Shown here: positions 1 to 64,000 of the stretch, one piece after another | Layout: the number at the start of each line of letters is the position of its first letter | How positions within the stretch are numbered: position 1 is the stretch's first letter | Source: a virus | Lineage: Duplodnaviria; Caudoviricetes | Direction: 5' to 3' (one strand) | Virus record (IMG/VR): IMGVR_UViG_3300025121_000014 | Location: 160,001 to 224,000 of that record | DNA: 64,000 nt | Made by a program: the position numbers and the translations under genes | The notes under the pieces: model-generated | Database searches by the model: none | The model's input: only the letters and a program-made list of their open reading frames with translations | What the model was told of the DNA's origin: nothing

Positions 1-2
1 AT

Positions 3-563
3 GAACAAAAACCTGAAGAAAAAAGTGAAATAATTTTTACTGGTAATCATCTTAAAATTGTTGATTATAAAAATCAAGAATTTGTTCTTGAACCTCATAT
101 GGTTATAATGTTACCTTATTTACGTGACGAAAGTCATATTTTATTAAGACATGAATATATTCCTACTTATCAATATTTTTATAAAAATATTGATGATTTT
201 AAAGGAGTTACACATTTTTTAACAGCTATATCAGGTACAGTTGAAAAAGGAGAATCATTAAATAATGCTATTAGAAGAGAATTGTATGAAGAAACAGGAA
301 TAATTTTATCAAGTGGATATAATATTGACGTTCAAAAAAGTTTATTTTTAAATAAAGGAAATGTATCACAATATCATATATGCATCCTAGAATTAAAATA
401 TAATGACTTTAAATTAACTACACCAAAAGGAGATGGAACTTATAATGAAACTGTATCTAAAACAATAAAAGTTAGTTTAGGGGATTTAAATAATTTAAGA
501 ACACATGATTTAATAACAGAATATATCTTGACAAAATTCAAATTAGATTACGATTTAAAATAA
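3..563 (+). CDS. NUDIX hydrolase (5'-truncated by window edge)
   Basis: Nudix box GTVEKGESLNNAIRRELYEETG. The frame stays open upstream of the ORF-track start at 99 to the window edge (EQKPEEKSEIIFTGNHLKIVDY...). Confidence 0.85.
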   Translation, partial: EQKPEEKSEIIFTGNHLKIVDYKNQEFVLEPHMVIMLPYLRDESHILLRHEYIPTYQYFYKNIDDFKGVTHFLTAISGTVEKGESLNNAIRRELYEETGIILSSGYNIDVQKSLFLNKGNVSQYHICILELKYNDFKLTTPKGDGTYNETVSKTIKVSLGDLNNLRTHDLITEYILTKFKLDYDLK

Positions 564-652
564 CGAAAAGAGTTAAAAAATTTATTAAAAGCCTATTAAA
601 TTTTTAAACATTTCTATATTAATTTCATATATAAAGAAAAAATAAATTAATA

Positions 653-1174
653 ATGCCATTTTCTATTATTTCTGCTATGGATTCCAAACGAGGCATAGGC
701 AAAAACAATTCTATTCCCTGGCATATTCCAGAAGATTTTCAATGGTTTAAAAAACAAACTACAAATAAAATAGTTATAATGGGTGATACTACATATTATT
801 CATTGCCTGAAAAAACAAGACCGTTACCAAATAGAATAAATATTGTTTTAACTCTTGATGACGAGAAAGTAAAACCATTAGAAGACGAAGGTTGCATTGT
901 TATGCGTTCAGTTAAAGAAGTTTATGATAAATATAAAAATGAAGATTGTTTTATAATTGGAGGTGGAAAAATATATTTAGAATTTTTAAGTTTATCTGAT
1001 AAAATGTATTTAACTTTTATAAAAGGAAATTTTGAATGTGATACATTTTTCCCTTTATTTGATAAAAAAATTTGGAAAATTATTTATAGAACACAATATG
1101 GTGTTAGCAAAAAAGGATATAAATATTCTTTTAATATAATAGAAAGAATGAACTACACATTAGCTAAAGACTAA
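653..1174 (+). CDS. folA: Dihydrofolate reductase
   Basis: IGKNNSIPWHIPEDFQWFK, IMGDTTYYSLP..RPLPNRINIVLT, FIIGGGKIY and CDTFFP are classic DHFR motifs. Confidence 0.97.
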   Translation: MPFSIISAMDSKRGIGKNNSIPWHIPEDFQWFKKQTTNKIVIMGDTTYYSLPEKTRPLPNRINIVLTLDDEKVKPLEDEGCIVMRSVKEVYDKYKNEDCFIIGGGKIYLEFLSLSDKMYLTFIKGNFECDTFFPLFDKKIWKIIYRTQYGVSKKGYKYSFNIIERMNYTLAKD

Positions 1175-1399
1175 ATATGTTTCTTTCAAAATAATTTGAA
1201 AAACTCTTTTTACAGAGGCTCGTTCATAAAAGCAAGTGTTAGATGTTAAAAAACATATTTAAACTAACAAGACTTGTTAAAAACAAGTCACTAGTCAAAA
1301 ACGGACTAGATCGTTTTTAAAAACTTAACGTGTTTAACCTCAATGATTTTACTTGATCTAGGTTTGTAGATCAAAACTATTAAATCATTTCAAAGAACT
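1172..1399 (-). ncRNA. Candidate structured non-coding RNA (unassigned family)
   Basis: Intergenic, no ORF. Perfect helices 1172-1182/1251-1261, 1184-1190/1195-1201, 1271-1278/1282-1289, 1291-1296/1304-1309, 1342-1349/1382-1389 and 1353-1360/1367-1374. Two crossing pairings (1237-1242/1264-1269; 1297-1303/1312-1318). boxA-like AGTTCTTTGAAA and an ATATATA motif lie upstream on the minus strand. Confidence 0.55.
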
Positions 1400-1554
1400 T
1401 TTATCTAATTACTATATATATTAAATAATTAAAGACTGTTTTTGTCAAATTCATCCACTAAACTGAAGATTTGGTGGTTTTCTTTGACGGGATCATATAA
1501 AATTAGAAGATATATGAAACTATATGTTTCATAAAAAAAATAATAAAATAAAAA

Positions 1555-2088
1555 ATGAATGTAACAAAATTAAATGCAGACCAACTTATACATAAATGGA
1601 AATCTATTTTAATTACCAAAAATATTCCAGAAAAATATCATTTAAATGTAGCGTTTTATGTAGAAATTTTAAGTATTATGGAAACTGTAAATACATTATC
1701 ATCAATAAACAATAGATATACTACATTAGTTCCATTGAATATTGAAATTATTTCTAAAATAATAGATTTATCTAAAGTTTATTTTATGGATAAACCAGCA
1801 CAAGAAATATTAGGAAAATATATTCAAGTTTCAGAAGTTATGTTTAAATGTGATTTAACTTTAAATGATTTACAGTATTTAGAATTAACTGATGATATTG
1901 TTAAATATAATGTATTTTCTGATAGGATTGTAGAAAAAATAACTAATCGTATAAATAAAGAAATCGAAGAAGGTAAAAATATATACATTTATAATCTTTG
2001 CCAAACTCTGAATATATTGAAGGATAATTCTAATTCTGATTTACCTATACCTATATTAACCATTGTTTCAAGATTTGCTGCAATATAA
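1555..2088 (+). CDS. Hypothetical protein
   Basis: 177 aa ORF with an A-rich start context; no motif recognised. Confidence 0.6.
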   Translation: MNVTKLNADQLIHKWKSILITKNIPEKYHLNVAFYVEILSIMETVNTLSSINNRYTTLVPLNIEIISKIIDLSKVYFMDKPAQEILGKYIQVSEVMFKCDLTLNDLQYLELTDDIVKYNVFSDRIVEKITNRINKEIEEGKNIYIYNLCQTLNILKDNSNSDLPIPILTIVSRFAAI

Positions 2089-2164
2089 TAACAATTAGTA
2101 ATATTATTAATAATATAAACTTTTATTAATTATATAAATAAACAATAAAAATAATTAAATTAAA

Positions 2165-2473
2165 ATGAGCCAAATAAAAAAAATTGATATTAAAGAGTTT
2201 CGTGAAAAAGGATATTTACAAGAATTAAATAGACAATTTTTACATCCACTTGGATTAGCATTAGAAATAGTTCAAGAAAACGATGGTGAAGAAAAATTAG
2301 GTGGTATATGGGATTATCGTGATGACGAAGAAGGAATATACTATGATATTAAAAACTCTGATGATGACCGTATAAATAGGTTTAAAACTAATAAAGATTT
2401 TATTGATAATGAATTAAATAAACGTTTTAAAAAACGTAAAAAAACATTAGGTTTTGATATAGAACCAATATAA
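2165..2473 (+). CDS. Hypothetical phage protein
   Basis: 102 aa ORF (EFREKGYLQELNRQFLHPLGLALE); function not recognised. Confidence 0.65.
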   Translation: MSQIKKIDIKEFREKGYLQELNRQFLHPLGLALEIVQENDGEEKLGGIWDYRDDEEGIYYDIKNSDDDRINRFKTNKDFIDNELNKRFKKRKKTLGFDIEPI

Positions 2474-2490
2474 AAATAATAAATTGAATA

Positions 2491-3477
2491 TTGAGAACAA
2501 ATTTAATAATTGATGGGAATTACTTATTACACAAAGATGTCTTTATTTTATATGATACAAAGACATTATATTCTGACCTACCAGTTTTAATGAGAAACGA
2601 TTTAGATCGTTTAACTAAAATGTATGCATACGATAATATCTATTTTGTATCCGATTCTAAAATGCGTTGGAGACAAGATTATTTTGAAGAATATAAACAA
2701 AATAGAAAACATGATGAAAATATAGATTGGGGTTTTGTTTATAATGAATATGATAAACTAAAAGAAGAAATAAAAAGTAGACCAAATTTTTTTTCTTATG
2801 AAATAGATTGGGCAGAAGGTGATGACGTAATTGCTTATATTGTAAAAGAAACTAATAAATTAGGATCAAGTAATGTCATAATGGCAGCAGATAGTGATTT
2901 ACATCAATTATTAAAATTCGATTTAAGTCAAGAATATATTAATATTATTTATAATTATAAATTAAGTGATGAAAAAACTTACTTCCCTAAAAATTATCAA
3001 ATATTTTTAAGTGAAATGTCTAAAGTATCAACAGCTAATTTATTTGATATGAATGAAGATGATGATTTATTAGAATTTTTAGAATATTTAGATACTAGAA
3101 CTAAAACAGTAGAAGTAATAAGTGAAAAATCGTTATTTTGTAAATTAATATCAGGTGATAAAAAAGATAATGTACCATCAGTTTATATAACACAAACTAA
3201 AAATGGAAAAGAACGAGGTATAGGAATTACTGGTGGAGAATCTATATATAACTTATATAAAGAAACTAATGCTGATGAAATTAATTTTGATGCTGATGAT
3301 TTTATTGAAAAAACCGCTGATGTAGTTTATTACAGTCGAAAAATTACAGATAAATCACATTTAGATATTATCAAAGAAAATATTAAAAGAAATATGATAT
3401 TATTAACATTAGATGAAAAATATTTACCTAAAAATATATCAGATAATATGAAAAATACTGTAAAAATAAGATATTAA
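2491..3477 (+). CDS. rnh: T4-like RNase H / 5'-3' exonuclease (FEN family)
   Basis: TTG start. LIIDGNYLLH, EGDDVIAY, DSDLHQL and ISGDKKDNVP supply the acidic catalytic and H3TH motifs. Confidence 0.85.
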   Translation: MRTNLIIDGNYLLHKDVFILYDTKTLYSDLPVLMRNDLDRLTKMYAYDNIYFVSDSKMRWRQDYFEEYKQNRKHDENIDWGFVYNEYDKLKEEIKSRPNFFSYEIDWAEGDDVIAYIVKETNKLGSSNVIMAADSDLHQLLKFDLSQEYINIIYNYKLSDEKTYFPKNYQIFLSEMSKVSTANLFDMNEDDDLLEFLEYLDTRTKTVEVISEKSLFCKLISGDKKDNVPSVYITQTKNGKERGIGITGGESIYNLYKETNADEINFDADDFIEKTADVVYYSRKITDKSHLDIIKENIKRNMILLTLDEKYLPKNISDNMKNTVKIRY

Positions 3478-3480
3478 TAT

Positions 3481-3693
3481 ATGATTTGGTCAAGAAAAGA
3501 CAAAAATAATAAAATATATTTTTGCACGGCTGATAGTATGAAATTTAACACGATTTCAGAAGCTACACACTATTTAATTATTTTTTCAAATTATCAAAGA
3601 TGTATACAACTATATGCACATTTCCAAAAAACCTTAGATAGAAAAGATAAATTAGAAGATTTAATAGAAAAAATCAACCAACGATGTAACTAA
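3481..3693 (+). CDS. Small hypothetical protein with RxxK(I/L)xxL motif
   Basis: 70 aa ORF directly after rnh; C-terminal RKDKLEDL. Confidence 0.5.
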   Translation: MIWSRKDKNNKIYFCTADSMKFNTISEATHYLIIFSNYQRCIQLYAHFQKTLDRKDKLEDLIEKINQRCN

Positions 3694-3958
3694 GTTTTCC
3701 AATTCCTGGAACATTTGTACCATTATCATAAGTATAAAGAATATGAATTTTCTTTAATCCTTCTAATTTTTCCTCATCACCTGTATCTTCATTTAACATA
3801 TAATCAACACCATATTCAAAATCTATACCTGGTGTTTCACCACCTAAAATAGTTTTAAGACCTTCAGAAATAACATCTACTGTTACGTCATTTAAATTAT
3901 CAAATTGTGCCATAAAATTATTTATTTGTTGTGTTCTTAATTGTTGAATTTCGTTCAT
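3674..3958 (-). CDS. Hypothetical protein
   Basis: 94 aa acidic ORF with coding-like composition. Confidence 0.65.
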   Translation of the reverse strand: MNEIQQLRTQQINNFMAQFDNLNDVTVDVISEGLKTILGGETPGIDFEYGVDYMLNEDTGDEEKLEGLKKIHILYTYDNGTNVPGIGKLSYIVG

Positions 3959-3985
3959 TTTTTATTATTGTTTTTTATTTATATA

Positions 3986-4447
3986 TTAAATTGTTATAGT
4001 TGTATAGCAATTATTAGGATCTGTTGATGTTGAATAATTATTTTTTCTAATTGCTAAATTGTATTTCCTTCTTGTTAATCCGGCTGGATAACCAATTGAT
4101 ACACCATAATTCCCTGTTGTTGTTGAATAACCAGCATAATATCCTATAAAAACATTACCACTAAATGTACCATACATTCCACTATTTTTCCAATAGTAGT
4201 TATATAATACTTTGCCCTGATATTTTTTATCAATAAATTTCTTATTCATTAATTTAAATATTTTTAATTCTCTTAAAAATATATGAATTGCTCTAATTTC
4301 TTGTAATCCTAGTTCTTTATAGTATTCATTTTCGATTTCTTTTATATTTAAATATCTATATTCAAGAATATTGTTTTTTTTATCGATATATTTATAATCA
4401 CCAACTTTAAATTTGTAATCTTTATAATATGTAATTGTATCTATCAT
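3986..4447 (-). CDS. Hypothetical protein with tail-fibre-like GYxAG repeats
   Basis: FIGYYAGYSTTTGNYGVSIGYPAG segment; also RELKIFKL. Confidence 0.55.
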   Translation of the reverse strand: MIDTITYYKDYKFKVGDYKYIDKKNNILEYRYLNIKEIENEYYKELGLQEIRAIHIFLRELKIFKLMNKKFIDKKYQGKVLYNYYWKNSGMYGTFSGNVFIGYYAGYSTTTGNYGVSIGYPAGLTRRKYNLAIRKNNYSTSTDPNNCYTTITI

Positions 4448-4453
4448 TATGTT

Positions 4454-4759
4454 TTATTTTTTATCAATCATTGTTGTACCTAAACTTAAACTAAACAAAT
4501 CAAACCATTCGTCATTTATGTCATCTCTAATTTCTTCTTTATAAACTAAATCATCATAATAAATAGCATCATCAAAATTTTTATCTTTTAATTTTTGTAT
4601 TTTTATTTTTCTTAAATATGTATTTATCCAATGTAAATAAGTACTTGTACTACCATAAGTAAGTTCAAATGTATCTATATTAAAAATTATTTCTTTATTA
4701 TCATATATGACTTTAAAAAATCCTTTTTTATAATATCGTATTTCTTTTAATTTATCCAT
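4454..4759 (-). CDS. Hypothetical protein with RxxKIxKL motif
   Basis: 101 aa ORF; LRKIKIQKL. Confidence 0.6.
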   Translation of the reverse strand: MDKLKEIRYYKKGFFKVIYDNKEIIFNIDTFELTYGSTSTYLHWINTYLRKIKIQKLKDKNFDDAIYYDDLVYKEEIRDDINDEWFDLFSLSLGTTMIDKK

Positions 4760-4865
4760 TTTTTTAATATTAATATATAATATATATTATACATTAAATT
4801 TAATAAAGTTTATTTTTAATGATTTTTAAATTTTTATATATAAAGAAAAAAAATAATTCACAAAA

Positions 4866-5924
4866 ATGAAAAAATTCTCTGAACTAAACAAAGAAAATAC
4901 TAAAGTAGAAGAATCTACAAATAAAGCAGATTTCATAAAAAATCTTATAAATGAAACATTAAGTATCGAAGAAGGAAAAATTAAAGGAATTGATATTTTA
5001 GCTAAAACATTAAATTCTATTATGGATTTAAATGAATCTAAAACAAAAGTTCAAGTTTTAGAAAATGTTAAAGCAATGTCTGCTCATTCATTTAATTTTT
5101 TAAAAATAAACGAAGCAATAGAATTAGAAAAAACTATAATTAAAAATTATGCTTTATTTATAAATGAAGATGGTTCAGAAGGTACAATTGCTGTAGCTAA
5201 TATAGAAGAAGTTGGTGCATTAGTTTCTGAATCAGTACATTCAAAATGTAAATGTGGTGATGATTGTAAATGTGATGACGAATGTGATTGTGAAAAAATA
5301 AATGAATCAGAAAAAACTATAATTAAAAATTATGTTTTATTTAAGTCAGATGATAAAAATGTTCAGGATGGTATAGCACTTGCATCTGTTGAAGATGTTG
5401 ACCAAGCTATTATTGATGGTTCAGTTGAAGAAACATTTAAAGAAATTAAAGAATCAGTTGAAGAAAGAAATGAAGTAATTAAAAAAAGAAATGAAGAAAT
5501 TAGAAAAAGAAATGAATTAAATCCTGATGAAGAACAAGAAGAATTAGAAGAATTAGAAAACGAAGATGAAGAAAAAGGAGAAGATGCAAAAGATATAGAA
5601 GAACAAGAAGTTTTTGAATCATTTGTAACAAAAGTTCAATTTCTACAAGATCCTAGTAAATTAGAAATTGACGAATTATATAAATTAATGGAAAATATTA
5701 ATACCGAAGAAGTATTGAATGAAGATCATTTAACTTCAAAAGATGATAGAATTAAATATATTCTAGATTGTGTTGATAAAAAAGAATGTAAAAAAACAAT
5801 TATAGATTTTATTAGCAAATTACCAAGTTATGTAAAAGATGGTAGTATTAATAAAACAGTTAAACAACTTTCTGATAAAGAAGTTGAGAAATTGTACAAA
5901 AAATGTGAAGAATGTTGTAAGTAG
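4866..5924 (+). CDS. Acidic coiled-coil protein, candidate prohead core/internal protein
   Basis: N-terminal MKKFSELNKE, many (I/L/F/V)xE sites, Glu-rich tract, Cys cluster KCKCGDDCKCDDECDC, internal repeat EKTIIKNY (5126-5151 = 5309-5334); preceded by TATATATAAA. Confidence 0.5.
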   Translation: MKKFSELNKENTKVEESTNKADFIKNLINETLSIEEGKIKGIDILAKTLNSIMDLNESKTKVQVLENVKAMSAHSFNFLKINEAIELEKTIIKNYALFINEDGSEGTIAVANIEEVGALVSESVHSKCKCGDDCKCDDECDCEKINESEKTIIKNYVLFKSDDKNVQDGIALASVEDVDQAIIDGSVEETFKEIKESVEERNEVIKKRNEEIRKRNELNPDEEQEELEELENEDEEKGEDAKDIEEQEVFESFVTKVQFLQDPSKLEIDELYKLMENINTEEVLNEDHLTSKDDRIKYILDCVDKKECKKTIIDFISKLPSYVKDGSINKTVKQLSDKEVEKLYKKCEECCK

Positions 5925-5945
5925 GATAATTTAGTGGATTAAGGG

Positions 5946-5977
5946 AAGGGTTAATAGAAAATATTAACCCTTTTTTG
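5946..5977 (+). terminator. Rho-independent terminator
   Basis: 11-bp stem AAGGGTTAATA/TATTAACCCTT, loop GAAAA, then a T tract, between convergent genes. Confidence 0.85.
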
Positions 5978-5985
5978 TTTTTTAA

Positions 5986-6183
5986 TTAATTTTGTATGAA
6001 TAAGTATTGTTTCCATTTTTGAAAGACTCCACTATTTTCAATTAACTCTATTTCGTCTTTAGCATCATAATCTAATCCCCAACCACTATCCAACATAATA
6101 GGTGCATCTTCATCAAAATTATCTTGTAGATATTTAATCAAATGTTTAACTGTTGGTTCTAATTCTTTTTTCGTGTTTGCCAT
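5986..6183 (-). CDS. Hypothetical protein
   Basis: 65 aa ORF in the minus-strand gene run. Confidence 0.6.
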   Translation of the reverse strand: MANTKKELEPTVKHLIKYLQDNFDEDAPIMLDSGWGLDYDAKDEIELIENSGVFQKWKQYLFIQN

Positions 6184-6186
6184 AAT

Positions 6187-6738
6187 TTATTTATTAAATT
6201 TATTTTGTAATTTTGTTTCTGTTTCTAAACTTTTCCCTTTAATTTCTTCAACTATTTCAGGTGTAAGTTTATTTTTTATAAGAAAATCATTTACTGTTTC
6301 GTCTGATAATGAATCAGATAATGAATGTAAAACTATCGATTTATTTTCATTTGCTAAAATATGTAATTTACCTTCAACTTTGTGCCAATCAAGAACTCTA
6401 TGCCAACCTTTTATTGGTTTTAAAAATATATCATTTTCTGCTATTTTTTTAATCTTATTTTTAATTTTATTTCCTTTATAAAATTCAATTGTTGGCCAAC
6501 CTACATTACCACTAATAGAAGCAATTAACTTATCATCGTTATAAACTTCTGAATATATGGTATATTTACTACGTGCAAAAGTTTTTCTTTCTGTTCTATA
6601 TCCAGCATCTTCACAAATTTTTTCTAATTTAGATATATTTATAACATCAATAATTAAAAAATATAGAAATGCACCAAGCCTATCACAAACCCTTGTTGAT
6701 ATTTCATCATGTCTTGTTTTTAATTCTTCTATTGTCAT
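6187..6738 (-). CDS. Hypothetical protein
   Basis: 183 aa ORF closely packed in the minus-strand run. Confidence 0.65.
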   Translation of the reverse strand: MTIEELKTRHDEISTRVCDRLGAFLYFLIIDVINISKLEKICEDAGYRTERKTFARSKYTIYSEVYNDDKLIASISGNVGWPTIEFYKGNKIKNKIKKIAENDIFLKPIKGWHRVLDWHKVEGKLHILANENKSIVLHSLSDSLSDETVNDFLIKNKLTPEIVEEIKGKSLETETKLQNKFNK

Positions 6739-6752
6739 AATTTATTTATTAA

Positions 6753-7004
6753 TTATTTATAATGTATCGGGTTTTTACAATTTCCTTTATGTGTTAAATA
6801 ATCTTCTCTGTATCCAGTTATATTTCCTATATATTCACAAGAATCTATAATATAAACAGGCAATTTCATCATATAATCATCGGTGTTAAGAACTTCTATA
6901 TAATATGCTACTTTAGCATTATCATTTGTTTTTTTCCCATCTTCAATTATTTTTTCACAGGAACTAAATAATGCTATAATCAATATCAATAATAATTTTT
7001 GCAT
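6753..7004 (-). CDS. Putative lipoprotein
   Basis: MQKLLLILIIALFSS-C gives a hydrophobic signal plus a lipobox-like Cys. Confidence 0.65.
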   Translation of the reverse strand: MQKLLLILIIALFSSCEKIIEDGKKTNDNAKVAYYIEVLNTDDYMMKLPVYIIDSCEYIGNITGYREDYLTHKGNCKNPIHYK

Positions 7005-7114
7005 AATTTTAATTTTTAAGATTGGTAAGTTGCTAATTCAATTCTTTTTTGTCTAATTTGTTTCTTTTTAAAAGGGATTCTTCGTATTAGAAAATCAGAT
7101 AATTCCATAGCCTT

Positions 7115-7627
7115 TTATTTATTTGTTTGGTAAATTCTTTGATGATTGTAAATTATAACAGGGTTAGTATCACTATTATAAGCTTCCTTAACTAATGTTG
7201 CAATATCTTCACTATCAATAACATCTTTAACAATTCTAGGAAGTAATTCATTTGAGTATAACAAATCTTCATCTGATATTTCAATATTTTCCATCCAAGC
7301 TTCCCCCTGTTCTGAAATAATCATTCCTGTATAAAATCCTTTTAATCCGTATTTTTCAACAAATTGATCAGAATTACACCATATACAAAAACAAACTTTA
7401 TCACGTAATAAATATACGTGTTCAGAATTAATGACAAATCTACCGTATCCAATAAGACCTGAAGGTGTGCCGTGACCTAACATAACAATTCGATCATGTG
7501 CTTTTATTTGTTCTTTTAATTCTTTATTAGATGGATTATGGTTAATTACAGTCCAATCCCTACCAACATAAATTTCTGTTAAAAAACGAGTTGAATAATC
7601 AGTTGGATGTATTACTAATGTTTTCAT
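7115..7627 (-). CDS. Hypothetical protein (His-Gly motif MLGHGT; possibly peptidase-like fold)
   Basis: The start is more likely MKTLVIHP at 7627, because a Bacteroidota promoter overlaps the longer ORF start. Confidence 0.6.
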   Translation of the reverse strand: MKTLVIHPTDYSTRFLTEIYVGRDWTVINHNPSNKELKEQIKAHDRIVMLGHGTPSGLIGYGRFVINSEHVYLLRDKVCFCIWCNSDQFVEKYGLKGFYTGMIISEQGEAWMENIEISDEDLLYSNELLPRIVKDVIDSEDIATLVKEAYNSDTNPVIIYNHQRIYQTNK

Positions 7628-7648
7628 AAACTGAGTTTTAATTAACCA

Positions 7649-7680
7649 CAAAGGTAAACATAATTTCTTAAACTACCAAA
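7649..7680 (-). promoter_or_regulatory. Bacteroidota sigma70-type promoter (-33/-7)
   Basis: Minus strand TTTG-N20-TACCTTTG matches TTTG-N19-21-TAnnTTTG. Confidence 0.7.
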
Positions 7681-7909
7681 TATAAGGATCGTGGAGATAT
7701 GCATTTGGAAATTCTTTAATAAAGATTTTTCTTAATTTAATATAAGAAAACTTAACCAATTTATTTTTATTATATTTTTCCAATTGTTCTAATTGTTGAA
7801 TATGATGCATCCTAATCAACATCTTATGAAAAGATATTTCTCTATTCTTAACTAAGTACCTTAATATTTTCCACTTGCATTTAATTAGTATTTTTTTAAT
7901 TAAAAACAT
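7673..7909 (-). CDS. Hypothetical basic protein
   Basis: 78 aa ORF in the gene run. Confidence 0.45.
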   Translation of the reverse strand: MFLIKKILIKCKWKILRYLVKNREISFHKMLIRMHHIQQLEQLEKYNKNKLVKFSYIKLRKIFIKEFPNAYLHDPYIW

Positions 7910-7923
7910 ATAATTTATTTTTG

Positions 7924-8937
7924 TTATTTTATAATATATTTTTTAGATAGTTCTATATCAAATTTTGCTAAATTTCTAATTGCAGATGAACTAATATGTT
8001 CAAATTGTTTGTCACAAGTAAAATAAACTATTTGTGTATTCGGTCTTAAATCTTGTATAAATTGTGATTGGACTAATTCATAATTTAAATCATTCCCATT
8101 TCTTAATCCTCTAATTAAACTAACATCAGCACCATAATTTTTTATTTTATCTAAATATGTGGTAATCAACACATTGTAAGTATCAGTTTCTCTAAATCTT
8201 AAACCTTCAATTGATTCTACTTTTCTTTCTAATTTATCAGGATTATTTCCATATGCAATAATTACTTTATCAAATAACTTTTCAGCCTGTTGCAAAATAT
8301 TCATATGTCCTATATGGAAAGGGTTAAAACTACCTGCATATACACCAATTTTTGGTTTAAAATTTTCAACATAGTTTATTAAAAATTCTATTCTTTCTTT
8401 AGGAAATACATCGATATTTAATCTTGTTTTTAAAAATTCAATTCTTCCACTTTTATATAATTCATAACTAGCATATTGATATTCTTTAAAGATTGCTTTT
8501 TCATAATTTATTAAATCAATATAACTTCCTTTAAAAAATATATTATTATCTAATGTCCAAAATAATTCAGATAATTTATCTCGTGGATGGACATTAAGTT
8601 TTGTTCCTTTAATTATTTCAATAATTGTTTTTATAAGTGTTCCAGGTAATGTATTAGGTTGTTTTAAAAGAAAATAAACAGATTCTTCTTCATTATCATT
8701 TTTATCTGGAAAATAAATTACATCGTGAAAATAAGCAGCAATTAAAAGTGCTTCATATCGATCATTAGTTAAATAATATTGATGTTCTTCTATATTTTTA
8801 AGTAAAAAATTTAAATGTGATATACTATGCCAGTATCTATGTGATTCTGTCCACATATTATATAAAACATCACTTAAATCAGGATTTTTAAAATATTTTT
8901 CAATAATATCTAAATGTTTAAAGAAATATTTTGCCAT
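7924..8937 (-). CDS. HD-domain / phosphopantetheine adenylyltransferase (CoaD-like) fusion
   Basis: N-terminal half: HRYWHSISHL and AAYFHDVIY (HD). C-terminal half: GVYAGSFNPFHIGH (HIGH), LIRGLRNGNDLNYE and HISSSAIR. Confidence 0.8.
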   Translation of the reverse strand: MAKYFFKHLDIIEKYFKNPDLSDVLYNMWTESHRYWHSISHLNFLLKNIEEHQYYLTNDRYEALLIAAYFHDVIYFPDKNDNEEESVYFLLKQPNTLPGTLIKTIIEIIKGTKLNVHPRDKLSELFWTLDNNIFFKGSYIDLINYEKAIFKEYQYASYELYKSGRIEFLKTRLNIDVFPKERIEFLINYVENFKPKIGVYAGSFNPFHIGHMNILQQAEKLFDKVIIAYGNNPDKLERKVESIEGLRFRETDTYNVLITTYLDKIKNYGADVSLIRGLRNGNDLNYELVQSQFIQDLRPNTQIVYFTCDKQFEHISSSAIRNLAKFDIELSKKYIIK

Positions 8938-8941
8938 TTAA

Positions 8942-9424
8942 TTAAATTTTAAAAGTTTTATTAATTGCTATAAATGTATTTTTATATTCTTTTTTATTTG
9001 TAATTTCTTCAGTAAACCATTTTTCTATTGGTAGCGTATCAATTAATACTTCTGTTTCTGCTTCATATTCACAAACAATTAATTCAGTATCGTAATAAAC
9101 AATAACATTCATAATTCGTTCAGGATCAATAGAATTAGGTACAGTATATATTTTTCTATTTAATACTTTTCTACCTGCCAATACTATTGATAAATTAAAT
9201 TCATCTTCTGATATTTTATAAATAACTTCTTTTTTAAATTTACTATTTTCGTCTACTAATATTAGTTGAAAATCCATATCATTAGTAGATTTAACTAAAA
9301 CAGATAAACTATCGTGCAATTGACTAAGATAACCTATTGTAGTTTCTACAAAATTGTAATTTTGTAAATCAGGTAATTTTGATTTATCAACTAAATATTT
9401 TTTATTTATTGATTTTTTAAACAT
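8942..9424 (-). CDS. Hypothetical protein
   Basis: 160 aa ORF. Confidence 0.6.
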   Translation of the reverse strand: MFKKSINKKYLVDKSKLPDLQNYNFVETTIGYLSQLHDSLSVLVKSTNDMDFQLILVDENSKFKKEVIYKISEDEFNLSIVLAGRKVLNRKIYTVPNSIDPERIMNVIVYYDTELIVCEYEAETEVLIDTLPIEKWFTEEITNKKEYKNTFIAINKTFKI

Positions 9425-9433
9425 TGGTTTAAA

Positions 9434-9613
9434 TTATTTTTTTTCTAATATTATCCACAATATGACATATATAAAAAATATTGGAAATATAATAGTGTTG
9501 ATAACACCAAAAAGTATTCTCCATATAATAGGATCTATATCTGTATATTCACCTATACCTTCACATACACCACCTATCCAACTATTTTTTTCTATTCTAT
9601 ATAATTTTTTCAT
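9434..9613 (-). CDS. pspC: PspC-domain membrane protein (not in ORF track)
   Basis: Translated by hand: MKKLYRIEKNSWIGGVCEGIGEYTDIDPIIWRILFGVINTIIFPIFFIYVILWIILEKK (59 aa). Confidence 0.85.
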   Translation of the reverse strand: MKKLYRIEKNSWIGGVCEGIGEYTDIDPIIWRILFGVINTIIFPIFFIYVILWIILEKK

Positions 9614-9617
9614 TTTA

Positions 9618-9648
9618 CAAATATAATAAAAAATAGTAATATAACAAA
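9618..9648 (-). promoter_or_regulatory. Bacteroidota sigma70-type promoter (-33/-7)
   Basis: Minus strand TTTG-N19-TATATTTG, 4 nt before the pspC ATG (near-leaderless). Confidence 0.6.
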
Positions 9649-9649
9649 A

Positions 9650-9862
9650 TTATTTAGTAGGTAAAATAGCCCAAAGAATTATATAAGTTAATGCAAAAGG
9701 AATCCAAGTAAATATAGTTCCTAATATGAATATCAATCTCCACATCATAGGATCTGTATTTGTATATTCACCTATACCTTCACACACACCACCTAATATT
9801 CCTGGGGTTATTCTTCTTAATTTTCTTATCATTTTAAAATAATTATTTTTTAAATTTATCAT
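9650..9862 (-). CDS. pspC: PspC-domain membrane protein
   Basis: KLRR...ILGGVCEGIGEYTNTDPMMWRLIF plus a TM helix ending YIILWAILP; the real start may be the Met at 9832. Confidence 0.88.
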   Translation of the reverse strand: MINLKNNYFKMIRKLRRITPGILGGVCEGIGEYTNTDPMMWRLIFILGTIFTWIPFALTYIILWAILPTK

Positions 9863-9878
9863 AATTTTTCATATCAAA

Positions 9879-10742
9879 TTAGTTAGAAAGCTTATCATAG
9901 AAATCTTTCATCTCTTGAATTTGAATACTTAATTCTGGAATAGTTAAATCTATATCAGTTTCATTAAGAGTACTTAATGTTCTATTACACATAGATGACG
10001 CTTCTTTAGGTTCTACTTCTATGTTTAGTTCATAAATATTCGATATCATATTAACTAATTCTTCTTTTGTTACACTATTAGGTGAATATACGTGTTTAAC
10101 ACCTTCCCAATATAAATCATTTTTGATAATATATTCACATACTTTTGCAAATTGTAGACAAGTAATACCATTCCATGAATGATTAGTATAACCAAATACT
10201 TTTTTATCTTTATTCGATTTTATCCATTCAACTAATGATCTAGCTTGATTAACTTCTTCACCTATAATAGAAGTTCTAACAACAGTCGTATTTGCTGGTT
10301 CTCCTAATGATTTAGTTCTACCATAAATATCTGTTACATCATGTTCAGCATCTTCTTTATAATTACCGTTATTACCACTATATACACAATCCGTAGTTAT
10401 ATGAATTAATTTATAACCTAAAAAATCACAAGCATCTTTTAAATCGTATGGGAATAATGAATTGATTTTAATTGCATTTTTCACACCTAATTTATCTACT
10501 TGTGGTTTTATAGTACCTATACAATTTATAACAATAACTTCATCTGTGTTTATTAATTTCATATTATCTAATTTTATCTTTAAGTCGTTTAGAGCGTCTT
10601 TTGATGCATCTAATATTGTTCTATCTGTTCCAATAACATCTATACCTTTATTTAAAAAATATTTATAAACATATCTTCCTAACATTCCATTCTTACCTAA
10701 TACTATAATTCTTTTTTTCATTTTATTTGTTTTATTTTTCAT
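9879..10742 (-). CDS. RmlD-like NDP-4-keto-6-deoxyhexose reductase (SDR)
   Basis: GKNGMLG, INCIG, HITTDCVYSG and YGRTKSLGE. Confidence 0.88.
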   Translation of the reverse strand: MKNKTNKMKKRIIVLGKNGMLGRYVYKYFLNKGIDVIGTDRTILDASKDALNDLKIKLDNMKLINTDEVIVINCIGTIKPQVDKLGVKNAIKINSLFPYDLKDACDFLGYKLIHITTDCVYSGNNGNYKEDAEHDVTDIYGRTKSLGEPANTTVVRTSIIGEEVNQARSLVEWIKSNKDKKVFGYTNHSWNGITCLQFAKVCEYIIKNDLYWEGVKHVYSPNSVTKEELVNMISNIYELNIEVEPKEASSMCNRTLSTLNETDIDLTIPELSIQIQEMKDFYDKLSN

Positions 10743-11149
10743 CTATATTCAATATCCCATATATCCCATTTATTATATGATTCTCTAAAATCATCGCCTT
10801 TACCTTCTTCCATAGTAACAGTTGAAAAGAATATTACAATTGTATCTTCTTCTAATGTTTTAAATCCGTTATAATTTCCAGGTGGAATCCATAATATTTT
10901 AGGTGATGTATCACTTAAAACGAATTTATTAATTTCTTCTGTTTCCATATTAACTATACCTAATGATATAGAACCTTTTGGAACATAAACATATTTTCCT
11001 TCTTTTTTATGACCGTGCCAAGCTCTTATAAATCCTTTTTCATGATTTTCTACTTGATAAAATCTTTTAACTCCTTCGAAGTTAAAATCATTTACAAATC
11101 TTAATGTTCCTCTATCATCCGTAAATAATGCGCCTTTTATTTCTTTCAT
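10739..11149 (-). CDS. RmlC-like cupin (sugar 3,5-epimerase)
   Basis: DDRGTL, RAWHGHKKE and LWIPPGNYNGFKTLE. Confidence 0.85.
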   Translation of the reverse strand: MKEIKGALFTDDRGTLRFVNDFNFEGVKRFYQVENHEKGFIRAWHGHKKEGKYVYVPKGSISLGIVNMETEEINKFVLSDTSPKILWIPPGNYNGFKTLEEDTIVIFFSTVTMEEGKGDDFRESYNKWDIWDIEYR

Positions 11150-12114
11150 ATTTTCTTTAAATTGTTTTTATATTTTAGTTTATTTTTAATAAATTGTCCA
11201 TTATAATATGTATTTTCTTTTACATCACTTATTCTTTTTTCTTTAAAAATTTTAATCATATTTTTTACTTCTGATTCAATAGTATATAATGGTCGATATT
11301 CAAAATTATCCAATAATTTTTTATTACTAACTTTATAATTTCTTGCATCTTCAAAAGATATTTCAGTATAATTTATTTTAGTTTCAGGAATTACTTTAAC
11401 TACTCTTTCACCTAATGATTTCATAGTTGTATTTTCTTGAGATAATATAAATGTTCCTCTAATATCTTTTCTTACTGCTTCTTCTATATATCCAGCTATA
11501 TCTTTTATACAAATTAATGGTCTCCATTGTTCTCCACCAAATATATTTATTTCACCATCAAATATAGATTTCATAGTAATCACATTAACTACCAAATCTA
11601 ATCTAATTCTAGAATAAGTATCTCCAATTCCATAAACAGTTCCTAATCTAAATATTGTTCCATTTTTATCGGTAATATATTGTTCAGCTTTTAATTTAGT
11701 TGAAGCATAAGCTGATAATGGATTTGTAGGACTATTTTCATCTAACATATTATTTTGAGCACCATAAACAGAACAAGTACTCAAAAATATTAAATGTTTA
11801 TCATCAGATATATTATCACATATATTTCTGACAGCTTCATGGTTTATTTCATTTGTCAGTTCTAAATCAATAGAACAAGCTGGATCACCAACTAATGCGG
11901 CCATTATTATTATTACTTCAAAATTTTCTGATAATTCTACTATTTTGTTAGTATCTCTAATATCACCATATATAAAATTTACATTTTTTAAATATCTAGT
12001 TTCATAGACTAATTTATCAAAAATTGTAACATCATAATCTTTATCTGTTAGGTAATCGGTAGTATATCCTCCAATATAACCTGCCCCACCTAAAATTAGT
12101 ATTTTTTTATTCAT
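11146..12114 (-). CDS. NAD-dependent epimerase/dehydratase
   Basis: GGAGYIG, AALVGDPAC, STCSVYG, YASTK and FRLGTVYG. Confidence 0.9.
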   Translation of the reverse strand: MNKKILILGGAGYIGGYTTDYLTDKDYDVTIFDKLVYETRYLKNVNFIYGDIRDTNKIVELSENFEVIIIMAALVGDPACSIDLELTNEINHEAVRNICDNISDDKHLIFLSTCSVYGAQNNMLDENSPTNPLSAYASTKLKAEQYITDKNGTIFRLGTVYGIGDTYSRIRLDLVVNVITMKSIFDGEINIFGGEQWRPLICIKDIAGYIEEAVRKDIRGTFILSQENTTMKSLGERVVKVIPETKINYTEISFEDARNYKVSNKKLLDNFEYRPLYTIESEVKNMIKIFKEKRISDVKENTYYNGQFIKNKLKYKNNLKKI

Positions 12115-13205
12115 TATAAAAGTTGATTTAATTTTTCTATAATTAAGTCTGATGTATTACCATTACCTAACCAATCAGAATTAATTTTTATTTTACCATT
12201 TAGTATATCAATTATATACATTGTAGCTTGTGGCCAACTATCATCATATTTATTAACATTTAACATTACTGAACAATTATTTTCAACTGATTCTGGTCTT
12301 TCAGTAAAATCCCTTGGTACGATAACAGGGGTGTTAAATAACGAAGGTTCTTCTTGTGCAGTTCCACTATCGGATATAATGAATAAACTATGGTAAACAG
12401 CTTCTAAATAGGTTTTAAAAGACATTAAAGGAACAAGTTCTATATTTTTTTTATCTAAATCGATATTAAATTTTTTTAGCATTTGTTCAGTTCTACCAAA
12501 ATTTAACATTTTAATAGGTAAATTAAAAAATGTTTTTGACATATCATTAGCATAATTAATAATATTAATTAATCTATGTGGATATTTGAAATTTTCTGGC
12601 CTATGAATATCTAATATAATTTGATTATTGCGTTTAGGTGTTTTAAATATTTCTTCTTGATATTGTTTTGCTACTTCCACAATTGTATTACCGACAACGA
12701 ATATTTGTTCTTCTTTTATATTTTCTTGTAATGCTTTCTGTTTGTAATTTTCGTGATATACAAATAAATAATCTGAACAATGATCACAAACAACTCTATT
12801 TATTTCTTCTAACATTCTTTTATCATAACTTCTCATACCAGCTTCAATATGACCGATAGTATATCCTTCTTTTTTCAAAGATACAGCACAAGCTGCCGAA
12901 TTAGAATCACCTAAAAATAATATCATATCAGGTTTTAAATTTTCATTTCTAATTAATTCTATTATTTTAATTGATAAATCACCTAATTGATGGAAATGTT
13001 CTTTTCCTTTACCACCTATTTCTAAATTATAATCAGGTTTTCTAATTTTTAGTTCATCAAAGAATACATCAGATAATAATTTATCATAATGCTGTCCACT
13101 ATGAATTAAAATATGATTAAAATTATCATCTAATTTTTTAAAGATTGTAGACATTCTAATAAAGTCTGGTCTTATTCCTGTTATTGTTATTATAGTTTTT
13201 TTCAT
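12114..13205 (-). CDS. wecB: UDP-N-acetylhexosamine 2-epimerase (non-hydrolysing; WecB/FnlC type)
   Basis: GIRPDFIR, HSGQHYD, LGDSNS, HIEAGMRSYD...EEINR, SDSGTAQEE and TERPE. Confidence 0.92.
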   Translation of the reverse strand: MKKTIITITGIRPDFIRMSTIFKKLDDNFNHILIHSGQHYDKLLSDVFFDELKIRKPDYNLEIGGKGKEHFHQLGDLSIKIIELIRNENLKPDMILFLGDSNSAACAVSLKKEGYTIGHIEAGMRSYDKRMLEEINRVVCDHCSDYLFVYHENYKQKALQENIKEEQIFVVGNTIVEVAKQYQEEIFKTPKRNNQIILDIHRPENFKYPHRLINIINYANDMSKTFFNLPIKMLNFGRTEQMLKKFNIDLDKKNIELVPLMSFKTYLEAVYHSLFIISDSGTAQEEPSLFNTPVIVPRDFTERPESVENNCSVMLNVNKYDDSWPQATMYIIDILNGKIKINSDWLGNGNTSDLIIEKLNQLL

Positions 13206-13227
13206 ATTGTTTATATATGAAAAATCA

Positions 13228-14271
13228 TTAAAAGTTATTTTTTAAATCAAATTTCATTATAATTTCAACTAATTCTTTAAATTTAACTTTTGGTTCCCAT
13301 CCTAATATATTTTTAGCTTTTGAATAATCACCGATTAAAATATCTACTTCTGCTGGTCTAAAATATTTAGGGTCAATTTCTATAATAATTTTACCTGTTT
13401 TTTTATCTATTCCTTTTTCATCTAATCCTTCCCCGAACCATTCAATATTAAACATTGTATATTTATCTGTTTCTTTTATAAATTCTCTTATAGAATGTGT
13501 TTCGTTAGTTGCTAAAATAAAATCGTCAGGTTTATCTTGTTGTAACATTAGCCACATACCTTCTACATAATCCGGTGCATAACCCCAATCTCTTTTTGAA
13601 TCCAAATTACCTAATTTTAATGTATTATATTCTTCATTATTTTGAATAGATTTTTGTATATTTGATAATGTAGTAGTAATTTTTCTAGTTACAAATGTTT
13701 CACCTCTACGTTTTGATTCGTGGTTGAATAATATTCCATTAGATATAAATAAATTATAACTTTCTTTATAGTTTTTACAAATCCAATATGAATATAATTT
13801 AGCTACACCGTAAGGACTTCTTGGATAAAACGGAGTAGTTTCTTTTTGTGGAATTTCTTGTACTAAACCAAATAATTCTGAAGTCGTAGCATTATAAAAT
13901 TTACAATTAGGTGTGTGTTTTTTCATTGCTTCTAATAATTTCAATGTTCCTAAAGCATCTACTTGACCAGTGTATTCAGGTATTGAAAAAGATACATGAA
14001 CGTGTGATTGTGCTGCAAGATTATAAATTTCATCTGGTTTAGTTTTAAATATAATATTATCTAATGATAACGAATCGCTCATATCACCGTAATGTAATTT
14101 TAAATTTGGATTATTGTAAATATGATTTATCCTACCTGTATTAAATGAACTAGAACGTCTTATTATACCGTGTACTTCATATCCTTTATTAAGAAGTAAT
14201 TCTGCTAAATAACTTCCATCTTGACCTGTCACACCCGTAATCAACGCTATTTTTTTTCTTTTATTTTTCAT
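13228..14271 (-). CDS. gmd: GDP-mannose 4,6-dehydratase
   Basis: [53 protein letters not shown] and RDWGYA. Confidence 0.97.
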
Positions 14272-14300
14272 TTATATATTTTATTTTTTTGATATATAGT

Positions 14301-15161
14301 TCATAAGTTAAATTTATCACCAATCATCATTTTAAGATTATCTTCATACCACATTTCATGATTTGTTTTTTCAAATTTATGGTTAGCTATTTTTTCTGGT
14401 ATTTCGTTTGGATTATTAAAATAAATACAATCTTCAAATTGCAATTCTTCATAATATCTTTCCATTCCTGGTTTTATTTGTTGAATTGGTATCGAACCTA
14501 CAAATAAAATTTCCCAAAATCTAGGAGGAATAGATATTGCTGTACTAATAGGGGCAACTACATATTTGTACTGGCTTATTAAATTAATATAATCTTCTGT
14601 ACTTCTTTTATTATCATCTCTTTTAAAAACATCTACTTCAATAACTTTACTAACTTTTTCTAAAATATCTTTCCTTTCCTTATGCCATGAAGCTTCATAT
14701 TGTCCAACAAAAACCGCTTTATTTATTTTTGTTTCTGATATATTAAATTTATTTTTAAAATTTTTAGAAATTAAACATTTATTTAAATATTTATGATTAT
14801 ATCTTGCTGCATCTTCAATATCAATAAAAAACTGTGTAACATTTTTCATATTATCAATAGTTCTTTGATAATCTTCATTCCAAGGAAATGCAGAATTCCA
14901 AACTTTTTCGACATTTAAAATAACTACTTGAATATCACTATTATCTAATCTTTTAATAAAATCTGAATAATTCCATTGTTCATTATTAGGAATAAAATGT
15001 TCATCTAATATAAATAATATATCAACTTTATCTAATGTAGATATATTTTTGTCATATATAAATACATTATCATTTGGAAACAAATTTATAATTGCATAAT
15101 ACCAATTTTGTATTATCATACAATAGGTATAATTACTACTTATTATGCATATATTTCTCAT
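14301..15161 (-). CDS. Putative glycosyltransferase (GT-B-like C-terminus), paralog of 17419-18264
   Basis: ISQYKYVVAP...PRFWEILFVGSIPIQ; island context. Confidence 0.55.
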   Translation of the reverse strand: MRNICIISSNYTYCMIIQNWYYAIINLFPNDNVFIYDKNISTLDKVDILFILDEHFIPNNEQWNYSDFIKRLDNSDIQVVILNVEKVWNSAFPWNEDYQRTIDNMKNVTQFFIDIEDAARYNHKYLNKCLISKNFKNKFNISETKINKAVFVGQYEASWHKERKDILEKVSKVIEVDVFKRDDNKRSTEDYINLISQYKYVVAPISTAISIPPRFWEILFVGSIPIQQIKPGMERYYEELQFEDCIYFNNPNEIPEKIANHKFEKTNHEMWYEDNLKMMIGDKFNL

Positions 15162-15164
15162 ATT

Positions 15165-16334
15165 TTAATTTATTTTTTTATTTACAATATCACATATAAA
15201 TAATATTTCATCTTTTGTTATTTGATGATTATTAGGTAAATACAATCCATATTTATCTACGTTATCAGCAAAATCAAATGATTGTTTTCCGTACATATCT
15301 ATCCAAAATGGTTGATTTCCTATATTGCCACATATTAAAGGTCTATTATCAATATTATTATTATTTAATTCTTTTACAATATCATCAATTTTAGGTGATA
15401 TAATTGGATAAGCAAAATTAGAAATATAATTATAATCATAATCAGTTATTTTCCAATAATCATTTTTTATATTTTTTTGATATAATTTATAATTTTTATT
15501 TCTAATTTTATTATGTTTATCTATTTTATTTAATTGATTAATTCCTATGAAAGCCTGTAAATCTGTTGACCTAAGATTAAAACCAGGTACAAAAAAAGAA
15601 TACAACGATTTAAAATCAGTAATATTATAATTGTTTTTTAATTTAGTTTGTTCATTTTCTTCTAAATCTCTAGACCAACCATGACTTCTTATAGATAATA
15701 GAATATTATATAATTCTTCATTATTTGTAGATACCATACCACCTTCTATAGTTGACATATGATGTCCAAAATAAAAAGAAAAAGAACTCATTAAACCAAA
15801 TGTTCCTGTTTTATTTCCTTTATATTCTGTTCCAATACTTTCACAAGAATCTTCTAATAATTGTACATCATATTTATTACAAATTTCTAATATTTCATCC
15901 ATTTTATTAGGAAAGGCTAATGCATGAACAATTATTAACGATGATGGATTTTCTGTTTTACATAAATATTCTAAATGTTCTAAATCTATACCTAGTGTAT
16001 CTTTATCACATTCACATAAGATCGGGGTTAATCCTAAATGTATAGTCGGGGAAACCGTTGTTACCCAAGATACACTAGGAACTACGATTTTATTATTTTT
16101 TAATCGTTTTGATAAAATCAAAGAATATACCATTGCTAAATTAGCTGATGATCCCGAATTTAAATATACAGAATATTTAACTCCTAACCATTTTGACCAT
16201 TTTTTTTCAAATTCTATTGTTAAACTTCCTTTCGTCAATTTAGGATTTGTTTTTAACCACTTTCTTAATAATTTTATATCTTTCTTATCTATTGTATCTT
16301 TAACTAGCGGAATATTTAAATTTTTTAATGTCAT
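15165..16334 (-). CDS. colD: ColD-like PLP-dependent GDP-4-keto-6-deoxymannose 3-dehydratase (DegT family with His at the catalytic site)
   Basis: NSGSSANL, EDSCES and SFSFYFGHHMSTIEGG (His instead of the Schiff-base Lys); 389 aa; near gmd. Confidence 0.72.
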   Translation of the reverse strand: MTLKNLNIPLVKDTIDKKDIKLLRKWLKTNPKLTKGSLTIEFEKKWSKWLGVKYSVYLNSGSSANLAMVYSLILSKRLKNNKIVVPSVSWVTTVSPTIHLGLTPILCECDKDTLGIDLEHLEYLCKTENPSSLIIVHALAFPNKMDEILEICNKYDVQLLEDSCESIGTEYKGNKTGTFGLMSSFSFYFGHHMSTIEGGMVSTNNEELYNILLSIRSHGWSRDLEENEQTKLKNNYNITDFKSLYSFFVPGFNLRSTDLQAFIGINQLNKIDKHNKIRNKNYKLYQKNIKNDYWKITDYDYNYISNFAYPIISPKIDDIVKELNNNNIDNRPLICGNIGNQPFWIDMYGKQSFDFADNVDKYGLYLPNNHQITKDEILFICDIVNKKIN

Positions 16335-17085
16335 CTATTGTATCATCCATTATTTTTTGATATTTATATTTAGTACTATTTAAATAAAATATTTTTCTTT
16401 TTAATAATAAATTATGATCAAAATTTTCTGTAACTAATTCATTATAATTTAAATCGAATTTATTATATAATTCTCTAATAAAATCATTAATATATATTAA
16501 TCTACCTGAGCCTACAATTTCATCATCTAATGCTATTATTGATTTTTCTATAATATATTTTGGATGAATTATATCTCTATAAAAATACGTATTGCCTATT
16601 TCTATTGAACTTTCATTAATTATAGAATCAAAAATTTTACTAAATAAAAATCCTTTTTTTCTATATGGACTATTGAAATTAAACGGATAAATTATAATGA
16701 CATTATTATAATTTTCTTTTATATAATTACTAATCATTTCTTTTGATTTTATATAAGGTGAATAATTATAACTATAATTTAGACTTAAATCAATAGGACC
16801 TTCACAATTATTCCATAATTCACACGTAGAATAATAAACTATCTTATTACATCTATCTTTAAAAAAATCAATCACTTTAATAGTATAATAAAAATTTATA
16901 TTAATAAATAATTGATCGTCATTTTCTATAAATGTTCTTTGCTCTGCAAAAGTGATATATACTCTGTCAAATTTATCATTTTTATATTTATCAAAATCTA
17001 TATTACGTGATGATATTTTTATATAATCATCTGGAAAATAATATGATAATTGTGATGTATTACCTATTACTAAGTTATTCTTCAT
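16300..17085 (-). CDS. Atypical SDR / NAD-dependent epimerase-like protein
   Basis: LVIGNTSQL, YYSTCELW, YIKSK (YxxxK), PFNFNS and RDIIH. Confidence 0.6.
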   Translation of the reverse strand: MKNNLVIGNTSQLSYYFPDDYIKISSRNIDFDKYKNDKFDRVYITFAEQRTFIENDDQLFININFYYTIKVIDFFKDRCNKIVYYSTCELWNNCEGPIDLSLNYSYNYSPYIKSKEMISNYIKENYNNVIIIYPFNFNSPYRKKGFLFSKIFDSIINESSIEIGNTYFYRDIIHPKYIIEKSIIALDDEIVGSGRLIYINDFIRELYNKFDLNYNELVTENFDHNLLLKRKIFYLNSTKYKYQKIMDDTIDDIKKFKYSAS

Positions 17086-17422
17086 GTCCTTTATATAATT
17101 TTACTGAATCTTCAATTAAAGATTTATTTTGTTTTATTGATTTATCAATCATTCTATTTATAGCTTCTACATATTTAGGTCTTTTTTGTTTAAAACAAAT
17201 ATCTATTTTCTTTTTATATTTAGCTATATCTTCATCATTTGTTGATTCACCTATAACATCTTCTAGATACCACATTCTACAATGAAGTATAGATAATTTT
17301 TCTATTACTTCTCCTATATTATCAGTTTCTATTAAATCGTTTGGTAAATCAACTTCTTTACTATTATTCAATGTTTCATGAACTATATTTTTTATTACTT
17401 CTTCTATTTTTTCTCCTATCAT
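17075..17422 (-). CDS. DUF4254-like helical protein
   Basis: IGEVIEKLSILHCRMWYLED pattern, typical of small proteins in polysaccharide loci. Confidence 0.55.
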   Translation of the reverse strand: MIGEKIEEVIKNIVHETLNNSKEVDLPNDLIETDNIGEVIEKLSILHCRMWYLEDVIGESTNDEDIAKYKKKIDICFKQKRPKYVEAINRMIDKSIKQNKSLIEDSVKLYKGHEE

Positions 17423-18264
17423 AACAAATTATCATTTTTTAATAATTTACCTATTGTATCTTCTAGCCATATCATATTATAACTATTATTTAATTTGCAA
17501 TTATTTATTTTGTTTTTTAATTCAGATATATTTTCAAAAAATATACAATCATCAAATTGTGATTCTATATCATAATATTTTAATGTATTATTTTTTACTT
17601 CTTGTATAGGTATTGATTTAGCTAATAATATTTCATAAAATCTCATTGGAAAAAAATGTGCATTACCAAAAGGTGAAATAACAAATTTATATTTTGCTAA
17701 TTTATGAATATATTCTATCCAAGTCATATTATTACTTTCAATTATATCTATTGGTATAATATTACTTATATGATTTAAAAGATTACGTCTTTTTTCATAA
17801 CCTACACTACCTATAAATATTGCTTTATTTAATTTATCTTGTTCTTGAATTTGCCCCAAAAAACTTTGAACATACTTTGATGGTGGCATTCTATTAAATC
17901 TTTTATTTAATTTTATGACATCATCTACATCAGACACATATTGATAAACATTATTAAATTTATTTACATATTCTTGATTTTCAACATTCCAAAAATAATC
18001 TGAATCCATAATACGTTCATTATTAAATATAATAACAATTATGTTGTTATTATTACATTCATTTATAAATTCTATATTCTTCCATATTTCTTTATTTTGT
18101 ATATGGTGTTCATCTCCTATACACAATATTTCTATATCATTTAAATCATTTATATTTTTAACTATTGTTAAATTTTTATAATGATACAGTATCGAATGAT
18201 AATAACTTTGAAATAATGGATGTTTTTGGAAATTTAAATCACATATTATACCTACATTTTTCAT
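17419..18264 (-). CDS. Putative glycosyltransferase, paralog of 14301-15161
   Basis: LAKYKFVISPFGN...RFYEILLAKSIPIQ. Confidence 0.55.
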   Translation of the reverse strand: MKNVGIICDLNFQKHPLFQSYYHSILYHYKNLTIVKNINDLNDIEILCIGDEHHIQNKEIWKNIEFINECNNNNIIVIIFNNERIMDSDYFWNVENQEYVNKFNNVYQYVSDVDDVIKLNKRFNRMPPSKYVQSFLGQIQEQDKLNKAIFIGSVGYEKRRNLLNHISNIIPIDIIESNNMTWIEYIHKLAKYKFVISPFGNAHFFPMRFYEILLAKSIPIQEVKNNTLKYYDIESQFDDCIFFENISELKNKINNCKLNNSYNMIWLEDTIGKLLKNDNLL

Positions 18265-18272
18265 TTAATTTA

Positions 18273-18953
18273 TTATTTTTTAGCTAATATCCAAGTTATT
18301 ATTGGACAATCTATTTCATTAAATCCTGGTCTACTACTATAATTATAATCTGACCAACCACTTGTAAATAAAGTATTTAAATATTGTCTATTTCCCCATT
18401 GACCAATTTCTAATATTTCAAAACCAGCTAATTTTGTCATAACTCCTAATCCTGATGGTGTTATACCAGTATAATAATGTTCGGGTGTACTATGTGGAAT
18501 ATTATTAGCTGGAACATTAGCATAAAAAATACCACCATCACATAAATGGTTATAAATATTTTTTAAACATAATATGGGATTATATAAATGTTCTATTGTT
18601 TGATTTATCATCAAAAAATCAAAATCTTTTTTATCTAAATTTAAAGTATGTAAATCATTATTAATAATATCTTCCGAATAATTATAATTAGTTATATTTT
18701 CGTAATTCATATACTCATATTCTGGATCAGAAGAACCATTAAATGATAAAACATTTTTGAAAAAAAATCCATATTTTATCATATATCGTTCAAATTCTAA
18801 AAGTGATATAACTCTTGGAAAATCTTTACCTTCCCATTTCCATTTTTTAGTTGGTTTTTGTGGTGGTAAAGGAACATATCTATTTTTATATTCTTCTGTC
18901 TCATTTATTTTGATATATTTATTATAAATATCATAAATTTCATTTTGATTCAT
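18273..18953 (-). CDS. Class I SAM-dependent methyltransferase
   Basis: FDFLMINQTIEHLYNP...L..IYNHLCDGGIFY. Confidence 0.7.
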   Translation of the reverse strand: MNQNEIYDIYNKYIKINETEEYKNRYVPLPPQKPTKKWKWEGKDFPRVISLLEFERYMIKYGFFFKNVLSFNGSSDPEYEYMNYENITNYNYSEDIINNDLHTLNLDKKDFDFLMINQTIEHLYNPILCLKNIYNHLCDGGIFYANVPANNIPHSTPEHYYTGITPSGLGVMTKLAGFEILEIGQWGNRQYLNTLFTSGWSDYNYSSRPGFNEIDCPIITWILAKK

Positions 18954-18969
18954 AATTTATTGTTATTTT

Positions 18970-19743
18970 TTAACTATCACCCCATTCTACTTCCCAATAG
19001 TGTATAGCATATGAACAATTTTTAATATATTTTGATATATCTTTTTCTTTTCTAGAATCTGGTGGTAATGGATAAAAATAATCCACAGGAAAACATACAA
19101 CACCATTTGTTTTATCATTTACATTTTCAAAAAATTTTTTAGTATAAAAATATGTACCAGTAGTATCAAAAACATCTTTCCAATAACTATATGCAACTCT
19201 ATTCATTTTGTGTATACAATCATGTAATATTGGATGATTTGGAACACTTGCTATTATACCAATATTTAACTCTATCCATTTACTATTATACCCTATACCT
19301 GTAAAAAAATCTAAATATATTAAATCATCAAATGATTTTAAACATTCAAAATCAGTATCTATATATAATCCACCATATTTATATAGTAATTCATATCTTA
19401 ATATATCAGATTTTTGTCCAAAATGATTTGTTTGTTCATATAAGTTTCTATTAATCATATCTAATTTATCTACATCATCATTTGTCCATAATTTATATTC
19501 CCAACCTGGATTATATTTTAACCAGGATTCTTTTAATCTATTATGATATTTAGGTACAGGTTTAGTACCTACCCAAATTTGGTGTATTATTTTAGGTATT
19601 TTATCTACCTTATCTTTATTAATAATATTATAATAATTATTATCATATAATGTTTCTAATATTTTCCAATTAGGATATCTATTAAAATAATTTGTCCAAT
19701 TATCTGAATTAGATTTTTCTAATAATTCTTTGAAATCACTCAT
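18970..19743 (-). CDS. GT32 / DXD-motif glycosyltransferase
   Basis: IPKIIHQIW, SDILRYELLYKYGGLYIDTD and YAIHYW. Confidence 0.9.
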   Translation of the reverse strand: MSDFKELLEKSNSDNWTNYFNRYPNWKILETLYDNNYYNIINKDKVDKIPKIIHQIWVGTKPVPKYHNRLKESWLKYNPGWEYKLWTNDDVDKLDMINRNLYEQTNHFGQKSDILRYELLYKYGGLYIDTDFECLKSFDDLIYLDFFTGIGYNSKWIELNIGIIASVPNHPILHDCIHKMNRVAYSYWKDVFDTTGTYFYTKKFFENVNDKTNGVVCFPVDYFYPLPPDSRKEKDISKYIKNCSYAIHYWEVEWGDS

Positions 19744-20549
19744 CTAATTTTTAACTTTTTTTCCCAATAATTAAATAACAATTTATCCATATTCCAGTTA
19801 TTATTATTATTAATTCTTATGTATTCTTTTTCAAGAAAATCTTGTGTAATATCTTCCCATTCATTAACAAAACAAATTGGTAAATCTGTATAAAATTGAT
19901 TATTTATGTTAATTTTTTCAATAGGTATTGTATTAAGATATAAACATTCCCATGTTCTATGTGTATCTATTCCATTTCCTTCTGGACATATTACAAATTT
20001 ATGATTGTAAATATTATCTAAATAATTTTCAAAATTAGTACCATTTGCACCATATTCTAAATTAACCCAACTTAAATTTTTAAAAATTTCATATGGTTTT
20101 AATCTTTCTTTCCTATTGGTATCAATATGGTGATTAATATATAATAAATTTTTATGATTTTTATTTTCATTTAATTTATTAATCATTTTACTTTTTTTAT
20201 CTATATCCTTAAACCATCTATTATTTTCTAAACCGATAGGAATAGATTCTATTCTATCACTTTTAAATTTTACATTTTGTGAATACCATTTAATAACATT
20301 TTTATGTGGTTCGTCACATATATTATAATCACTATTATGTGATATTAATATTATTTTTTTATTTGTATTATTTAATTCATTAAATAAATATTCTACATGA
20401 TGTGTATGAGCATATATTAAATCATTATCTTGTAATTTATCTATATTAAAAGTATTTGTATATATATTAAATTCTGTACCTTTACGATTGTAAAAATATA
20501 TGTAATCTGCTAACTGTACAAATTTTTCACCTTGTATAAAATCTATCAT
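19740..20549 (-). CDS. Putative glycosyltransferase (exostosin-like C-terminus)
   Basis: IPIGLEN and HKFVICPEGNGIDTHRTWECLYL..IPI. Confidence 0.7.
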   Translation of the reverse strand: MIDFIQGEKFVQLADYIYFYNRKGTEFNIYTNTFNIDKLQDNDLIYAHTHHVEYLFNELNNTNKKIILISHNSDYNICDEPHKNVIKWYSQNVKFKSDRIESIPIGLENNRWFKDIDKKSKMINKLNENKNHKNLLYINHHIDTNRKERLKPYEIFKNLSWVNLEYGANGTNFENYLDNIYNHKFVICPEGNGIDTHRTWECLYLNTIPIEKININNQFYTDLPICFVNEWEDITQDFLEKEYIRINNNNNWNMDKLLFNYWEKKLKIR

Positions 20550-20550
20550 A

Positions 20551-21264
20551 TTATTTTACTAAATTTCTTTTTAAATAACAACTATTAGGTAAACCGTGAT
20601 CATCATTAATTGGACATAATAATTCTTTTTTTGGTAGTAATAATGTATATTCAAAAAAATCACTATAATGTATTAATTCAAATTTATGAGGAGAATAAAC
20701 ATTTAGATTTCTACCCCAGTATTTATATGCATATTGCTTATTAAATATACAATTTGTCCCTAGATAATATCTTATCCATTTTTTATTAATTAATCTAAAA
20801 TTATTAGATGTCATTCTCATTATTTTACAATTATTATCTTCATAAATAGATGGTACAGTCGAATGATCACTTTTTTCTATTTCAAAAAATGATGTTTTTA
20901 TTATATCAACACCATATTGTTCACATTTATTTATTAAATATTTTATATAATTTATATCATTACATATAGATATATGATCTTCCTCAAAATGTTGAAAATA
21001 ATTCTTTTCTGATTTATTTATAAATTCAATATAAATTTCATTAAAAAAGTTTATTTCGTTTGTTAATTCAAAATCAAAATTATGTTCTGTTAATTTTGAT
21101 TTAATAATATCTATATATTCGGTATTTTCTACATTTAAATAAAATTTAGATATTTCTGATAAATATGAATAACTATCTATTGTCAATAATAAATATTTTA
21201 ACCTATCATCTATACTTTCATTTATTGTTGATTTTAATTTAATATTTCCTATTATATCTATCAT
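20551..21264 (-). CDS. Hypothetical protein (possible GT-A fold)
   Basis: HFEEDH acidic motif; island context only. Confidence 0.45.
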   Translation of the reverse strand: MIDIIGNIKLKSTINESIDDRLKYLLLTIDSYSYLSEISKFYLNVENTEYIDIIKSKLTEHNFDFELTNEINFFNEIYIEFINKSEKNYFQHFEEDHISICNDINYIKYLINKCEQYGVDIIKTSFFEIEKSDHSTVPSIYEDNNCKIMRMTSNNFRLINKKWIRYYLGTNCIFNKQYAYKYWGRNLNVYSPHKFELIHYSDFFEYTLLLPKKELLCPINDDHGLPNSCYLKRNLVK

Positions 21265-21650
21265 TATTTATTTTTTATTTTAATAAATTCGTCTATATCA
21301 AATATATAATCATTTGGATCATAATTTGTATTTGACATGACAAAAAGAATAGCATCATCAGTAATAAATTTTTGAGAATCCCATATTAAATTATCCACAT
21401 AAACATATTCGTTTTTATTTAATATTTGTTTTTCTTCATTTATCCCATCAAATAATATAACTTCGATTTGTCCACTTATACAACAAAGTATTTGTTTAGT
21501 TTTATAGTGTGCATGATTACCTCTTATTGTATTAATTGGTACATCTTTTACAAAAAAAACTCGTTTTATATAATATTGAAAATCAGTTAGTTCAAAAGGA
21601 ATTAAACTTCCTAATTTACCATCAAATGATTTAAATTTGTTCACATTCAT
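21264..21650 (-). CDS. FdtA/QdtA-like sugar 3,4-ketoisomerase (cupin)
   Basis: IKRVFF..DVP...RGNHAHYKTKQ...C.SG and YDPNDYI. Confidence 0.85.
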   Translation of the reverse strand: MNVNKFKSFDGKLGSLIPFELTDFQYYIKRVFFVKDVPINTIRGNHAHYKTKQILCCISGQIEVILFDGINEEKQILNKNEYVYVDNLIWDSQKFITDDAILFVMSNTNYDPNDYIFDIDEFIKIKNK

Positions 21651-22677
21651 AATTACTATATTTTTTTAAAAATTCTTCTATTTTTCTTATATCTTCTTCT
21701 TTAAGAAAAGGATGAATAGGTATAGATATTATTTTATCATTAACTCTAAAATCAACTTTATTATATATTCCTTTTAAAGAATCCATTTCACTCACATGAT
21801 ATGGATAATGTATCATATATGGAATATTATTTTCTTTCATTTTTTCTATTATAAAATCCCTATTATTAAACATTATAACAAATTGATGATAAACAGAATA
21901 TGAATTTATTTTTATTCCTTTTACTATTTTTTTATATCTATTTGCTATTTTAATTCTTATATCATTAAATTTATAAAATTGATTAAATTTTATATTTAAA
22001 ATAGATGATTGTATTTCATCCATTCTACTATTAACACCTATAAATTCTATATTATTATTATATTGACCATAAAATCTTAACTTTTTAAAGTATTCATAAT
22101 CATCAATATTATTACAACATATCATCCCCCCATCTCCCATACTTGCTAATGGTTTTGTTGGATAAAAACTAAATACAGAATATTGACTATATATTCCTGA
22201 ACCTGATCCAGTAGATTGAGCACAATCCTCAATAATAATATGATTATTCTTAAGTGCATATTCATTTATAGCTTCCATATCACAATTATTACCAAATAAA
22301 TGAACTGGTATTATAATACCGTTTTTAATGTTTTCTGGTAATTTCTTTGGATTAATAGTCATACTATAATCAACATCAATATAATATAATTTGTCTGTTA
22401 TATTTTTACAAGCAACCGCTGTTGGATATGCACCAAAATTTGGTAATATTATTGTCATACCATTTTTATAAACTCTTTTTAAAACTAACATTATAGCATC
22501 AGTACAATTTTTAACAGATATAGCATATTTTTTACTAGTCAATTTAGTAAAATTTTCTTCTAATTTACTAGTTTCATTTCCAAATAAAAACCACCCTTTA
22601 TTTCCTATATTATTTAATGAATTTACTATATCATCTTTATAATATTCATATTCTTTACTTAAATCTAAAAATTTCAT
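21631..22677 (-). CDS. DegT/DnrJ sugar aminotransferase (FdtB/QdtB-like)
   Basis: PVHLFG, IEDCAQS, SFYPTKPLASMGDGG (catalytic Lys), NSRMDEIQ and VYHQFVI. Confidence 0.9.
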   Translation of the reverse strand: MKFLDLSKEYEYYKDDIVNSLNNIGNKGWFLFGNETSKLEENFTKLTSKKYAISVKNCTDAIMLVLKRVYKNGMTIILPNFGAYPTAVACKNITDKLYYIDVDYSMTINPKKLPENIKNGIIIPVHLFGNNCDMEAINEYALKNNHIIIEDCAQSTGSGSGIYSQYSVFSFYPTKPLASMGDGGMICCNNIDDYEYFKKLRFYGQYNNNIEFIGVNSRMDEIQSSILNIKFNQFYKFNDIRIKIANRYKKIVKGIKINSYSVYHQFVIMFNNRDFIIEKMKENNIPYMIHYPYHVSEMDSLKGIYNKVDFRVNDKIISIPIHPFLKEEDIRKIEEFLKKYSNYECEQI

Positions 22678-22687
22678 TTTCTTTTAA

Positions 22688-23422
22688 TTATTTTAATTCA
22701 ATATAACATAACCAAGTATATCCTTTACTTTCATTGAAAAATAAAGGATATTTATCTTTTTGGTCAATTTCCAATAATGGTGATACTGTCGGATATTTTT
22801 CATCCCATAAAGTATTCCATCTAGTTTTTTCATCTTTAAAAATAGGTGGCATTTCCTGATATATATCTATAATATTATTTAAATAATCAAAATTTTCTTG
22901 AATAGGTTCATATATCATTTTACCATAATAATATTTTTCATTTGATAATATTATTTTTGGTGAATAACATCCACAATTAGGATTTGGATAATTATCTTCT
23001 ATTATTATTTTTTTAAATCCTAAATTATAACAATGTTTAATTCTTTCTAATGAATCTTGATGGTCATCTAAAAAAATTAACGTATCATTTTTTGGCAAAT
23101 CTGACCAATTACTTTCCAAAAAATCTTCTGTTTGATAAATAACTTTTTCACTTTTATATTTTAAATTACTCATATCTGGATCTATAGATATTATCTTAGA
23201 ATAATGATGAGCTTGTTCAAAAAACCAAGTACCTAAACCATACCATACTCCACTTTCTATAATATATTTAGGTTTAAGTTTTTTTATAATATACCATACT
23301 GGAAATAAATGAGATGATGTCATTCCTCCATTATTATTTTTAATAGGTCTTTTTGAATATAATGTGTTAAATTCATCTATATAATTTAAAATATCTTTTC
23401 TATCCCATTTAATGTATTTCAT
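22688..23422 (-). CDS. Hypothetical protein, possible methyltransferase fold
   Basis: IIESGVWYGLGTW, SIDPD and FLDDHQ. Confidence 0.5.
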   Translation of the reverse strand: MKYIKWDRKDILNYIDEFNTLYSKRPIKNNNGGMTSSHLFPVWYIIKKLKPKYIIESGVWYGLGTWFFEQAHHYSKIISIDPDMSNLKYKSEKVIYQTEDFLESNWSDLPKNDTLIFLDDHQDSLERIKHCYNLGFKKIIIEDNYPNPNCGCYSPKIILSNEKYYYGKMIYEPIQENFDYLNNIIDIYQEMPPIFKDEKTRWNTLWDEKYPTVSPLLEIDQKDKYPLFFNESKGYTWLCYIELK

Positions 23423-23423
23423 A

Positions 23424-24044
23424 TTAATTTAATGTTTTTTTTAAAATTAAACTTCTCCATTTTATATCATTTAATCCTGCATCTACATTTTCTATTAAAT
23501 CAAATCCTGTTTTATCTAAAATTATTTTTAAATCATTTATATTTATTATAGAATGATAAGTCCAACCACCATAAGATGGATTTAATATAACAGATGTATT
23601 ATCAGTTGTAATATCTTGTCTATGTATAATAATATAATTATTAGCATAACTTAATATTTTTTCTAATATTATTAATGGGTATTGCATAATATCAATAAAT
23701 GCATTCATAATTATAATATCATAATTACTAATAAATGATAAATCTTCATCATTTATAACATCAGATATGACATAAGTTAAATCACTAAAACATACTTTAG
23801 ATACATACTTAATTATATGTTCCATATCAGAACCAGTATATTCACCTTTAATTATGGTATTTATTAATGCTCCTCCACACCCTAAATCTAATACCCTACT
23901 ATATTCTGTTTGTATTTTATCAAGTAAATTAATTAATACTTTACCATGTTGAACTTCATTTAATGGTAAATGTTTTTTAATAGAATTTATCATTTCATCA
24001 TAAACTTTTGGGATATACCAACAAGTTGTAGTATCTATTTCCAT
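23424..24044 (-). CDS. SAM-dependent methyltransferase
   Basis: RVLDLGCGG motif I; YTGSD. Confidence 0.7.
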   Translation of the reverse strand: MEIDTTTCWYIPKVYDEMINSIKKHLPLNEVQHGKVLINLLDKIQTEYSRVLDLGCGGALINTIIKGEYTGSDMEHIIKYVSKVCFSDLTYVISDVINDEDLSFISNYDIIIMNAFIDIMQYPLIILEKILSYANNYIIIHRQDITTDNTSVILNPSYGGWTYHSIININDLKIILDKTGFDLIENVDAGLNDIKWRSLILKKTLN

Positions 24045-24045
24045 T

Positions 24046-24939
24046 TTAAATATATTTTTTTAATTGGTTATCAAATTTTAATTTAAGATTATTCATATTT
24101 TCTAATATTATATTTGGGTGAATACCATTAAATTTCCTAGTAAATGTTGGTGTTCTTTTATGTGGTTTAAATTCATGAACTCCTGCATATTGCTGTTCTA
24201 TTTTTAATTTATCTTCGTTTGTTTTTGCTAAAACCCAAGGTAAATATATAGTATCAAAATAATTATCTATACAAATATCTTTACTAACCGCTCCTTTATA
24301 ATATTTTATTTTTTGATATACTTGATCTGGAAATACATATGAATAATGATACATTCTTATACCATAAGTATGTGCTAATGTATTAAAATCTAATAATTTT
24401 TCAGGAAATATATGTGCGCCAACTCTAGGATTATGTGCAATTATAGGTGGTCTATGTCTTTCCCAATACGACCCTGGATATATTTTTCTAATTCTTATAA
24501 ATGGTGCATTTTCTTCAAACCCACTTATAACATCATCAAATCCACCATAAAATGATAAACTTTTAAAAGCAACGGTTGTATATCTATGTGTTTCTAATAA
24601 TTCTAATATTTTTTGAATATCTTCTGGTTTAAATACTTCATCACTATCTAAATTCCATATATAATCATTATCATCTTTTAAATATTGCATATATGCTTGA
24701 CATTGTTCATCTTTCTCTTTGTATATAGAATGTACAATTGATATCTTATTTTCTGGATCAGGAAAATTATCAAGAATTTCATTTGTTCCATCATCTGATG
24801 TTGTCATACCTTGTTCTTGCCACCAAGTAACAGGTCCTTCTGCTATTAATATTTGATTAGCAAATGGATAAATATTTTTTAATGTTTCTTCTAAAACATA
24901 ATTTCCATTTAAAACTATTATACCAAATGCTATTTTCAT
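24046..24939 (-). CDS. GT2-like glycosyltransferase
   Basis: SDDGTNEIL and WNLDSDEVF (DxD). Confidence 0.75.
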   Translation of the reverse strand: MKIAFGIIVLNGNYVLEETLKNIYPFANQILIAEGPVTWWQEQGMTTSDDGTNEILDNFPDPENKISIVHSIYKEKDEQCQAYMQYLKDDNDYIWNLDSDEVFKPEDIQKILELLETHRYTTVAFKSLSFYGGFDDVISGFEENAPFIRIRKIYPGSYWERHRPPIIAHNPRVGAHIFPEKLLDFNTLAHTYGIRMYHYSYVFPDQVYQKIKYYKGAVSKDICIDNYFDTIYLPWVLAKTNEDKLKIEQQYAGVHEFKPHKRTPTFTRKFNGIHPNIILENMNNLKLKFDNQLKKYI

Positions 24940-25847
24940 ATCTTATATTTATCTTTTATTTGTTTAAGATGATTAAAATAATCATCATAATATTTTTGTA
25001 TTTCACCTTTAAAAAATGGACGTAAACAACTACCCCATTCTCCTTCTTTATCTATTTTATAAGTATCATTTTCATAATTTTCATCGAAATGAGAAAAATG
25101 ATTAAATAATAAATTTTGTTGTTTATTTTTCCATATAATTTTATTATCTCCTAAATATTGATATAATCCTAAATTCCAAGGAGCACCATGACCTATATCA
25201 TCATCAAATATTTTTATATTTTCATCACCAAATAACAACCCAAATGCTTCTAAATATTTTTGATCACCACAAGTACCATATTCTTTTGCCCATTGATTAT
25301 CTTTATCAATCATACAATCTCTCCACCATTTTAAACAATTTATACCAGGAACATCATTTCTAAAATATATTATACCCACGTTATATGCTCCTACATAACA
25401 ACCAAAATTATTATGTCTATGTAATATTAATCCTATACTTTTACCAATCATAATATCAAATAAAATATTAAAATCGCCATAAAATTTAATATCTGAATCT
25501 ATATAAATTAATTCTGGTAAATCAAATTTTTTCATTAAATGATAAGTTATATAAGGCGCAGATGCATAATGATAAGTAGAAACATAATCTGGTCTACCTT
25601 TCATATTATCATCAATAGATTTACTACTTTTCATTAAAATTTTAAATTCATCGTCTTCAATAATATTATTAGCATGATATGGTATTAATTTAGGATTATT
25701 TATATTTTGTATTATATTATATGTTTTATCATCTAAACATAAATAATATAATTTAAAATCTATATTTGATGTACTTTCTAAACTATCAAACAAAACTAAT
25801 CCTTTATCAATATATTTTATATCTGATAATGTAACTAAATATTTCAT
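24936..25847 (-). CDS. GT-A glycosyltransferase
   Basis: YIDSDIKF, YNVGIIYF, GDQKYL and LFNHFS. Confidence 0.75.
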   Translation of the reverse strand: MKYLVTLSDIKYIDKGLVLFDSLESTSNIDFKLYYLCLDDKTYNIIQNINNPKLIPYHANNIIEDDEFKILMKSSKSIDDNMKGRPDYVSTYHYASAPYITYHLMKKFDLPELIYIDSDIKFYGDFNILFDIMIGKSIGLILHRHNNFGCYVGAYNVGIIYFRNDVPGINCLKWWRDCMIDKDNQWAKEYGTCGDQKYLEAFGLLFGDENIKIFDDDIGHGAPWNLGLYQYLGDNKIIWKNKQQNLLFNHFSHFDENYENDTYKIDKEGEWGSCLRPFFKGEIQKYYDDYFNHLKQIKDKYKI

Positions 25848-26507
25848 TTATTTTATTTTATTTTTTATATACAATGCATCACCCCAAGTATAATCACTAT
25901 GCCAAAATGTATCATATCTATTAAAACCAAAACTATATAAAAAGCTATCTAATTCTTCAATAATTACACAATTTTTATATAATTCTACTTTATTAACTTC
26001 ACTCATTATATAATCAATATTTTCTAACGTATCAACAGAACCTTTAAATACTTCTAATTCATATCCTTGAACATCAATATTTATAAAATTATAATTATTT
26101 TTTTCAAATTTGATATTATCTAATTTTTGAATATCAATTTCTATTTTATCATTAAAAACAATAAATGGATATTGTGTTGCATGTAACAATGGTTCTAGTA
26201 AAGAACTAGATTGACTTTCATTATCATATTCAACATACATTTCTGCTTTTCCTATTTTATTACCTAATGCCATATTATATAGATTAACATTATCATCATT
26301 GATATTTATTTTTAATTTTTCAAAAGTATGTGGTAATGGTTCAAAAAACATTAAATTATTTATATTTAAATTTTTATAAACTGAATATTCACTACCTATA
26401 TGCGCACCAATATGAATAACACCTTTAATATTCATATTATATTTATTTTTTAATTGTGCTAAATTCATTTTCATTTTATTATTTTTATTTTTTAGTATTC
26501 TATCCAA
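25848..26507 (-). CDS. FkbM-family methyltransferase
   Basis: VIHIGAHIG, FFEPLP, INIDVQGYELEVFKG and WGDALY. Confidence 0.9.
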   Translation of the reverse strand: MDRILKNKNNKMKMNLAQLKNKYNMNIKGVIHIGAHIGSEYSVYKNLNINNLMFFEPLPHTFEKLKININDDNVNLYNMALGNKIGKAEMYVEYDNESQSSSLLEPLLHATQYPFIVFNDKIEIDIQKLDNIKFEKNNYNFINIDVQGYELEVFKGSVDTLENIDYIMSEVNKVELYKNCVIIEELDSFLYSFGFNRYDTFWHSDYTWGDALYIKNKIK

Positions 26508-27181
26508 TTATATTTTGAACTAACTCTTATATTTTTAGGATAATTTCTTACATATGTATGATAATATAAATTATTTGTTTTTAAATTTAAATGTTCTACT
26601 AAACATTTATAAGACGATTCCATTAAATGTATTTCTTTAGCATTTTCTATTATATAGGAATAATCAAATAAACCATATGTTTTTAACGGTCTAATTATTT
26701 TAATATTTTTAGGCAATAAATCTTCTTTTATTTTAAACCCTCTATCTATATCATCATGTACAAAAACATATTCATTTTCATTTAATCCTAATTCATTAAA
26801 AACAAATTTTTCTTTATCTATATTTCTTTCCATATAAAAATTATCCCATTTTTTATTAAAAACTATTCCTGCTAATTTATAGAATTGCATATCAAAATTA
26901 TCAGCATTTACATCACTTAATTGTAAATCACCAAATCCTATTTTTTTAAAATTTTTAATTTTATTATTTCTTATAAATGGTTCTATTACATATTCACCAT
27001 CTAAATCTATTGGGAATAATTCTACATTTATATCTAAATACATTTGTTTAACATTTTCTAAATATACTTTAAAACAAAATATATGAATTTTATCATAACT
27101 TTTATATAATTCTCTTACCATTCCGTTACATATGATATTATCACCTAATCCCATATGATGATATAAGTATAATTCTTCCAT
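26492..27181 (-). CDS. Putative glycosyltransferase (GLGD motif)
   Basis: HHMGLGDNIICNG, YVFVHDD and IENAKEIHLMESS. Confidence 0.55.
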   Translation of the reverse strand: MEELYLYHHMGLGDNIICNGMVRELYKSYDKIHIFCFKVYLENVKQMYLDINVELFPIDLDGEYVIEPFIRNNKIKNFKKIGFGDLQLSDVNADNFDMQFYKLAGIVFNKKWDNFYMERNIDKEKFVFNELGLNENEYVFVHDDIDRGFKIKEDLLPKNIKIIRPLKTYGLFDYSYIIENAKEIHLMESSYKCLVEHLNLKTNNLYYHTYVRNYPKNIRVSSKYNWIEY

Positions 27182-27993
27182 TATTTATAATATTGATTAT
27201 ATTTTTTAACATCATATTCATTAGTTCTTTTAGTAACCTGATTATATAATCTGTAATTTACTTGTGTTATTTCATATGGTACTGTTTTATCAATATATGC
27301 ATCAACATGACATTGATGTATAACTGATGGATTATCAATTATTTTTATATTCATTCCTTTTTTATGAATACGTTCTAAAAATTCATTATCATCCCAAGCT
27401 AAACCATTAGCATATCTTTCGTCAAATCCACCTAAATCATATAAATCTGATCTTGTTATAGCTGAACAAAAATGTAACATACTACGTCTATAAATTGAAT
27501 GGTTATACCAACCATTAGTTCTATTATCACATGATATATTATTATAAGGTTCTATAACATTTTTAATATTTTCTACGTAATTTTCTTCTTTATCAACATT
27601 ATTTATTAATTCAGTTAAATTTTTATCTACTGAATAACAAGCATAAGTTAAATATGTATTACCTTCTATATTTTTTTTAACAGATTCTATAATATTACCC
27701 ATATGAATACATTCTGGATTCTGTATTATAATTACATCATTTGTAATTTGATTAAATCCTATATTATATGGTATACATGGATTCATCCAATGTTTTTTAT
27801 CTTTATCTATTTTAATAATTTTAATATTCAAATCAAAAATATCTTTAAACTCAGTTATATCTTCATAACTCGCATCATCAATAATTAAAATTTCTATATC
27901 TTCATCATATTTCATATATGATGACATAGATTTTAATGTATTAAATAATATACTTTTCCTATTATAATATGACATTATTATTGTTATGCTCAT
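27181..27993 (-). CDS. GT2 glycosyltransferase, paralog of 33575-34354
   Basis: SYYNRK, IIDDAS, IIQNPEC and LGGFDERYANGLAWDDNEF. Confidence 0.88.
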   Translation of the reverse strand: MSITIIMSYYNRKSILFNTLKSMSSYMKYDEDIEILIIDDASYEDITEFKDIFDLNIKIIKIDKDKKHWMNPCIPYNIGFNQITNDVIIIQNPECIHMGNIIESVKKNIEGNTYLTYACYSVDKNLTELINNVDKEENYVENIKNVIEPYNNISCDNRTNGWYNHSIYRRSMLHFCSAITRSDLYDLGGFDERYANGLAWDDNEFLERIHKKGMNIKIIDNPSVIHQCHVDAYIDKTVPYEITQVNYRLYNQVTKRTNEYDVKKYNQYYK

Positions 27994-28002
27994 AATCTAT
28001 TT

Positions 28003-28695
28003 TTATTTTTTATAATATTTTTCAATTATAGGTGAACGCTGATCACCTAACGGTAAATCATTTTCAGCAATTGCTTCTCCAATAAAAGCAAAATTATCTA
28101 TTTTTCTATCTCTTTTTATGGGTATACCTATATTTTCATAATTATAATATTCATCATGTATTAGACAATCATTTTTAATAATCGGATATAAAATATCTCT
28201 TAGAAACATTTGATCAGTCGTTCTATTTCTATTATAATTAGCCGAATTTTTAATATAATTGTCCATTAATTCCTTTATATTAGTAATAATTCTGCCTTTT
28301 CCTCCCCACATACCAGCATTTATTACCCAACTATGACCAACTGGATGATCCCTTATTATATGAAAAGATTTATTAGATTCTATCCATTCACTAACAGCAA
28401 TTTCATCTCTTTCACTTATTCTAGAATCACAATCCCTTGATATAAAATAATCTACATTTTCACTTAAAGGAAAAAATCGCCAAGTTGAATTAATAAATCC
28501 TCTATCTTCATTAGTATTTATCAAATTAACACCATTATCTTTTAATTCATTTAAAATATTTATAGAAGTGGTATTATTATGATAAACTCTCATTTCCCAA
28601 TCAGTAAAAAGTTTTTTATGAAGCTTTGAATTATTTATAGCACCTATTGTATATTTTGATTCATTTCCATATAAAGAAAAACTTATTACTTTCAT
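28003..28695 (-). CDS. Putative glycosyltransferase-like protein
   Basis: KVISFSLYG, FISRDCDSR, HIIRDHP, AGMWG and DQ.FL. Confidence 0.6.
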   Translation of the reverse strand: MKVISFSLYGNESKYTIGAINNSKLHKKLFTDWEMRVYHNNTTSINILNELKDNGVNLINTNEDRGFINSTWRFFPLSENVDYFISRDCDSRISERDEIAVSEWIESNKSFHIIRDHPVGHSWVINAGMWGGKGRIITNIKELMDNYIKNSANYNRNRTTDQMFLRDILYPIIKNDCLIHDEYYNYENIGIPIKRDRKIDNFAFIGEAIAENDLPLGDQRSPIIEKYYKK

Positions 28696-28696
28696 T

Positions 28697-29506
28697 TTAT
28701 ATAATTTGTAATTTTTTTAAAGTATTATAAATATTATCTTCTGATATTAAATATTTTTTGGCTTTTTCAAAATTTATTTTAACATATTCAAACACTTCAT
28801 TATATTTATTTTCATTTAATGTATTTATAATATTATTTAAGTCTAAATAAGAATCAATTTGAATTATACCTCTATTATCAAAAAAATCATTAATACTTGG
28901 ACAACCGTAATATATAGGTATAGTCCCCGTCATAAAACAGTCAATTAATTTTTCTGTAAAATAATAATCTTTTTTAGTATTTTCTATTGCAACAGAAAAT
29001 CTATAATCTTTTAACCCATCTAACTTATATTCTATGTTATTAAACCCTCTTCCATATATTTCTAAACCTTTACAATTTTTAATTACATCATGTCTTAATT
29101 TATGACCAATTGTAAAATTTTTATCTGATGATATAATTGATATATTTTTTGTTTTATCATAAATTAAATGATCTTCTGGTTTTATCCAACAACCACCTAC
29201 AGGATTTAATTTAAATTTATCATTTAAATCTAATAAATCTTTATCGAATGTTAAAATTAAATCAAATTTATCATAATTATTAGCTATCCATTCGTATGAA
29301 CTTTTAGTAATAACAGGTGATTCTAATAACCAAGCTATTTTAGTTTTTATATTTAAATTAACACTTTTAAGATTATTATCAGTAAATATAACTATATCAT
29401 CAATAGAATATGGTGTTCTGTCCCATTTCATTTTTGATGATTTATTGAATAATGTGCTATATTCTACATGATTAAATATACTATCTTGTATCTTTATATT
29501 TACCAT
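28697..29506 (-). CDS. GT10 fucosyltransferase-like protein
   Basis: YRFSVAIEN..KDYYFTEKLIDCF..GTIPIYYG (GT10 alpha-1,3 FucT-like motif). Confidence 0.8.
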   Translation of the reverse strand: MVNIKIQDSIFNHVEYSTLFNKSSKMKWDRTPYSIDDIVIFTDNNLKSVNLNIKTKIAWLLESPVITKSSYEWIANNYDKFDLILTFDKDLLDLNDKFKLNPVGGCWIKPEDHLIYDKTKNISIISSDKNFTIGHKLRHDVIKNCKGLEIYGRGFNNIEYKLDGLKDYRFSVAIENTKKDYYFTEKLIDCFMTGTIPIYYGCPSINDFFDNRGIIQIDSYLDLNNIINTLNENKYNEVFEYVKINFEKAKKYLISEDNIYNTLKKLQII

Positions 29507-30255
29507 ATTAAAATTGAATTATTTTTATGTGTTTTTGGTTCTTCTTCTTTCATTGATATATTATTATTAATTAAATTAATTAATTCGTCTAAATTATAAG
29601 AATTTATATTAAATTTATCACTTATAAAATTGGCTGTTATATATCCATTTTTACAATTATTCAATATTTTATTTATATAAATATCTTGAATATTTTTATC
29701 ACACTCTGTAAATGCATAATTAGATATAACCAAATCATAATTTTCAATATCTTTTAATTGTGTTATGTCTTTAAAAAAAACATTATTTATATTGTTTAAA
29801 CTTAAATATTTTTTTGATAAATCTAATGATTCTTCTAAATCAATTAAAGTATATGAATTAAATTTAAAATATTTAGAAAAAATTAAACATTGTCCACCAT
29901 ATCCACCACCAATTTCAACTATATTTTTATTATTAAAATCCCCTAATATTATTAAATCAGATAAAACTTTAACATATCTTAATGTACTTGGTGATATATA
30001 TCCTATATTTTCAAATAATATTTTATTTGGTGTACCAAATTCATCATTAACTTTAAATTTATTAATATCATTAATCAATTGATTATTATCACGTTCTATT
30101 ACTTTTAAATATTCTTTTGCTTGACTTTCAGATGTATGTTCTAATATTTCTGTATAATCTGGCAATTGTTTAAATTTATTAAATAAAGATTGATTAATTA
30201 AAATTTGTTTAATAATATTTTTATATTTATCTGTATCACTTATACTACTTTTCAT
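29500..30255 (-). CDS. Putative sugar O-methyltransferase
   Basis: SPSTLRY, IVEIGGGYGG, LIDLEE and ISNYAFTEC. Confidence 0.78.
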   Translation of the reverse strand: MKSSISDTDKYKNIIKQILINQSLFNKFKQLPDYTEILEHTSESQAKEYLKVIERDNNQLINDINKFKVNDEFGTPNKILFENIGYISPSTLRYVKVLSDLIILGDFNNKNIVEIGGGYGGQCLIFSKYFKFNSYTLIDLEESLDLSKKYLSLNNINNVFFKDITQLKDIENYDLVISNYAFTECDKNIQDIYINKILNNCKNGYITANFISDKFNINSYNLDELINLINNNISMKEEEPKTHKNNSILIW

Positions 30256-31042
30256 TCAATTTTAAATTTATTTTTATTTCTTGATGACAAGATATATTAT
30301 TAATATTATCAAAATCTTTCATATCTATAATATAATCATCTAAATATTTATCATTTAATTCGTCAATATTTTCATTGCCATGTTTATTTGGATTATTATT
30401 TTGAACTATATTACAAGGATTATTAATTATAATTGATTTTTGATAACATATCATTTTTGGTAAATTTATTGGTTTAACTGCCATATTTCCTTCAAACGAA
30501 TTAGGATTTGTATAATTCATATATAATATATATGGTAATATTTCATTAGTTCTAAATATATTACCATCTACTGACATAGGATAACCATAATCTCCTTTTT
30601 GATTTCTCCAATAAAATATATTATCATTATCAAAATCTGGATTAGAAATAGGAATAGATGCAGCATAACAATAAGTTAATCCAGGTTGTAATCTTAAACT
30701 TCTACATAATATTTCTTTATCATTTTTAAAAATATTCATTTGATTATCAAAGAAATCAAAATCATTTTTAAAAACAATATCATCAACAAAAAATGTAGTA
30801 AATTCATTTGATTGATTAACTAAATTAATTAAATCTAATTTAAAATACTTTTCTATTACAAAATTAATATGATGGAATTTATTAATTAATTTATCATATC
30901 CATTCTTAAAAGAATCATTTGAATATGTATATAATACATTAATAATATATTTATCATAATCTTTAACATATTTAATAAAACTTCTAATAAATAAATCTAA
31001 TTGCAATGCTCTATCTTTACTGAATACTATTATATTTATCAT
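30245..31042 (-). CDS. GT-A-like glycosyltransferase
   Basis: FSKDRALQLD, FFVDDIVF and YPMSVDGNIFR. Confidence 0.6.
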   Translation of the reverse strand: MINIIVFSKDRALQLDLFIRSFIKYVKDYDKYIINVLYTYSNDSFKNGYDKLINKFHHINFVIEKYFKLDLINLVNQSNEFTTFFVDDIVFKNDFDFFDNQMNIFKNDKEILCRSLRLQPGLTYCYAASIPISNPDFDNDNIFYWRNQKGDYGYPMSVDGNIFRTNEILPYILYMNYTNPNSFEGNMAVKPINLPKMICYQKSIIINNPCNIVQNNNPNKHGNENIDELNDKYLDDYIIDMKDFDNINNISCHQEIKINLKLNEK

Positions 31043-31968
31043 TTTATATTTTCTTCATAAATTTTTATAGTCTGTTTAATTCCATCATCTAAATTAATTT
31101 TAGGTTTCCAACCTAAATTATTTATTTTAGAAGTATCTAATTGTTTTCTAAATGTACCATTTGGTTTACTATCATCCCATATTATATTACCTTTAAAATC
31201 ATAAGCTAATGCTATTTTTGTAGCTAATTCTTTTATTGTTAAATCTATACCAGTACCAACATTTAACGGAATAACACCATCATAATTTAACATTAAAAAT
31301 AACATAGCATCAGATAAATCATCAACATGTAAAAATTCTCTATAAACAGAACCATCACCCCATAATGTTACATCACTTTTATTTATTTTTGCTTCATAAA
31401 ATTTTCTAATTAATGCAGCAAATACGTGTGATTTATTTAAATCATAATTATCTTTTATTGATCCATATAAATTAGTTGGCATAACTGATATGAAATTACA
31501 CCCATATTGTTTTTTATAACTTTCTGCCATTTTTAAACCAGCAATTTTTGCAATAGCATATGGTTCATTTGTTTGCTCTAATTCACTAGTTAATAAATAT
31601 TCTTCTTTTATTGGTTGTGGGCAATTTTTAGGATATATACAAGAACTTCCTAATAATAATAATTTTTTAACTCCAAATTCTTTTGAATTATGAATAATAT
31701 TAGATTGCATCATAATATTATTATAAATGTAATCAGCTCTACGAATATTATTATCATAAATTCCACCTACTAAACCAGCACACATAAAAATATATTCAGG
31801 CATCATACTATTAAAAAACATTTTTGTTTTATATTGATCAGTTAAATCTAATTCATTACTAGATAGTGTTATTAAATTACTATAACCTTCTTGTTTTAAT
31901 TTATTGACCATTGCAGATCCAACTAAACCATTATGCCCTGCAATATAAATTCTACTATCTTTATTCAT
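31039..31968 (-). CDS. fcl: GDP-L-fucose synthase (Fcl/ColC family)
   Basis: AGHNGLVGSA, LGSSCIYPK, TNEPYAIAKIAG, MPTNLYG, WGDGSVYREFLHVDD and KPNGT. Confidence 0.96.
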   Translation of the reverse strand: MNKDSRIYIAGHNGLVGSAMVNKLKQEGYSNLITLSSNELDLTDQYKTKMFFNSMMPEYIFMCAGLVGGIYDNNIRRADYIYNNIMMQSNIIHNSKEFGVKKLLLLGSSCIYPKNCPQPIKEEYLLTSELEQTNEPYAIAKIAGLKMAESYKKQYGCNFISVMPTNLYGSIKDNYDLNKSHVFAALIRKFYEAKINKSDVTLWGDGSVYREFLHVDDLSDAMLFLMLNYDGVIPLNVGTGIDLTIKELATKIALAYDFKGNIIWDDSKPNGTFRKQLDTSKINNLGWKPKINLDDGIKQTIKIYEENIK

Positions 31969-31970
31969 TA

Positions 31971-32711
31971 TTATATTTTATTTTTTAATTCATCATATAA
32001 TGGTTTATCTCTAATATATTTTGAAGTTTTTAATTGTTCTATCGTATTTATTTTCATATCATTTATGGGATTTAAATCATTATAAACATATAATATATCA
32101 TCAATAAATTTTACATGATTTTTACCACACAATTCTAATAAAGGATAAATATAAGACGCATCACTTGCAACTTTAAAATATTCACCGTTTTCATTTCTTA
32201 AATCTTTATCATCAATTAATTTCCATAATTTATTTTTAAATGTTCTTAAATGACCAGCAAACCAATTTCCACTTTTTCTATAAGTTCTAAAATTTAAAAT
32301 ATCTTTACAATATTTACCATAAGAACCACTTAATGGTATAAATTGACCATATGTCATATAAATATTATCATCTTGATATACATCGTTTAAATATGATAAT
32401 ACTTTATCATTATATAAAAAATCATCCCCATCAACCATAACTATTATATCTTCTTTATCATCAGAATATAAATTAATTCCCTTAACAAAATTAGCCAATG
32501 GTGTATTAAGTCTGACATCATTTTTTATTAATTCAAAATCATATTTGTTGTGTAAATAACTTAATTTTTTATATGTACTATCAGTTGAATTATCATCAAT
32601 AACTATAATATTATAATTATTATAATCTTGCATAAGTACAGAATTCATACATTTTTCTATATATTGTTCAGCATTATAAACTGGTATTATTATAATAAAT
32701 TTATTTTCCAT
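31971..32711 (-). CDS. GT2 glycosyltransferase
   Basis: IIPVYNAE, IDDNSTD and VDGDD. Confidence 0.9.
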   Translation of the reverse strand: MENKFIIIIPVYNAEQYIEKCMNSVLMQDYNNYNIIVIDDNSTDSTYKKLSYLHNKYDFELIKNDVRLNTPLANFVKGINLYSDDKEDIIVMVDGDDFLYNDKVLSYLNDVYQDDNIYMTYGQFIPLSGSYGKYCKDILNFRTYRKSGNWFAGHLRTFKNKLWKLIDDKDLRNENGEYFKVASDASYIYPLLELCGKNHVKFIDDILYVYNDLNPINDMKINTIEQLKTSKYIRDKPLYDELKNKI

Positions 32712-32714
32712 TTT

Positions 32715-33575
32715 TTATAAAATATGTTTAATTAAATTTGAAAAAGTTATTCTATATCTATGATAATTTTCTTCATTTATCCCATTATTAACTTCTTGTG
32801 ATGCTGCATGACCACCATACCAATGATAACCAATCGATTCTTCGCTAAAATCACCAATGTCAAAACCAGTTCTATAATTATCAATTATTCTACTCCAATC
32901 ATAATGATAAACTAATGATGTTGGAATACTATAATGTTTTAAGAATGGAAAGTTTTGTTGTAAATCCGGAAAAATATTAGCATTTGATCTATTTTTTCCA
33001 AACATACTATAAATAGCATCAACTCCATAAGATTGATAATTATTAGAACCATCTATATTAAATATACTTTTATATAATTTTTTATAAAAATTATTACCTT
33101 CTTTACTACCTAAAAATCCAATAGCAACATAATTATGTTGCTGATATAATATAGTATCGTAATCATTTTCAATTATTTTATTATATTCATTATCAAATGG
33201 TCTAAAATATAATATATCCATATCTGAATAAAAACCACCATTTTTATATAAATCATAATATCTGAACATATCACTTTTATGAACTGGTGATATATTTTTA
33301 AATTTTTCTCTTAAATTATCTGGGATATCTATATCTTCAAAATTTATTATTGTAATACCTAAATCTTTTACATGATCTAAATAATCATCACCTATATAAT
33401 TAGAAAAATCCTGTTGTTCAGGTCCAATCCATTCTTTACTAATATGCTTGTTATCAGAATGATATAATATTATATCCCAATCTGGATTCATTTTTTTGAA
33501 AGAAAATAATGTCATATATCTCATCCAAGATAATTTTTCACCACTCCAATAAAAAAACATTCTTTTTGGTATCAT
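32715..33575 (-). CDS. GT32-like DXD glycosyltransferase
   Basis: IPKRMFFYW, KSDMFRY...GGFYSDMD and YHWYGG. Confidence 0.82.
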   Translation of the reverse strand: MIPKRMFFYWSGEKLSWMRYMTLFSFKKMNPDWDIILYHSDNKHISKEWIGPEQQDFSNYIGDDYLDHVKDLGITIINFEDIDIPDNLREKFKNISPVHKSDMFRYYDLYKNGGFYSDMDILYFRPFDNEYNKIIENDYDTILYQQHNYVAIGFLGSKEGNNFYKKLYKSIFNIDGSNNYQSYGVDAIYSMFGKNRSNANIFPDLQQNFPFLKHYSIPTSLVYHYDWSRIIDNYRTGFDIGDFSEESIGYHWYGGHAASQEVNNGINEENYHRYRITFSNLIKHIL

Positions 33576-34354
33576 TATTTATTTATATTTTTTGCTTTAT
33601 AATCTATTTCGTGTAACATTTGATTATATAATGTATAGTTTTTTTTAAATTTTGGATCGTTATAATATGAACTTAATCCGTGAAATTGATGAACAACAAA
33701 AGGTCTATCTATAATTTGTATATTCATTTTTTTTCTTTTTATTCTTTCTAAAAATTCATTATCATCCCAAGCAATACCATCCGCAAATCTCTCATCAAAT
33801 CCACCTAAATCATCTAAATCAGATTTCATTATTGATGAACAAAAATGTAACATACCTGGTTTAAATTTTGAATGGTTATACCAAGCTGTTTCACCGTCAA
33901 CTCTAGTAGCCCTATTATTTAAAGGATTTAATATTTTTCCAATTTGATTAATATGTTTTGTAATTTCTTTTGTAATTCTTTCATCAACAGAATAACAAGC
34001 AAAATTTAAATACATATTTTCTTGTATGTTATTTATAGTATAATCTATAATATCTCCAAAATGTAAACATTCTGGATTTTGTAATATTATAACATCACCT
34101 TTTACTTCTTTAAAACCAATATTAAAAGGTACACAAGGATTAGACCACCATTTATTATTTTTTTCTATTCTTATTATTTTTAAATTTAAATCAAATTGAT
34201 CTATAAAATCGTCTAATTTATGAATATCTTCACTAGCATCATCTACTACTATTATTTCTATATCATTTTTATGTTTAGAATTTTCAATTGTTTTTAATGT
34301 ATTAAAAAATAATTGTTTTCTATTATAATATGCTGTTACTATTGATACTTTCAT
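33575..34354 (-). CDS. GT2 glycosyltransferase, paralog of 27181-27993
   Basis: AYYNRK, VDDAS, ILQNPEC and GGFDERFADGIAWDDNEF. Confidence 0.88.
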   Translation of the reverse strand: MKVSIVTAYYNRKQLFFNTLKTIENSKHKNDIEIIVVDDASEDIHKLDDFIDQFDLNLKIIRIEKNNKWWSNPCVPFNIGFKEVKGDVIILQNPECLHFGDIIDYTINNIQENMYLNFACYSVDERITKEITKHINQIGKILNPLNNRATRVDGETAWYNHSKFKPGMLHFCSSIMKSDLDDLGGFDERFADGIAWDDNEFLERIKRKKMNIQIIDRPFVVHQFHGLSSYYNDPKFKKNYTLYNQMLHEIDYKAKNINK

Positions 34355-35193
34355 ATATTTTTAATTTTTCCAAAATCTTTAATTTTTTCTATATATTCTA
34401 AAAATTCAATATTGTTCATTTTTTTAATAGATTCATATAATTTTTTATTTTCCTCTATTCTAGAATAATAATTATTTAAAACATCAAATTTATTTTTACC
34501 TGAAAAATGATATAAATGTAAACAATTATATTTATCATCATAAAAAATATTTAGTCCAAAATTTTTAATTTTTATATCTACAATATCATCTTCATGTGCA
34601 TAACCATAACAATTTTCATCAAAGCCTTTAATTTTTAAATAATCACTTTTTCTTATAAAAAATGAACCACCAGTCAAAACACCTAAATCTTTTCCCGAAG
34701 TAACTGTTTTCATAGATGATAATTTATTAAAATCTAATTCTTTTGTATAAAATAAATGACTATTTATGTAATTTAAATAACTTATACTAGAATATGGCTT
34801 TACTACATCAAATTCTTTACTATCAATTAATTCAATATATTCATATGCTTTTTTATGCACAACTATATCACCATCTTGAAATATTAAATTATCGTATTTA
34901 CAATTATTAACTCCAATATTATAACCCCAACCTTTATTAAAAACACCATCATTCTTAACAAAAATGTGATTGATTTCTATATTTTTATTAAATTTTATAT
35001 TATTTAACCAATCTATAGTAGATTTATTATCTTGTTCAACAATTACAATTTCGGTATTATATTTTAAATTATCATTAATATATTCTAATATCTTAATAAT
35101 ATTGAATTTTCTATAATTTTGATAATTTTTATAATTTACATTTTTATTAAAATGTGATTCTTTATAAGAAATTATAATTGATACGTTGTTCAT
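34351..35193 (-). CDS. GT2/GT7 (galactosyltransferase-like) glycosyltransferase
   Basis: FNKGWGYNIG, FQDGD and GFDENCYGYAHEDD. Confidence 0.82.
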   Translation of the reverse strand: MNNVSIIISYKESHFNKNVNYKNYQNYRKFNIIKILEYINDNLKYNTEIVIVEQDNKSTIDWLNNIKFNKNIEINHIFVKNDGVFNKGWGYNIGVNNCKYDNLIFQDGDIVVHKKAYEYIELIDSKEFDVVKPYSSISYLNYINSHLFYTKELDFNKLSSMKTVTSGKDLGVLTGGSFFIRKSDYLKIKGFDENCYGYAHEDDIVDIKIKNFGLNIFYDDKYNCLHLYHFSGKNKFDVLNNYYSRIEENKKLYESIKKMNNIEFLEYIEKIKDFGKIKNI

Positions 35194-35225
35194 ATAATAT
35201 ATATTACATAGAATCAGTTCTAAAC

Positions 35226-35253
35226 AAAAAAAAGGGATATTTAATCTCCCTTT
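35226..35253 (-). terminator. Rho-independent terminator at the end of the topoisomerase gene
   Basis: AAAGGGA/TCCCTTT stem followed by a T tract on the minus strand. Confidence 0.6.
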
Positions 35254-37388
35254 CTAAACTTTCGAACTTCTTTTTTCAGTTCTAATAAATCTTTATGCCA
35301 CATTTGTTCAATAGATATATCAGTAATTATTTTAATTTCTTTTTTTAATTCATCAAATTCCTCTTTTAATTTTACTAATTCTTCTTTTGATAATTTATAT
35401 AAAGGAATTGATAATAAATAATTATATGAATCTTCTATTTTATCTAATTTATTTGTATCTAAAGATAATAAAATTTTATCCATAGGAATGTTATTTATTA
35501 AAATTGTACCATTCAATACTAACTTAATAAATTTCATTATATTAGATAAACGTTTATATTTTAAATCCAATTTATTAAGAATATATTCTTTTCTATCAGT
35601 ATAATATACTATTCTATTATTATAAAAATCATCTATTATTTCATATTGATTTTCATATTTTTTAATTTTCCCTACAATATCAAATAAATGCATATTTGAC
35701 ATATTTAATTTAGAAGTTAATTCAAAAATATTATATAAATCTTCATCCGTATATGATTGTAAAATTTCTCTTGATATTCTAATTTTAATATTAACTTTTG
35801 TATCAGTACAATATTTAATATACGATTTAATTATCTTATCATCAATTAATTTATCTAATGTTAAATAATATTTATCATTCCAGACACCAATAGGTAATTC
35901 TGTTATATTTAAAGTCGTGGTATTAATTCTATTTATAATACCTTTAGTTATATAAACCTTATTATCTTTATCATAAATAATATCTCCTTTAAAACCTTCA
36001 TAAAATGGATTTAAATCAATGTTCTTTTTTTTATTATTTAATTTATTAATAATGTAATCAGTTAAATCTTCAATTTTAAAAGATGGTATAAAGGATGACC
36101 AACCAGTACCTACACCATAGCTACCATTTAATAATATATTTGGAATAATTGGAATATAAAAAACTGGTTCTACTATTTTTCCATCATTTTCAGAATATTT
36201 TATAATATTATTATCAACTTGCATAAAAATTAGTTTGGTTATATCTCTTAATTTAGTATGAATATAACGAGGTGCTGAACTATCTTTACCACCAGATAAT
36301 CTTGTACCAAATCCACCAATAGGTTCAATTAAACTTATATTGTTAGAACCAACATAATCTTGAGCCATATTTATAATACCTTGATCTAATGAAGCAGATC
36401 CATGATGGTATTCCGCATTAGCTTTAACATGACCAAATAATTCACCGACATTTAATTCACCTCTATTTCCTAATTTAAATAAAGTGAATAATATTTTTCT
36501 CTGTGAAGGTTTTAATCCATCCATAACTGAAGATATATTACGAATATTATCTGCCATACTATATTCTATAAATTCATCATTCATAAAAGAATCATATGTA
36601 GTTTTACCAACAAATTTATCTACAATATTATTAGGATTATAATTTAATAACCATTCTTTTCTATCATCGGCTCTTTTATTTCTAAAAGCCAAATCAATTA
36701 AATCTTCTGTTTTTTCAGGATTTTCATAATTAAATTTAATAAGATGTTTAGATATATTTTTAAAAAATACTTTACCAACTCCTCTTTCAATTGTACCAAG
36801 ACCTTTATAATATTTTATATAATAACCTTTACCATTATCTGTAGTTTTTAACCAATGATTAAATTCTGATACTCTATAAAAGAATTTTTCAATTTTACCT
36901 TTTTTAGCTTTTGATATAGGTGTTACAAATTCATATAAAAAATCTATTTTTAATAATTCTGGCCAAAATGTATCAAATAAATTAATTAATAATCCTTTTA
37001 TATGATAACCATCTAGATCTGCGTCACTCATTATGACAACTTTACCATATCTTAAAGTTTTTATATTTTTATATTTTTTACCAAATTCTAAACCAAGAAT
37101 TTGCATTAAATTTTTTATTTCATCATTTTCTTTTATCTTTTTTAAAGTAGTGTCTCTTACATTTAATGGTTTTCCTTTTAATGGAAATGCACCATAATAA
37201 TCTCTACCAGTTTCAGAAAATCCAGCAATTGCAAGAGATTTAGCGGAATTGTGAGAAATTATACCATTTGATAATGTAAAACTTTCATCATCTACCGATA
37301 TATCAACCATATTTACATATTCATCGTTATATTCAATAGAATCTATTTCTACTAATTCCAAAAAATTATTTTCTATCATTATTTTCAA
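35241..37388 (-). CDS. Type IIA topoisomerase, C-terminal part (TOPRIM + GyrA-like), preceded by intein C-fragment
   Basis: ...IISHN|SAKSLA, PLKGKPLNV, MSDADLDG, YYKGLGT, DGLKPSQRK, YHHGSASL and SAPRY (active Tyr). Confidence 0.93.
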   Translation of the reverse strand: MKIMIENNFLELVEIDSIEYNDEYVNMVDISVDDESFTLSNGIISHNSAKSLAIAGFSETGRDYYGAFPLKGKPLNVRDTTLKKIKENDEIKNLMQILGLEFGKKYKNIKTLRYGKVVIMSDADLDGYHIKGLLINLFDTFWPELLKIDFLYEFVTPISKAKKGKIEKFFYRVSEFNHWLKTTDNGKGYYIKYYKGLGTIERGVGKVFFKNISKHLIKFNYENPEKTEDLIDLAFRNKRADDRKEWLLNYNPNNIVDKFVGKTTYDSFMNDEFIEYSMADNIRNISSVMDGLKPSQRKILFTLFKLGNRGELNVGELFGHVKANAEYHHGSASLDQGIINMAQDYVGSNNISLIEPIGGFGTRLSGGKDSSAPRYIHTKLRDITKLIFMQVDNNIIKYSENDGKIVEPVFYIPIIPNILLNGSYGVGTGWSSFIPSFKIEDLTDYIINKLNNKKKNIDLNPFYEGFKGDIIYDKDNKVYITKGIINRINTTTLNITELPIGVWNDKYYLTLDKLIDDKIIKSYIKYCTDTKVNIKIRISREILQSYTDEDLYNIFELTSKLNMSNMHLFDIVGKIKKYENQYEIIDDFYNNRIVYYTDRKEYILNKLDLKYKRLSNIMKFIKLVLNGTILINNIPMDKILLSLDTNKLDKIEDSYNYLLSIPLYKLSKEELVKLKEEFDELKKEIKIITDISIEQMWHKDLLELKKEVRKFRKGD
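37248..37388 (-). mobile_element. Split intein C-terminal fragment (IntC, 47 aa)
   Basis: Block F VNMVDISVDDESFTLSNG; block G IISHN followed by Ser+1. Confidence 0.88.
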
Positions 37389-38649
37389 TTTTATTTTGTA
37401 TAAATTTTATTATTTTATCTTTTTTATCTTTTTCAAAATCCCATATAACTAATACATCAAAATTATTATTTTTACATAAATTTAATTTATCGATATCTTT
37501 ATTATAAACATCTTCTGCATTTAATTCTTTATTAAACGGATGTTCCCAATTATCCCATTCGTCTTTAGTGTAAATTTCTTTATTAGGATGCCAAATTTTA
37601 CCATTATATTCAATAATAATTTTATAATCTAATAAAGTATAATCATAAAAATATATTAAATCTTTATCATTATTTTTTAAAAAATATTCGTTTTTACCAT
37701 ACAAACCATTGATGTTTAAATATTTATCAACATCTTTAAATATTTTTATTGATTCATTTGAATAAAAATTACTATTTCGTATTTTACTTAGCCAATTATT
37801 TCTTCTGATAATACCATCTATTTCTCCATATAATTTAGTGAAATTATCTACTGATAAATAATAACTTTTTTGTGATATATAATCGTTATACTTTTTATTA
37901 CCATCTATACCATATCTAAATATAAAACTATTCAATGTTTGTTTACATTTATTTGTTTTTATTCTGAATTCAAATAATGCTAATTCCTCATTTCCTTTAT
38001 TTTTTTTTATAAAATGTTGTAATGACGAACTATCTTTCTTACTGCATATTTCATTAAATATTTTTGTTCCTTTTATTTCTCCATACTTTTCAATATAATA
38101 ACTAATAGTATGTGAATATTTTAATTTATTTTTAAAATTGTTAAACTTAGTTTTATCTCCATTAAAAAAATTCATATCTCTTGTTTGATATTTTTTATAT
38201 ATTTTTATATCTTTATGGTTTTCTTTATAAAATGGAGATTTATTCCTTTTATGAATAAATTCTAAAGCATCATCTTTAGATAAATTTAATGATTTGGATA
38301 CAAATTCAACTGAGTTTGGATTTAGTTTTTTCCCATAACAATTTTTATTTTTACCCCTACAATAAAATTTACTGTAAATAATTTTAACATCTTTTATTAA
38401 ACACCCATTTTTATATTTTTCTAATTCGTATTCTAATTCATAATCTGAATATGAATCACAAAAACCACATTTTTTTATTTCTTTATTTAAATAATTAATT
38501 AAATAAAAATCTAATGTAAAATTAAATTTTTTAATAAGTGATAATTTTAATGATTGTATAATTCTTTTTTTATTATAATTATTAGAATCTATAAATGATT
38601 TTATAGACATTCTAACATATTTATCGTTCATTATGTAATATACATTCAT
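37366..38649 (-). CDS. Free-standing putative homing endonuclease (Vsr/DUF559-like C-terminus)
   Basis: YFYDY...IIIEYNGKIWH nuclease motif, repeated (Y/F)xxxYG units and Cys pairs. It lies in a different frame between IntN and IntC, with its own AATATATAA motif at 38654-38662. Confidence 0.75.
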   Translation of the reverse strand: MNVYYIMNDKYVRMSIKSFIDSNNYNKKRIIQSLKLSLIKKFNFTLDFYLINYLNKEIKKCGFCDSYSDYELEYELEKYKNGCLIKDVKIIYSKFYCRGKNKNCYGKKLNPNSVEFVSKSLNLSKDDALEFIHKRNKSPFYKENHKDIKIYKKYQTRDMNFFNGDKTKFNNFKNKLKYSHTISYYIEKYGEIKGTKIFNEICSKKDSSSLQHFIKKNKGNEELALFEFRIKTNKCKQTLNSFIFRYGIDGNKKYNDYISQKSYYLSVDNFTKLYGEIDGIIRRNNWLSKIRNSNFYSNESIKIFKDVDKYLNINGLYGKNEYFLKNNDKDLIYFYDYTLLDYKIIIEYNGKIWHPNKEIYTKDEWDNWEHPFNKELNAEDVYNKDIDKLNLCKNNNFDVLVIWDFEKDKKDKIIKFIQNKIENNDRK

Positions 38650-38696
38650 ACCGTTATATATTAATTATTGAAAATGTGTTTTTGATGGAAGGTATA

Positions 38697-39206
38697 TTAT
38701 ATTTTATCATAATCAACTAAAAAATGTATATTTTTATCAATTTTATCACATTCTAACATAATTATAGAATTATCATTAATATTAAAAACTGAAAATTTAT
38801 GATTATTTGTAGATAGTATTTCATCACCATCGATATAAATAATTTTATTAAATTTATCATCTTTAATATTTTTTATATCATTAATTTTTACTAATCCATT
38901 AAAATTAATATTTTTATTTATTATCATTTTATGTATTTTTATATCTATATCTTTTGTTCTTACAAAAAGAAAATCATTTTTAATTTTATCATAAATAAAC
39001 CATTTATGATTTTCTGAACATATTAATATTTCACCGTTTTTTAAATTTATGGTAACACTTTTTTCTATTTTTTTTGTAATATTTGTGATTAATTTAAAAT
39101 TTGATTTATGTGTAATTACAACATCATCTAATTTAACATCTTTTATTTTAATTTTTAATTTTTCACTATCTCTTAATATTGTAATTAATGTTTCTTCATA
39201 TAAACA
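38697..39206 (-). mobile_element. Split intein N-terminal fragment (IntN, 169 aa)
   Basis: Block A CLYEETLI begins at Cys431. Block-B-like CSENHKW is followed 69 aa later by STNNHKF. The ORF ends with TAA. Confidence 0.85.
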
Positions 39207-40496
39207 ATCACCTTCAGTTAAAAATAAATGACATTTTTCAGATTCAACTGTTCCTGCTTTATTTGCATCAACTAATTTATCTACTTTAACTTTTTTAAAT
39301 ACATCTTTATTTAATTCTTTTTGTAATTGAATTTGATCTTTCATCATAGATAATTTAATTAAATCATCTAACATATCAGACTTAGATATTCTTTTAATTA
39401 TAGCATCATTTAATTGAACATCTTTTAATTGTCCATTTAATTTTGATGTTAAATTTTCTTTTGTTTGATTATCAAATACTGGATTTACTATTTTTGAATT
39501 AATAAATATTAAAAATCTATTTTTAATATCATTAGGTCTTATATTAATACCCTTATTAGTTTTAGTTAATAAGTCTTTTACTGCATTAACTACATTACTA
39601 GTTACAAAATTAACATGTGTTCCACCAAAAATTGTTGATATACCATTTACCATACTAACATGTGTAAATAAGTCAGATGGTGATTTAGCAACACCAATTT
39701 CCCAAAAATCATTTATTTTTTCATAAAATATTTCACCATTAGGTTCAATAAATAATTTCATATAATCTCTAAATGATCTTACTGGAATCATTACACCATT
39801 TAAAAATACTTTAACGGTAGGATTATAAGCCGCTATATCAATGACACGTTTTACTAATAATGATTTTGTTTGTTCATCGATAGTAATCATATCAAATTTT
39901 TCAAAATCTGGTTTATATGTTATTTTAGTAAAACTTTTTTTAGATTTTCTTGTGACTGGTTTAGTCATGGATGACATATTTTTAGAAAATTTTTGACGAT
40001 ATACTTTTTTACCATCAGCAGTTTCTACTTCAAACATAGTTGAATAAATATTAGTGAGTTTTGCACCATAACCGTTACGTCCACCTACAAACCGTTCTTC
40101 ATCATCTGAATAATTTTCACCTGTAAGTAAATGACCAAAAACCATTTCTGGAATGTAAATTTTTTCTTTACCGTGAATTTCAACTGGAATCCCAGGTCCA
40201 TCATTTTCAACAGAAATAATTTCTTCATCTATATTAATTTTAATATAAGATACTTGACCTGTTCTTATAGCATGGTCAGATGCATTAGTAATAATTTCAT
40301 CAAATATTTTAATAAAACCTGGATTATAAGTTACTGTCTTATATTCCATTTTAACTTCTTTTATATTATCATAATCAGTAGCAACAAAAATATTTTTAGT
40401 ATCCATTTGTATACTCCCTATATAAGTTTCTGATCGTTTTAAAATATGCTCTTTATGAGTTAATTTCACGTATCTATCTTCAACTTTTTTTACCAT
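38697..40496 (-). CDS. Type IIA topoisomerase, N-terminal ATPase part fused to intein N-fragment
   Basis: HILKRSETYIGS, IFDEIITNASD, ENDGPGIP, GGRNGYGAKLTN and KLVDAN...LFLTEGD|CLYEET. Confidence 0.93.
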   Translation of the reverse strand: MVKKVEDRYVKLTHKEHILKRSETYIGSIQMDTKNIFVATDYDNIKEVKMEYKTVTYNPGFIKIFDEIITNASDHAIRTGQVSYIKINIDEEIISVENDGPGIPVEIHGKEKIYIPEMVFGHLLTGENYSDDEERFVGGRNGYGAKLTNIYSTMFEVETADGKKVYRQKFSKNMSSMTKPVTRKSKKSFTKITYKPDFEKFDMITIDEQTKSLLVKRVIDIAAYNPTVKVFLNGVMIPVRSFRDYMKLFIEPNGEIFYEKINDFWEIGVAKSPSDLFTHVSMVNGISTIFGGTHVNFVTSNVVNAVKDLLTKTNKGINIRPNDIKNRFLIFINSKIVNPVFDNQTKENLTSKLNGQLKDVQLNDAIIKRISKSDMLDDLIKLSMMKDQIQLQKELNKDVFKKVKVDKLVDANKAGTVESEKCHLFLTEGDCLYEETLITILRDSEKLKIKIKDVKLDDVVITHKSNFKLITNITKKIEKSVTINLKNGEILICSENHKWFIYDKIKNDFLFVRTKDIDIKIHKMIINKNINFNGLVKINDIKNIKDDKFNKIIYIDGDEILSTNNHKFSVFNINDNSIIMLECDKIDKNIHFLVDYDKI

Positions 40497-40681
40497 ATTT
40501 TAAAATTCTTGTATTTTTTATTTCATTTCAGTATATATAGTATTTTTCATAGTTTGTTTAACTAATCAAATGAACTATACATTAATTCTAATATTTTTCT
40601 ATATCTACCATAATTACTTATTTTACATTATTATATTTAAAAAGTTTAATATTTCATATATAATATATAATATATAATATT

Positions 40682-41023
40682 ATGAAAATAATTAACAATG
40701 ATATGTTATATTTACAAAATTTTAAAAACTATATTATGAATGAAAATATAAATCAACATACTGATGACGAAAATTATATTACAAAAATTATTAAAAATAT
40801 AGATAAAGATTTTAATATTGTTTTTACTGATAGACAAATAATATTATCTATACAAAATCGATTTAATAGAGATAATCCTGTTTCATTTTCGAAAATGAAA
40901 AAATGTATGGAAAAATTTATAATAATCGAAAAAATATTAAAATATAATAATTTAATAAATTCTGATCCAGATGCTATAGAATTAGATACCTATAGAATTA
41001 AAGCTAAATACACTTTTAATTAA
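40682..41023 (+). CDS. Hypothetical protein with CTS-like N-terminus
   Basis: (M)LYLQNFKNYIMNE; alternative start at 40703; preceded by three tandem ATATATAAT-type motifs. Confidence 0.55.
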   Translation: MKIINNDMLYLQNFKNYIMNENINQHTDDENYITKIIKNIDKDFNIVFTDRQIILSIQNRFNRDNPVSFSKMKKCMEKFIIIEKILKYNNLINSDPDAIELDTYRIKAKYTFN

Positions 41024-41116
41024 ATTCCCTATTTTTAATAATTTATATTTTCCTAATTATAAATAAATTAGGAAAAAGGAGCAAGATTATGATATATGTA
41101 TTTTTATTTTTATTTT

Positions 41117-41163
<47 letters not shown>

Positions 41164-41252
41164 GATTTCAAAGTTTTTTTCAGACTTTATTTTAAATTTT
41201 AAATATATTATACTACTACACTAAAAAATAGGTATAAAATAAAATATAATGT

Positions 41253-41933
41253 ATGGAAAATATAAATGGAAAATTAATAGTTCTTGAATCTTGTGATTCA
41301 GGAGGAAAATCAACCCAAGTAAAAATAATAAAAAATTATTATGAATCTTTAGGAAAAACAATAAAACATTTACATTTTCCTATGTATGGTCACAATCAGT
41401 TTAGTGATATGATAGCAAGATTTCTTAAAGGTGAATTTGGAAGTAACGATGAAGTTGATCCATTATTTGTAGCTAATATTTACGCAATGGATAGGTATTG
41501 TTATAAAGACCAATTGATAAAAGATATAAAAGATTTTGATATTGTATTATTAGATAGATATGTTTTGTCAAATTTAGCATATCAATGTTCAAAAGTAAAA
41601 AGTGATGAAGAAAGAAATAAATTATTTGATTGGATATTAGAATTTGAGTTTGGATTTTTAGATTTACCTTTTCCTGATTTAACAATATATTTTGATTTAC
41701 CAATTGGAACTATAAAAGAAAGATTAAATACTGAAAGAATAGGTGATGATAGAAATTATTTAGATGGTGAGCAAGATATACATGAAAGCGATATATTATT
41801 TCAAGAGAGAGTTAAAAACATTTACTTAATGATGGAAAATGTTTCAAACTATTTTATAATTAAAGCCTATAATGAAGATGGTATATTATCACCAAACGAT
41901 TTATTTAACACATATAAGAACTTATTAAAATGA
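41253..41933 (+). CDS. tmk: Thymidylate (dTMP) kinase
   Basis: LIVLESCDSGGKSTQ P-loop, LHFP.Y, LLDRYVLSNLAYQ and PFPDLTIYFD. Confidence 0.92.
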   Translation: MENINGKLIVLESCDSGGKSTQVKIIKNYYESLGKTIKHLHFPMYGHNQFSDMIARFLKGEFGSNDEVDPLFVANIYAMDRYCYKDQLIKDIKDFDIVLLDRYVLSNLAYQCSKVKSDEERNKLFDWILEFEFGFLDLPFPDLTIYFDLPIGTIKERLNTERIGDDRNYLDGEQDIHESDILFQERVKNIYLMMENVSNYFIIKAYNEDGILSPNDLFNTYKNLLK

Positions 41934-42096
41934 TATTATTAAAAAAAATTCTATGTTTATTACCTCTTTGGGGTGCTTTTTTTATAGCAATTTTTGGATT
42001 ATATGAATGGTATGATAAAAATAAAATATATTATCATTTGTGGTATATACCTACTTCAATAATATTAATTTATTTAATATTTAAATTTTAAATATA

Positions 42097-42780
42097 ATGT
42101 TACACAAAAATTTGTTCTATTTTGATATAGAAACAGTAGGAAAATATAAAGATTTAGAAACATTAAAATCTAATGATGAACGAGGATATAAATTATTTCT
42201 TAAAAAATATAATACTAACTCTTGGTTGCAAGAAAAAGGAACAATTGAAGAATCTTATTTACAATCATCTTCTATTTTATCAGCATTTGGTAAAATAGTA
42301 TGTATATCATTTGGGTATTATACAAATAAAAACGAAATTGGATATACAATAAATTCTCTTTATGGTAATGAAGAAAAAATTATTGTAAAAGAATTTAATA
42401 ATTTATTAAAAAAAGTAGGACAAAAACATATGTTATTATCTGGTTGGAGAATATTATCATTTGATATTCCTTGGATAGTACATAAATTAAATAAATATGA
42501 AATAGTTCCATCTAATTTATTAGATATCTATGGAGTAAAACCTTGGGAAATAAAAGCATTTGATTTAGCTGATGAATGGAAGCAAAAATTTGGTCATTAT
42601 ACGTCATTTGATGAAACTACATATGAATTGGGTATAGATAGTTCAAAAGATGATATAGATGGAAGTAAAGTACACCAAACGTATTGGAATGACCAGGATA
42701 TTAATCGTATTAAAGTTTATTGTGAAAAAGATGTTTTAAAATCAATGCAAGTATCTGAAAAAATGATAGGACATAGGTAA
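42097..42780 (+). CDS. PolB-like 3'-5' exonuclease (stand-alone DEDD)
   Basis: FDIET, GKIVCIS, FDIPWI, KPWE and YCEKDV. Confidence 0.85.
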   Translation: MLHKNLFYFDIETVGKYKDLETLKSNDERGYKLFLKKYNTNSWLQEKGTIEESYLQSSSILSAFGKIVCISFGYYTNKNEIGYTINSLYGNEEKIIVKEFNNLLKKVGQKHMLLSGWRILSFDIPWIVHKLNKYEIVPSNLLDIYGVKPWEIKAFDLADEWKQKFGHYTSFDETTYELGIDSSKDDIDGSKVHQTYWNDQDINRIKVYCEKDVLKSMQVSEKMIGHR

Positions 42781-43422
42781 TTATTCTATATTTTCATCTT
42801 CATCTTCATCTTCATCTCGTTTATTTTTTTTATTAAATGGTTCTATTAAACTTTTAAAACTTTCATAAAGATTATCATGCATTTGCTTACCGATTATATC
42901 ATCATCAAATACAATATTAAAATTTTGAGATATACCTAATTCTCTATTAAGAGAATATAACTGCTGTAATTTATAAACATATTTACTATAATATGCTAAT
43001 TTTTTATATTCGATTTCTGTTAAATTAATAATTACAGCATTATATGACATTATAAAAACTTTCGTTTCATGTTTTATTTGTGTTATTAATTTACCTCTTT
43101 TGTATCTAAATATAAAAGACCACCAAAATTTTCTTCGTAATTTTTTAATTTTATCTTTTGGAGAAGAATTTAATAATATATTTTTCATTTTATCTGATAA
43201 TAAGGGAAAATATTTTTCATTTAATCCTTCTACTATTTTTATTTCATTTTCAATTCTTATAAAAAAGAAATGATTGTTATTCCTAACTACAATAGATTCT
43301 ATTATAGGGCTATCATCTATAGGTGATTCAAATATTATTTCAACATTTCTTTCTTTTAGTATTTTTTTAAATGCTTCTTTCATTTTAACATTTAACTCTA
43401 TATCTAATTCTTTTAAATCCAT
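42781..43422 (-). CDS. Hypothetical protein
   Basis: 213 aa ORF with an acidic tail. Confidence 0.55.
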   Translation of the reverse strand: MDLKELDIELNVKMKEAFKKILKERNVEIIFESPIDDSPIIESIVVRNNNHFFFIRIENEIKIVEGLNEKYFPLLSDKMKNILLNSSPKDKIKKLRRKFWWSFIFRYKRGKLITQIKHETKVFIMSYNAVIINLTEIEYKKLAYYSKYVYKLQQLYSLNRELGISQNFNIVFDDDIIGKQMHDNLYESFKSLIEPFNKKNKRDEDEDEDENIE

Positions 43423-43522
43423 TATATAATTTCTATTTTAATCTATATATAATAGTTATTAAGTTTAATTCGAAATTAAACATTTTACATTTTCTTTAAT
43501 ATAAAAATAAAAACTAATTAAA

Positions 43523-43987
43523 ATGAAAAAGTCAATTGATGATACATATCAAGAATTAGATAATTTATGTGATAATCATTTGGATTATACTGATGAAGAA
43601 TTATCCGAAAAATTAAAAATTATTTACCATATTTTCCCTATACATCATATGAAAATGGAAAATATTGTTGCTAATAGAGTAAAAAAATATTGTGATAAAA
43701 ATAAAATGAAATTAGAAGATTATAAAGGGGTATTACCTTATAGAAAATTTATTATACCCGTAAATAATTTATCTTATAAAGAAGCAAGAAAAAAAATTAA
43801 AAGCCTAATGAAAAATTATGAAGATATGAATATATCATTAGATAATTTAGGTAATCTTGAAATAAATCAAAAAATTGATGACGTTAAACAAATAAAATAT
43901 ACTTACAAAAATGATAAAGGTGATATTAAAGTTAAAGATTTGGATAAATATGAAAAAACTAAAAATAGGAAATGGATAGACGAATAG
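43523..43987 (+). CDS. Hypothetical protein
   Basis: 154 aa ORF downstream of an AAACATTT-N13-ATATA motif. Confidence 0.6.
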   Translation: MKKSIDDTYQELDNLCDNHLDYTDEELSEKLKIIYHIFPIHHMKMENIVANRVKKYCDKNKMKLEDYKGVLPYRKFIIPVNNLSYKEARKKIKSLMKNYEDMNISLDNLGNLEINQKIDDVKQIKYTYKNDKGDIKVKDLDKYEKTKNRKWIDE

Positions 43988-44328
43988 TTAAAAAATGGAA
44001 AGATATAATCGAAAGTTTGTTATTTCCATATGAAATAAATAAAGGTATGATACCTATTATTGCAGAATATTTAGAAGAATGTATAGAAAAAGGAATTGAT
44101 TATCAAAATAAATTAATGGAATTTAAAGGTAAATTATTAGATGATGAAAAATTTAAAATTGATGTAGAAAGAACATATTTTCATAAAACTGAAAATTGTA
44201 TAGTATATGAATTAAGTAATGGGGATAGTGTTTATATAGAAAATAAACCTATTGTTGTTAAAGATAATGAAAATGTAAATTCACTGAACGATTTATTTAA
44301 TTCAGTAATAAACAAAAAAGAAGAATAA
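43972..44328 (+). CDS. Hypothetical protein
   Basis: 118 aa ORF overlapping the previous gene. Confidence 0.55.
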   Translation: MDRRIVKKWKDIIESLLFPYEINKGMIPIIAEYLEECIEKGIDYQNKLMEFKGKLLDDEKFKIDVERTYFHKTENCIVYELSNGDSVYIENKPIVVKDNENVNSLNDLFNSVINKKEE

Positions 44329-44332
44329 AAAT

Positions 44333-44623
44333 ATGAAAACTAATTTACCATTTGCTCTTAAACTTGCTGGGTATGCTACATCATTAGATAATGTTAAAAT
44401 AACACCAGTAAATTTTGATACTGGTGTTAGAACAACTATTAGTACTTTAAATATTTTTGGTTGGAAAAAACGATTACTAAAGAAAGCTATTAAATATATT
44501 AATAATGATATTAACATTTATCCTTATGGTTCTGAAATACAAATATATTCATTCGGTGGATATTTTTATAAAAAATATATTTGGATTAATACAGATTTAA
44601 AATATAACATTGTAATGAAATGA
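44333..44623 (+). CDS. Hypothetical protein
   Basis: 96 aa ORF with an ATGA overlap to the next gene. Confidence 0.55.
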   Translation: MKTNLPFALKLAGYATSLDNVKITPVNFDTGVRTTISTLNIFGWKKRLLKKAIKYINNDINIYPYGSEIQIYSFGGYFYKKYIWINTDLKYNIVMK

Positions 44624-44844
44624 ATATAAAAGATTTAAAAGAATGGTTATCAGAATTACCATTAGAATTTGATGAACACCAATTAGTGTATAGAGAAATA
44701 TCAACTTTAAATGATGATTATTGGGCAGCAAAAGATATACCATTAACAACAAGTGGAATTGATGAAGAAAATAAAGAATGTTATTTTTGTAATGAAAAAT
44801 CCTATTTAACAATGGTAAAACATGACGAAAATAAAAAAAAATAA
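44620..44844 (+). CDS. Hypothetical phage protein
   Basis: 74 aa ORF, MNIKDLKEWLSELP. Confidence 0.6.
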   Translation: MNIKDLKEWLSELPLEFDEHQLVYREISTLNDDYWAAKDIPLTTSGIDEENKECYFCNEKSYLTMVKHDENKKK

Positions 44845-44849
44845 AGACA

Positions 44850-45506
44850 TTAATTAATTATTATTTTTCTTGTTATTCTATCAAAAATTTCTTTTTGTTC
44901 AATTTCAGTAAAACCGTATAAATGAAAAGTATAGTATTTTTCTTCACCTGTCGAATAATCTAGTTCAGGACTTGATGTAGAATAATATGTATCTATCCAA
45001 AACTTTGAATTTGAAGTAGTATAAGCACCATTATATTCTAAAAAATCAACGGATTTTTCAACAACAGTTTGTTCATCATATTTCCAATTATCAGGAATCA
45101 TATTTTCACCTTCTTCATTTTCCCATCCTTGATCTGCATAATCACCATTTTCAGCACTTTCTGGTGTTATTGTTTGATATGTAGTACGGATTATTCTTTC
45201 AGTTAAATTATCAATGTTTTTTTGTATTTCTTCATCTGTTGGTTTAAGTTTATCATTTAAATTATAACGTCTTATTTTATCTATTTTGTCAAGTGGTGAT
45301 AATTTATTAAAATTTATATCCATTAAATCAGCAAGAGCTTTAATAATTTCTTCATCACTTGGTTTAAATTTATCATCTAAATTTTCATCATTAATTTTTT
45401 TTAATCTATCAAGTGTATTTAGATTTAATAAAGCTTTTTCAATATCTGCTTCTGATTTAGGTTTCAATAAATTTTTAATACCTTCATATGTTTTTAGATA
45501 TTTCAT
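44850..45506 (-). CDS. CTS-like / LxPKSExxI family protein with helical repeats
   Basis: MKYLKTYEGIKNLLKPKSEADIEKAL; two LDxIxKI..YxLxDKxKPxDEEI units; DNA shared with 54226-55086. Confidence 0.65.
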   Translation of the reverse strand: MKYLKTYEGIKNLLKPKSEADIEKALLNLNTLDRLKKINDENLDDKFKPSDEEIIKALADLMDINFNKLSPLDKIDKIRRYNLNDKLKPTDEEIQKNIDNLTERIIRTTYQTITPESAENGDYADQGWENEEGENMIPDNWKYDEQTVVEKSVDFLEYNGAYTTSNSKFWIDTYYSTSSPELDYSTGEEKYYTFHLYGFTEIEQKEIFDRITRKIIIN

Positions 45507-45562
45507 ATTTTTAAACTAATTTTATATTATATAATATATATAAAAAATAAACAATAAAAAAT

Positions 45563-46183
45563 ATGAAAAAAGTATCTGTAATAATGGCTAGTTATCTCGG
45601 GTTCTACCCAGGAAGAAATACAAATCCAGATAAAAAATTTATAAGAGCAGTTAATAGTTTTTTAAAACAAACATATGAAAATAAAGAACTTGTAATAATA
45701 GCCGATGGTTGTAAGCAAACAGAAGAAATATATGAAAAATTTTTTAAACAATATGATAATATAAAATTAGTTTCTATACCTAAACAACAAATATATTCAG
45801 GAGAATGTAGAAATGCTGGATTAAACATAGCTACTGGTGAAATAATATCTTATTTAGATAACGATGATGTATTAGGTAAAAAACATTTAGAAACAATTAT
45901 GGAACAATTTACCGATGATGTTGATTTAGTTTATTACGATGATTATCTTGTTATGAGTAAAGATTTTAAAACTTTACAAAAAAGAATAGTTGAAACAAGA
46001 TATGGATCAATAGGAACTTCATCTATTACTCATAAAAATGTAGATTGGATCAGATGGCGTACTGGTTATGGACACGATTGGTTATTTGTGCAAGAATGTA
46101 TTATGAAAGGTATGCAGTTTAAAAAGTTAGAAAAAACACCAGCTTATTTAGTGGCACATTACGGTGGAGGTGGTGATTTTTAA
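45563..46183 (+). CDS. GT2 glycosyltransferase
   Basis: VSVIMASY, IIADG, RNAGL, YLDNDD and GHDW. Confidence 0.88.
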   Translation: MKKVSVIMASYLGFYPGRNTNPDKKFIRAVNSFLKQTYENKELVIIADGCKQTEEIYEKFFKQYDNIKLVSIPKQQIYSGECRNAGLNIATGEIISYLDNDDVLGKKHLETIMEQFTDDVDLVYYDDYLVMSKDFKTLQKRIVETRYGSIGTSSITHKNVDWIRWRTGYGHDWLFVQECIMKGMQFKKLEKTPAYLVAHYGGGGDF

Positions 46184-47047
46184 TTTTTCTAAAATATTAT
46201 CATTATATCTAATCCTAATTAAATGAATATTGTTATTTTTACAATATTCATTTTTTATTTTATCTCGTTTTTGTTGTTCATTAAATTTATTAATACCACC
46301 AAAAAAATCAATAGGTTTATAATGCTGTTCTCCGTCATATTCAATACATATATTTTTTTCAGGTAAATAAAAATCAAAAGATAAAGAAAAAATATTTTTA
46401 CAATCATCAAATTTTTTTTGAGTTTCAAATTTTATATTATTATGTTCTAATATTTTTTTAATTTCTATTTCACCTCTACTTCTACTACATATAGGACAAC
46501 CATTTCCTTGTATGTGATTGTCTGGTCTTACTTTAAATTCACCATGTTCAGAACATATTATAATAATTTTTGTTTTATTATTTGTATAATTCACTTTTGA
46601 GTAGTTATATTTATTATTATGAATTTTATTAGAATTTATTATAAATTCGTCTTTTTTGTTATATTTGCCACTACATATAATACAACCATATCCAGATAAA
46701 TGATCATTAGGTTTTTGTTCAAAATCACCATGTTTTGGACAATTTATAATAACTTTTGTTTTTGCGGTCTTATATACAACTTTATCATAGTTATATTTAT
46801 TATTATGAATTTCGTTAGATTTTTGGATAAAATTTTTAATATTATTTTTACCATTATTAAAACATAGTGGGCAACTAATACCGTTAATATGAATATATGG
46901 ATATTGTTCTATTATTCCATGTGTTGGGCAAATATATTTAATTTTAGTTCTCCTATTAATATAATTTGATATATTATAATCATATTTATCACCATGTTTT
47001 TCTTTTGATTTTTTTATAAATTCTTCTGTTGTTAATTTTTTAGGCAT
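46148..47047 (-). CDS. Putative homing endonuclease (repeated HxxKYxY/Cxx zinc-ribbon units + DUF559-like nuclease)
   Basis: Three FIxKSxxxHxxKYxY..CxxHG..GxxCxxC repeats; FDFYLP...IEYDGEQHY. Confidence 0.8.
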   Translation of the reverse strand: MPKKLTTEEFIKKSKEKHGDKYDYNISNYINRRTKIKYICPTHGIIEQYPYIHINGISCPLCFNNGKNNIKNFIQKSNEIHNNKYNYDKVVYKTAKTKVIINCPKHGDFEQKPNDHLSGYGCIICSGKYNKKDEFIINSNKIHNNKYNYSKVNYTNNKTKIIIICSEHGEFKVRPDNHIQGNGCPICSRSRGEIEIKKILEHNNIKFETQKKFDDCKNIFSLSFDFYLPEKNICIEYDGEQHYKPIDFFGGINKFNEQQKRDKIKNEYCKNNNIHLIRIRYNDNILEKLKITTSTVMCH

Positions 47048-47321
47048 TTTAAATCATTAATTTTTTCTTTTAAAATTCTTTAAATCTAATTATTTAATTC
47101 TTCGTGTAAATTAGATAAAAAATATAGTTTTTAAATAGTATTTTCATACGTTTTTATTTTATATATAGTAATAGTAATATTAAAATTATCAATAAAAAAG
47201 ATAAATAACATAAATCTATTAAGGATAAAATATACAAAATCAAAAAATATAAATGATATATTAAATAAGTGTTTAATAAATTAATATATACATTATAAAA
47301 ATAAAAATAAACATATAACAT

Positions 47322-49943
47322 ATGTCAACACCATTACTGAAATCATTCAAGAGCCGTGGAACCACATTTTATACATTTCCGAGTACTTCAATGGATCCAA
47401 ATCCAAATTTTTCTAAATTTGTGTTATTGCATATACCAGGAAAAGTAGATAATAAAATATTAGATTTTAATAAAACTACAATGTATAGTAATTTTGATAT
47501 ATATACTACTGATATTAATCCAGTTACCTTATATTCTGATCAATTAGTAGAATCTTTAAGAAATTATGTAGCTAATTATGATACAGTTGTAAGAGAAAGT
47601 AGAATATCTACACGTACTGATTTTTATAATATTGCTGAAGATAAAACACCAACAGAAAAAATATTTTGGAAATGGTTACGTAAATTTGGAGCAATTGATT
47701 TTGAACCAGCAGTACATAAAGTAGATTGGGATAAAAATTTAACAGATTTTGATAATCCTAATGCAGATACAGTATCTAATACTGATTATTTCAGAAAATA
47801 TTTATGGAAAGAACGAGAAGCTACATCTTATGCCACATCTACATTAGAATACAAAGGTGATATGTCACCTGAATTAGTTGGAACTAAAATAATAGCGATT
47901 TGGGTAGAATATGTTGCTAAATATAAAGTAGGTGATTATGTAAAATTTACAGAAAATACATTAAATGGTATGAATGGTATTTTATTAGATACTGCATATG
48001 AAGTATTAAAAGTAGATGAATCATCGACATTAACAAAAATTTATATAAATGCAACAACATTTATAGGTACTAGTACCATATTAGTATCAGATGGTGATAT
48101 AACATTAGATTATCAAAGAGTAGTACAATATATAGGTGAAATAAATGCTAAAAGTGAAGTTCATACTTCAACAAAAGACGAGACAGAAGTTATAGCTTAT
48201 ATGTCACATCAGGCAGGAAGAACACCAACAATATTATTTAGTATAGAAGAAGATTTAAATTATTATCCTAGTTTAGAATTACCAATTCTTACTGAAGAAA
48301 TTAAACCAGAAATTAATGGTGCTGAAAATTATACATCACCAATCAGACAAAATCCTAGTGATTATCCAGGGTTATACTATGGTCAATTTGATACAATTAA
48401 TAAAACATATTATAGTAGTGCAGGAGATAAATTGAGATATTCTGGCGATTATTATGGTATAGAATTAAATAGTAATATAGATACTAGTGATGATGATTAT
48501 ATAGAATATTTATCTAATTTCAATTCTAATAATATTGATGGTTTAAATTTAGATTTTGATTTAAATCATTATTTAAAAATGACTATAACAAGTGATGAAG
48601 TTGGGTTTAATTTTGATGAATTTAATCAATTAGTTATTGATGATTTACCACCAGAAGATTTTTCTTTTAATGCAATTTTATGGTATTCAGAAAAAGAAGC
48701 TACCGATGGAAAAATAATAACAAATTTATATGGAATAGAATTTTTAAATAATCCGGATAATGATGATGACTCGGTAAATTCATATATTTATCCTTATGAA
48801 AAATTAGTAAGTACAGAAGAACATGATGGTTTATCTTATCAATATGTACTTAATTTATCAACATCTGTAGATAATGATACGAGTTCATTAGCTTTTGATT
48901 CAATGGCTATTAATAATTTATTTGGATTTGATTTATATTCAAATGTAATGTCTAATGTTGGTAAATTAAACGAACAATTTATCAATATTATAAATGAATT
49001 TCTTAGATTAAATGAAGAATTAAATAGTGTAAAAAGTGTAATATTTACACAAACAGATATAAATTTAATAAAATCCAAATTAAAAAATTTAGAAGAATTA
49101 TTACAATTATATTCACAATATCAATTTATAGATACTGAATCTGTTAAGATTTTAACAGATTTTAGTAGTACATATCCAACAATAGGATTTAATGTAATTG
49201 GTATAGAATATGGTGATATTATTCAATTAACAACATCTCAAATATATAGTACAAGCGCTTCTATAGATACAATGTATCCAATAACAGTACCAGATAATAA
49301 TAAATTATATTTAAGAATAACTAATGATGATGTTATTAATTATCAAAATTTATCTATATTATTTAGTAAAGATTTAATTTATAAGCAAATTATAGAAATA
49401 GAATTAGAAGCAAATGAAGCCTATTATAATAATAATTTAGATTTTTATATTAATTATAATGATGGAAGTGGATTAGGAACAGTAGAAACTGTATTAATGA
49501 ACGATGTATATTTACCATCTGATATTGGAATACTTGTACCAAATGCAAATACATATAATAAAAATAAATATTTATCTGATTCGATTTATCAATATGTAAA
49601 TAGTGTAGAATCATCATTATTTTCAAATTCATATACAACTACATTATATACAAATGGAACAAGTTTATTTGGTAATTCTGTTTATAATGAAAGTGTTTAT
49701 ATTAAAGATTTGAAATTTTTATCAGGCGAGACTATAATCGATTATTCTGGTGTTTATGTTATTGATACAACAAGTTATACAACTGGTTCTACTACAATAG
49801 TATTAGATACTTATGGTTTAACACCTATTGGTATTCCTACAATTTATTCTTATAAAAGACTTAAAATAAAAATTATGAGAATAGATGCATCAACTACATC
49901 TACATTAGCTAATAGATATTTAATTCAAAAAACATTTATATAA
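47322..49943 (+). CDS. Large putative virion structural protein
   Basis: 873 aa, S/T/N/D-rich, with a central coiled coil; upstream of a baseplate-wedge gene; ATATATA motif upstream. Confidence 0.5.
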   Translation: MSTPLLKSFKSRGTTFYTFPSTSMDPNPNFSKFVLLHIPGKVDNKILDFNKTTMYSNFDIYTTDINPVTLYSDQLVESLRNYVANYDTVVRESRISTRTDFYNIAEDKTPTEKIFWKWLRKFGAIDFEPAVHKVDWDKNLTDFDNPNADTVSNTDYFRKYLWKEREATSYATSTLEYKGDMSPELVGTKIIAIWVEYVAKYKVGDYVKFTENTLNGMNGILLDTAYEVLKVDESSTLTKIYINATTFIGTSTILVSDGDITLDYQRVVQYIGEINAKSEVHTSTKDETEVIAYMSHQAGRTPTILFSIEEDLNYYPSLELPILTEEIKPEINGAENYTSPIRQNPSDYPGLYYGQFDTINKTYYSSAGDKLRYSGDYYGIELNSNIDTSDDDYIEYLSNFNSNNIDGLNLDFDLNHYLKMTITSDEVGFNFDEFNQLVIDDLPPEDFSFNAILWYSEKEATDGKIITNLYGIEFLNNPDNDDDSVNSYIYPYEKLVSTEEHDGLSYQYVLNLSTSVDNDTSSLAFDSMAINNLFGFDLYSNVMSNVGKLNEQFINIINEFLRLNEELNSVKSVIFTQTDINLIKSKLKNLEELLQLYSQYQFIDTESVKILTDFSSTYPTIGFNVIGIEYGDIIQLTTSQIYSTSASIDTMYPITVPDNNKLYLRITNDDVINYQNLSILFSKDLIYKQIIEIELEANEAYYNNNLDFYINYNDGSGLGTVETVLMNDVYLPSDIGILVPNANTYNKNKYLSDSIYQYVNSVESSLFSNSYTTTLYTNGTSLFGNSVYNESVYIKDLKFLSGETIIDYSGVYVIDTTSYTTGSTTIVLDTYGLTPIGIPTIYSYKRLKIKIMRIDASTTSTLANRYLIQKTFI

Positions 49944-49945
49944 TT

Positions 49946-64000: not shown

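What the first reader, a model, noticed from the sequence alone, without database searches (positions are those of the whole stretch)
1172..1424. Highly structured intergenic RNA candidate with two pseudoknots, its own promoter motif and a boxA-like leader
A stretch of about 230 nt with no ORF folds into at least six perfect helices of 6-11 bp. Two further pairings cross them: loop AAAAACG 1297-1303 with CGTTTTT 1312-1318 (H-type pseudoknot), and TGTTAG 1237-1242 with CTAACA 1264-1269. C-A juxtapositions at two helix ends become G-U on the minus strand. Upstream on that strand lie the genome's ATATATA motif (1411-1424) and AGTTCTTTGAAA (1388-1399), which resembles the boxA antitermination element of stable-RNA operons. 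It does not resemble tRNA or tmRNA. The inference is a dedicated, possibly unnamed phage ncRNA.
Basis: partly seen in the sequence, partly recalled or inferred. Interest (0 to 1): 0.72.

Follow-up and report, generated by a model that had tools for sequence, protein, structure and literature searches.

The report
Protein-free transposon carrying guide-RNA gene
The hairpin-rich spacer after the phage's folA gene is a 349-base protein-free jumping element (IS200/IS605 type) that landed in the end of folA and very probably makes a guide RNA for a TnpB nuclease encoded elsewhere; this kind of element is known, here in a huge-phage version with its own promoter and a conserved leader hairpin.

Summary
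Window 1148-1400 folds far better than shuffles on both strands (z -3.9 minus, -3.1 plus), and no other intergenic gap in the window does.

It is not a free-standing phage ncRNA. Window 1148-1496, read on the minus strand, is an ORF-less IS200/IS605-type element:
- It lies 3' of TTTAT.
- It has matching hairpins near both ends and finishes in GTAGTTCAT.
- Related phages have an uninterrupted folA. The displaced folA tail (IKLEDI*) sits at 1497-1517.

Evidence for an RNA product, all from relatives:
- The last 88 nt align with the 3' end of tnpB genes in many huge-phage contigs.
- A promoter-like TTTAATATATA block precedes the RNA module, and precedes tnpB in full-length elements.

The likeliest product is a minus-strand omega-RNA-like guide RNA used in trans by TnpB.

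The boxA idea is unsupported. There is no Rfam match.

This scan had already read the same stretch, and two sister elements upstream in this genome, in the same way. That lead redirected my work, and I tested it independently.

The parts
1497..1501 (-). Target or transposon-adjacent motif, TTTAT (ATAAA on the + strand), directly 5' of the element's left end.
   Evidence: Sequence. TTTAT lies 9-12 nt before AAAGAAAAC in 24 of 25 unique left ends of the family.
1444..1496 (-). Left end (LE). It contains AAAGAAAAC, then the hairpin CCACCAAA-TCTTCAG-TTTAGTGG (1455-1477), then GATGAATTTGAC.
   Evidence: About 90% identical over the front 170 nt to element X1 of related phage record G001. The same hairpin type stands at the LE of tnpB elements and of a tnpA+tnpB element. 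The stem shows compensatory changes between copies (CCACC/AGTGG, CCATT/AATGG, CCACG/CGTGG).
1412..1425 (-). Promoter-like block TTTAATATATATAG.
   Evidence: It sits at a fixed 49-nt spacing from AAAGAAAACC in C, X1 and a third copy. The gapped pattern built on that spacing retrieved family members in 12 viral loci, and about 25 distinct left ends once the metagenome loci were added. The block precedes the tnpB ATG in full elements. TATATATA-type motifs lie within 70 nt upstream of 16 of 80 window genes, against a background of 0.088 per 70 nt. Promoter activity is inferred.
1390..1398 (-).
   Evidence: Nearly invariant in 20 ORF-less elements (A3). Its function is unknown.
1342..1389 (-). 5' stem-loop of the RNA module. 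Lower stem AATGATTT/AAATCATT, upper stem TTGATCTA/TAGATCAA, followed by GTAAAATCA.
   Evidence: Covariation in 20 elements: 97.6% of cells paired, 54 cells changed on both sides against 15.2 in shuffles, slid controls 27-46% paired.
1291..1318 (-). Hairpin H5 (CTAGTC/GACTAG). Its loop CGUUUUU pairs with the upstream AAAAACG to give an H-type pseudoknot.
   Evidence: H5 has 3 pairs changed on both sides. The pseudoknot helix is paired in 5 of 5 C-type elements, with ACUG/CAGU in four of them replaced by AACG/CGUU in the window.
1237..1289 (-). Hairpins H4 (GACTTGTT/AACAAGTC, 1271-1289) and H3 (outer TGTTAG/CTAACA, inner ATGTT/AACAT, 1237-1269).
   Evidence: Colinear with L217, L299, L307 and L178. 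The pairs are kept. Read by eye on a shifted register (GUUAG/CUAAC against AUGAG/CUCAU), the H3 outer stem is compensated in L178. On the tool's alignment that helix scored 61% paired with no change on both sides.
1148..1235 (-). 3' scaffold and right end (RE), in order: TTGCTTTTATGAACGAGCC, hairpin Pb (1204-1217), hairpin Pc (1184-1201), GAAAC, the RE hairpin (1155-1180), and the terminal GTAGTTCAT (1148-1156).
   Evidence: Aligns with the 3' end of about 405-aa TnpB genes and of other ORF-less elements, 17 sequences in all (A2). Covariation: 92.3% of cells paired, 15 pairs changed on both sides, slid controls 37-50%. ATGAAC (1222-1227) is complementary to the terminal GTTCAT (1148-1153) but invariant in all 17, so that pairing is untested.
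1128..1147 (-). Predicted guide segment, the flank 3' of the RE: TCTTTCTATTATATTAAAAG, antisense to folA codons.
   Evidence: Inferred from how TnpB omega-RNAs are built (Meers et al. 2023). There is no second match in the window beyond chance.
653..1174 (+). folA (DHFR, 173 aa). Its last 8 codons (MNYTLAKD, 1148-1171) and its stop codon are supplied by the antisense of the element's RE.
   Evidence: (Pfam DHFR_1).
1497..1517 (+). Displaced original folA 3' end, ATA AAA TTA GAA GAT ATA TGA = IKLEDI*.
   Evidence: Joining 1147 to 1497 keeps the frame and gives ...NIIER-IKLEDI*. The closest homologues end ...ERKKLTEI...KRKKITEI and ...EKVKPEDI. The DNA is colinear with the uninterrupted folA of L320.
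1455..1485 (+). The LE hairpin read on the + strand, followed by TTTTCTTTGA. This is an intrinsic-terminator-like site that would end the folA transcript.
   Evidence: 4 terminator-like sites in 500-2600 against 0.2 expected. Its function is inferred.

Best explanation
Window 1148-1496, read on the minus strand, is a non-autonomous, protein-free IS200/IS605-family element of the PATE-like kind. It inserted 3' of a TTTAT in the last codons of the phage folA gene.

Between its two hairpin-bearing ends it carries a small RNA gene, made of these parts in order:
- a phage-type TATATATA promoter block
- a conserved GTTCTTTGA start region
- a covarying 5' stem-loop
- a pseudoknotted hairpin and two further hairpins
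- an 88-nt 3' scaffold homologous to the 3' end of tnpB genes, which is where TnpB's omega-RNA is encoded

The transcript should run across the right end into the flank. The 16-20 nt after GTAGTTCAT would then serve as a guide. A TnpB made elsewhere would use that guide to cut TTTAT-flanked folA alleles lacking the element, which favours keeping and copying the element.

Shown here: the insertion, the family membership, the homology to tnpB 3' ends, and the structure conservation.
Inferred: transcription from this promoter, use by TnpB in trans, and the guide function.

My odds are about 0.93 for the transposon identity and about 0.6 for a working guide RNA in this genome.
For: (1) Insertion.
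- In the closest folA relatives the next gene follows folA within 1-2 nt, with no 380-nt spacer.
- Window 1100-1147 plus 1497-1517 is colinear with L320's intact folA end. The joined reading frame ends IKLEDI*, like the homologues' KKLTEI, KKITEI and VKPEDI.

(2) Ends.
- TTTAT precedes the left end, as in 24 of 25 unique left ends of the family.
- The LE and RE hairpins resemble each other: 8-9 bp stems with TCTTCAG or TCTTTAG loops.
- The element ends in GTAGTTCAT, as in the tnpB elements of G001, L213, L257 and L308.
- A tnpA(Y1)+tnpB element with the same kind of ends sits in a complete 640-kb phage genome.

(3) RNA homology.
- 1148-1235 aligns with the 3' end of TnpB genes. Pfam finds HTH_OrfB_IS605, OrfB_IS605 and TNB in three of them.
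- The aligned stretch starts directly after their RuvC-III motif, DRDLNSAINI.

(4) Structure.
- Covariation supports the three 3' hairpins, the 5' stem-loop, and the full C-type RNA including the pseudoknot.
- Slid-partner controls collapse to 27-50% paired.

(5) Strand.
- tnpB runs LE to RE in full elements.
- 11 G-U cells in the 5' stem-loop fall on this strand.
- The exact span folds to -56.0 kcal/mol on minus and -49.4 on plus.

(6) Precedent. PATE-like ORF-less IS605 elements that 'often encode omega-RNAs' acted on in trans by TnpB are described by Meers et al. 2023 (10.1101/2023.03.14.532601).
Against: - No expression data.
- No tnpB or tnpA lies in the 64-kb window. The rest of the genome could not be read. 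Earlier notes of this scan report tnpB copies upstream, but I could not check them.
- Only the last 88 nt match tnpB elements. The roughly 165-nt upstream part (5' stem-loop, pseudoknot, H4, H3) has no sequence match in tnpB-bearing loci. It is therefore unproven that a TnpB accepts this scaffold.
- This copy is slightly degenerate. The LE stem has a C-A mismatch, the RE stem has a bulged T and one G-U, and the TTTAT-to-AAAGAAAAC spacing is 11 nt where 10 or 11 is usual.
- The C-type alignment has only five sequences, and the tested structure was derived from this copy, which inflates the paired percentage.
- No Rfam family matches.
- Seven or more contigs from different samples are 100% identical, so they add no information.
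Confidence: 0.75

Rival explanations
1. Dead relic. The element is a decaying transposon remnant. Its hairpins are inherited from active ancestors, and in this phage it makes no functional RNA. Its only present effects would be the altered folA C-terminus and a longer 3' UTR.
For: - The LE stem has a mismatch and the RE stem a bulge.
- No tnpB or tnpA lies in the window.
- It is the single copy in the window.
- Covariation shows selection in the family, not in this copy.
Against: - The promoter block, the 5' motif, all helices and the terminal motifs are intact.
- The front 170 nt are about 90% identical to another copy in a related phage. The RE is almost identical to that of L308's tnpB element. 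Both point to a recent origin.
- The RE defect is a G-U pair plus one bulge, which RNA tolerates.
Confidence: 0.2
2. Plus-strand function. The region acts mainly as the structured 3' UTR of folA. The reversed LE hairpin plus its T-run (1455-1485) would terminate and stabilise the folA message.
For: - folA's stop codon lies inside the element, so the folA mRNA must enter it.
- The plus strand also folds well (z -3.98 and -3.14).
- A terminator-like site is at 1455-1485.
Against: - Hairpins made of palindromes fold on either strand.
- G-U placement in the family, and the direction of tnpB and the promoter, favour the minus strand.
- Family members lie in both orientations and in many gene contexts, so the structure is not tied to a host gene's 3' end.
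Confidence: 0.1
3. A dedicated phage stable RNA with a boxA-type antitermination leader, unrelated to mobile DNA.
For: - The minus-strand promoter-like motif and a conserved leader motif, GTTCTTTGA.
- The motif matches 8 of 12 positions of the boxA consensus GCUCUUUAACAA, as I recall that consensus.
Against: - The stretch has transposon ends, a target motif, an empty site in relatives, and homology to tnpB 3' ends.
- There is no long operon downstream that would need antitermination.
- An 8-of-12 match in a 22% GC genome is weak.
Confidence: 0.03

Closest known systems
PATE-like ORF-less IS200/IS605 elements encoding omega-RNAs (Geobacillus stearothermophilus; Meers et al. 2023, 10.1101/2023.03.14.532601)
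   Same: - No protein gene.
- LE and RE with subterminal hairpins like those of tnpB-bearing relatives.
- The RNA scaffold next to the RE is retained.
- It would need TnpB, and TnpA for movement, supplied in trans.
   Different: - Found in very AT-rich (22% GC) huge phages, not a bacterial chromosome.
- Carries its own fixed-position promoter block and a roughly 165-nt upstream RNA module (5' stem-loop, pseudoknot, two hairpins) with no sequence counterpart in the tnpB-bearing elements.
- The same 5' leader is joined to three different 3' scaffolds.
TnpB omega-RNA of IS605-family elements such as ISDra2 (OMEGA systems)
   Same: - Lies at the 3' end of the element on the tnpB strand.
- Multi-hairpin scaffold with a pseudoknot. 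That known omega-RNAs have one is from my own knowledge of the published TnpB structures.
- The guide would be the flank after the RE.
- The target motif equals the transposon's insertion motif.
   Different: - Not embedded in a tnpB reading frame.
- No sequence or Rfam-level similarity to described omega-RNAs.
- The target motif here is TTTAT. By my recollection ISDra2 uses TTGAT.
IS608 / ISDra2, the IS200/IS605 prototypes with a Y1 transposase
   Same: - No terminal inverted repeats and no target duplication.
- Insertion 3' of a short specific motif.
- Similar imperfect hairpins near both ends.
- A tnpA+tnpB version exists in a related phage, with tnpA facing away from tnpB.
   Different: This copy has neither gene, and its motifs are TTTAT and ...GTTCAT.
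boxA antitermination element of rRNA operons and lambda nut sites
   Same: A U-rich 9-12 nt motif shortly after a promoter, GUUCUUUGAAA here against GCUCUUUAACA.
   Different: - No boxB or boxC.
- No long transcription unit.
- The motif travels with a transposon family.
- The likeness is within what chance gives in AT-rich DNA.

Membership tests
IS200/IS605 transposon family (non-autonomous, PATE-like) | Subterminal imperfect hairpins at both ends that resemble each other, and no terminal inverted repeats. | tested here: met
   The LE hairpin is CCACCAAA-TCTTCAG-TTTAGTGG (1455-1477). The RE hairpin has the loop TCTTTAG (1155-1180). All 7 pairs of the RE stem change on both sides across 17 sequences.
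IS200/IS605 transposon family (non-autonomous, PATE-like) | Insertion directly 3' of a short conserved motif, without target-site duplication. | tested here: met
   TTTAT precedes 24 of 25 unique left ends. The window's flanks join seamlessly onto the intact folA of L320, with no duplicated bases.
IS200/IS605 transposon family (non-autonomous, PATE-like) | Presence/absence polymorphism, meaning an empty site in relatives. | tested here: met
   folA is followed within 1-2 nt by the next gene in L319, L320 and two further contigs. The folA C-terminal tails match the displaced 1497-1517.
IS200/IS605 transposon family (non-autonomous, PATE-like) | Full-length relatives with the same ends that encode the Y1 transposase TnpA and/or TnpB. 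| tested here: met
   - tnpB elements: G001 (PF07282, 1e-21), L160, L213, and L298-L313.
- A tnpA (PF01797, 9e-35) plus tnpB element with LE and RE of this type is in G004.
- None lies in the window itself.
TnpB omega-RNA (OMEGA guide RNA) | Encoded at the RE on the tnpB strand, and homologous to the 3' end of tnpB elements. | tested here: met
   88 nt (1148-1235) align with 10 or more tnpB 3' ends, starting right after the RuvC-III codons.
TnpB omega-RNA (OMEGA guide RNA) | Conserved secondary structure supported by compensatory changes. | tested here: met
   See the parts list. Every slid-partner control falls below 50% paired.
TnpB omega-RNA (OMEGA guide RNA) | The whole scaffold corresponds to that of the cognate TnpB's own omega-RNA. 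| tested here: inconclusive
   The upstream roughly 165 nt have no sequence match in tnpB loci (nhmmer). Structural equivalence could not be judged.
TnpB omega-RNA (OMEGA guide RNA) | A cognate TnpB in the same genome. | not testable with these tools
   - None in the 64-kb window, and no whole genome is held.
- In relative G005, a C-type ORF-less element and a tnpB of the matching subfamily co-occur. That tnpB is read in two overlapping pieces, the second with two internal TAA stops.
TnpB omega-RNA (OMEGA guide RNA) | Transcribed, bound by TnpB, and guiding cleavage next to the target motif. | not testable with these tools
boxA antitermination leader | Match to the boxA consensus in the leader of a long stable-RNA or delayed-early operon, with partner elements. 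| tested here: not met
   8 of 12 identity, with the consensus taken from memory. No downstream operon. The motif is a family-specific GTTCTTTGA.
tRNA, tmRNA or any Rfam family | A covariance-model or ARAGORN match. | tested here: not met
   ARAGORN found nothing. The best Rfam E-value was 1.0, far below the gathering score. Six related loci also gave no match at the elements.

The most novel reading that the evidence does not exclude
The protein-free elements may be more than decayed transposons. They could be a standing set of promoter-driven guide-RNA genes, with a portable leader (promoter, GTTCTTTGA, covarying stem-loop) recombined onto at least three different TnpB scaffolds. Huge phages would use them with a few trans-encoded TnpB proteins, or nuclease-dead TnpB-like proteins, as a gene drive against co-infecting relatives that lack the insertions, or to regulate the genes they sit in (here folA, which the guide overlaps in antisense).
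Probability: 0.15. Interest if true: 0.75.

Novelty: new variant of a known kind. Interest (0 to 1): 0.45.

Why it matters
- It replaces an 'unnamed phage ncRNA' with a testable identity: a natural, self-promoted, stand-alone guide-RNA cassette for TnpB, in a lineage of huge groundwater phages.
- The family offers compact natural omega-RNA expression units and an undescribed conserved leader. That leader might stabilise or process the RNA.
- It gives a clean example of an IS200/IS605 insertion rewriting the C-terminus of a phage metabolic gene.
- For annotation, such hairpin-dense gaps in AT-rich megaphages should be checked for TTTAT...GTAGTTCAT borders before a new RNA class is proposed.

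Tried and rejected
- Rfam scans of the region at E up to 10, and of six related loci at E up to 0.1, found nothing at the elements. ARAGORN found nothing.
- Near-identical contigs from other samples were 100% identical, so they were useless for covariation.
- A first 14-mer scan of viral contigs gave only chance hits.
- I tried to walk upstream in the window's own genome with exact-protein look-ups. Only contigs of 10 kb or less were served, and two look-ups failed because of a wrong start or frame. The sister elements and tnpB copies reported by earlier notes could therefore not be read.
- The two IMG/VR records from a sister sample (G001, G002) are related phages, not this genome.
- Distant DHFR loci (31-58% identity) could not settle the folA C-terminus. 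The 73-80% homologues could.
- nhmmer with the middle part of the RNA found no counterpart in tnpB-bearing loci and no further C-type copies. A gapped pattern scan of IMG/VR returned only the three already known.
- The predicted guide has no second target in the window beyond chance.
- I rejected a group I intron, an origin of replication and a recoded ORF once the transposon ends and the empty site were established.

Full report
**Observation.** The finding lies in the 380-nt gap between folA (653-1174, +) and the next ORF (1555-2088, +) of a 22% GC phage window.

Six perfect helices of 6-8 bp are present. No ORF of 30 aa or more lies in 1175-1441.

Folding is well beyond dinucleotide shuffles:
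- 1172-1424 gives z -3.98 on the plus strand and -2.70 on the minus strand.
- The whole gap gives -4.25 and -3.55. The 14 other intergenic gaps tested in the window give -2.4 to +1.8, most of them near zero.

ARAGORN and Rfam find nothing. One detail is wrong: TGTTAG/CTAACA is a nested outer stem, not a crossing pairing.

**How the reading changed.** Contigs from other samples that carry the same genes are 100% identical across the gap, so they carry no covariation signal.

A look-up of this scan's earlier notes showed that the same stretch, 1148-1496, had been read in an overlapping window as 'mini-element C'. That note placed it in a family of ORF-less IS200/IS605 elements, together with two sister elements 25-29 kb upstream. 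I treated this as a lead and tested it on independent sequence.

**The element's borders in the window.** Read on the minus strand:
- TTTAT (1501-1497) is followed after 11 nt by AAAGAAAAC.
- Next comes the hairpin CCACCAAA-TCTTCAG-TTTAGTGG, then GATGAATTTGAC.
- 49 nt further on lies TTTAATATATATAG (1425-1412).
- The far end is a hairpin followed by GTAGTTCAT (1156-1148), inside the last codons of folA.

**Family.** An 18-mer from the 5' stem-loop hit one IMG/VR contig, G001 (84 kb, 22.6% GC). Its element X1 shares about 90% identity with window 1502-1333 and ends in the same AATGTGTAGTTCAT.

G001 also holds a tnpB element with the same kind of ends (398-aa TnpB; PF07282, E 1e-21) and a 50-bp LE/RE fusion.

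I then scanned with a gapped pattern built on the fixed 49-nt LE-to-promoter spacing. It retrieved family members in 12 viral loci, and about 25 distinct left ends once the metagenome loci were added. Many come from contigs of 100-640 kb.

- TTTAT lies 9-12 nt before AAAGAAAAC in 24 of 25 unique left ends.
- In L160 the promoter block is followed by a tnpB ORF.
- In the complete 640-kb genome G004, an element with this LE and an RE ending GGTTCAT carries a Y1 tnpA (PF01797, E 9e-35) facing away from a tnpB.

These results meet the defining features of IS200/IS605.

**Proof of insertion.** The closest DHFR homologues (73-80% identity) end ...ERKKLTEI...KRKKITEI and ...EKVKPEDI. The window protein ends ...ERMNYTLAKD.

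Joining window 1147 to 1497 keeps the frame and yields ...ER-IKLEDI* with its stop at 1515-1517. The DNA is colinear with the uninterrupted folA 3' end of L320. In those relatives the next gene starts 1-2 nt after folA.

So 1148-1496 (349 bp) is an insertion without target duplication. The antisense of the RE now supplies folA's last eight codons and its stop.

**The RNA module.** The 88 nt next to the RE begin TTGCTTTTATGAACGAGCC. A degenerate scan for that motif found 19 viral loci.

- In ten of them the motif directly follows the RuvC-III codons (IDRDLNSAINI...) of a tnpB gene or tnpB fragment. Five of these ORFs are full length (402-411 aa) and the rest are shorter or cut. Pfam finds HTH_OrfB_IS605, OrfB_IS605 and TNB in the three I scanned.
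- Two others (L299, L307) are ORF-less elements like the window's, as are L178 and L217, found.

In the 17-sequence alignment, three hairpins are supported. 92.3% of cells are paired, against 74.0% in shuffles and 37-50% with slid partners. 15 pairs change on both sides.

RNAalifold also pairs ATGAAC with the terminal GTTCAT. Both are invariant, so this helix is untested.

The 5' stem-loop, aligned over 20 ORF-less elements, is 97.6% paired. It has 54 double-change cells against 15.2 in shuffles and at most 8 in slid controls. It has 11 G-U cells on this strand.

Five elements share the window's whole RNA architecture: the window copy, L217, L299, L307 and L178. Across 57 pairs, 89.7% of cells pair and 19 pairs change on both sides, against 8.5 in shuffles.

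The four relatives have ACUG/CAGU where the window has AACG/CGUU, which is two compensatory pairs but a single evolutionary event.

With the correct borders (1148-1400), the minus strand folds to -56.0 kcal/mol (z -3.89) and the plus strand to -49.4 (z -3.14).

**Promoter and leader.** The TATATATA-type motif lies within 70 nt upstream of 16 of 80 window genes, against a background of 0.088 per 70 nt. In full elements it lies about 25-35 nt before the tnpB start. Promoter activity is therefore inferred, not shown.

AGTTCTTTGAAA belongs to a family-wide GTTCTTTGA motif. Nothing supports boxA.

**Mechanism.**
- Shown: mobile-element identity, insertion, homology of the 3' scaffold to tnpB 3' ends, and structural selection in the family on the LE-to-RE strand.
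- Inferred from published work on TnpB and on PATE-like elements: the minus-strand transcript reads across the RE, the flank TCTTTCTATTATATTAAAAG serves as guide, and a trans-encoded TnpB cuts TTTAT-flanked empty folA sites, which promotes retention or homing.
- By-product: on the plus strand the reversed LE hairpin plus its T-run looks like a terminator for folA.

**Limits.**
- No tnpB or tnpA in the window, and the rest of the genome is not readable here.
- The upstream roughly 165 nt of the RNA have no sequence counterpart in tnpB loci.
- Only five C-type sequences are available.
- This copy has small defects in both end hairpins.

**Novelty.** ORF-less IS605 elements carrying omega-RNAs are described, and a full-text search lists papers that mention TnpB alongside megaphages (titles and term counts only, not read).

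What seems undescribed is the phage-borne form, with its own fixed promoter block and a covarying leader joined to at least three different scaffolds. There is no Rfam model for it.

The scan had already reached the same kind of reading for two sister elements of this genome.

Noticed in passing
L143:7449-7827 (minus strand; record G001 = IMGVR_UViG_3300025121_000035): The related huge-phage contig encodes a tmRNA (Rfam RF00023, 60.4 bits, E 3.6e-21), about 1.2 kb from its ORF-less element.
   Followed up: no
G001:C1:40753-41189 (L156): A left-end hairpin plus the TTTAATATATA block stands in front of a 62-aa lysine-rich ORF. A terminator and a second left end in inverted orientation follow. 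The LE/promoter module seems to be reused as an ordinary gene promoter, or this is a cargo-carrying element.
   Followed up: no
G001:C1:~61096-61144 (L157): A 50-bp mini-element, preceded by TTTAT, that fuses a left-end start (AAAGAAAACC...) to a right-end finish (...GTGTAGTTCAT) around one hairpin. It lies 0.5 kb from element X1.
   Followed up: partly
L298:820-2043, L304:1150-2379, L308:1533-2744 and relatives: The TnpB subfamily whose 3' end matches the window element has a single Cys where the G001 TnpB has CxxC...CxxC, so the zinc finger of the TNB domain appears to be lost. Its ORF runs through the RNA hairpins into the RE hairpin.
   Followed up: partly
5' modules in L159, L166, L187, L257, L271, L299: Several RNA modules begin TAGTTCTT or GTTCAT, like a right-end terminus, and are preceded by a small AACTA-GAAA-TAGTT hairpin. 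The shared leader may itself descend from a nested right end.
   Followed up: no
G005:C1:28815-30021; G003:C1:300335-300699: In relatives, the matching tnpB (G005) is read in two overlapping pieces, the second with two internal TAA stops, and a Y1 tnpA (G003) carries internal stops. Many copies in these phages look damaged.
   Followed up: no
window:1555-2088 compared with L319:1012-1945: In relative L319, a homologue of the window's ORF 1555-2088 is separated from folA by an extra 116-aa gene. In L320 different small genes follow folA. This neighbourhood is variable.
   Followed up: no
window:16335-17074 and 45829-46147: Two other long gaps between my crude ORF calls, 740 nt (GC 0.18) and 319 nt (GC 0.28, the highest of any gap). 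The second shows no excess folding (z about -1). The first was not folded.
   Followed up: no

Follow-up and report, generated by a model that had tools for sequence, protein, structure and literature searches.

A 25-kb island of soluble glycan-synthesis enzymes in a giant groundwater phage, with a possible phage-made acceptor

What does a phage build with 32 clustered glycan-synthesis genes, and where does the product go? The question is raised by a 25-kb block (positions 9879-35193) in the window analysed here, a 64-kb stretch of DNA from an uncultured giant groundwater phage of uniform composition (~22% GC). The first-pass annotation had taken the DNA to be that of a phage, and this was borne out by a topoisomerase II and an 873-aa ORF whose best matches lie in uncultured phages of 460-735 kb ('LR7565xx'), indicating that the contig derives from a huge phage akin to these. 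One public contig, L002, joins the island to cellular membrane-glycosyltransferase genes, as if the DNA were cellular or a bacterial O-antigen locus had been mis-joined to phage DNA. However, this join occurs in a single contig of 4.4x coverage, and its breakpoint coincides with a microhomology of 12 nt. The foreign gene of L002 is also found free-standing in cellular contexts, and in several independent assemblies and runs an identical copy of the island runs on without a break into the topoisomerase genes. With the uniform GC content and the flanks matching huge phages, a cellular or mis-joined origin is scarcely credible.

All 32 ORFs (115-389 aa) lie on the minus strand, with intergenic gaps of -35 to +29 nt and overlaps at 17 of the 31 junctions, in agreement with the tight, co-oriented 32-gene block described at first. 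The island has topoisomerase II on one side and nucleotide-metabolism genes on the other; the adjoining genes include Tmk, DHFR and two Mom-like genes. In T4-like phages, such a replication and nucleotide-metabolism neighbourhood is early or middle gene territory. This position among replication-type genes, outside the structural module, counts against a virion target.

At least four nucleotide-sugar routes were found, where at least three had been claimed: GDP-fucose, a ColD-type 3,6-dideoxyhexose, a 3-amino-3,6-dideoxyhexose, and ManNAc with an Rml-like triad. The GDP-mannose 4,6-dehydratase (GMD) g05 (13228-14271; TIGR01472 528 bits, cut-off 415; 66% identical to the S-SRM01 GMD) would, by homology, convert host GDP-mannose into GDP-4-keto-6-deoxymannose, from which g28 (31039-31968; NF047922 405 bits, cut-off 500; PF01370 E 4e-58), a GDP-L-fucose synthase (Fcl) or ColC-like enzyme, would form GDP-L-fucose. 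The product of g07 (15165-16334) matches ColD (PDB 2gms/3gr9) over its full length (E 7.5e-66), its GHH aligning with the SHH of ColD, which holds the active-site His, at the PLP-lysine position of aminotransferases. This ColD-type GDP-4-keto-6-deoxymannose 3-dehydratase may lead to a colitose-type 3,6-dideoxyhexose with either g28 or g08 as reductase; g08 (16300-17085) is a short SDR-like protein (partial PF01370, E 7e-7; the LR756501 island has a homologue at 50% identity) and a candidate partner of g07. The small protein g09 (17075-17422) had no family above cut-off and was assigned no role; a 27% identical homologue adjoins the g08 homologue in LR756501. The FdtA/QdtA-type 3,4-ketoisomerase g15 (21264-21650; PF05523 E 1e-28) and the C3-type, DegT-family sugar aminotransferase g16 (21631-22677; PF01041 E 3e-58; best PDB matches including WbpE and QdtB) are predicted to turn a 4-keto-6-deoxyhexose nucleotide into a 3-amino-3,6-dideoxyhexose. 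The non-hydrolysing, WecB-type UDP-GlcNAc 2-epimerase g04 (12114-13205; PF02350 E 1.4e-66; TIGR00236 199 bits, cut-off 210) would interconvert UDP-GlcNAc and UDP-ManNAc. A further NDP-sugar may be oxidised, epimerised and reduced, judging by homology, by the SDR dehydrogenase or epimerase g03 (322 aa, 11146-12114; PF01370 E 1e-32; best PDB match 6vo6, a 'sugar-nucleotide epimerase/dehydratase', E 5.8e-45), the RmlC/FdtA-like cupin epimerase or isomerase g02 (136 aa, 10739-11149; PF00908 E 6e-10, PF05523 E 8.5e-7) and the RmlD-like NDP-4-keto-sugar reductase g01 (287 aa, 9879-10742; PF04321 E 1.3e-18; TIGR01214 far under cut-off). No nucleotidyltransferase was found in the island, so primary sugar activation would be left to the host.

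Sixteen glycosyltransferase-like proteins were counted, close to the earlier figure of about 15. Those at or near Pfam cut-offs comprise the GT32 enzymes g12 (18970-19743; DXD motif; PF04488 E 3e-16) and g30 (32715-33575; PF04488 35 bits, cut-off 23); the GT2 enzymes g19 (24046-24939; PF00535 35.5 bits, cut-off 23.3) and g29 (31971-32711; PF00535 E 5.6e-21); the GT2 paralogues with a GT7C-like tail, g23 (27181-27993; PF10111 and PF00535) and g31 (33575-34354; PF00535 E 3.7e-11), which match each other at E 1e-82 in phmmer; and the GT10 fucosyltransferase-like g25 (28697-29506; PF00852 37 bits, cut-off 23.9; homologues in LR756501, 54% identical, S-SRM01 and S-SCSM2R). The GT2/GT7C-like g32 (34351-35193), the first gene of the block, falls just under the cut-off (PF02709 22.8 bits, cut-off 23; also PF13641). 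The weak member of the set, g20 (24936-25847), is possibly GT8-like, by a PDB match to LgtC alone (E 0.06).

The other calls rest on structure or on PDB homology. The AF2 model of g10 (17419-18264; pLDDT 93) is a compact, GT10 (fucosyltransferase)-like GT-B fold for which Foldseek gave H. pylori alpha1,3-FucT (2nzw), FUT9 and GtfC/Gtf3 as best matches; some homologues carry PF00852, and the family appears confined to phages, occurring once among 185,579 species genomes, namely in this phage lineage. Its GT10-like paralogue g06 (14301-15161; phmmer E 1e-45; weak PF13524) was called from g10. The GT-A-fold transferase g14 (20551-21264; AF2 pLDDT 95.8; Foldseek matches TarP, TarS, SpsA and CgT at TM 0.5-0.56) is linked to the amino-sugar branch by homologues fused to DegT aminotransferases. 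A homologue of PBCV-1 A075L, g13 (19740-20549; CAZy GT114; PDB 8q8i/8avq/8asa E 3e-37) has identical residues at the positions of the catalytic Asp73 and the donor-binding Asn148, Arg158 and Arg208. ESM-Atlas structures assigned three proteins whose nearest clusters are 78-100% viral: the DUF6165/GT9-like g22 (26492-27181; viral clusters TM 0.83-0.91, GT9 TM 0.73; homologues in S-SRM01 and LR756501), the GT-A/GT8-like g24 (28003-28695; 56% identical to an S-SRM01 gene) and the GT-A-fold g27 (30245-31042; 'glycosyltransferase' clusters TM 0.89-0.93, GT2 TM 0.62-0.65; LR756501 homologue 47% identical). The g22 and g24 families have members in Nucleocytoviricota, and g24 has 398 homologous clusters, the best 120 of which are 56-67% identical to it.

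Four methyltransferases reach Pfam cut-offs: g11 (18273-18953; class I SAM; PF08241 26.7 bits, cut-off 21.2), the MetW-like g18 (23424-24044; PF07021 28.4 bits, cut-off 21), the FkbM-family g21 (25848-26507; PF05050 E 1.4e-19; 41% identical to its S-SRM01 homologue and 49-56% to those of the capsid-tail cassettes described below) and the class I SAM enzyme g26 (29500-30255; PF01564 23.6 bits, cut-off 22.9, and hits to several Methyltransf families). A possible fifth, g17 (22688-23422), matches a methyltransferase in the PDB only, at E 0.07, and nothing in Pfam or PHROG; the earlier estimate was four to five. The two outlying glycosyltransferases noted before are also real, namely a plus-strand GT2 (45563-46183; PF00535 E 4e-18) and a minus-strand GT-B, GT4-like enzyme (58373-59566; PF13692 E 2e-9, PF00534 E 2e-8).

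The absence of export genes and the solubility of nearly all the proteins had been the argument against an O-antigen or capsule locus. Both observations held: none of the 32 island proteins has a Kyte-Doolittle 19-residue window above 1.65, and across the whole 64 kb no ORF of at least 50 aa shows as many as three hydrophobic peaks. Within the window this rules out Wzx, Wzy, an ABC permease, PGT, WaaL and GT-C. The complete genomes LR756501.1 and S-SRM01, which both carry homologous islands, had no match to Polysacc_synt, Bac_transf, Glycos_transf_4, Wzy_C, ABC2_membrane or PMT_2, with controls positive in 9-14 of 14 cells. We therefore regard the island as a phage-encoded glycan-synthesis block of predicted soluble proteins, lacking export, priming and polymerase genes. 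However, this reasoning carries less weight than first claimed. Glycosyltransferases of O-antigen and capsule loci are as a rule soluble and devoid of membrane spans, so solubility is neutral and does not by itself exclude lipid-linked synthesis; a host could supply primer, flippase and ligase, and a phage that relies on the lipid carrier and the export apparatus of its host would be just as likely to lack such genes of its own.

Among the closest known systems are clusters labelled 'LPS' or 'cell wall synthesis and modification' in T4-like cyanomyoviruses (P-SSM2, S-SSM7, S-SCSM1, S-SCSM2R, S-SRM01), which likewise group GDP-fucose genes, GT2/GT10/GT11/GT25 enzymes and FkbM methyltransferases in large myovirus genomes without export genes. 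Neighbouring S-SRM01 genes are 41-66% identical to g05, g21, g22, g24, g25 and g28, and g25 is 44% identical to an S-SCSM2R gene annotated GT10. The island is contiguous and larger, with 32 genes (16 glycosyltransferase-like) in 25 kb, against ~17 genes in S-SRM01 and 13 glycosyltransferases among 22 dispersed genes in S-SCSM2R, a number described as possibly the largest of any marine phage (PMC12801897). ColD, FdtA with its aminotransferase, WecB and GT114 are extra, and the host of this 22% GC groundwater phage is not a cyanobacterium.

A second comparable system is the Vp54 N-glycosylation set of chlorovirus PBCV-1 (A064R, A075L, A111/114R, A061L), in which soluble viral glycosyltransferases and methyltransferases make a fucose-centred, methylated capsid glycan without host secretory machinery (PMC9614988, PMC11571054); A075L has been shown experimentally to build this glycan (PMC11571054). 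The homology was detected for one chlorovirus enzyme only, the PBCV-1 genes are dispersed whereas the island is an operon-like block, and PBCV-1 has a eukaryotic host. The Mimiviridae fibril clusters proposed earlier as the analogue are comparable in type and size, with 6 to 33 genes in the Megavirinae (Mimivirus, Megavirus, Tupanvirus) and rare bacterial-type nucleotide-sugar pathways clustered with glycosyltransferases and methyltransferases (PMC10117803); the likeness extends to the g22 and g24 families, but their sugars (viosamine, bacillosamine, Rha2NAc, Qui2NAc) and amoebal hosts differ. By sequence, chlorovirus capsid glycosylation is the closer analogue, through g13 and A075L. Homologues of g05, g10, g12, g13, g21 and g28 are also grouped in smaller phages, in 7-10 kb cassettes flanked by the major capsid gene on one side and by the genes for tail terminator and tube on the other. 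Four of the contigs concerned measure 34-76 kb and have a siphovirus-like gene content; one more, from a MAG, is colinear with them. The cassette g10 homologues are 41-47% identical to g10, and in contig L014 the g12 and g13 homologues are fused. These cassettes come from one related lineage and therefore count as about one independent observation; moreover, glycosyltransferase clusters close to structural genes can have DNA as their substrate (bioRxiv 10.1101/2023.12.21.572611). Freeman et al. 2023, as cited in PMC12619734, reportedly describe actinobacteriophages Che8, Corndog and Myrna glycosylating capsid and tail-tube subunits with their own glycosyltransferases, with or without methyltransferases. 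The cassettes resemble these operons in position; the operons reportedly have 2-5 genes in the structural module, unlike 32 among replication genes.

Four lines of evidence favour a phage-made acceptor: the GT114 homology of g13 to a capsid-glycan enzyme with key residues kept, the recurrence of six island families between capsid and tail genes, the mostly viral families of g10, g22, g24 and g27, and the two complete relatives without the six export and priming families. The conservation of g24 also suits an acceptor that is itself conserved better than it suits a host glycan that varies. We therefore tentatively take a virion or other phage protein as the target, at somewhat less than an even chance, although no protein-priming enzyme (Maf-, OGT-, HMW1C- or PglL-type) was identified in the island. 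The earlier proposal of a phage substrate, either virion proteins or DNA, is partly supported; DNA found no support. Sugars could be placed on hydroxymethylated bases, as in T-even phages and 5hmC-glycan gene clusters, and the topoisomerase II, Tmk, DHFR and Mom-like neighbours would suit this; phage glycosyltransferases akin to LPS enzymes are known to attach glycans as large as trisaccharides to DNA (bioRxiv 10.1101/2023.12.21.572611). However, the island ORFs lack cytosine methyltransferase, TET/JBP dioxygenase, hydroxymethylase and T4-type alpha-/beta-glucosyltransferase domains, and the DNA glycans known so far contain one to three sugars (hexose, HexNAc or heptose), against 16 transferases with deoxy, amino and methyl sugar routes here, which makes DNA a very improbable target. 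(Tet_JBP and T4-Gluco-transf also had no match in the relatives, in a search without positive control that counts for little.)

Remodelling of the host envelope is rather less likely than a phage-protein target. The soluble enzymes could build or extend a glycan on host undecaprenyl-phosphate intermediates (O-antigen, capsule or Bacteroidota general O-glycosylation), exported by host primer, flippase, ligase or oligosaccharyltransferase, and altered receptors would bring superinfection exclusion or escape from grazers. Fucose, colitose, Fuc3N/Qui3N-type sugars and ManNAc are typical of O-antigens, the neighbouring genes are of early or middle type, and the S-SRM01, S-SCSM2R and S-SSM7-type clusters, six of whose genes in S-SRM01 have island homologues, were published as putative host cell-surface modification genes (PMC12801897). 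However, without export genes in the window or the relatives, host export enzymes would need to accept ~16 foreign linkages, and the almost purely viral families, the absence of g10 from bacterial genomes, the capsid-glycan homology of g13 and the relatives' cassettes within structural modules all point elsewhere. Another intracellular target is improbable, be it a phage protein or compartment outside the virion, a small molecule, a glycolipid or a soluble oligosaccharide. Deoxy, amino and methyl sugar chemistry does resemble natural-product glycosylation, and unusual protein targets do exist in huge phages, whose heads are packed with many tagged proteins; however, aglycone-synthesis genes are absent from the island and beside it, a set of sixteen transferases points to a large glycan and not to a metabolite with a few sugars added, and we know of no precedent.

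If the acceptor is phage-made, ~16 glycosyltransferases would build a fucose-rich heteroglycan, which four methyltransferases would cap with methyl groups. Three of these glycosyltransferases are GT10-like and candidate fucosyltransferases, and the GT114 enzyme has a characterised relative that adds a sugar at O4 of fucose. Assembly would proceed in the cytoplasm directly on the acceptor, for which virion proteins (one or several) are the likeliest candidates, without undecaprenyl carrier, flippase or polymerase, as modelled on chlorovirus capsid and some actinobacteriophage capsid and tail-tube glycosylation, with g24 as a candidate for the step touching the conserved acceptor. Related, smaller blocks were already known from large cyanophages; what is new here is the size of the island, its ties to enzymes that glycosylate viral capsids, and the evidence that complete relatives do without export machinery.

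The island occupies positions 9879-35193 of the window, and its 32 ORFs (g01-g32, with g32 as the first gene; 115-389 aa each) lie on the - strand without exception. The intergenic distances range from -35 to +29 nt, with overlaps at 17 of the 31 junctions, and the GC content is about 22% throughout the window. In the hydrophobicity scan, no 19-residue segment exceeded 1.65 in any of the 32 island proteins, and no ORF of at least 50 aa in the whole 64 kb showed three or more hydrophobic peaks. On these scans, therefore, the window lacks Wzx, Wzy, an ABC permease, a priming transferase, a ligase and any GT-C enzyme. The first-pass annotation had described 32 packed, co-oriented genes for nearly all soluble proteins with no recognisable export or polymerase functions; the ORF layout and the hydrophobicity scans uphold this description, and it is nearly certain that the island is a glycan factory.

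Scans for sigma-70 promoters and terminators within the island returned signals at shuffle level, so that the island looks like one or few long transcription units. The motif TAATATATA, found 13 nt before g32, was considered as a promoter and rejected: it occurs 24 times in the window against 23.6 expected by chance, and no timing inference was drawn from it. A hairpin missed by the terminator scan (35226-35251, - strand; GGGA, a 9-nt loop and TCCC, then T8) overlaps the topoisomerase stop codon 47 nt before g32 and may separate the island transcript from that of the topoisomerase genes. Directly downstream of the island, two tandem small ORFs on the - strand (9434-9613 and 9650-9862; 59 and 70 aa) both encode the motif GGVCEGIGEYT..DP..WR and, after it, a single hydrophobic helix, and presumably resemble PspC-domain membrane proteins.

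The uncultured phages LR756500-504 and LR745206 (460-735 kb) give the best matches to the split T4-type topoisomerase II beside the island and to an 873-aa ORF, which points to a large myovirus-type genome whose virion genes lie outside the window. Several window ORFs begin with T4 capsid-targeting-like peptides. An ankyrin-repeat protein (54226-55137, - strand; Ank, E 3e-28) has an internal start with such a peptide, MKTFQEFANES. Identical sequence in which the island is joined to the topoisomerase genes recurs in independent assemblies and in sequencing runs from groundwater and soil that belong to several studies; none of the public runs listed as carrying it is an RNA run. Contigs from four runs were identical in sequence and contained no credible structural variant; the joints listed in these contigs, with AT-rich sides of 20-25 nt, were disregarded. 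A cellular origin of the contig is very unlikely. IMG/VR gave no match in either an exact-pattern scan or a topoisomerase-based scan. One public contig (ERZ4902915 NODE_484) was considered as a strain variant with g27 fused to a GT-C-like membrane domain and followed by a PMT_2 gene, and was rejected. At 14857-17839 its reading frame passes from g27, at residue 234, into a polytopic membrane protein (PTPS_related), and a PMT_2 protein comes next. Because the variant is seen in one contig only, at 4.4x coverage, and breaks at a 12-nt microhomology (GATAAATATTTA), and because the membrane gene stands free at 94% identity in cellular-looking contexts (contigs L011 and L010), the join is probably a chimera, formed in assembly or library preparation, between the phage and a co-occurring cell of low GC.

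Several nucleotide-sugar routes are encoded. g05 is a GDP-mannose 4,6-dehydratase (TIGR01472, 528 bits); g28 resembles GDP-fucose synthase (405 bits). An aminotransferase assignment for g07 was ruled out by its full-length similarity to the 3-dehydratase ColD (PDB 2gms/3gr9, E 7.5e-66) and by a histidine in place of the PLP-binding lysine: the 'GHH' of g07 aligns with the 'SHH' that holds the ColD active-site histidine, and the H188N mutant chain 3b8x identifies which histidine is meant. Together with a reductase, presumably g08 or g28, g05 and g07 would yield a colitose-type 3,6-dideoxyhexose. g15 is of the FdtA type (E 1e-28) and g16 has the C3 aminotransferases WbpE and QdtB among its best solved relatives; the pair is the predicted 3-amino-3,6-dideoxyhexose branch. 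g04 is a UDP-GlcNAc 2-epimerase of the WecB type. g03, g02 and g01 are a predicted triad that oxidises, epimerises and reduces; among solved structures, g03 is closest to 6vo6, which we take to be the C. jejuni heptose C4-dehydrogenase Cj1427. No nucleotidyltransferase was found among the island genes, so the primary activated sugars must come from the host. The sole candidate activating enzyme near the island is a 337-aa protein (7924-8937, - strand) with a cytidylyltransferase-like domain (PF01467, E 1e-13) in residues 199-322 only, a possible nucleotidyltransferase for sugar phosphates or NMN.

Eight glycosyltransferase-like proteins lie at or near Pfam cut-offs: g19, g23, g29 and g31 (GT2), g12 and g30 (GT32), g25 (GT10) and g32 (just under). 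g13 matches A075L of PBCV-1 (E 3e-37; g13 residues 67-266 aligned to chain 68-277), the founding member of CAZy GT114 (PMC11571054). The A075L catalytic base Asp73 and the donor-binding Asn148, Arg158 and Arg208 are all identical in g13 (4/4), in a chain numbering whose +2 offset was deduced from the 'SD' pair that PMC11571054 names. Judged by sequence, g13 is a member of GT114, a family whose activity is beta-xylosyl transfer to fucose O4. The modelled g10 has a compact GT-B fold (pLDDT 93) closest to H. pylori alpha1,3-fucosyltransferase, FUT9 and GtfC/Gtf3, and g06 receives the same assignment through paralogy with g10 only. g14 has a GT-A fold, and some of its homologues are fused to DegT aminotransferases, which fits its position beside g15 and g16. 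g22, g24 and g27 belong to glycosyltransferase-like families in the ESM Atlas that are mostly viral, with some giant-virus members, and g20 has a weak LgtC match only. The island total is thus 16, with a thin basis for two (g20, and g06 by paralogy), and four methyltransferases (g11, g18, g21 and g26) exceed Pfam cut-offs. These counts adjust the approximately 15 glycosyltransferases and 4-5 methyltransferases of the first-pass annotation; the two further glycosyltransferases it had placed outside the island, at 45563 and 58373, are real by family matches. g09 and g17 were left without explanation after family searches, PHROGs gave no match for ten unannotated ORFs, and PDB sequence searches with g20, g22, g24, g27 and g17 were uninformative.

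Clustered nucleotide-sugar genes and glycosyltransferases are a feature that the island has in common with O-antigen and capsule loci. No initiating phosphoglycosyl transferase (Bac_transf, Glycos_transf_4) was found by Pfam search in the 32 ORFs or the scanned flanks, and the hydrophobic-peak scan revealed neither a flippase with a polymerase nor an ABC exporter within the 64 kb. Bac_transf and Glycos_transf_4 are also absent from two complete relatives, LR756501.1 and the cultured freshwater cyanomyovirus S-SRM01, as are Polysacc_synt, Wzy_C and ABC2_membrane (0 matches). All six export and priming families are missing from both relatives, with control searches positive in 9-14 of 14 cells. 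The previously noted lack of a flippase, polymerase, exporter and primer thus holds in the window and is paralleled in these two genomes.

LR756501 (735 kb) has its own 23-kb co-oriented island (11845-34793 of contig L007, about 315-337 kb of the genome), which has g08, g09, g22, g24 and g25 in common with ours and ends with a NusG-like gene. It lies elsewhere in that genome, with no island homologues beside the topoisomerase gene. It additionally encodes two sugar C-methyltransferases, a radical-SAM/SPASM enzyme, a split TPP (transketolase/E1-like) pair, DUF1848 and a 1122-aa multi-glycosyltransferase protein with GT47/GT114-like, Nucleotid_trans and GT25 domains. The split TPP pair was found again in public contig L012, suggesting a branched-chain sugar route. 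In S-SRM01, a cluster of about 17 genes includes homologues of g05, g21, g22, g24, g25 and g28 at 41-66% identity, and g25 also matches S-SCSM2R (annotated GT10), S-SSM7, S-SM2 and S-T4. The island therefore shares with the cyanomyovirus LPS/CWSM-type cluster several homologous clustered genes as well as a large myovirus-type genome. Homologues of g24 make up 398 clusters, of which the top 120 show 56-67% identity; in two contexts, g24 is part of 12-15 kb islands whose genes run GT11, FkbM, GT10, GT2, g24, GT2, flanked by dUTPase and PhoH. In large T4-like cyanophages, such islands have been published as 'LPS' or 'cell wall synthesis and modification' genes (PMC12801897), whose effect on the host surface is an assumption. 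Islands of this kind are widespread and have been described before, and ours is an unusually large example; its 32 genes match in size the largest giant-virus glycosylation clusters, which reach 33 genes (PMC10117803).

In other phages, homologues of g10, g12, g13, g21, g05 and g28 form 7-10 kb cassettes between the major capsid and the tail terminator/tube genes. These were found on four contigs, siphovirus-like by gene content, and on one MAG contig colinear with them; in bacterial genomes, the g10 family occurs only in this phage lineage. The first gene of the siphophage cassettes has an MptE/Maf-like match below threshold (E 7.5e-5), and no homologue of it was found in the window. In cassette contig L014, a 530-aa protein (8412-10004) is a fusion of g12 (GT32) and g13 (GT114) homologues, whose genes are adjacent in the window, a hint that the two may act on consecutive steps. 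The tail-tube proteins of the cassette contigs (L014 15260-15688, L015 15537-15968 and L016 16484-16918) have Ser/Gly/Thr-rich C-terminal tails, e.g., ...TTNSGSGSDA, which are possible O-glycosylation sites.

The first-pass annotation had proposed cytoplasmic glycosylation of a phage substrate, either virion proteins or DNA. Of this, the phage glycan factory lacking export genes and the leaning towards a phage-made acceptor stand, and DNA finds no positive support. We tentatively favor a virion or other phage protein as the acceptor. A075L is proven to build the viral capsid glycan on fucose (PMC11571054), and the closeness of g13 to it, in an island that makes fucose and has three GT10-like candidates, points to a phage-made and probably virion acceptor, as does the capsid-tail position of the homologous cassettes. 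The phage-restricted g10 family, the mostly viral g22, g24 and g27 families and the missing export and priming families in the two complete relatives also lean towards a phage-made acceptor. However, the capsid-tail cassettes represent one lineage, and the island itself lies among replication rather than structural genes (topoisomerase II, Tmk, DHFR and exonuclease), unlike the actinobacteriophage arrangement with glycosyltransferases in or beside the structural module, which only the other phages with homologous cassettes share. No protein-priming enzyme is recognisable in the island, which likewise weighs against a phage protein. Soluble glycosyltransferases and missing export genes would be equally expected if the phage borrowed the host undecaprenyl pathway, and modification of the host envelope, the role assumed for the cyanophage genes, is an unlikely but substantial alternative. 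Some other intracellular target is quite improbable.

DNA modification can also be the role of glycosyltransferase clusters that lie close to structural genes (bioRxiv 10.1101/2023.12.21.572611), which further weakens the argument for a protein acceptor. Nevertheless, DNA is scarcely credible as the target here: neither base-activating enzymes (C5-MT with 5mYOX, hydroxymethylase) nor a DNA glycosyltransferase were found among the island ORFs, and the island encodes a far richer chemistry than the mono- to trisaccharides known on DNA. Whole-genome searches of relatives for Tet_JBP and T4 beta-glucosyltransferase, run with no positive control, gave no matches. Elsewhere in the window, two proteins (59685-61121 and 63332-64000) have Mom-family domains, one of them also DUF7487, suggestive of a system for DNA base modification with no relation to the island.

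A more specific form of the phage-protein reading, which we hold to be rather doubtful, is that the phage glycosylates its virion proteins in the manner of chloroviruses and on a giant-virus scale. The approximately 16 soluble transferases and four methyltransferases would make a complex methylated glycan with fucose, colitose and an amino sugar, and would build it in the cytoplasm of the host, straight onto virion proteins and without a lipid carrier. Protein priming would fall to the ultra-conserved g24, as a new glycosyltransferase of that type common to hundreds of aquatic phages.

A glycan coat on the virion, if present, would place huge phages beside chloroviruses and mimiviruses as makers of their own elaborate sugar coat, and such a coat could hide them from host receptors, defence sensors or grazers. 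Phages and giant viruses may draw on an old common pool of glycosylation genes, as the GT114 link suggests. Because S-SRM01 is cultivable and carries homologues of six island genes, it offers a concrete route to the role of the 'LPS genes' that have long been a puzzle in T4-like cyanophages. Should the host envelope prove to be the target, the island would be among the largest known phage auxiliary modules for surface remodelling.

Follow-up and report, generated by a model that had tools for sequence, protein, structure and literature searches.

A putative fractured gene for type II topoisomerase in a T4-like jumbo phage, with a split intein and a free-standing endonuclease gene at the TOPRIM motif

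Introduction

In phage T4, a mobile endonuclease cassette splits the topoisomerase II genes 39 and 60, ribosomes bypass 50 nt during translation of gene 60, and the gp39 and gp60 fragments are held together non-covalently. Fragments of the phage Aeh1 NrdA, which is split by a mobile endonuclease, likewise associate non-covalently (PMC3045599). Fractured genes were described by Dassa, London, Stoddard, Schueler-Furman and Pietrokovski (Dassa et al. 2009) for gp41-1 to gp41-8, NrdJ-1, NrdA-2, IMPDH-1, DnaE, ligase and terminase (PMC2677866). Contiguous inteins occur in bacterial and archaeal GyrB, GyrA and other topoisomerases (survey PMC4760082). Endonucleases with the EDxHD motif have an Asp at the position of Vsr D51, an acidic residue at Vsr F62, a His at Vsr H69 and an Asp at Vsr D97 (PMC3239194, PMC2677866).

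Here we describe a locus within a 64,000-nucleotide stretch of viral DNA (positions 160,001 to 224,000 of IMG/VR record IMGVR_UViG_3300025121_000014; hereafter the window). It is very probably a fractured gene, in which a split intein and a homing endonuclease gene (HEG) interrupt topoisomerase II and trans-splicing restores the intact enzyme. The genome is that of a T4-like jumbo phage from groundwater and not of a giant virus. A giant-virus origin was first suggested by the 22% GC content and the single-chain ‘eukaryote-like’ topoisomerase II; it was rejected because gp39/gp52 PHROGs and a baseplate wedge gene are present and the closest database relatives are the huge phages LR756500-504.

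Locus anatomy

The original prediction of an N gene ending in FLTEGD, followed by a Cys-first IntN and a stop, with an endonuclease in another frame between the halves, agrees with the open reading frames (Table 1). By sequence membership, both topoisomerase parts belong to T4-type phage topoisomerase II (gp39/gp52). The N-extein, which ends with the first half of the TOPRIM EGDSA motif, matches Pfam HATPase_c and DNA_gyraseB and PHROG 543 (T4 gp39-type large subunit; E 6e-101). The C-extein contains the remainder of TOPRIM, TOPRIM_C and a gp52/GyrA-like breakage-reunion domain, and matches Pfam Toprim, TOPRIM_C and DNA_topoisoIV (the last at E 5e-100). The C-extein also matches PHROG 543 at E 2e-47 and PHROG 551 at E 2e-109.

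Table 1. Features of the interrupted topoisomerase II locus (window coordinates)
Feature	Position	Strand	Description
N gene	38697..40496	minus	599 aa = 430-aa N-extein + 169-aa IntN, then TAA
N-extein, topoisomerase II ATPase (GHKL) and transducer domains	39207..40496	minus	430 aa, C-terminal end ...CHLFLTEGD
IntN	38697..39206	minus	169 aa + TAA stop, begins CLYEET...
IntN tail, residues 101-169	38700..38906	minus	internal duplicate of residues ~53-95
Spacer, IntN stop to endonuclease ATG	38650..38696	minus	47 nt, from the sequence directly
Free-standing homing endonuclease gene	37366..38649	minus	427 aa, own ATG, frame differs
Endonuclease nuclease domain, residues 298-422	37384..37758	minus	Vsr-like EDxHD
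IntC	37248..37379	minus	44 aa, MIENNFLELVEIDSIEYNDEYVNMVDISVDDESFTLSNGIISHN
C-extein	35241..37247	minus	668 aa + stop, N-terminal S+1-AKSLA

The most likely start codon of the C gene is the ATG at 37379 (MIENNFLEL...) and not the TTG at 37388, because all 12 relatives compared have an ATG at the homologous position. IntC would therefore be 44 aa long, not 47 aa as first proposed, the C gene would encode 712 aa, and the spliced product would comprise 430 + 668 = 1098 aa. The IntC ATG lies within the end of the endonuclease ORF (14-nt overlap), and the C-terminal end of IntC, ...GIISHN, is followed by SAKSLA. The expected product of 1098 aa with a restored TEGDSAK motif aligns with intein-less alleles of 1083-1200 aa (L004, L005, L007, L009 and L010), among them alleles of 1083-1093 aa, with no gap across TEGD|SA.

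Sequence reliability and RNA-level alternatives

An identical 599-aa product and the same downstream ORFs occur in three independent assemblies, and Logan contigs from a different groundwater run span 37183-38127 and 38106-39249 without a single difference. The stop after IntN is thus not an assembly error. Joints in read matching were treated as spurious and not as HEG-less alleles, because their sides span just 21-24 nt of low-complexity DNA at 90% likeness.

Joining of the halves before or during translation, by an endonuclease-bearing group I/II intron or a ribosomal bypass, is extremely improbable, as is an artefactual stop given the identical independent sequences. Vsr-like endonucleases do occur in group I introns (PMC2677866, PMC3239194), and the T4 gene 60 bypass is a precedent within a topoisomerase gene. 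However, an Rfam scan of 35000-41000 returned no intron or other RNA family at E<=1, and in HEG-less relatives 24-191 nt separate the IntN stop from the IntC ATG; the 24-nt gap is too short for an intron. Every IntC also has its own ATG just after an in-frame stop, which argues against RNA-level or bypass joining. A search of RNA runs found none that contains the stretch. The 47-nt spacer contains no Rfam family and no terminator-like site. Promoter and terminator scanning of this AT-rich DNA was uninformative (79 sites, 75 expected), and no clear ribosome-binding site or promoter is callable for the C gene at 22% GC. In relatives, a TTTATAMAAA motif is found repeatedly upstream of IntC, but the window shows no enrichment of it (15 occurrences, 12.9 expected).

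Intein halves and their predicted interface

Pfam and NCBIfam searches with single sequences yielded almost nothing for IntN (Pfam Intein_splicing at E 0.088 fell below cutoff), and profiles and folds were needed. The IntN profile matches the gp41-1 split intein at E 3e-5, its sole significant solved relative in that search, and IntC scores 17.2 bits against TIGR01443 intein_Cterm (cutoff 15.6), so that comparison with intein models upholds the earlier assignment. The AF2 model of IntN (pLDDT 90.9) was matched by Foldseek to the Npu DnaE IntN (TMt 0.62-0.70), gp41-1, the Prp8 intein and Hedgehog Hint with probabilities of 0.97-1.0, a Hint-fold match that is based on predicted, unsolved structures. 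Fold, gp41-1 match and TIGR01443 hit identify the element as an intein split over separate ORFs.

Residues 1-100 of IntN represent the canonical N-terminal Hint half. The block A nucleophile C1, directly after TEGD, is present in all 62 aligned IntN sequences. Block B is C63-S64-x-x-H67 (C63-S64-E-N-H67), which aligns with the gp41-1 ‘CSEEH’; H67 is conserved in 62/62 sequences and S64 in 56/62. On the IntC side, D26 (block F Asp), S42-H43-N44 (block G), S+1 and A+2 (S45-A46 counted from the IntC start) are invariant (12/12). The IntN/IntC complex model, in which IntC contacts IntN residues 1-100 only, has an ipSAE of 0.68 compared with 0.01 for the best control; 0.68 was reached by 58/80 solved complexes and 2/110 mismatched pairs, a calibration that is only rough because custom alignments were used, and the score may be raised by the model's memory of solved split inteins. 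The two halves are predicted to associate.

A strong predicted interface would also be expected if the halves were splice-dead and acted purely as tight association domains, with the topoisomerase fragments held together non-covalently. Phage topoisomerase II tolerates separate subunits (gp39-like and gp52-like proteins are encoded by separate genes in many relatives), and the additional IntN tail is atypical. We regard this arrangement as improbable. Residues that serve chemistry and not binding are invariant (C1, H67, the terminal H-N and Ser+1), and the break lies inside the metal-binding TOPRIM EGDSA, where about 213 unremoved intein residues would probably disturb the active site.

The 69-aa duplicated tail of IntN is unusual. 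It aligns with the other half of IntN in hhalign (probability 96%, E 2e-9) and has a second motif, S-T-x-x-H136-x-F138, in which H136 and F138 are invariant. The tail falls outside the predicted IntC interface, and same-site relatives with an IntN of ~100 aa have no tail. A doubtful, though conceivable, reading is that the conserved tail is a duplicated half-Hint module that acts as an intramolecular pseudo-partner or regulator, shielding IntN or gating trans-splicing until IntC arrives. If so, the element would represent a split intein of a new architectural class, equipped with its own control or chaperone module, and phage topoisomerase II would serve as a model of how the assembly of a replication enzyme is regulated.

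Free-standing endonuclease

Single-sequence searches with the endonuclease had no match in Pfam and NCBIfam and nothing meaningful in the PDB; the protein belongs to PHROG 22677. Its AF2 model (pLDDT 94) has an N-terminal Cys-rich beta module, a helical repeat region with KYG-type repeats and a C-terminal Vsr-like EDxHD nuclease. Residues 298-422 of the model match I-Bth0305I (3r3p_A) with VIA Z 10.1 (rmsd 2.6 A over 93 aa, 26% identity) and Vsr (1vsr) with Z 9.5, and the profile matches 3r3p at E 0.007. The candidate catalytic residues D336 (52/52 sequences), E347 (52/52), H354 (49/52) and D385 (37/52) fall at the Vsr D51, F62, H69 and D97 positions, respectively, in an HMM alignment to Vsr; K388 accompanies D385. 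Fold and EDxHD residues thus bear out the prediction of a Vsr-like endonuclease. Paralogy with the other Vsr-like endonuclease of the window (59685..61121) was considered and rejected; the catalytic motif alone is common to both (E 0.019).

Relatives and conservation

Split topoisomerases of this type are widespread. Among the 120 best homologues, at least 62, from metagenomes, are ~600-aa N-extein+IntN proteins with a stop at the same place. A library of 1.84 billion proteins contains 98 representatives at E<=1e-10, the strongest of which have IntN at their C-terminus. Twelve distinct related loci have the order N/IntN - (HEG) - IntC/C, including that of the published huge phage LR756500.1, where the split topoisomerase is unannotated. 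Nine of these 12 have an endonuclease homologue between the intein halves, and three loci without an intact HEG (gaps of 24, 110 and 191 nt) retain both intein halves. IntC is 51-76% identical to its relatives (64-76% in 10/12 loci), compared with 31-55% for C-extein segments, 26-53% for the N-extein and 30-43% for HEG matches. Judged from these sequences, the split arrangement is not rare but common among metagenomic jumbo/huge phages.

These data bear on whether the locus is a decaying, non-functional topoisomerase gene, in which a once-contiguous intein with a nested endonuclease was broken by a stop and a frameshift. The two halves do lie in one frame in the window, as originally noted, and some relatives have a degraded endonuclease gene or have lost it. 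The shared frame is a coincidence, however: in the 12 related loci, the ATG that opens IntC directly follows an in-frame stop, and the frame of IntC with respect to IntN can be any of the three. Here, as in most relatives, the three ORFs are all intact, the positions of the IntN stop and IntC ATG are conserved in dozens of lineages at 25-70% IntN identity, and exteins and intein halves are under purifying selection. Values of dN are 0.12-0.23 among the pairs listed first in dS-sorted output; dN/dS is not quantifiable because dS is saturated for all pairs. Conservation largely refutes decay, and we consider it very improbable.

Proposed mechanism and implications

A split intein with trans-splicing would explain the locus as follows. 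A single-chain (gp39-gp52 fused) type IIA topoisomerase gene would have been invaded by an intein at the TOPRIM codons EGD|SA, and this intein would now be naturally split by the free-standing Vsr-like (EDxHD) homing endonuclease gene. One strand would encode three proteins: N-extein-IntN, the endonuclease and IntC-C-extein. IntN residues 1-100 and IntC would form one Hint fold and perform class-1 protein trans-splicing, with an N-S acyl shift at Cys1, transesterification to Ser+1, cyclisation of IntC Asn44 and an O-N shift, leaving a seamless topoisomerase II with an intact TEGDSAK motif. Topoisomerase alleles without the intein, carried by co-infecting phages, would be cleaved by the endonuclease close to the insertion site, and repair would copy the entire IntN-HEG-IntC cassette (homing). 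A role for this assembly as a checkpoint for replication is pure speculation.

With this locus, the set of proteins fractured by naturally split inteins would extend to type IIA topoisomerase. The locus also suggests that ‘600-aa topoisomerase II’ calls in jumbo/huge phages (e.g., LR756500.1) are often N-extein+IntN precursors and not gp39-type subunits. The large family, with at least 60 clusters, includes loci that bear a HEG, loci in which it is degraded and loci that lack it, and IntN occurs in both a long and a short form; such a graded series is well suited to studying how inteins become split by endonuclease genes and how the split state outlasts the endonuclease. In practical terms, the locus would provide a new split-intein pair (Cys1/Ser+1) that includes a natural IntC of 44 aa and is probably orthogonal to the gp41/NrdJ/DnaE sets.

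Comparison with known systems

In T4 genes 39/60, as here, a selfish endonuclease-bearing insertion breaks the large-subunit gene and the enzyme remains functional; in T4, however, the fragments assemble non-covalently, no intein is involved and the break is more C-terminal. The gp41-1 IntN has 88 aa, whereas the IntN described here has 169 aa with an internal duplication.

As originally predicted, the architecture is that of the fractured genes reported by Dassa et al. in 2009, with an N-part with IntN, a free-standing endonuclease ORF, and IntC with the C-part on one strand (PMC2677866). In relatives of the phage locus it is conserved, with variable frames. Overlapping ORF ends are common to both, endonuclease-less variants occur in both, both are biased towards phages and DNA-metabolism enzymes, and the endonucleases of the earlier set are GIY-YIG or Vsr-like (PMC2677866). 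What differs here is the host protein, a type IIA topoisomerase, and the documentation of a family that spans at least 60 clusters of sequences and includes complete loci. Topoisomerase is absent from the host-protein list of Dassa et al. (2009), and the words ‘topoisomerase’ and ‘gyrase’ do not occur in their text (PMC2677866). A literature search found no paper describing a fractured split-intein topoisomerase II.

The endonuclease resembles I-Bth0305I and the EDxHD family in its Vsr-fold C-terminal nuclease (26% identity over 93 aa), the conserved Asp, Glu (at the Vsr Phe62 position), His and Asp, its N-terminal modular DNA-binding region and its association with intervening sequences (PMC3239194; 3r3p). 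I-Bth0305I is intron-encoded, whereas the phage enzyme is free-standing between intein halves, is only weakly similar in sequence (the profile match given above) and, at 427 aa, includes a Cys-rich beta module and an extended stretch of helical repeats.

Type II topoisomerase subunits are recurrent intein hosts, and the GyrB/GyrA inteins are cis-splicing elements encoded in single ORFs of cellular gyrases (PMC4760082). In contrast, the phage intein is naturally split, interrupts a T4-type enzyme and is accompanied by a separate endonuclease gene. The insertion site may be shared with a cyanobacterial GyrB intein, at the equivalent TOPRIM EGD|SAG position.

Anatomy and identity of the split intein

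The topoisomerase II locus consists of three consecutive open reading frames (ORFs), all on the minus strand. Pfam assigns two type IIA topoisomerase domains, GHKL ATPase and transducer, to the N gene, whose topoisomerase portion stops at residue 430 (...CHLFLTEGD) and is followed by 169 residues with Cys first (CLYEETLITILRD...), the N-terminal intein half (IntN), and then a TAA stop. The endonuclease ORF overlaps the C-gene ATG at 37379 by its final 14 nt. The C gene opens with MIENNFLELVEIDSIEYNDEYVNMVDISVDDESFTLSNGIISHN, continues as SAKSLAIAGF... and contains Toprim, TOPRIM_C and DNA_topoisoIV domains (Pfam; E 5e-100). Because an ATG lies at the homologous M-I/V-x-N-F-L-E-L position in 12/12 relatives, 0-8 codons past an in-frame stop, the C-terminal half (IntC) is 44 aa long; the 47 aa originally proposed, from a TTG start at 37388, are less likely.

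Features of the topoisomerase II locus and of other regions of the window
Feature	Position	Strand	Details
N gene	38697..40496	-	599 aa; Pfam HATPase_c, DNA_gyraseB
IntN tail, residues 101-169	38700-38906	-	Carries internal duplicate
Spacer between N gene stop and endonuclease ORF		-	47 nt; read from sequence
Endonuclease ORF	37366..38649	-	427 aa; frame differs from N gene
TTTATA(A/C)AAA-like motif	37395-37404		Upstream of IntC ATG
HNH endonuclease gene	46148-47047	-	299 aa; PHROG 559
DUF7487/Mom-like gene	59685-61121	+	478 aa
Run of ~30 genes	about 7900-35200	-	Directly downstream of topoisomerase C gene

Removal of N-gene residues 431-599 and C-gene residues 1-44 leaves a 1098-aa protein that aligns gap-free across TEGD/SA with uninterrupted homologues of 1083-1200 aa (IMG/VR contigs L004, L005, L007, L009 and L010). 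Splicing would thus restore the TEGDSAK motif and a chain collinear with intein-less alleles, as originally predicted. The sole significant solved relative of the IntN profile (A1, 62 sequences) is the gp41-1 split intein (E 3e-5), with IntN C63-S64-E-N-H67 aligned onto its block B 'CSEEH', and IntC scores above the cutoff of the NCBIfam intein C-terminal model. The AF2 model of IntN (pLDDT 90.9) has Hint-fold matches in Npu DnaE IntN (TMt 0.62-0.70), gp41-1, Prp8 and Hedgehog. Catalytic positions C1 and H67 are present in 62/62 IntN sequences and S64 in 56/62; the block F Asp and S-H-N/S-A of IntC are invariant (12/12). These family-model and profile comparisons bear out the proposed identity: the element interrupting topoisomerase II is an intein.

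Conservation of the split and alternative readings

Three independent assemblies, two from ENA and one from Logan, contain the identical 599-aa product and, after it, the same ORFs of 427 and 712 aa. The stretch is also present in runs of groundwater and soil metagenomes belonging to several studies. Contigs of one run span 37183-38127 and 38106-39249 with 0 differences, and both ORF junctions fall inside these spans; a few joints among the run contigs were disregarded, as their sides were only 21-24 nt of AT-rich DNA. Identical junctions in independent assemblies and contigs exclude an assembly error as the source of the stop.

Of the N gene's 120 best database homologues, 62 are ~600 aa long, and in these TEGD leads into Cys and an IntN of 162-180 aa, 25-72% identical to that of the window; all terminate at the same position. 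When 1.84 billion representative proteins were searched with a profile, 98 matched at E<=1e-10, and nearly all strong matches have IntN at their extreme C-terminus. The order N-extein/IntN, stop, (endonuclease), ATG-IntC/C-extein recurs in 12 distinct loci that were retrieved; one belongs to the published 462-kb huge phage LR756500.1, where the split is unannotated. Relative to IntN, IntC occupies any of the three reading frames across these loci. An intact endonuclease homologue (373-439 aa; matches 30-43% identical to the window's) is present in 9/12 and usually overlaps the IntC ATG by a few bases; in L016 it is reduced to a 53-aa remnant, and L019 (24-nt gap) and L020 (110-nt gap) have no endonuclease and both intein halves intact. 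IntC is 51-76% identical to that of the window (64-76% in 10/12 loci), compared with 31-55% for C-extein segments, while identity in IntN is similar to that in the N-extein (28-58% versus 26-53%). In the pairs that stand first when sorted by dS, dN is 0.12-0.23 and dS is saturated.

No Rfam family, intron or other, was matched in 35000-41000 at E<=1. Together, the homologues, the 12 loci, their conservation, dN and the Rfam result leave no room for a recent pseudogene, in-frame readthrough, an intron or an assembly error. The naturally split intein with a free-standing endonuclease between its halves, as originally proposed, is real, and its split is conserved across 12 loci; comparative sequence evidence indicates that the split is genuine, old and maintained.

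With these alternatives excluded, protein trans-splicing would be the explanation left. Non-covalent assembly of the topoisomerase fragments, in place of splicing, is a serious but weaker rival. Complex prediction for IntN (A1) and IntC with 16 extein residues (alignment A3) gave a score of 0.68 versus 0.01 for the best control; that mark is reached by 58/80 solved complexes and 2/110 mismatched pairs, custom alignments were used here, and the model may remember solved split inteins. The predicted interface pairs IntN residues 1-100 with IntC residues 6-43, in line with a canonical Hint fold that is divided at the endonuclease-insertion loop.

Residues ~123-164 of IntN (169 aa) duplicate residues 53-95, the block-B segment (hhalign probability 96%, E 2e-9), and H136 and F138 in the duplicate are invariant. 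The tail is predicted with high confidence (AF2) to be beta structure and makes no contact with IntC in the complex model. It is absent from the relatives P0310, P0312 and P0316, which have the same insertion site and an IntN of ~100 aa. This tail is the one feature that could lift the locus beyond another fractured gene.

The endonuclease and related genes

Single-sequence family searches with the 427-aa endonuclease gave no match. Its profile (A2, 52 homologues) matches the catalytic core of I-Bth0305I (PDB 3r3p; E 0.007) and Vsr (E ~0.2). In the AF2 model (pLDDT 94), a Cys-rich beta module at the N-terminus is followed by a long stretch of helical repeats and, at the C-terminus, by an alpha/beta domain; this last domain (residues 298-422) superposes on I-Bth0305I with Z 10.1 (26% identity over 93 aa, rmsd 2.6 A) and on Vsr with Z 9.5. 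Candidate catalytic residues D336 (52/52), E347 (52/52), H354 (49/52) and D385 (37/52) align with Vsr D51, F62, H69 and D97 and make up the composite catalytic motif of the EDxHD family, as defined in PMC2677866 and PMC3239194. Because profile, fold and motif match, the protein is placed in the Vsr-like EDxHD homing endonuclease family, in agreement with the original Vsr-like call; its activity is putative.

Two other free-standing homing-endonuclease-like genes occur in the window. The 478-aa protein combines DUF7487 with a Mom-like C-terminal domain, and matches PHROG 3339 'homing endonuclease' (E 4e-122); its resemblance to the topoisomerase endonuclease is limited to the D..E.NG..WH nuclease motif. 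The other encodes an HNH endonuclease.

Phage origin and genome setting

A giant-virus origin, first suggested by GC ~22% and the single-chain enzyme, was rejected on phage-type evidence. The two topoisomerase parts match T4 gp39-type and gp52-type PHROGs, genes for a baseplate wedge protein, a Mom-domain protein and homing endonucleases of HNH and Vsr-like type also lie in the window, and among the records of the phage collection the huge phages LR756500-504 are nearest. Because of the PHROGs, the wedge gene and these relatives, the locus is assigned to a phage; the topoisomerase protein also occurs on a 232,944 bp contig. The host of the split intein is a T4-like jumbo phage.

Many relatives (P0029, P0043, P0084-P0120; loci L016-L019, L022-L024) have a T4-style topoisomerase II, with a gp39-like subunit of ~600 aa ending ...KTDKVLKKK and a separate gp52-like gene sometimes upstream on the opposite strand, whereas the window enzyme is one fused 1098-aa chain. 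Fusion and fission of both subunits have occurred within this phage group. In L019 and L036 the topoisomerase gene contains, further downstream, another intein-like insertion and another Vsr-like endonuclease (L019:7868-8305 and 3869-4456, L036:9628-12386; TOPRIM or gp52 part), and a second insertion leaves the LR756500.1 gene in at least four pieces. The topoisomerase II gene is a hotspot in these phages.

The unbroken run of genes downstream is a glycan-biosynthesis island unusually large for a phage; the genes examined are of sugar-nucleotide/glycan type (cytidylyltransferase-like, UDP-GlcNAc 2-epimerase, DegT-type aminotransferase, several GT2 glycosyltransferases and one Gly_transf_sug). 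In L011-L023 the IntC ATG is repeatedly preceded, at a distance of 15-25 nt, by a TTTATA(A/C)AAA-like motif, even in the 24-nt gap of endonuclease-less L019. The motif shows no enrichment across the window (15 versus 12.9 expected); it may serve the C half as a promoter or in translation initiation. IntN relatives also occur on contigs binned into prokaryotic metagenome-assembled genomes (MAGs): L037 (JALOAD010000014.1, 68.9 kb, Candidatus Muiribacterium halophilum) and L038 (archaeal). These are probably phage contigs carried into MAG bins and could hint at hosts.

Comparison with known systems

GyrA, GyrB, Top6B, TopA and reverse gyrase are known hosts of contiguous inteins (PMC4760082). A literature search of incomplete coverage turned up no report of a type II topoisomerase interrupted by a split intein, and the words 'topoisomerase' and 'gyrase' have 0 occurrences in Dassa et al. 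(2009; PMC2677866). Sequence comparison confirms that a topoisomerase II gene carries a conserved intein, naturally split and accompanied by a free-standing EDxHD endonuclease. Topoisomerase II would be a new host protein for fractured-gene architecture, its IntN/IntC pair is a candidate orthogonal split intein, and the series of endonuclease-bearing, remnant and endonuclease-less relatives offers rich natural material for evolution studies. In architecture, the locus matches the original fractured genes of Dassa et al., half of which have the same Vsr-like EDxHD endonuclease family.
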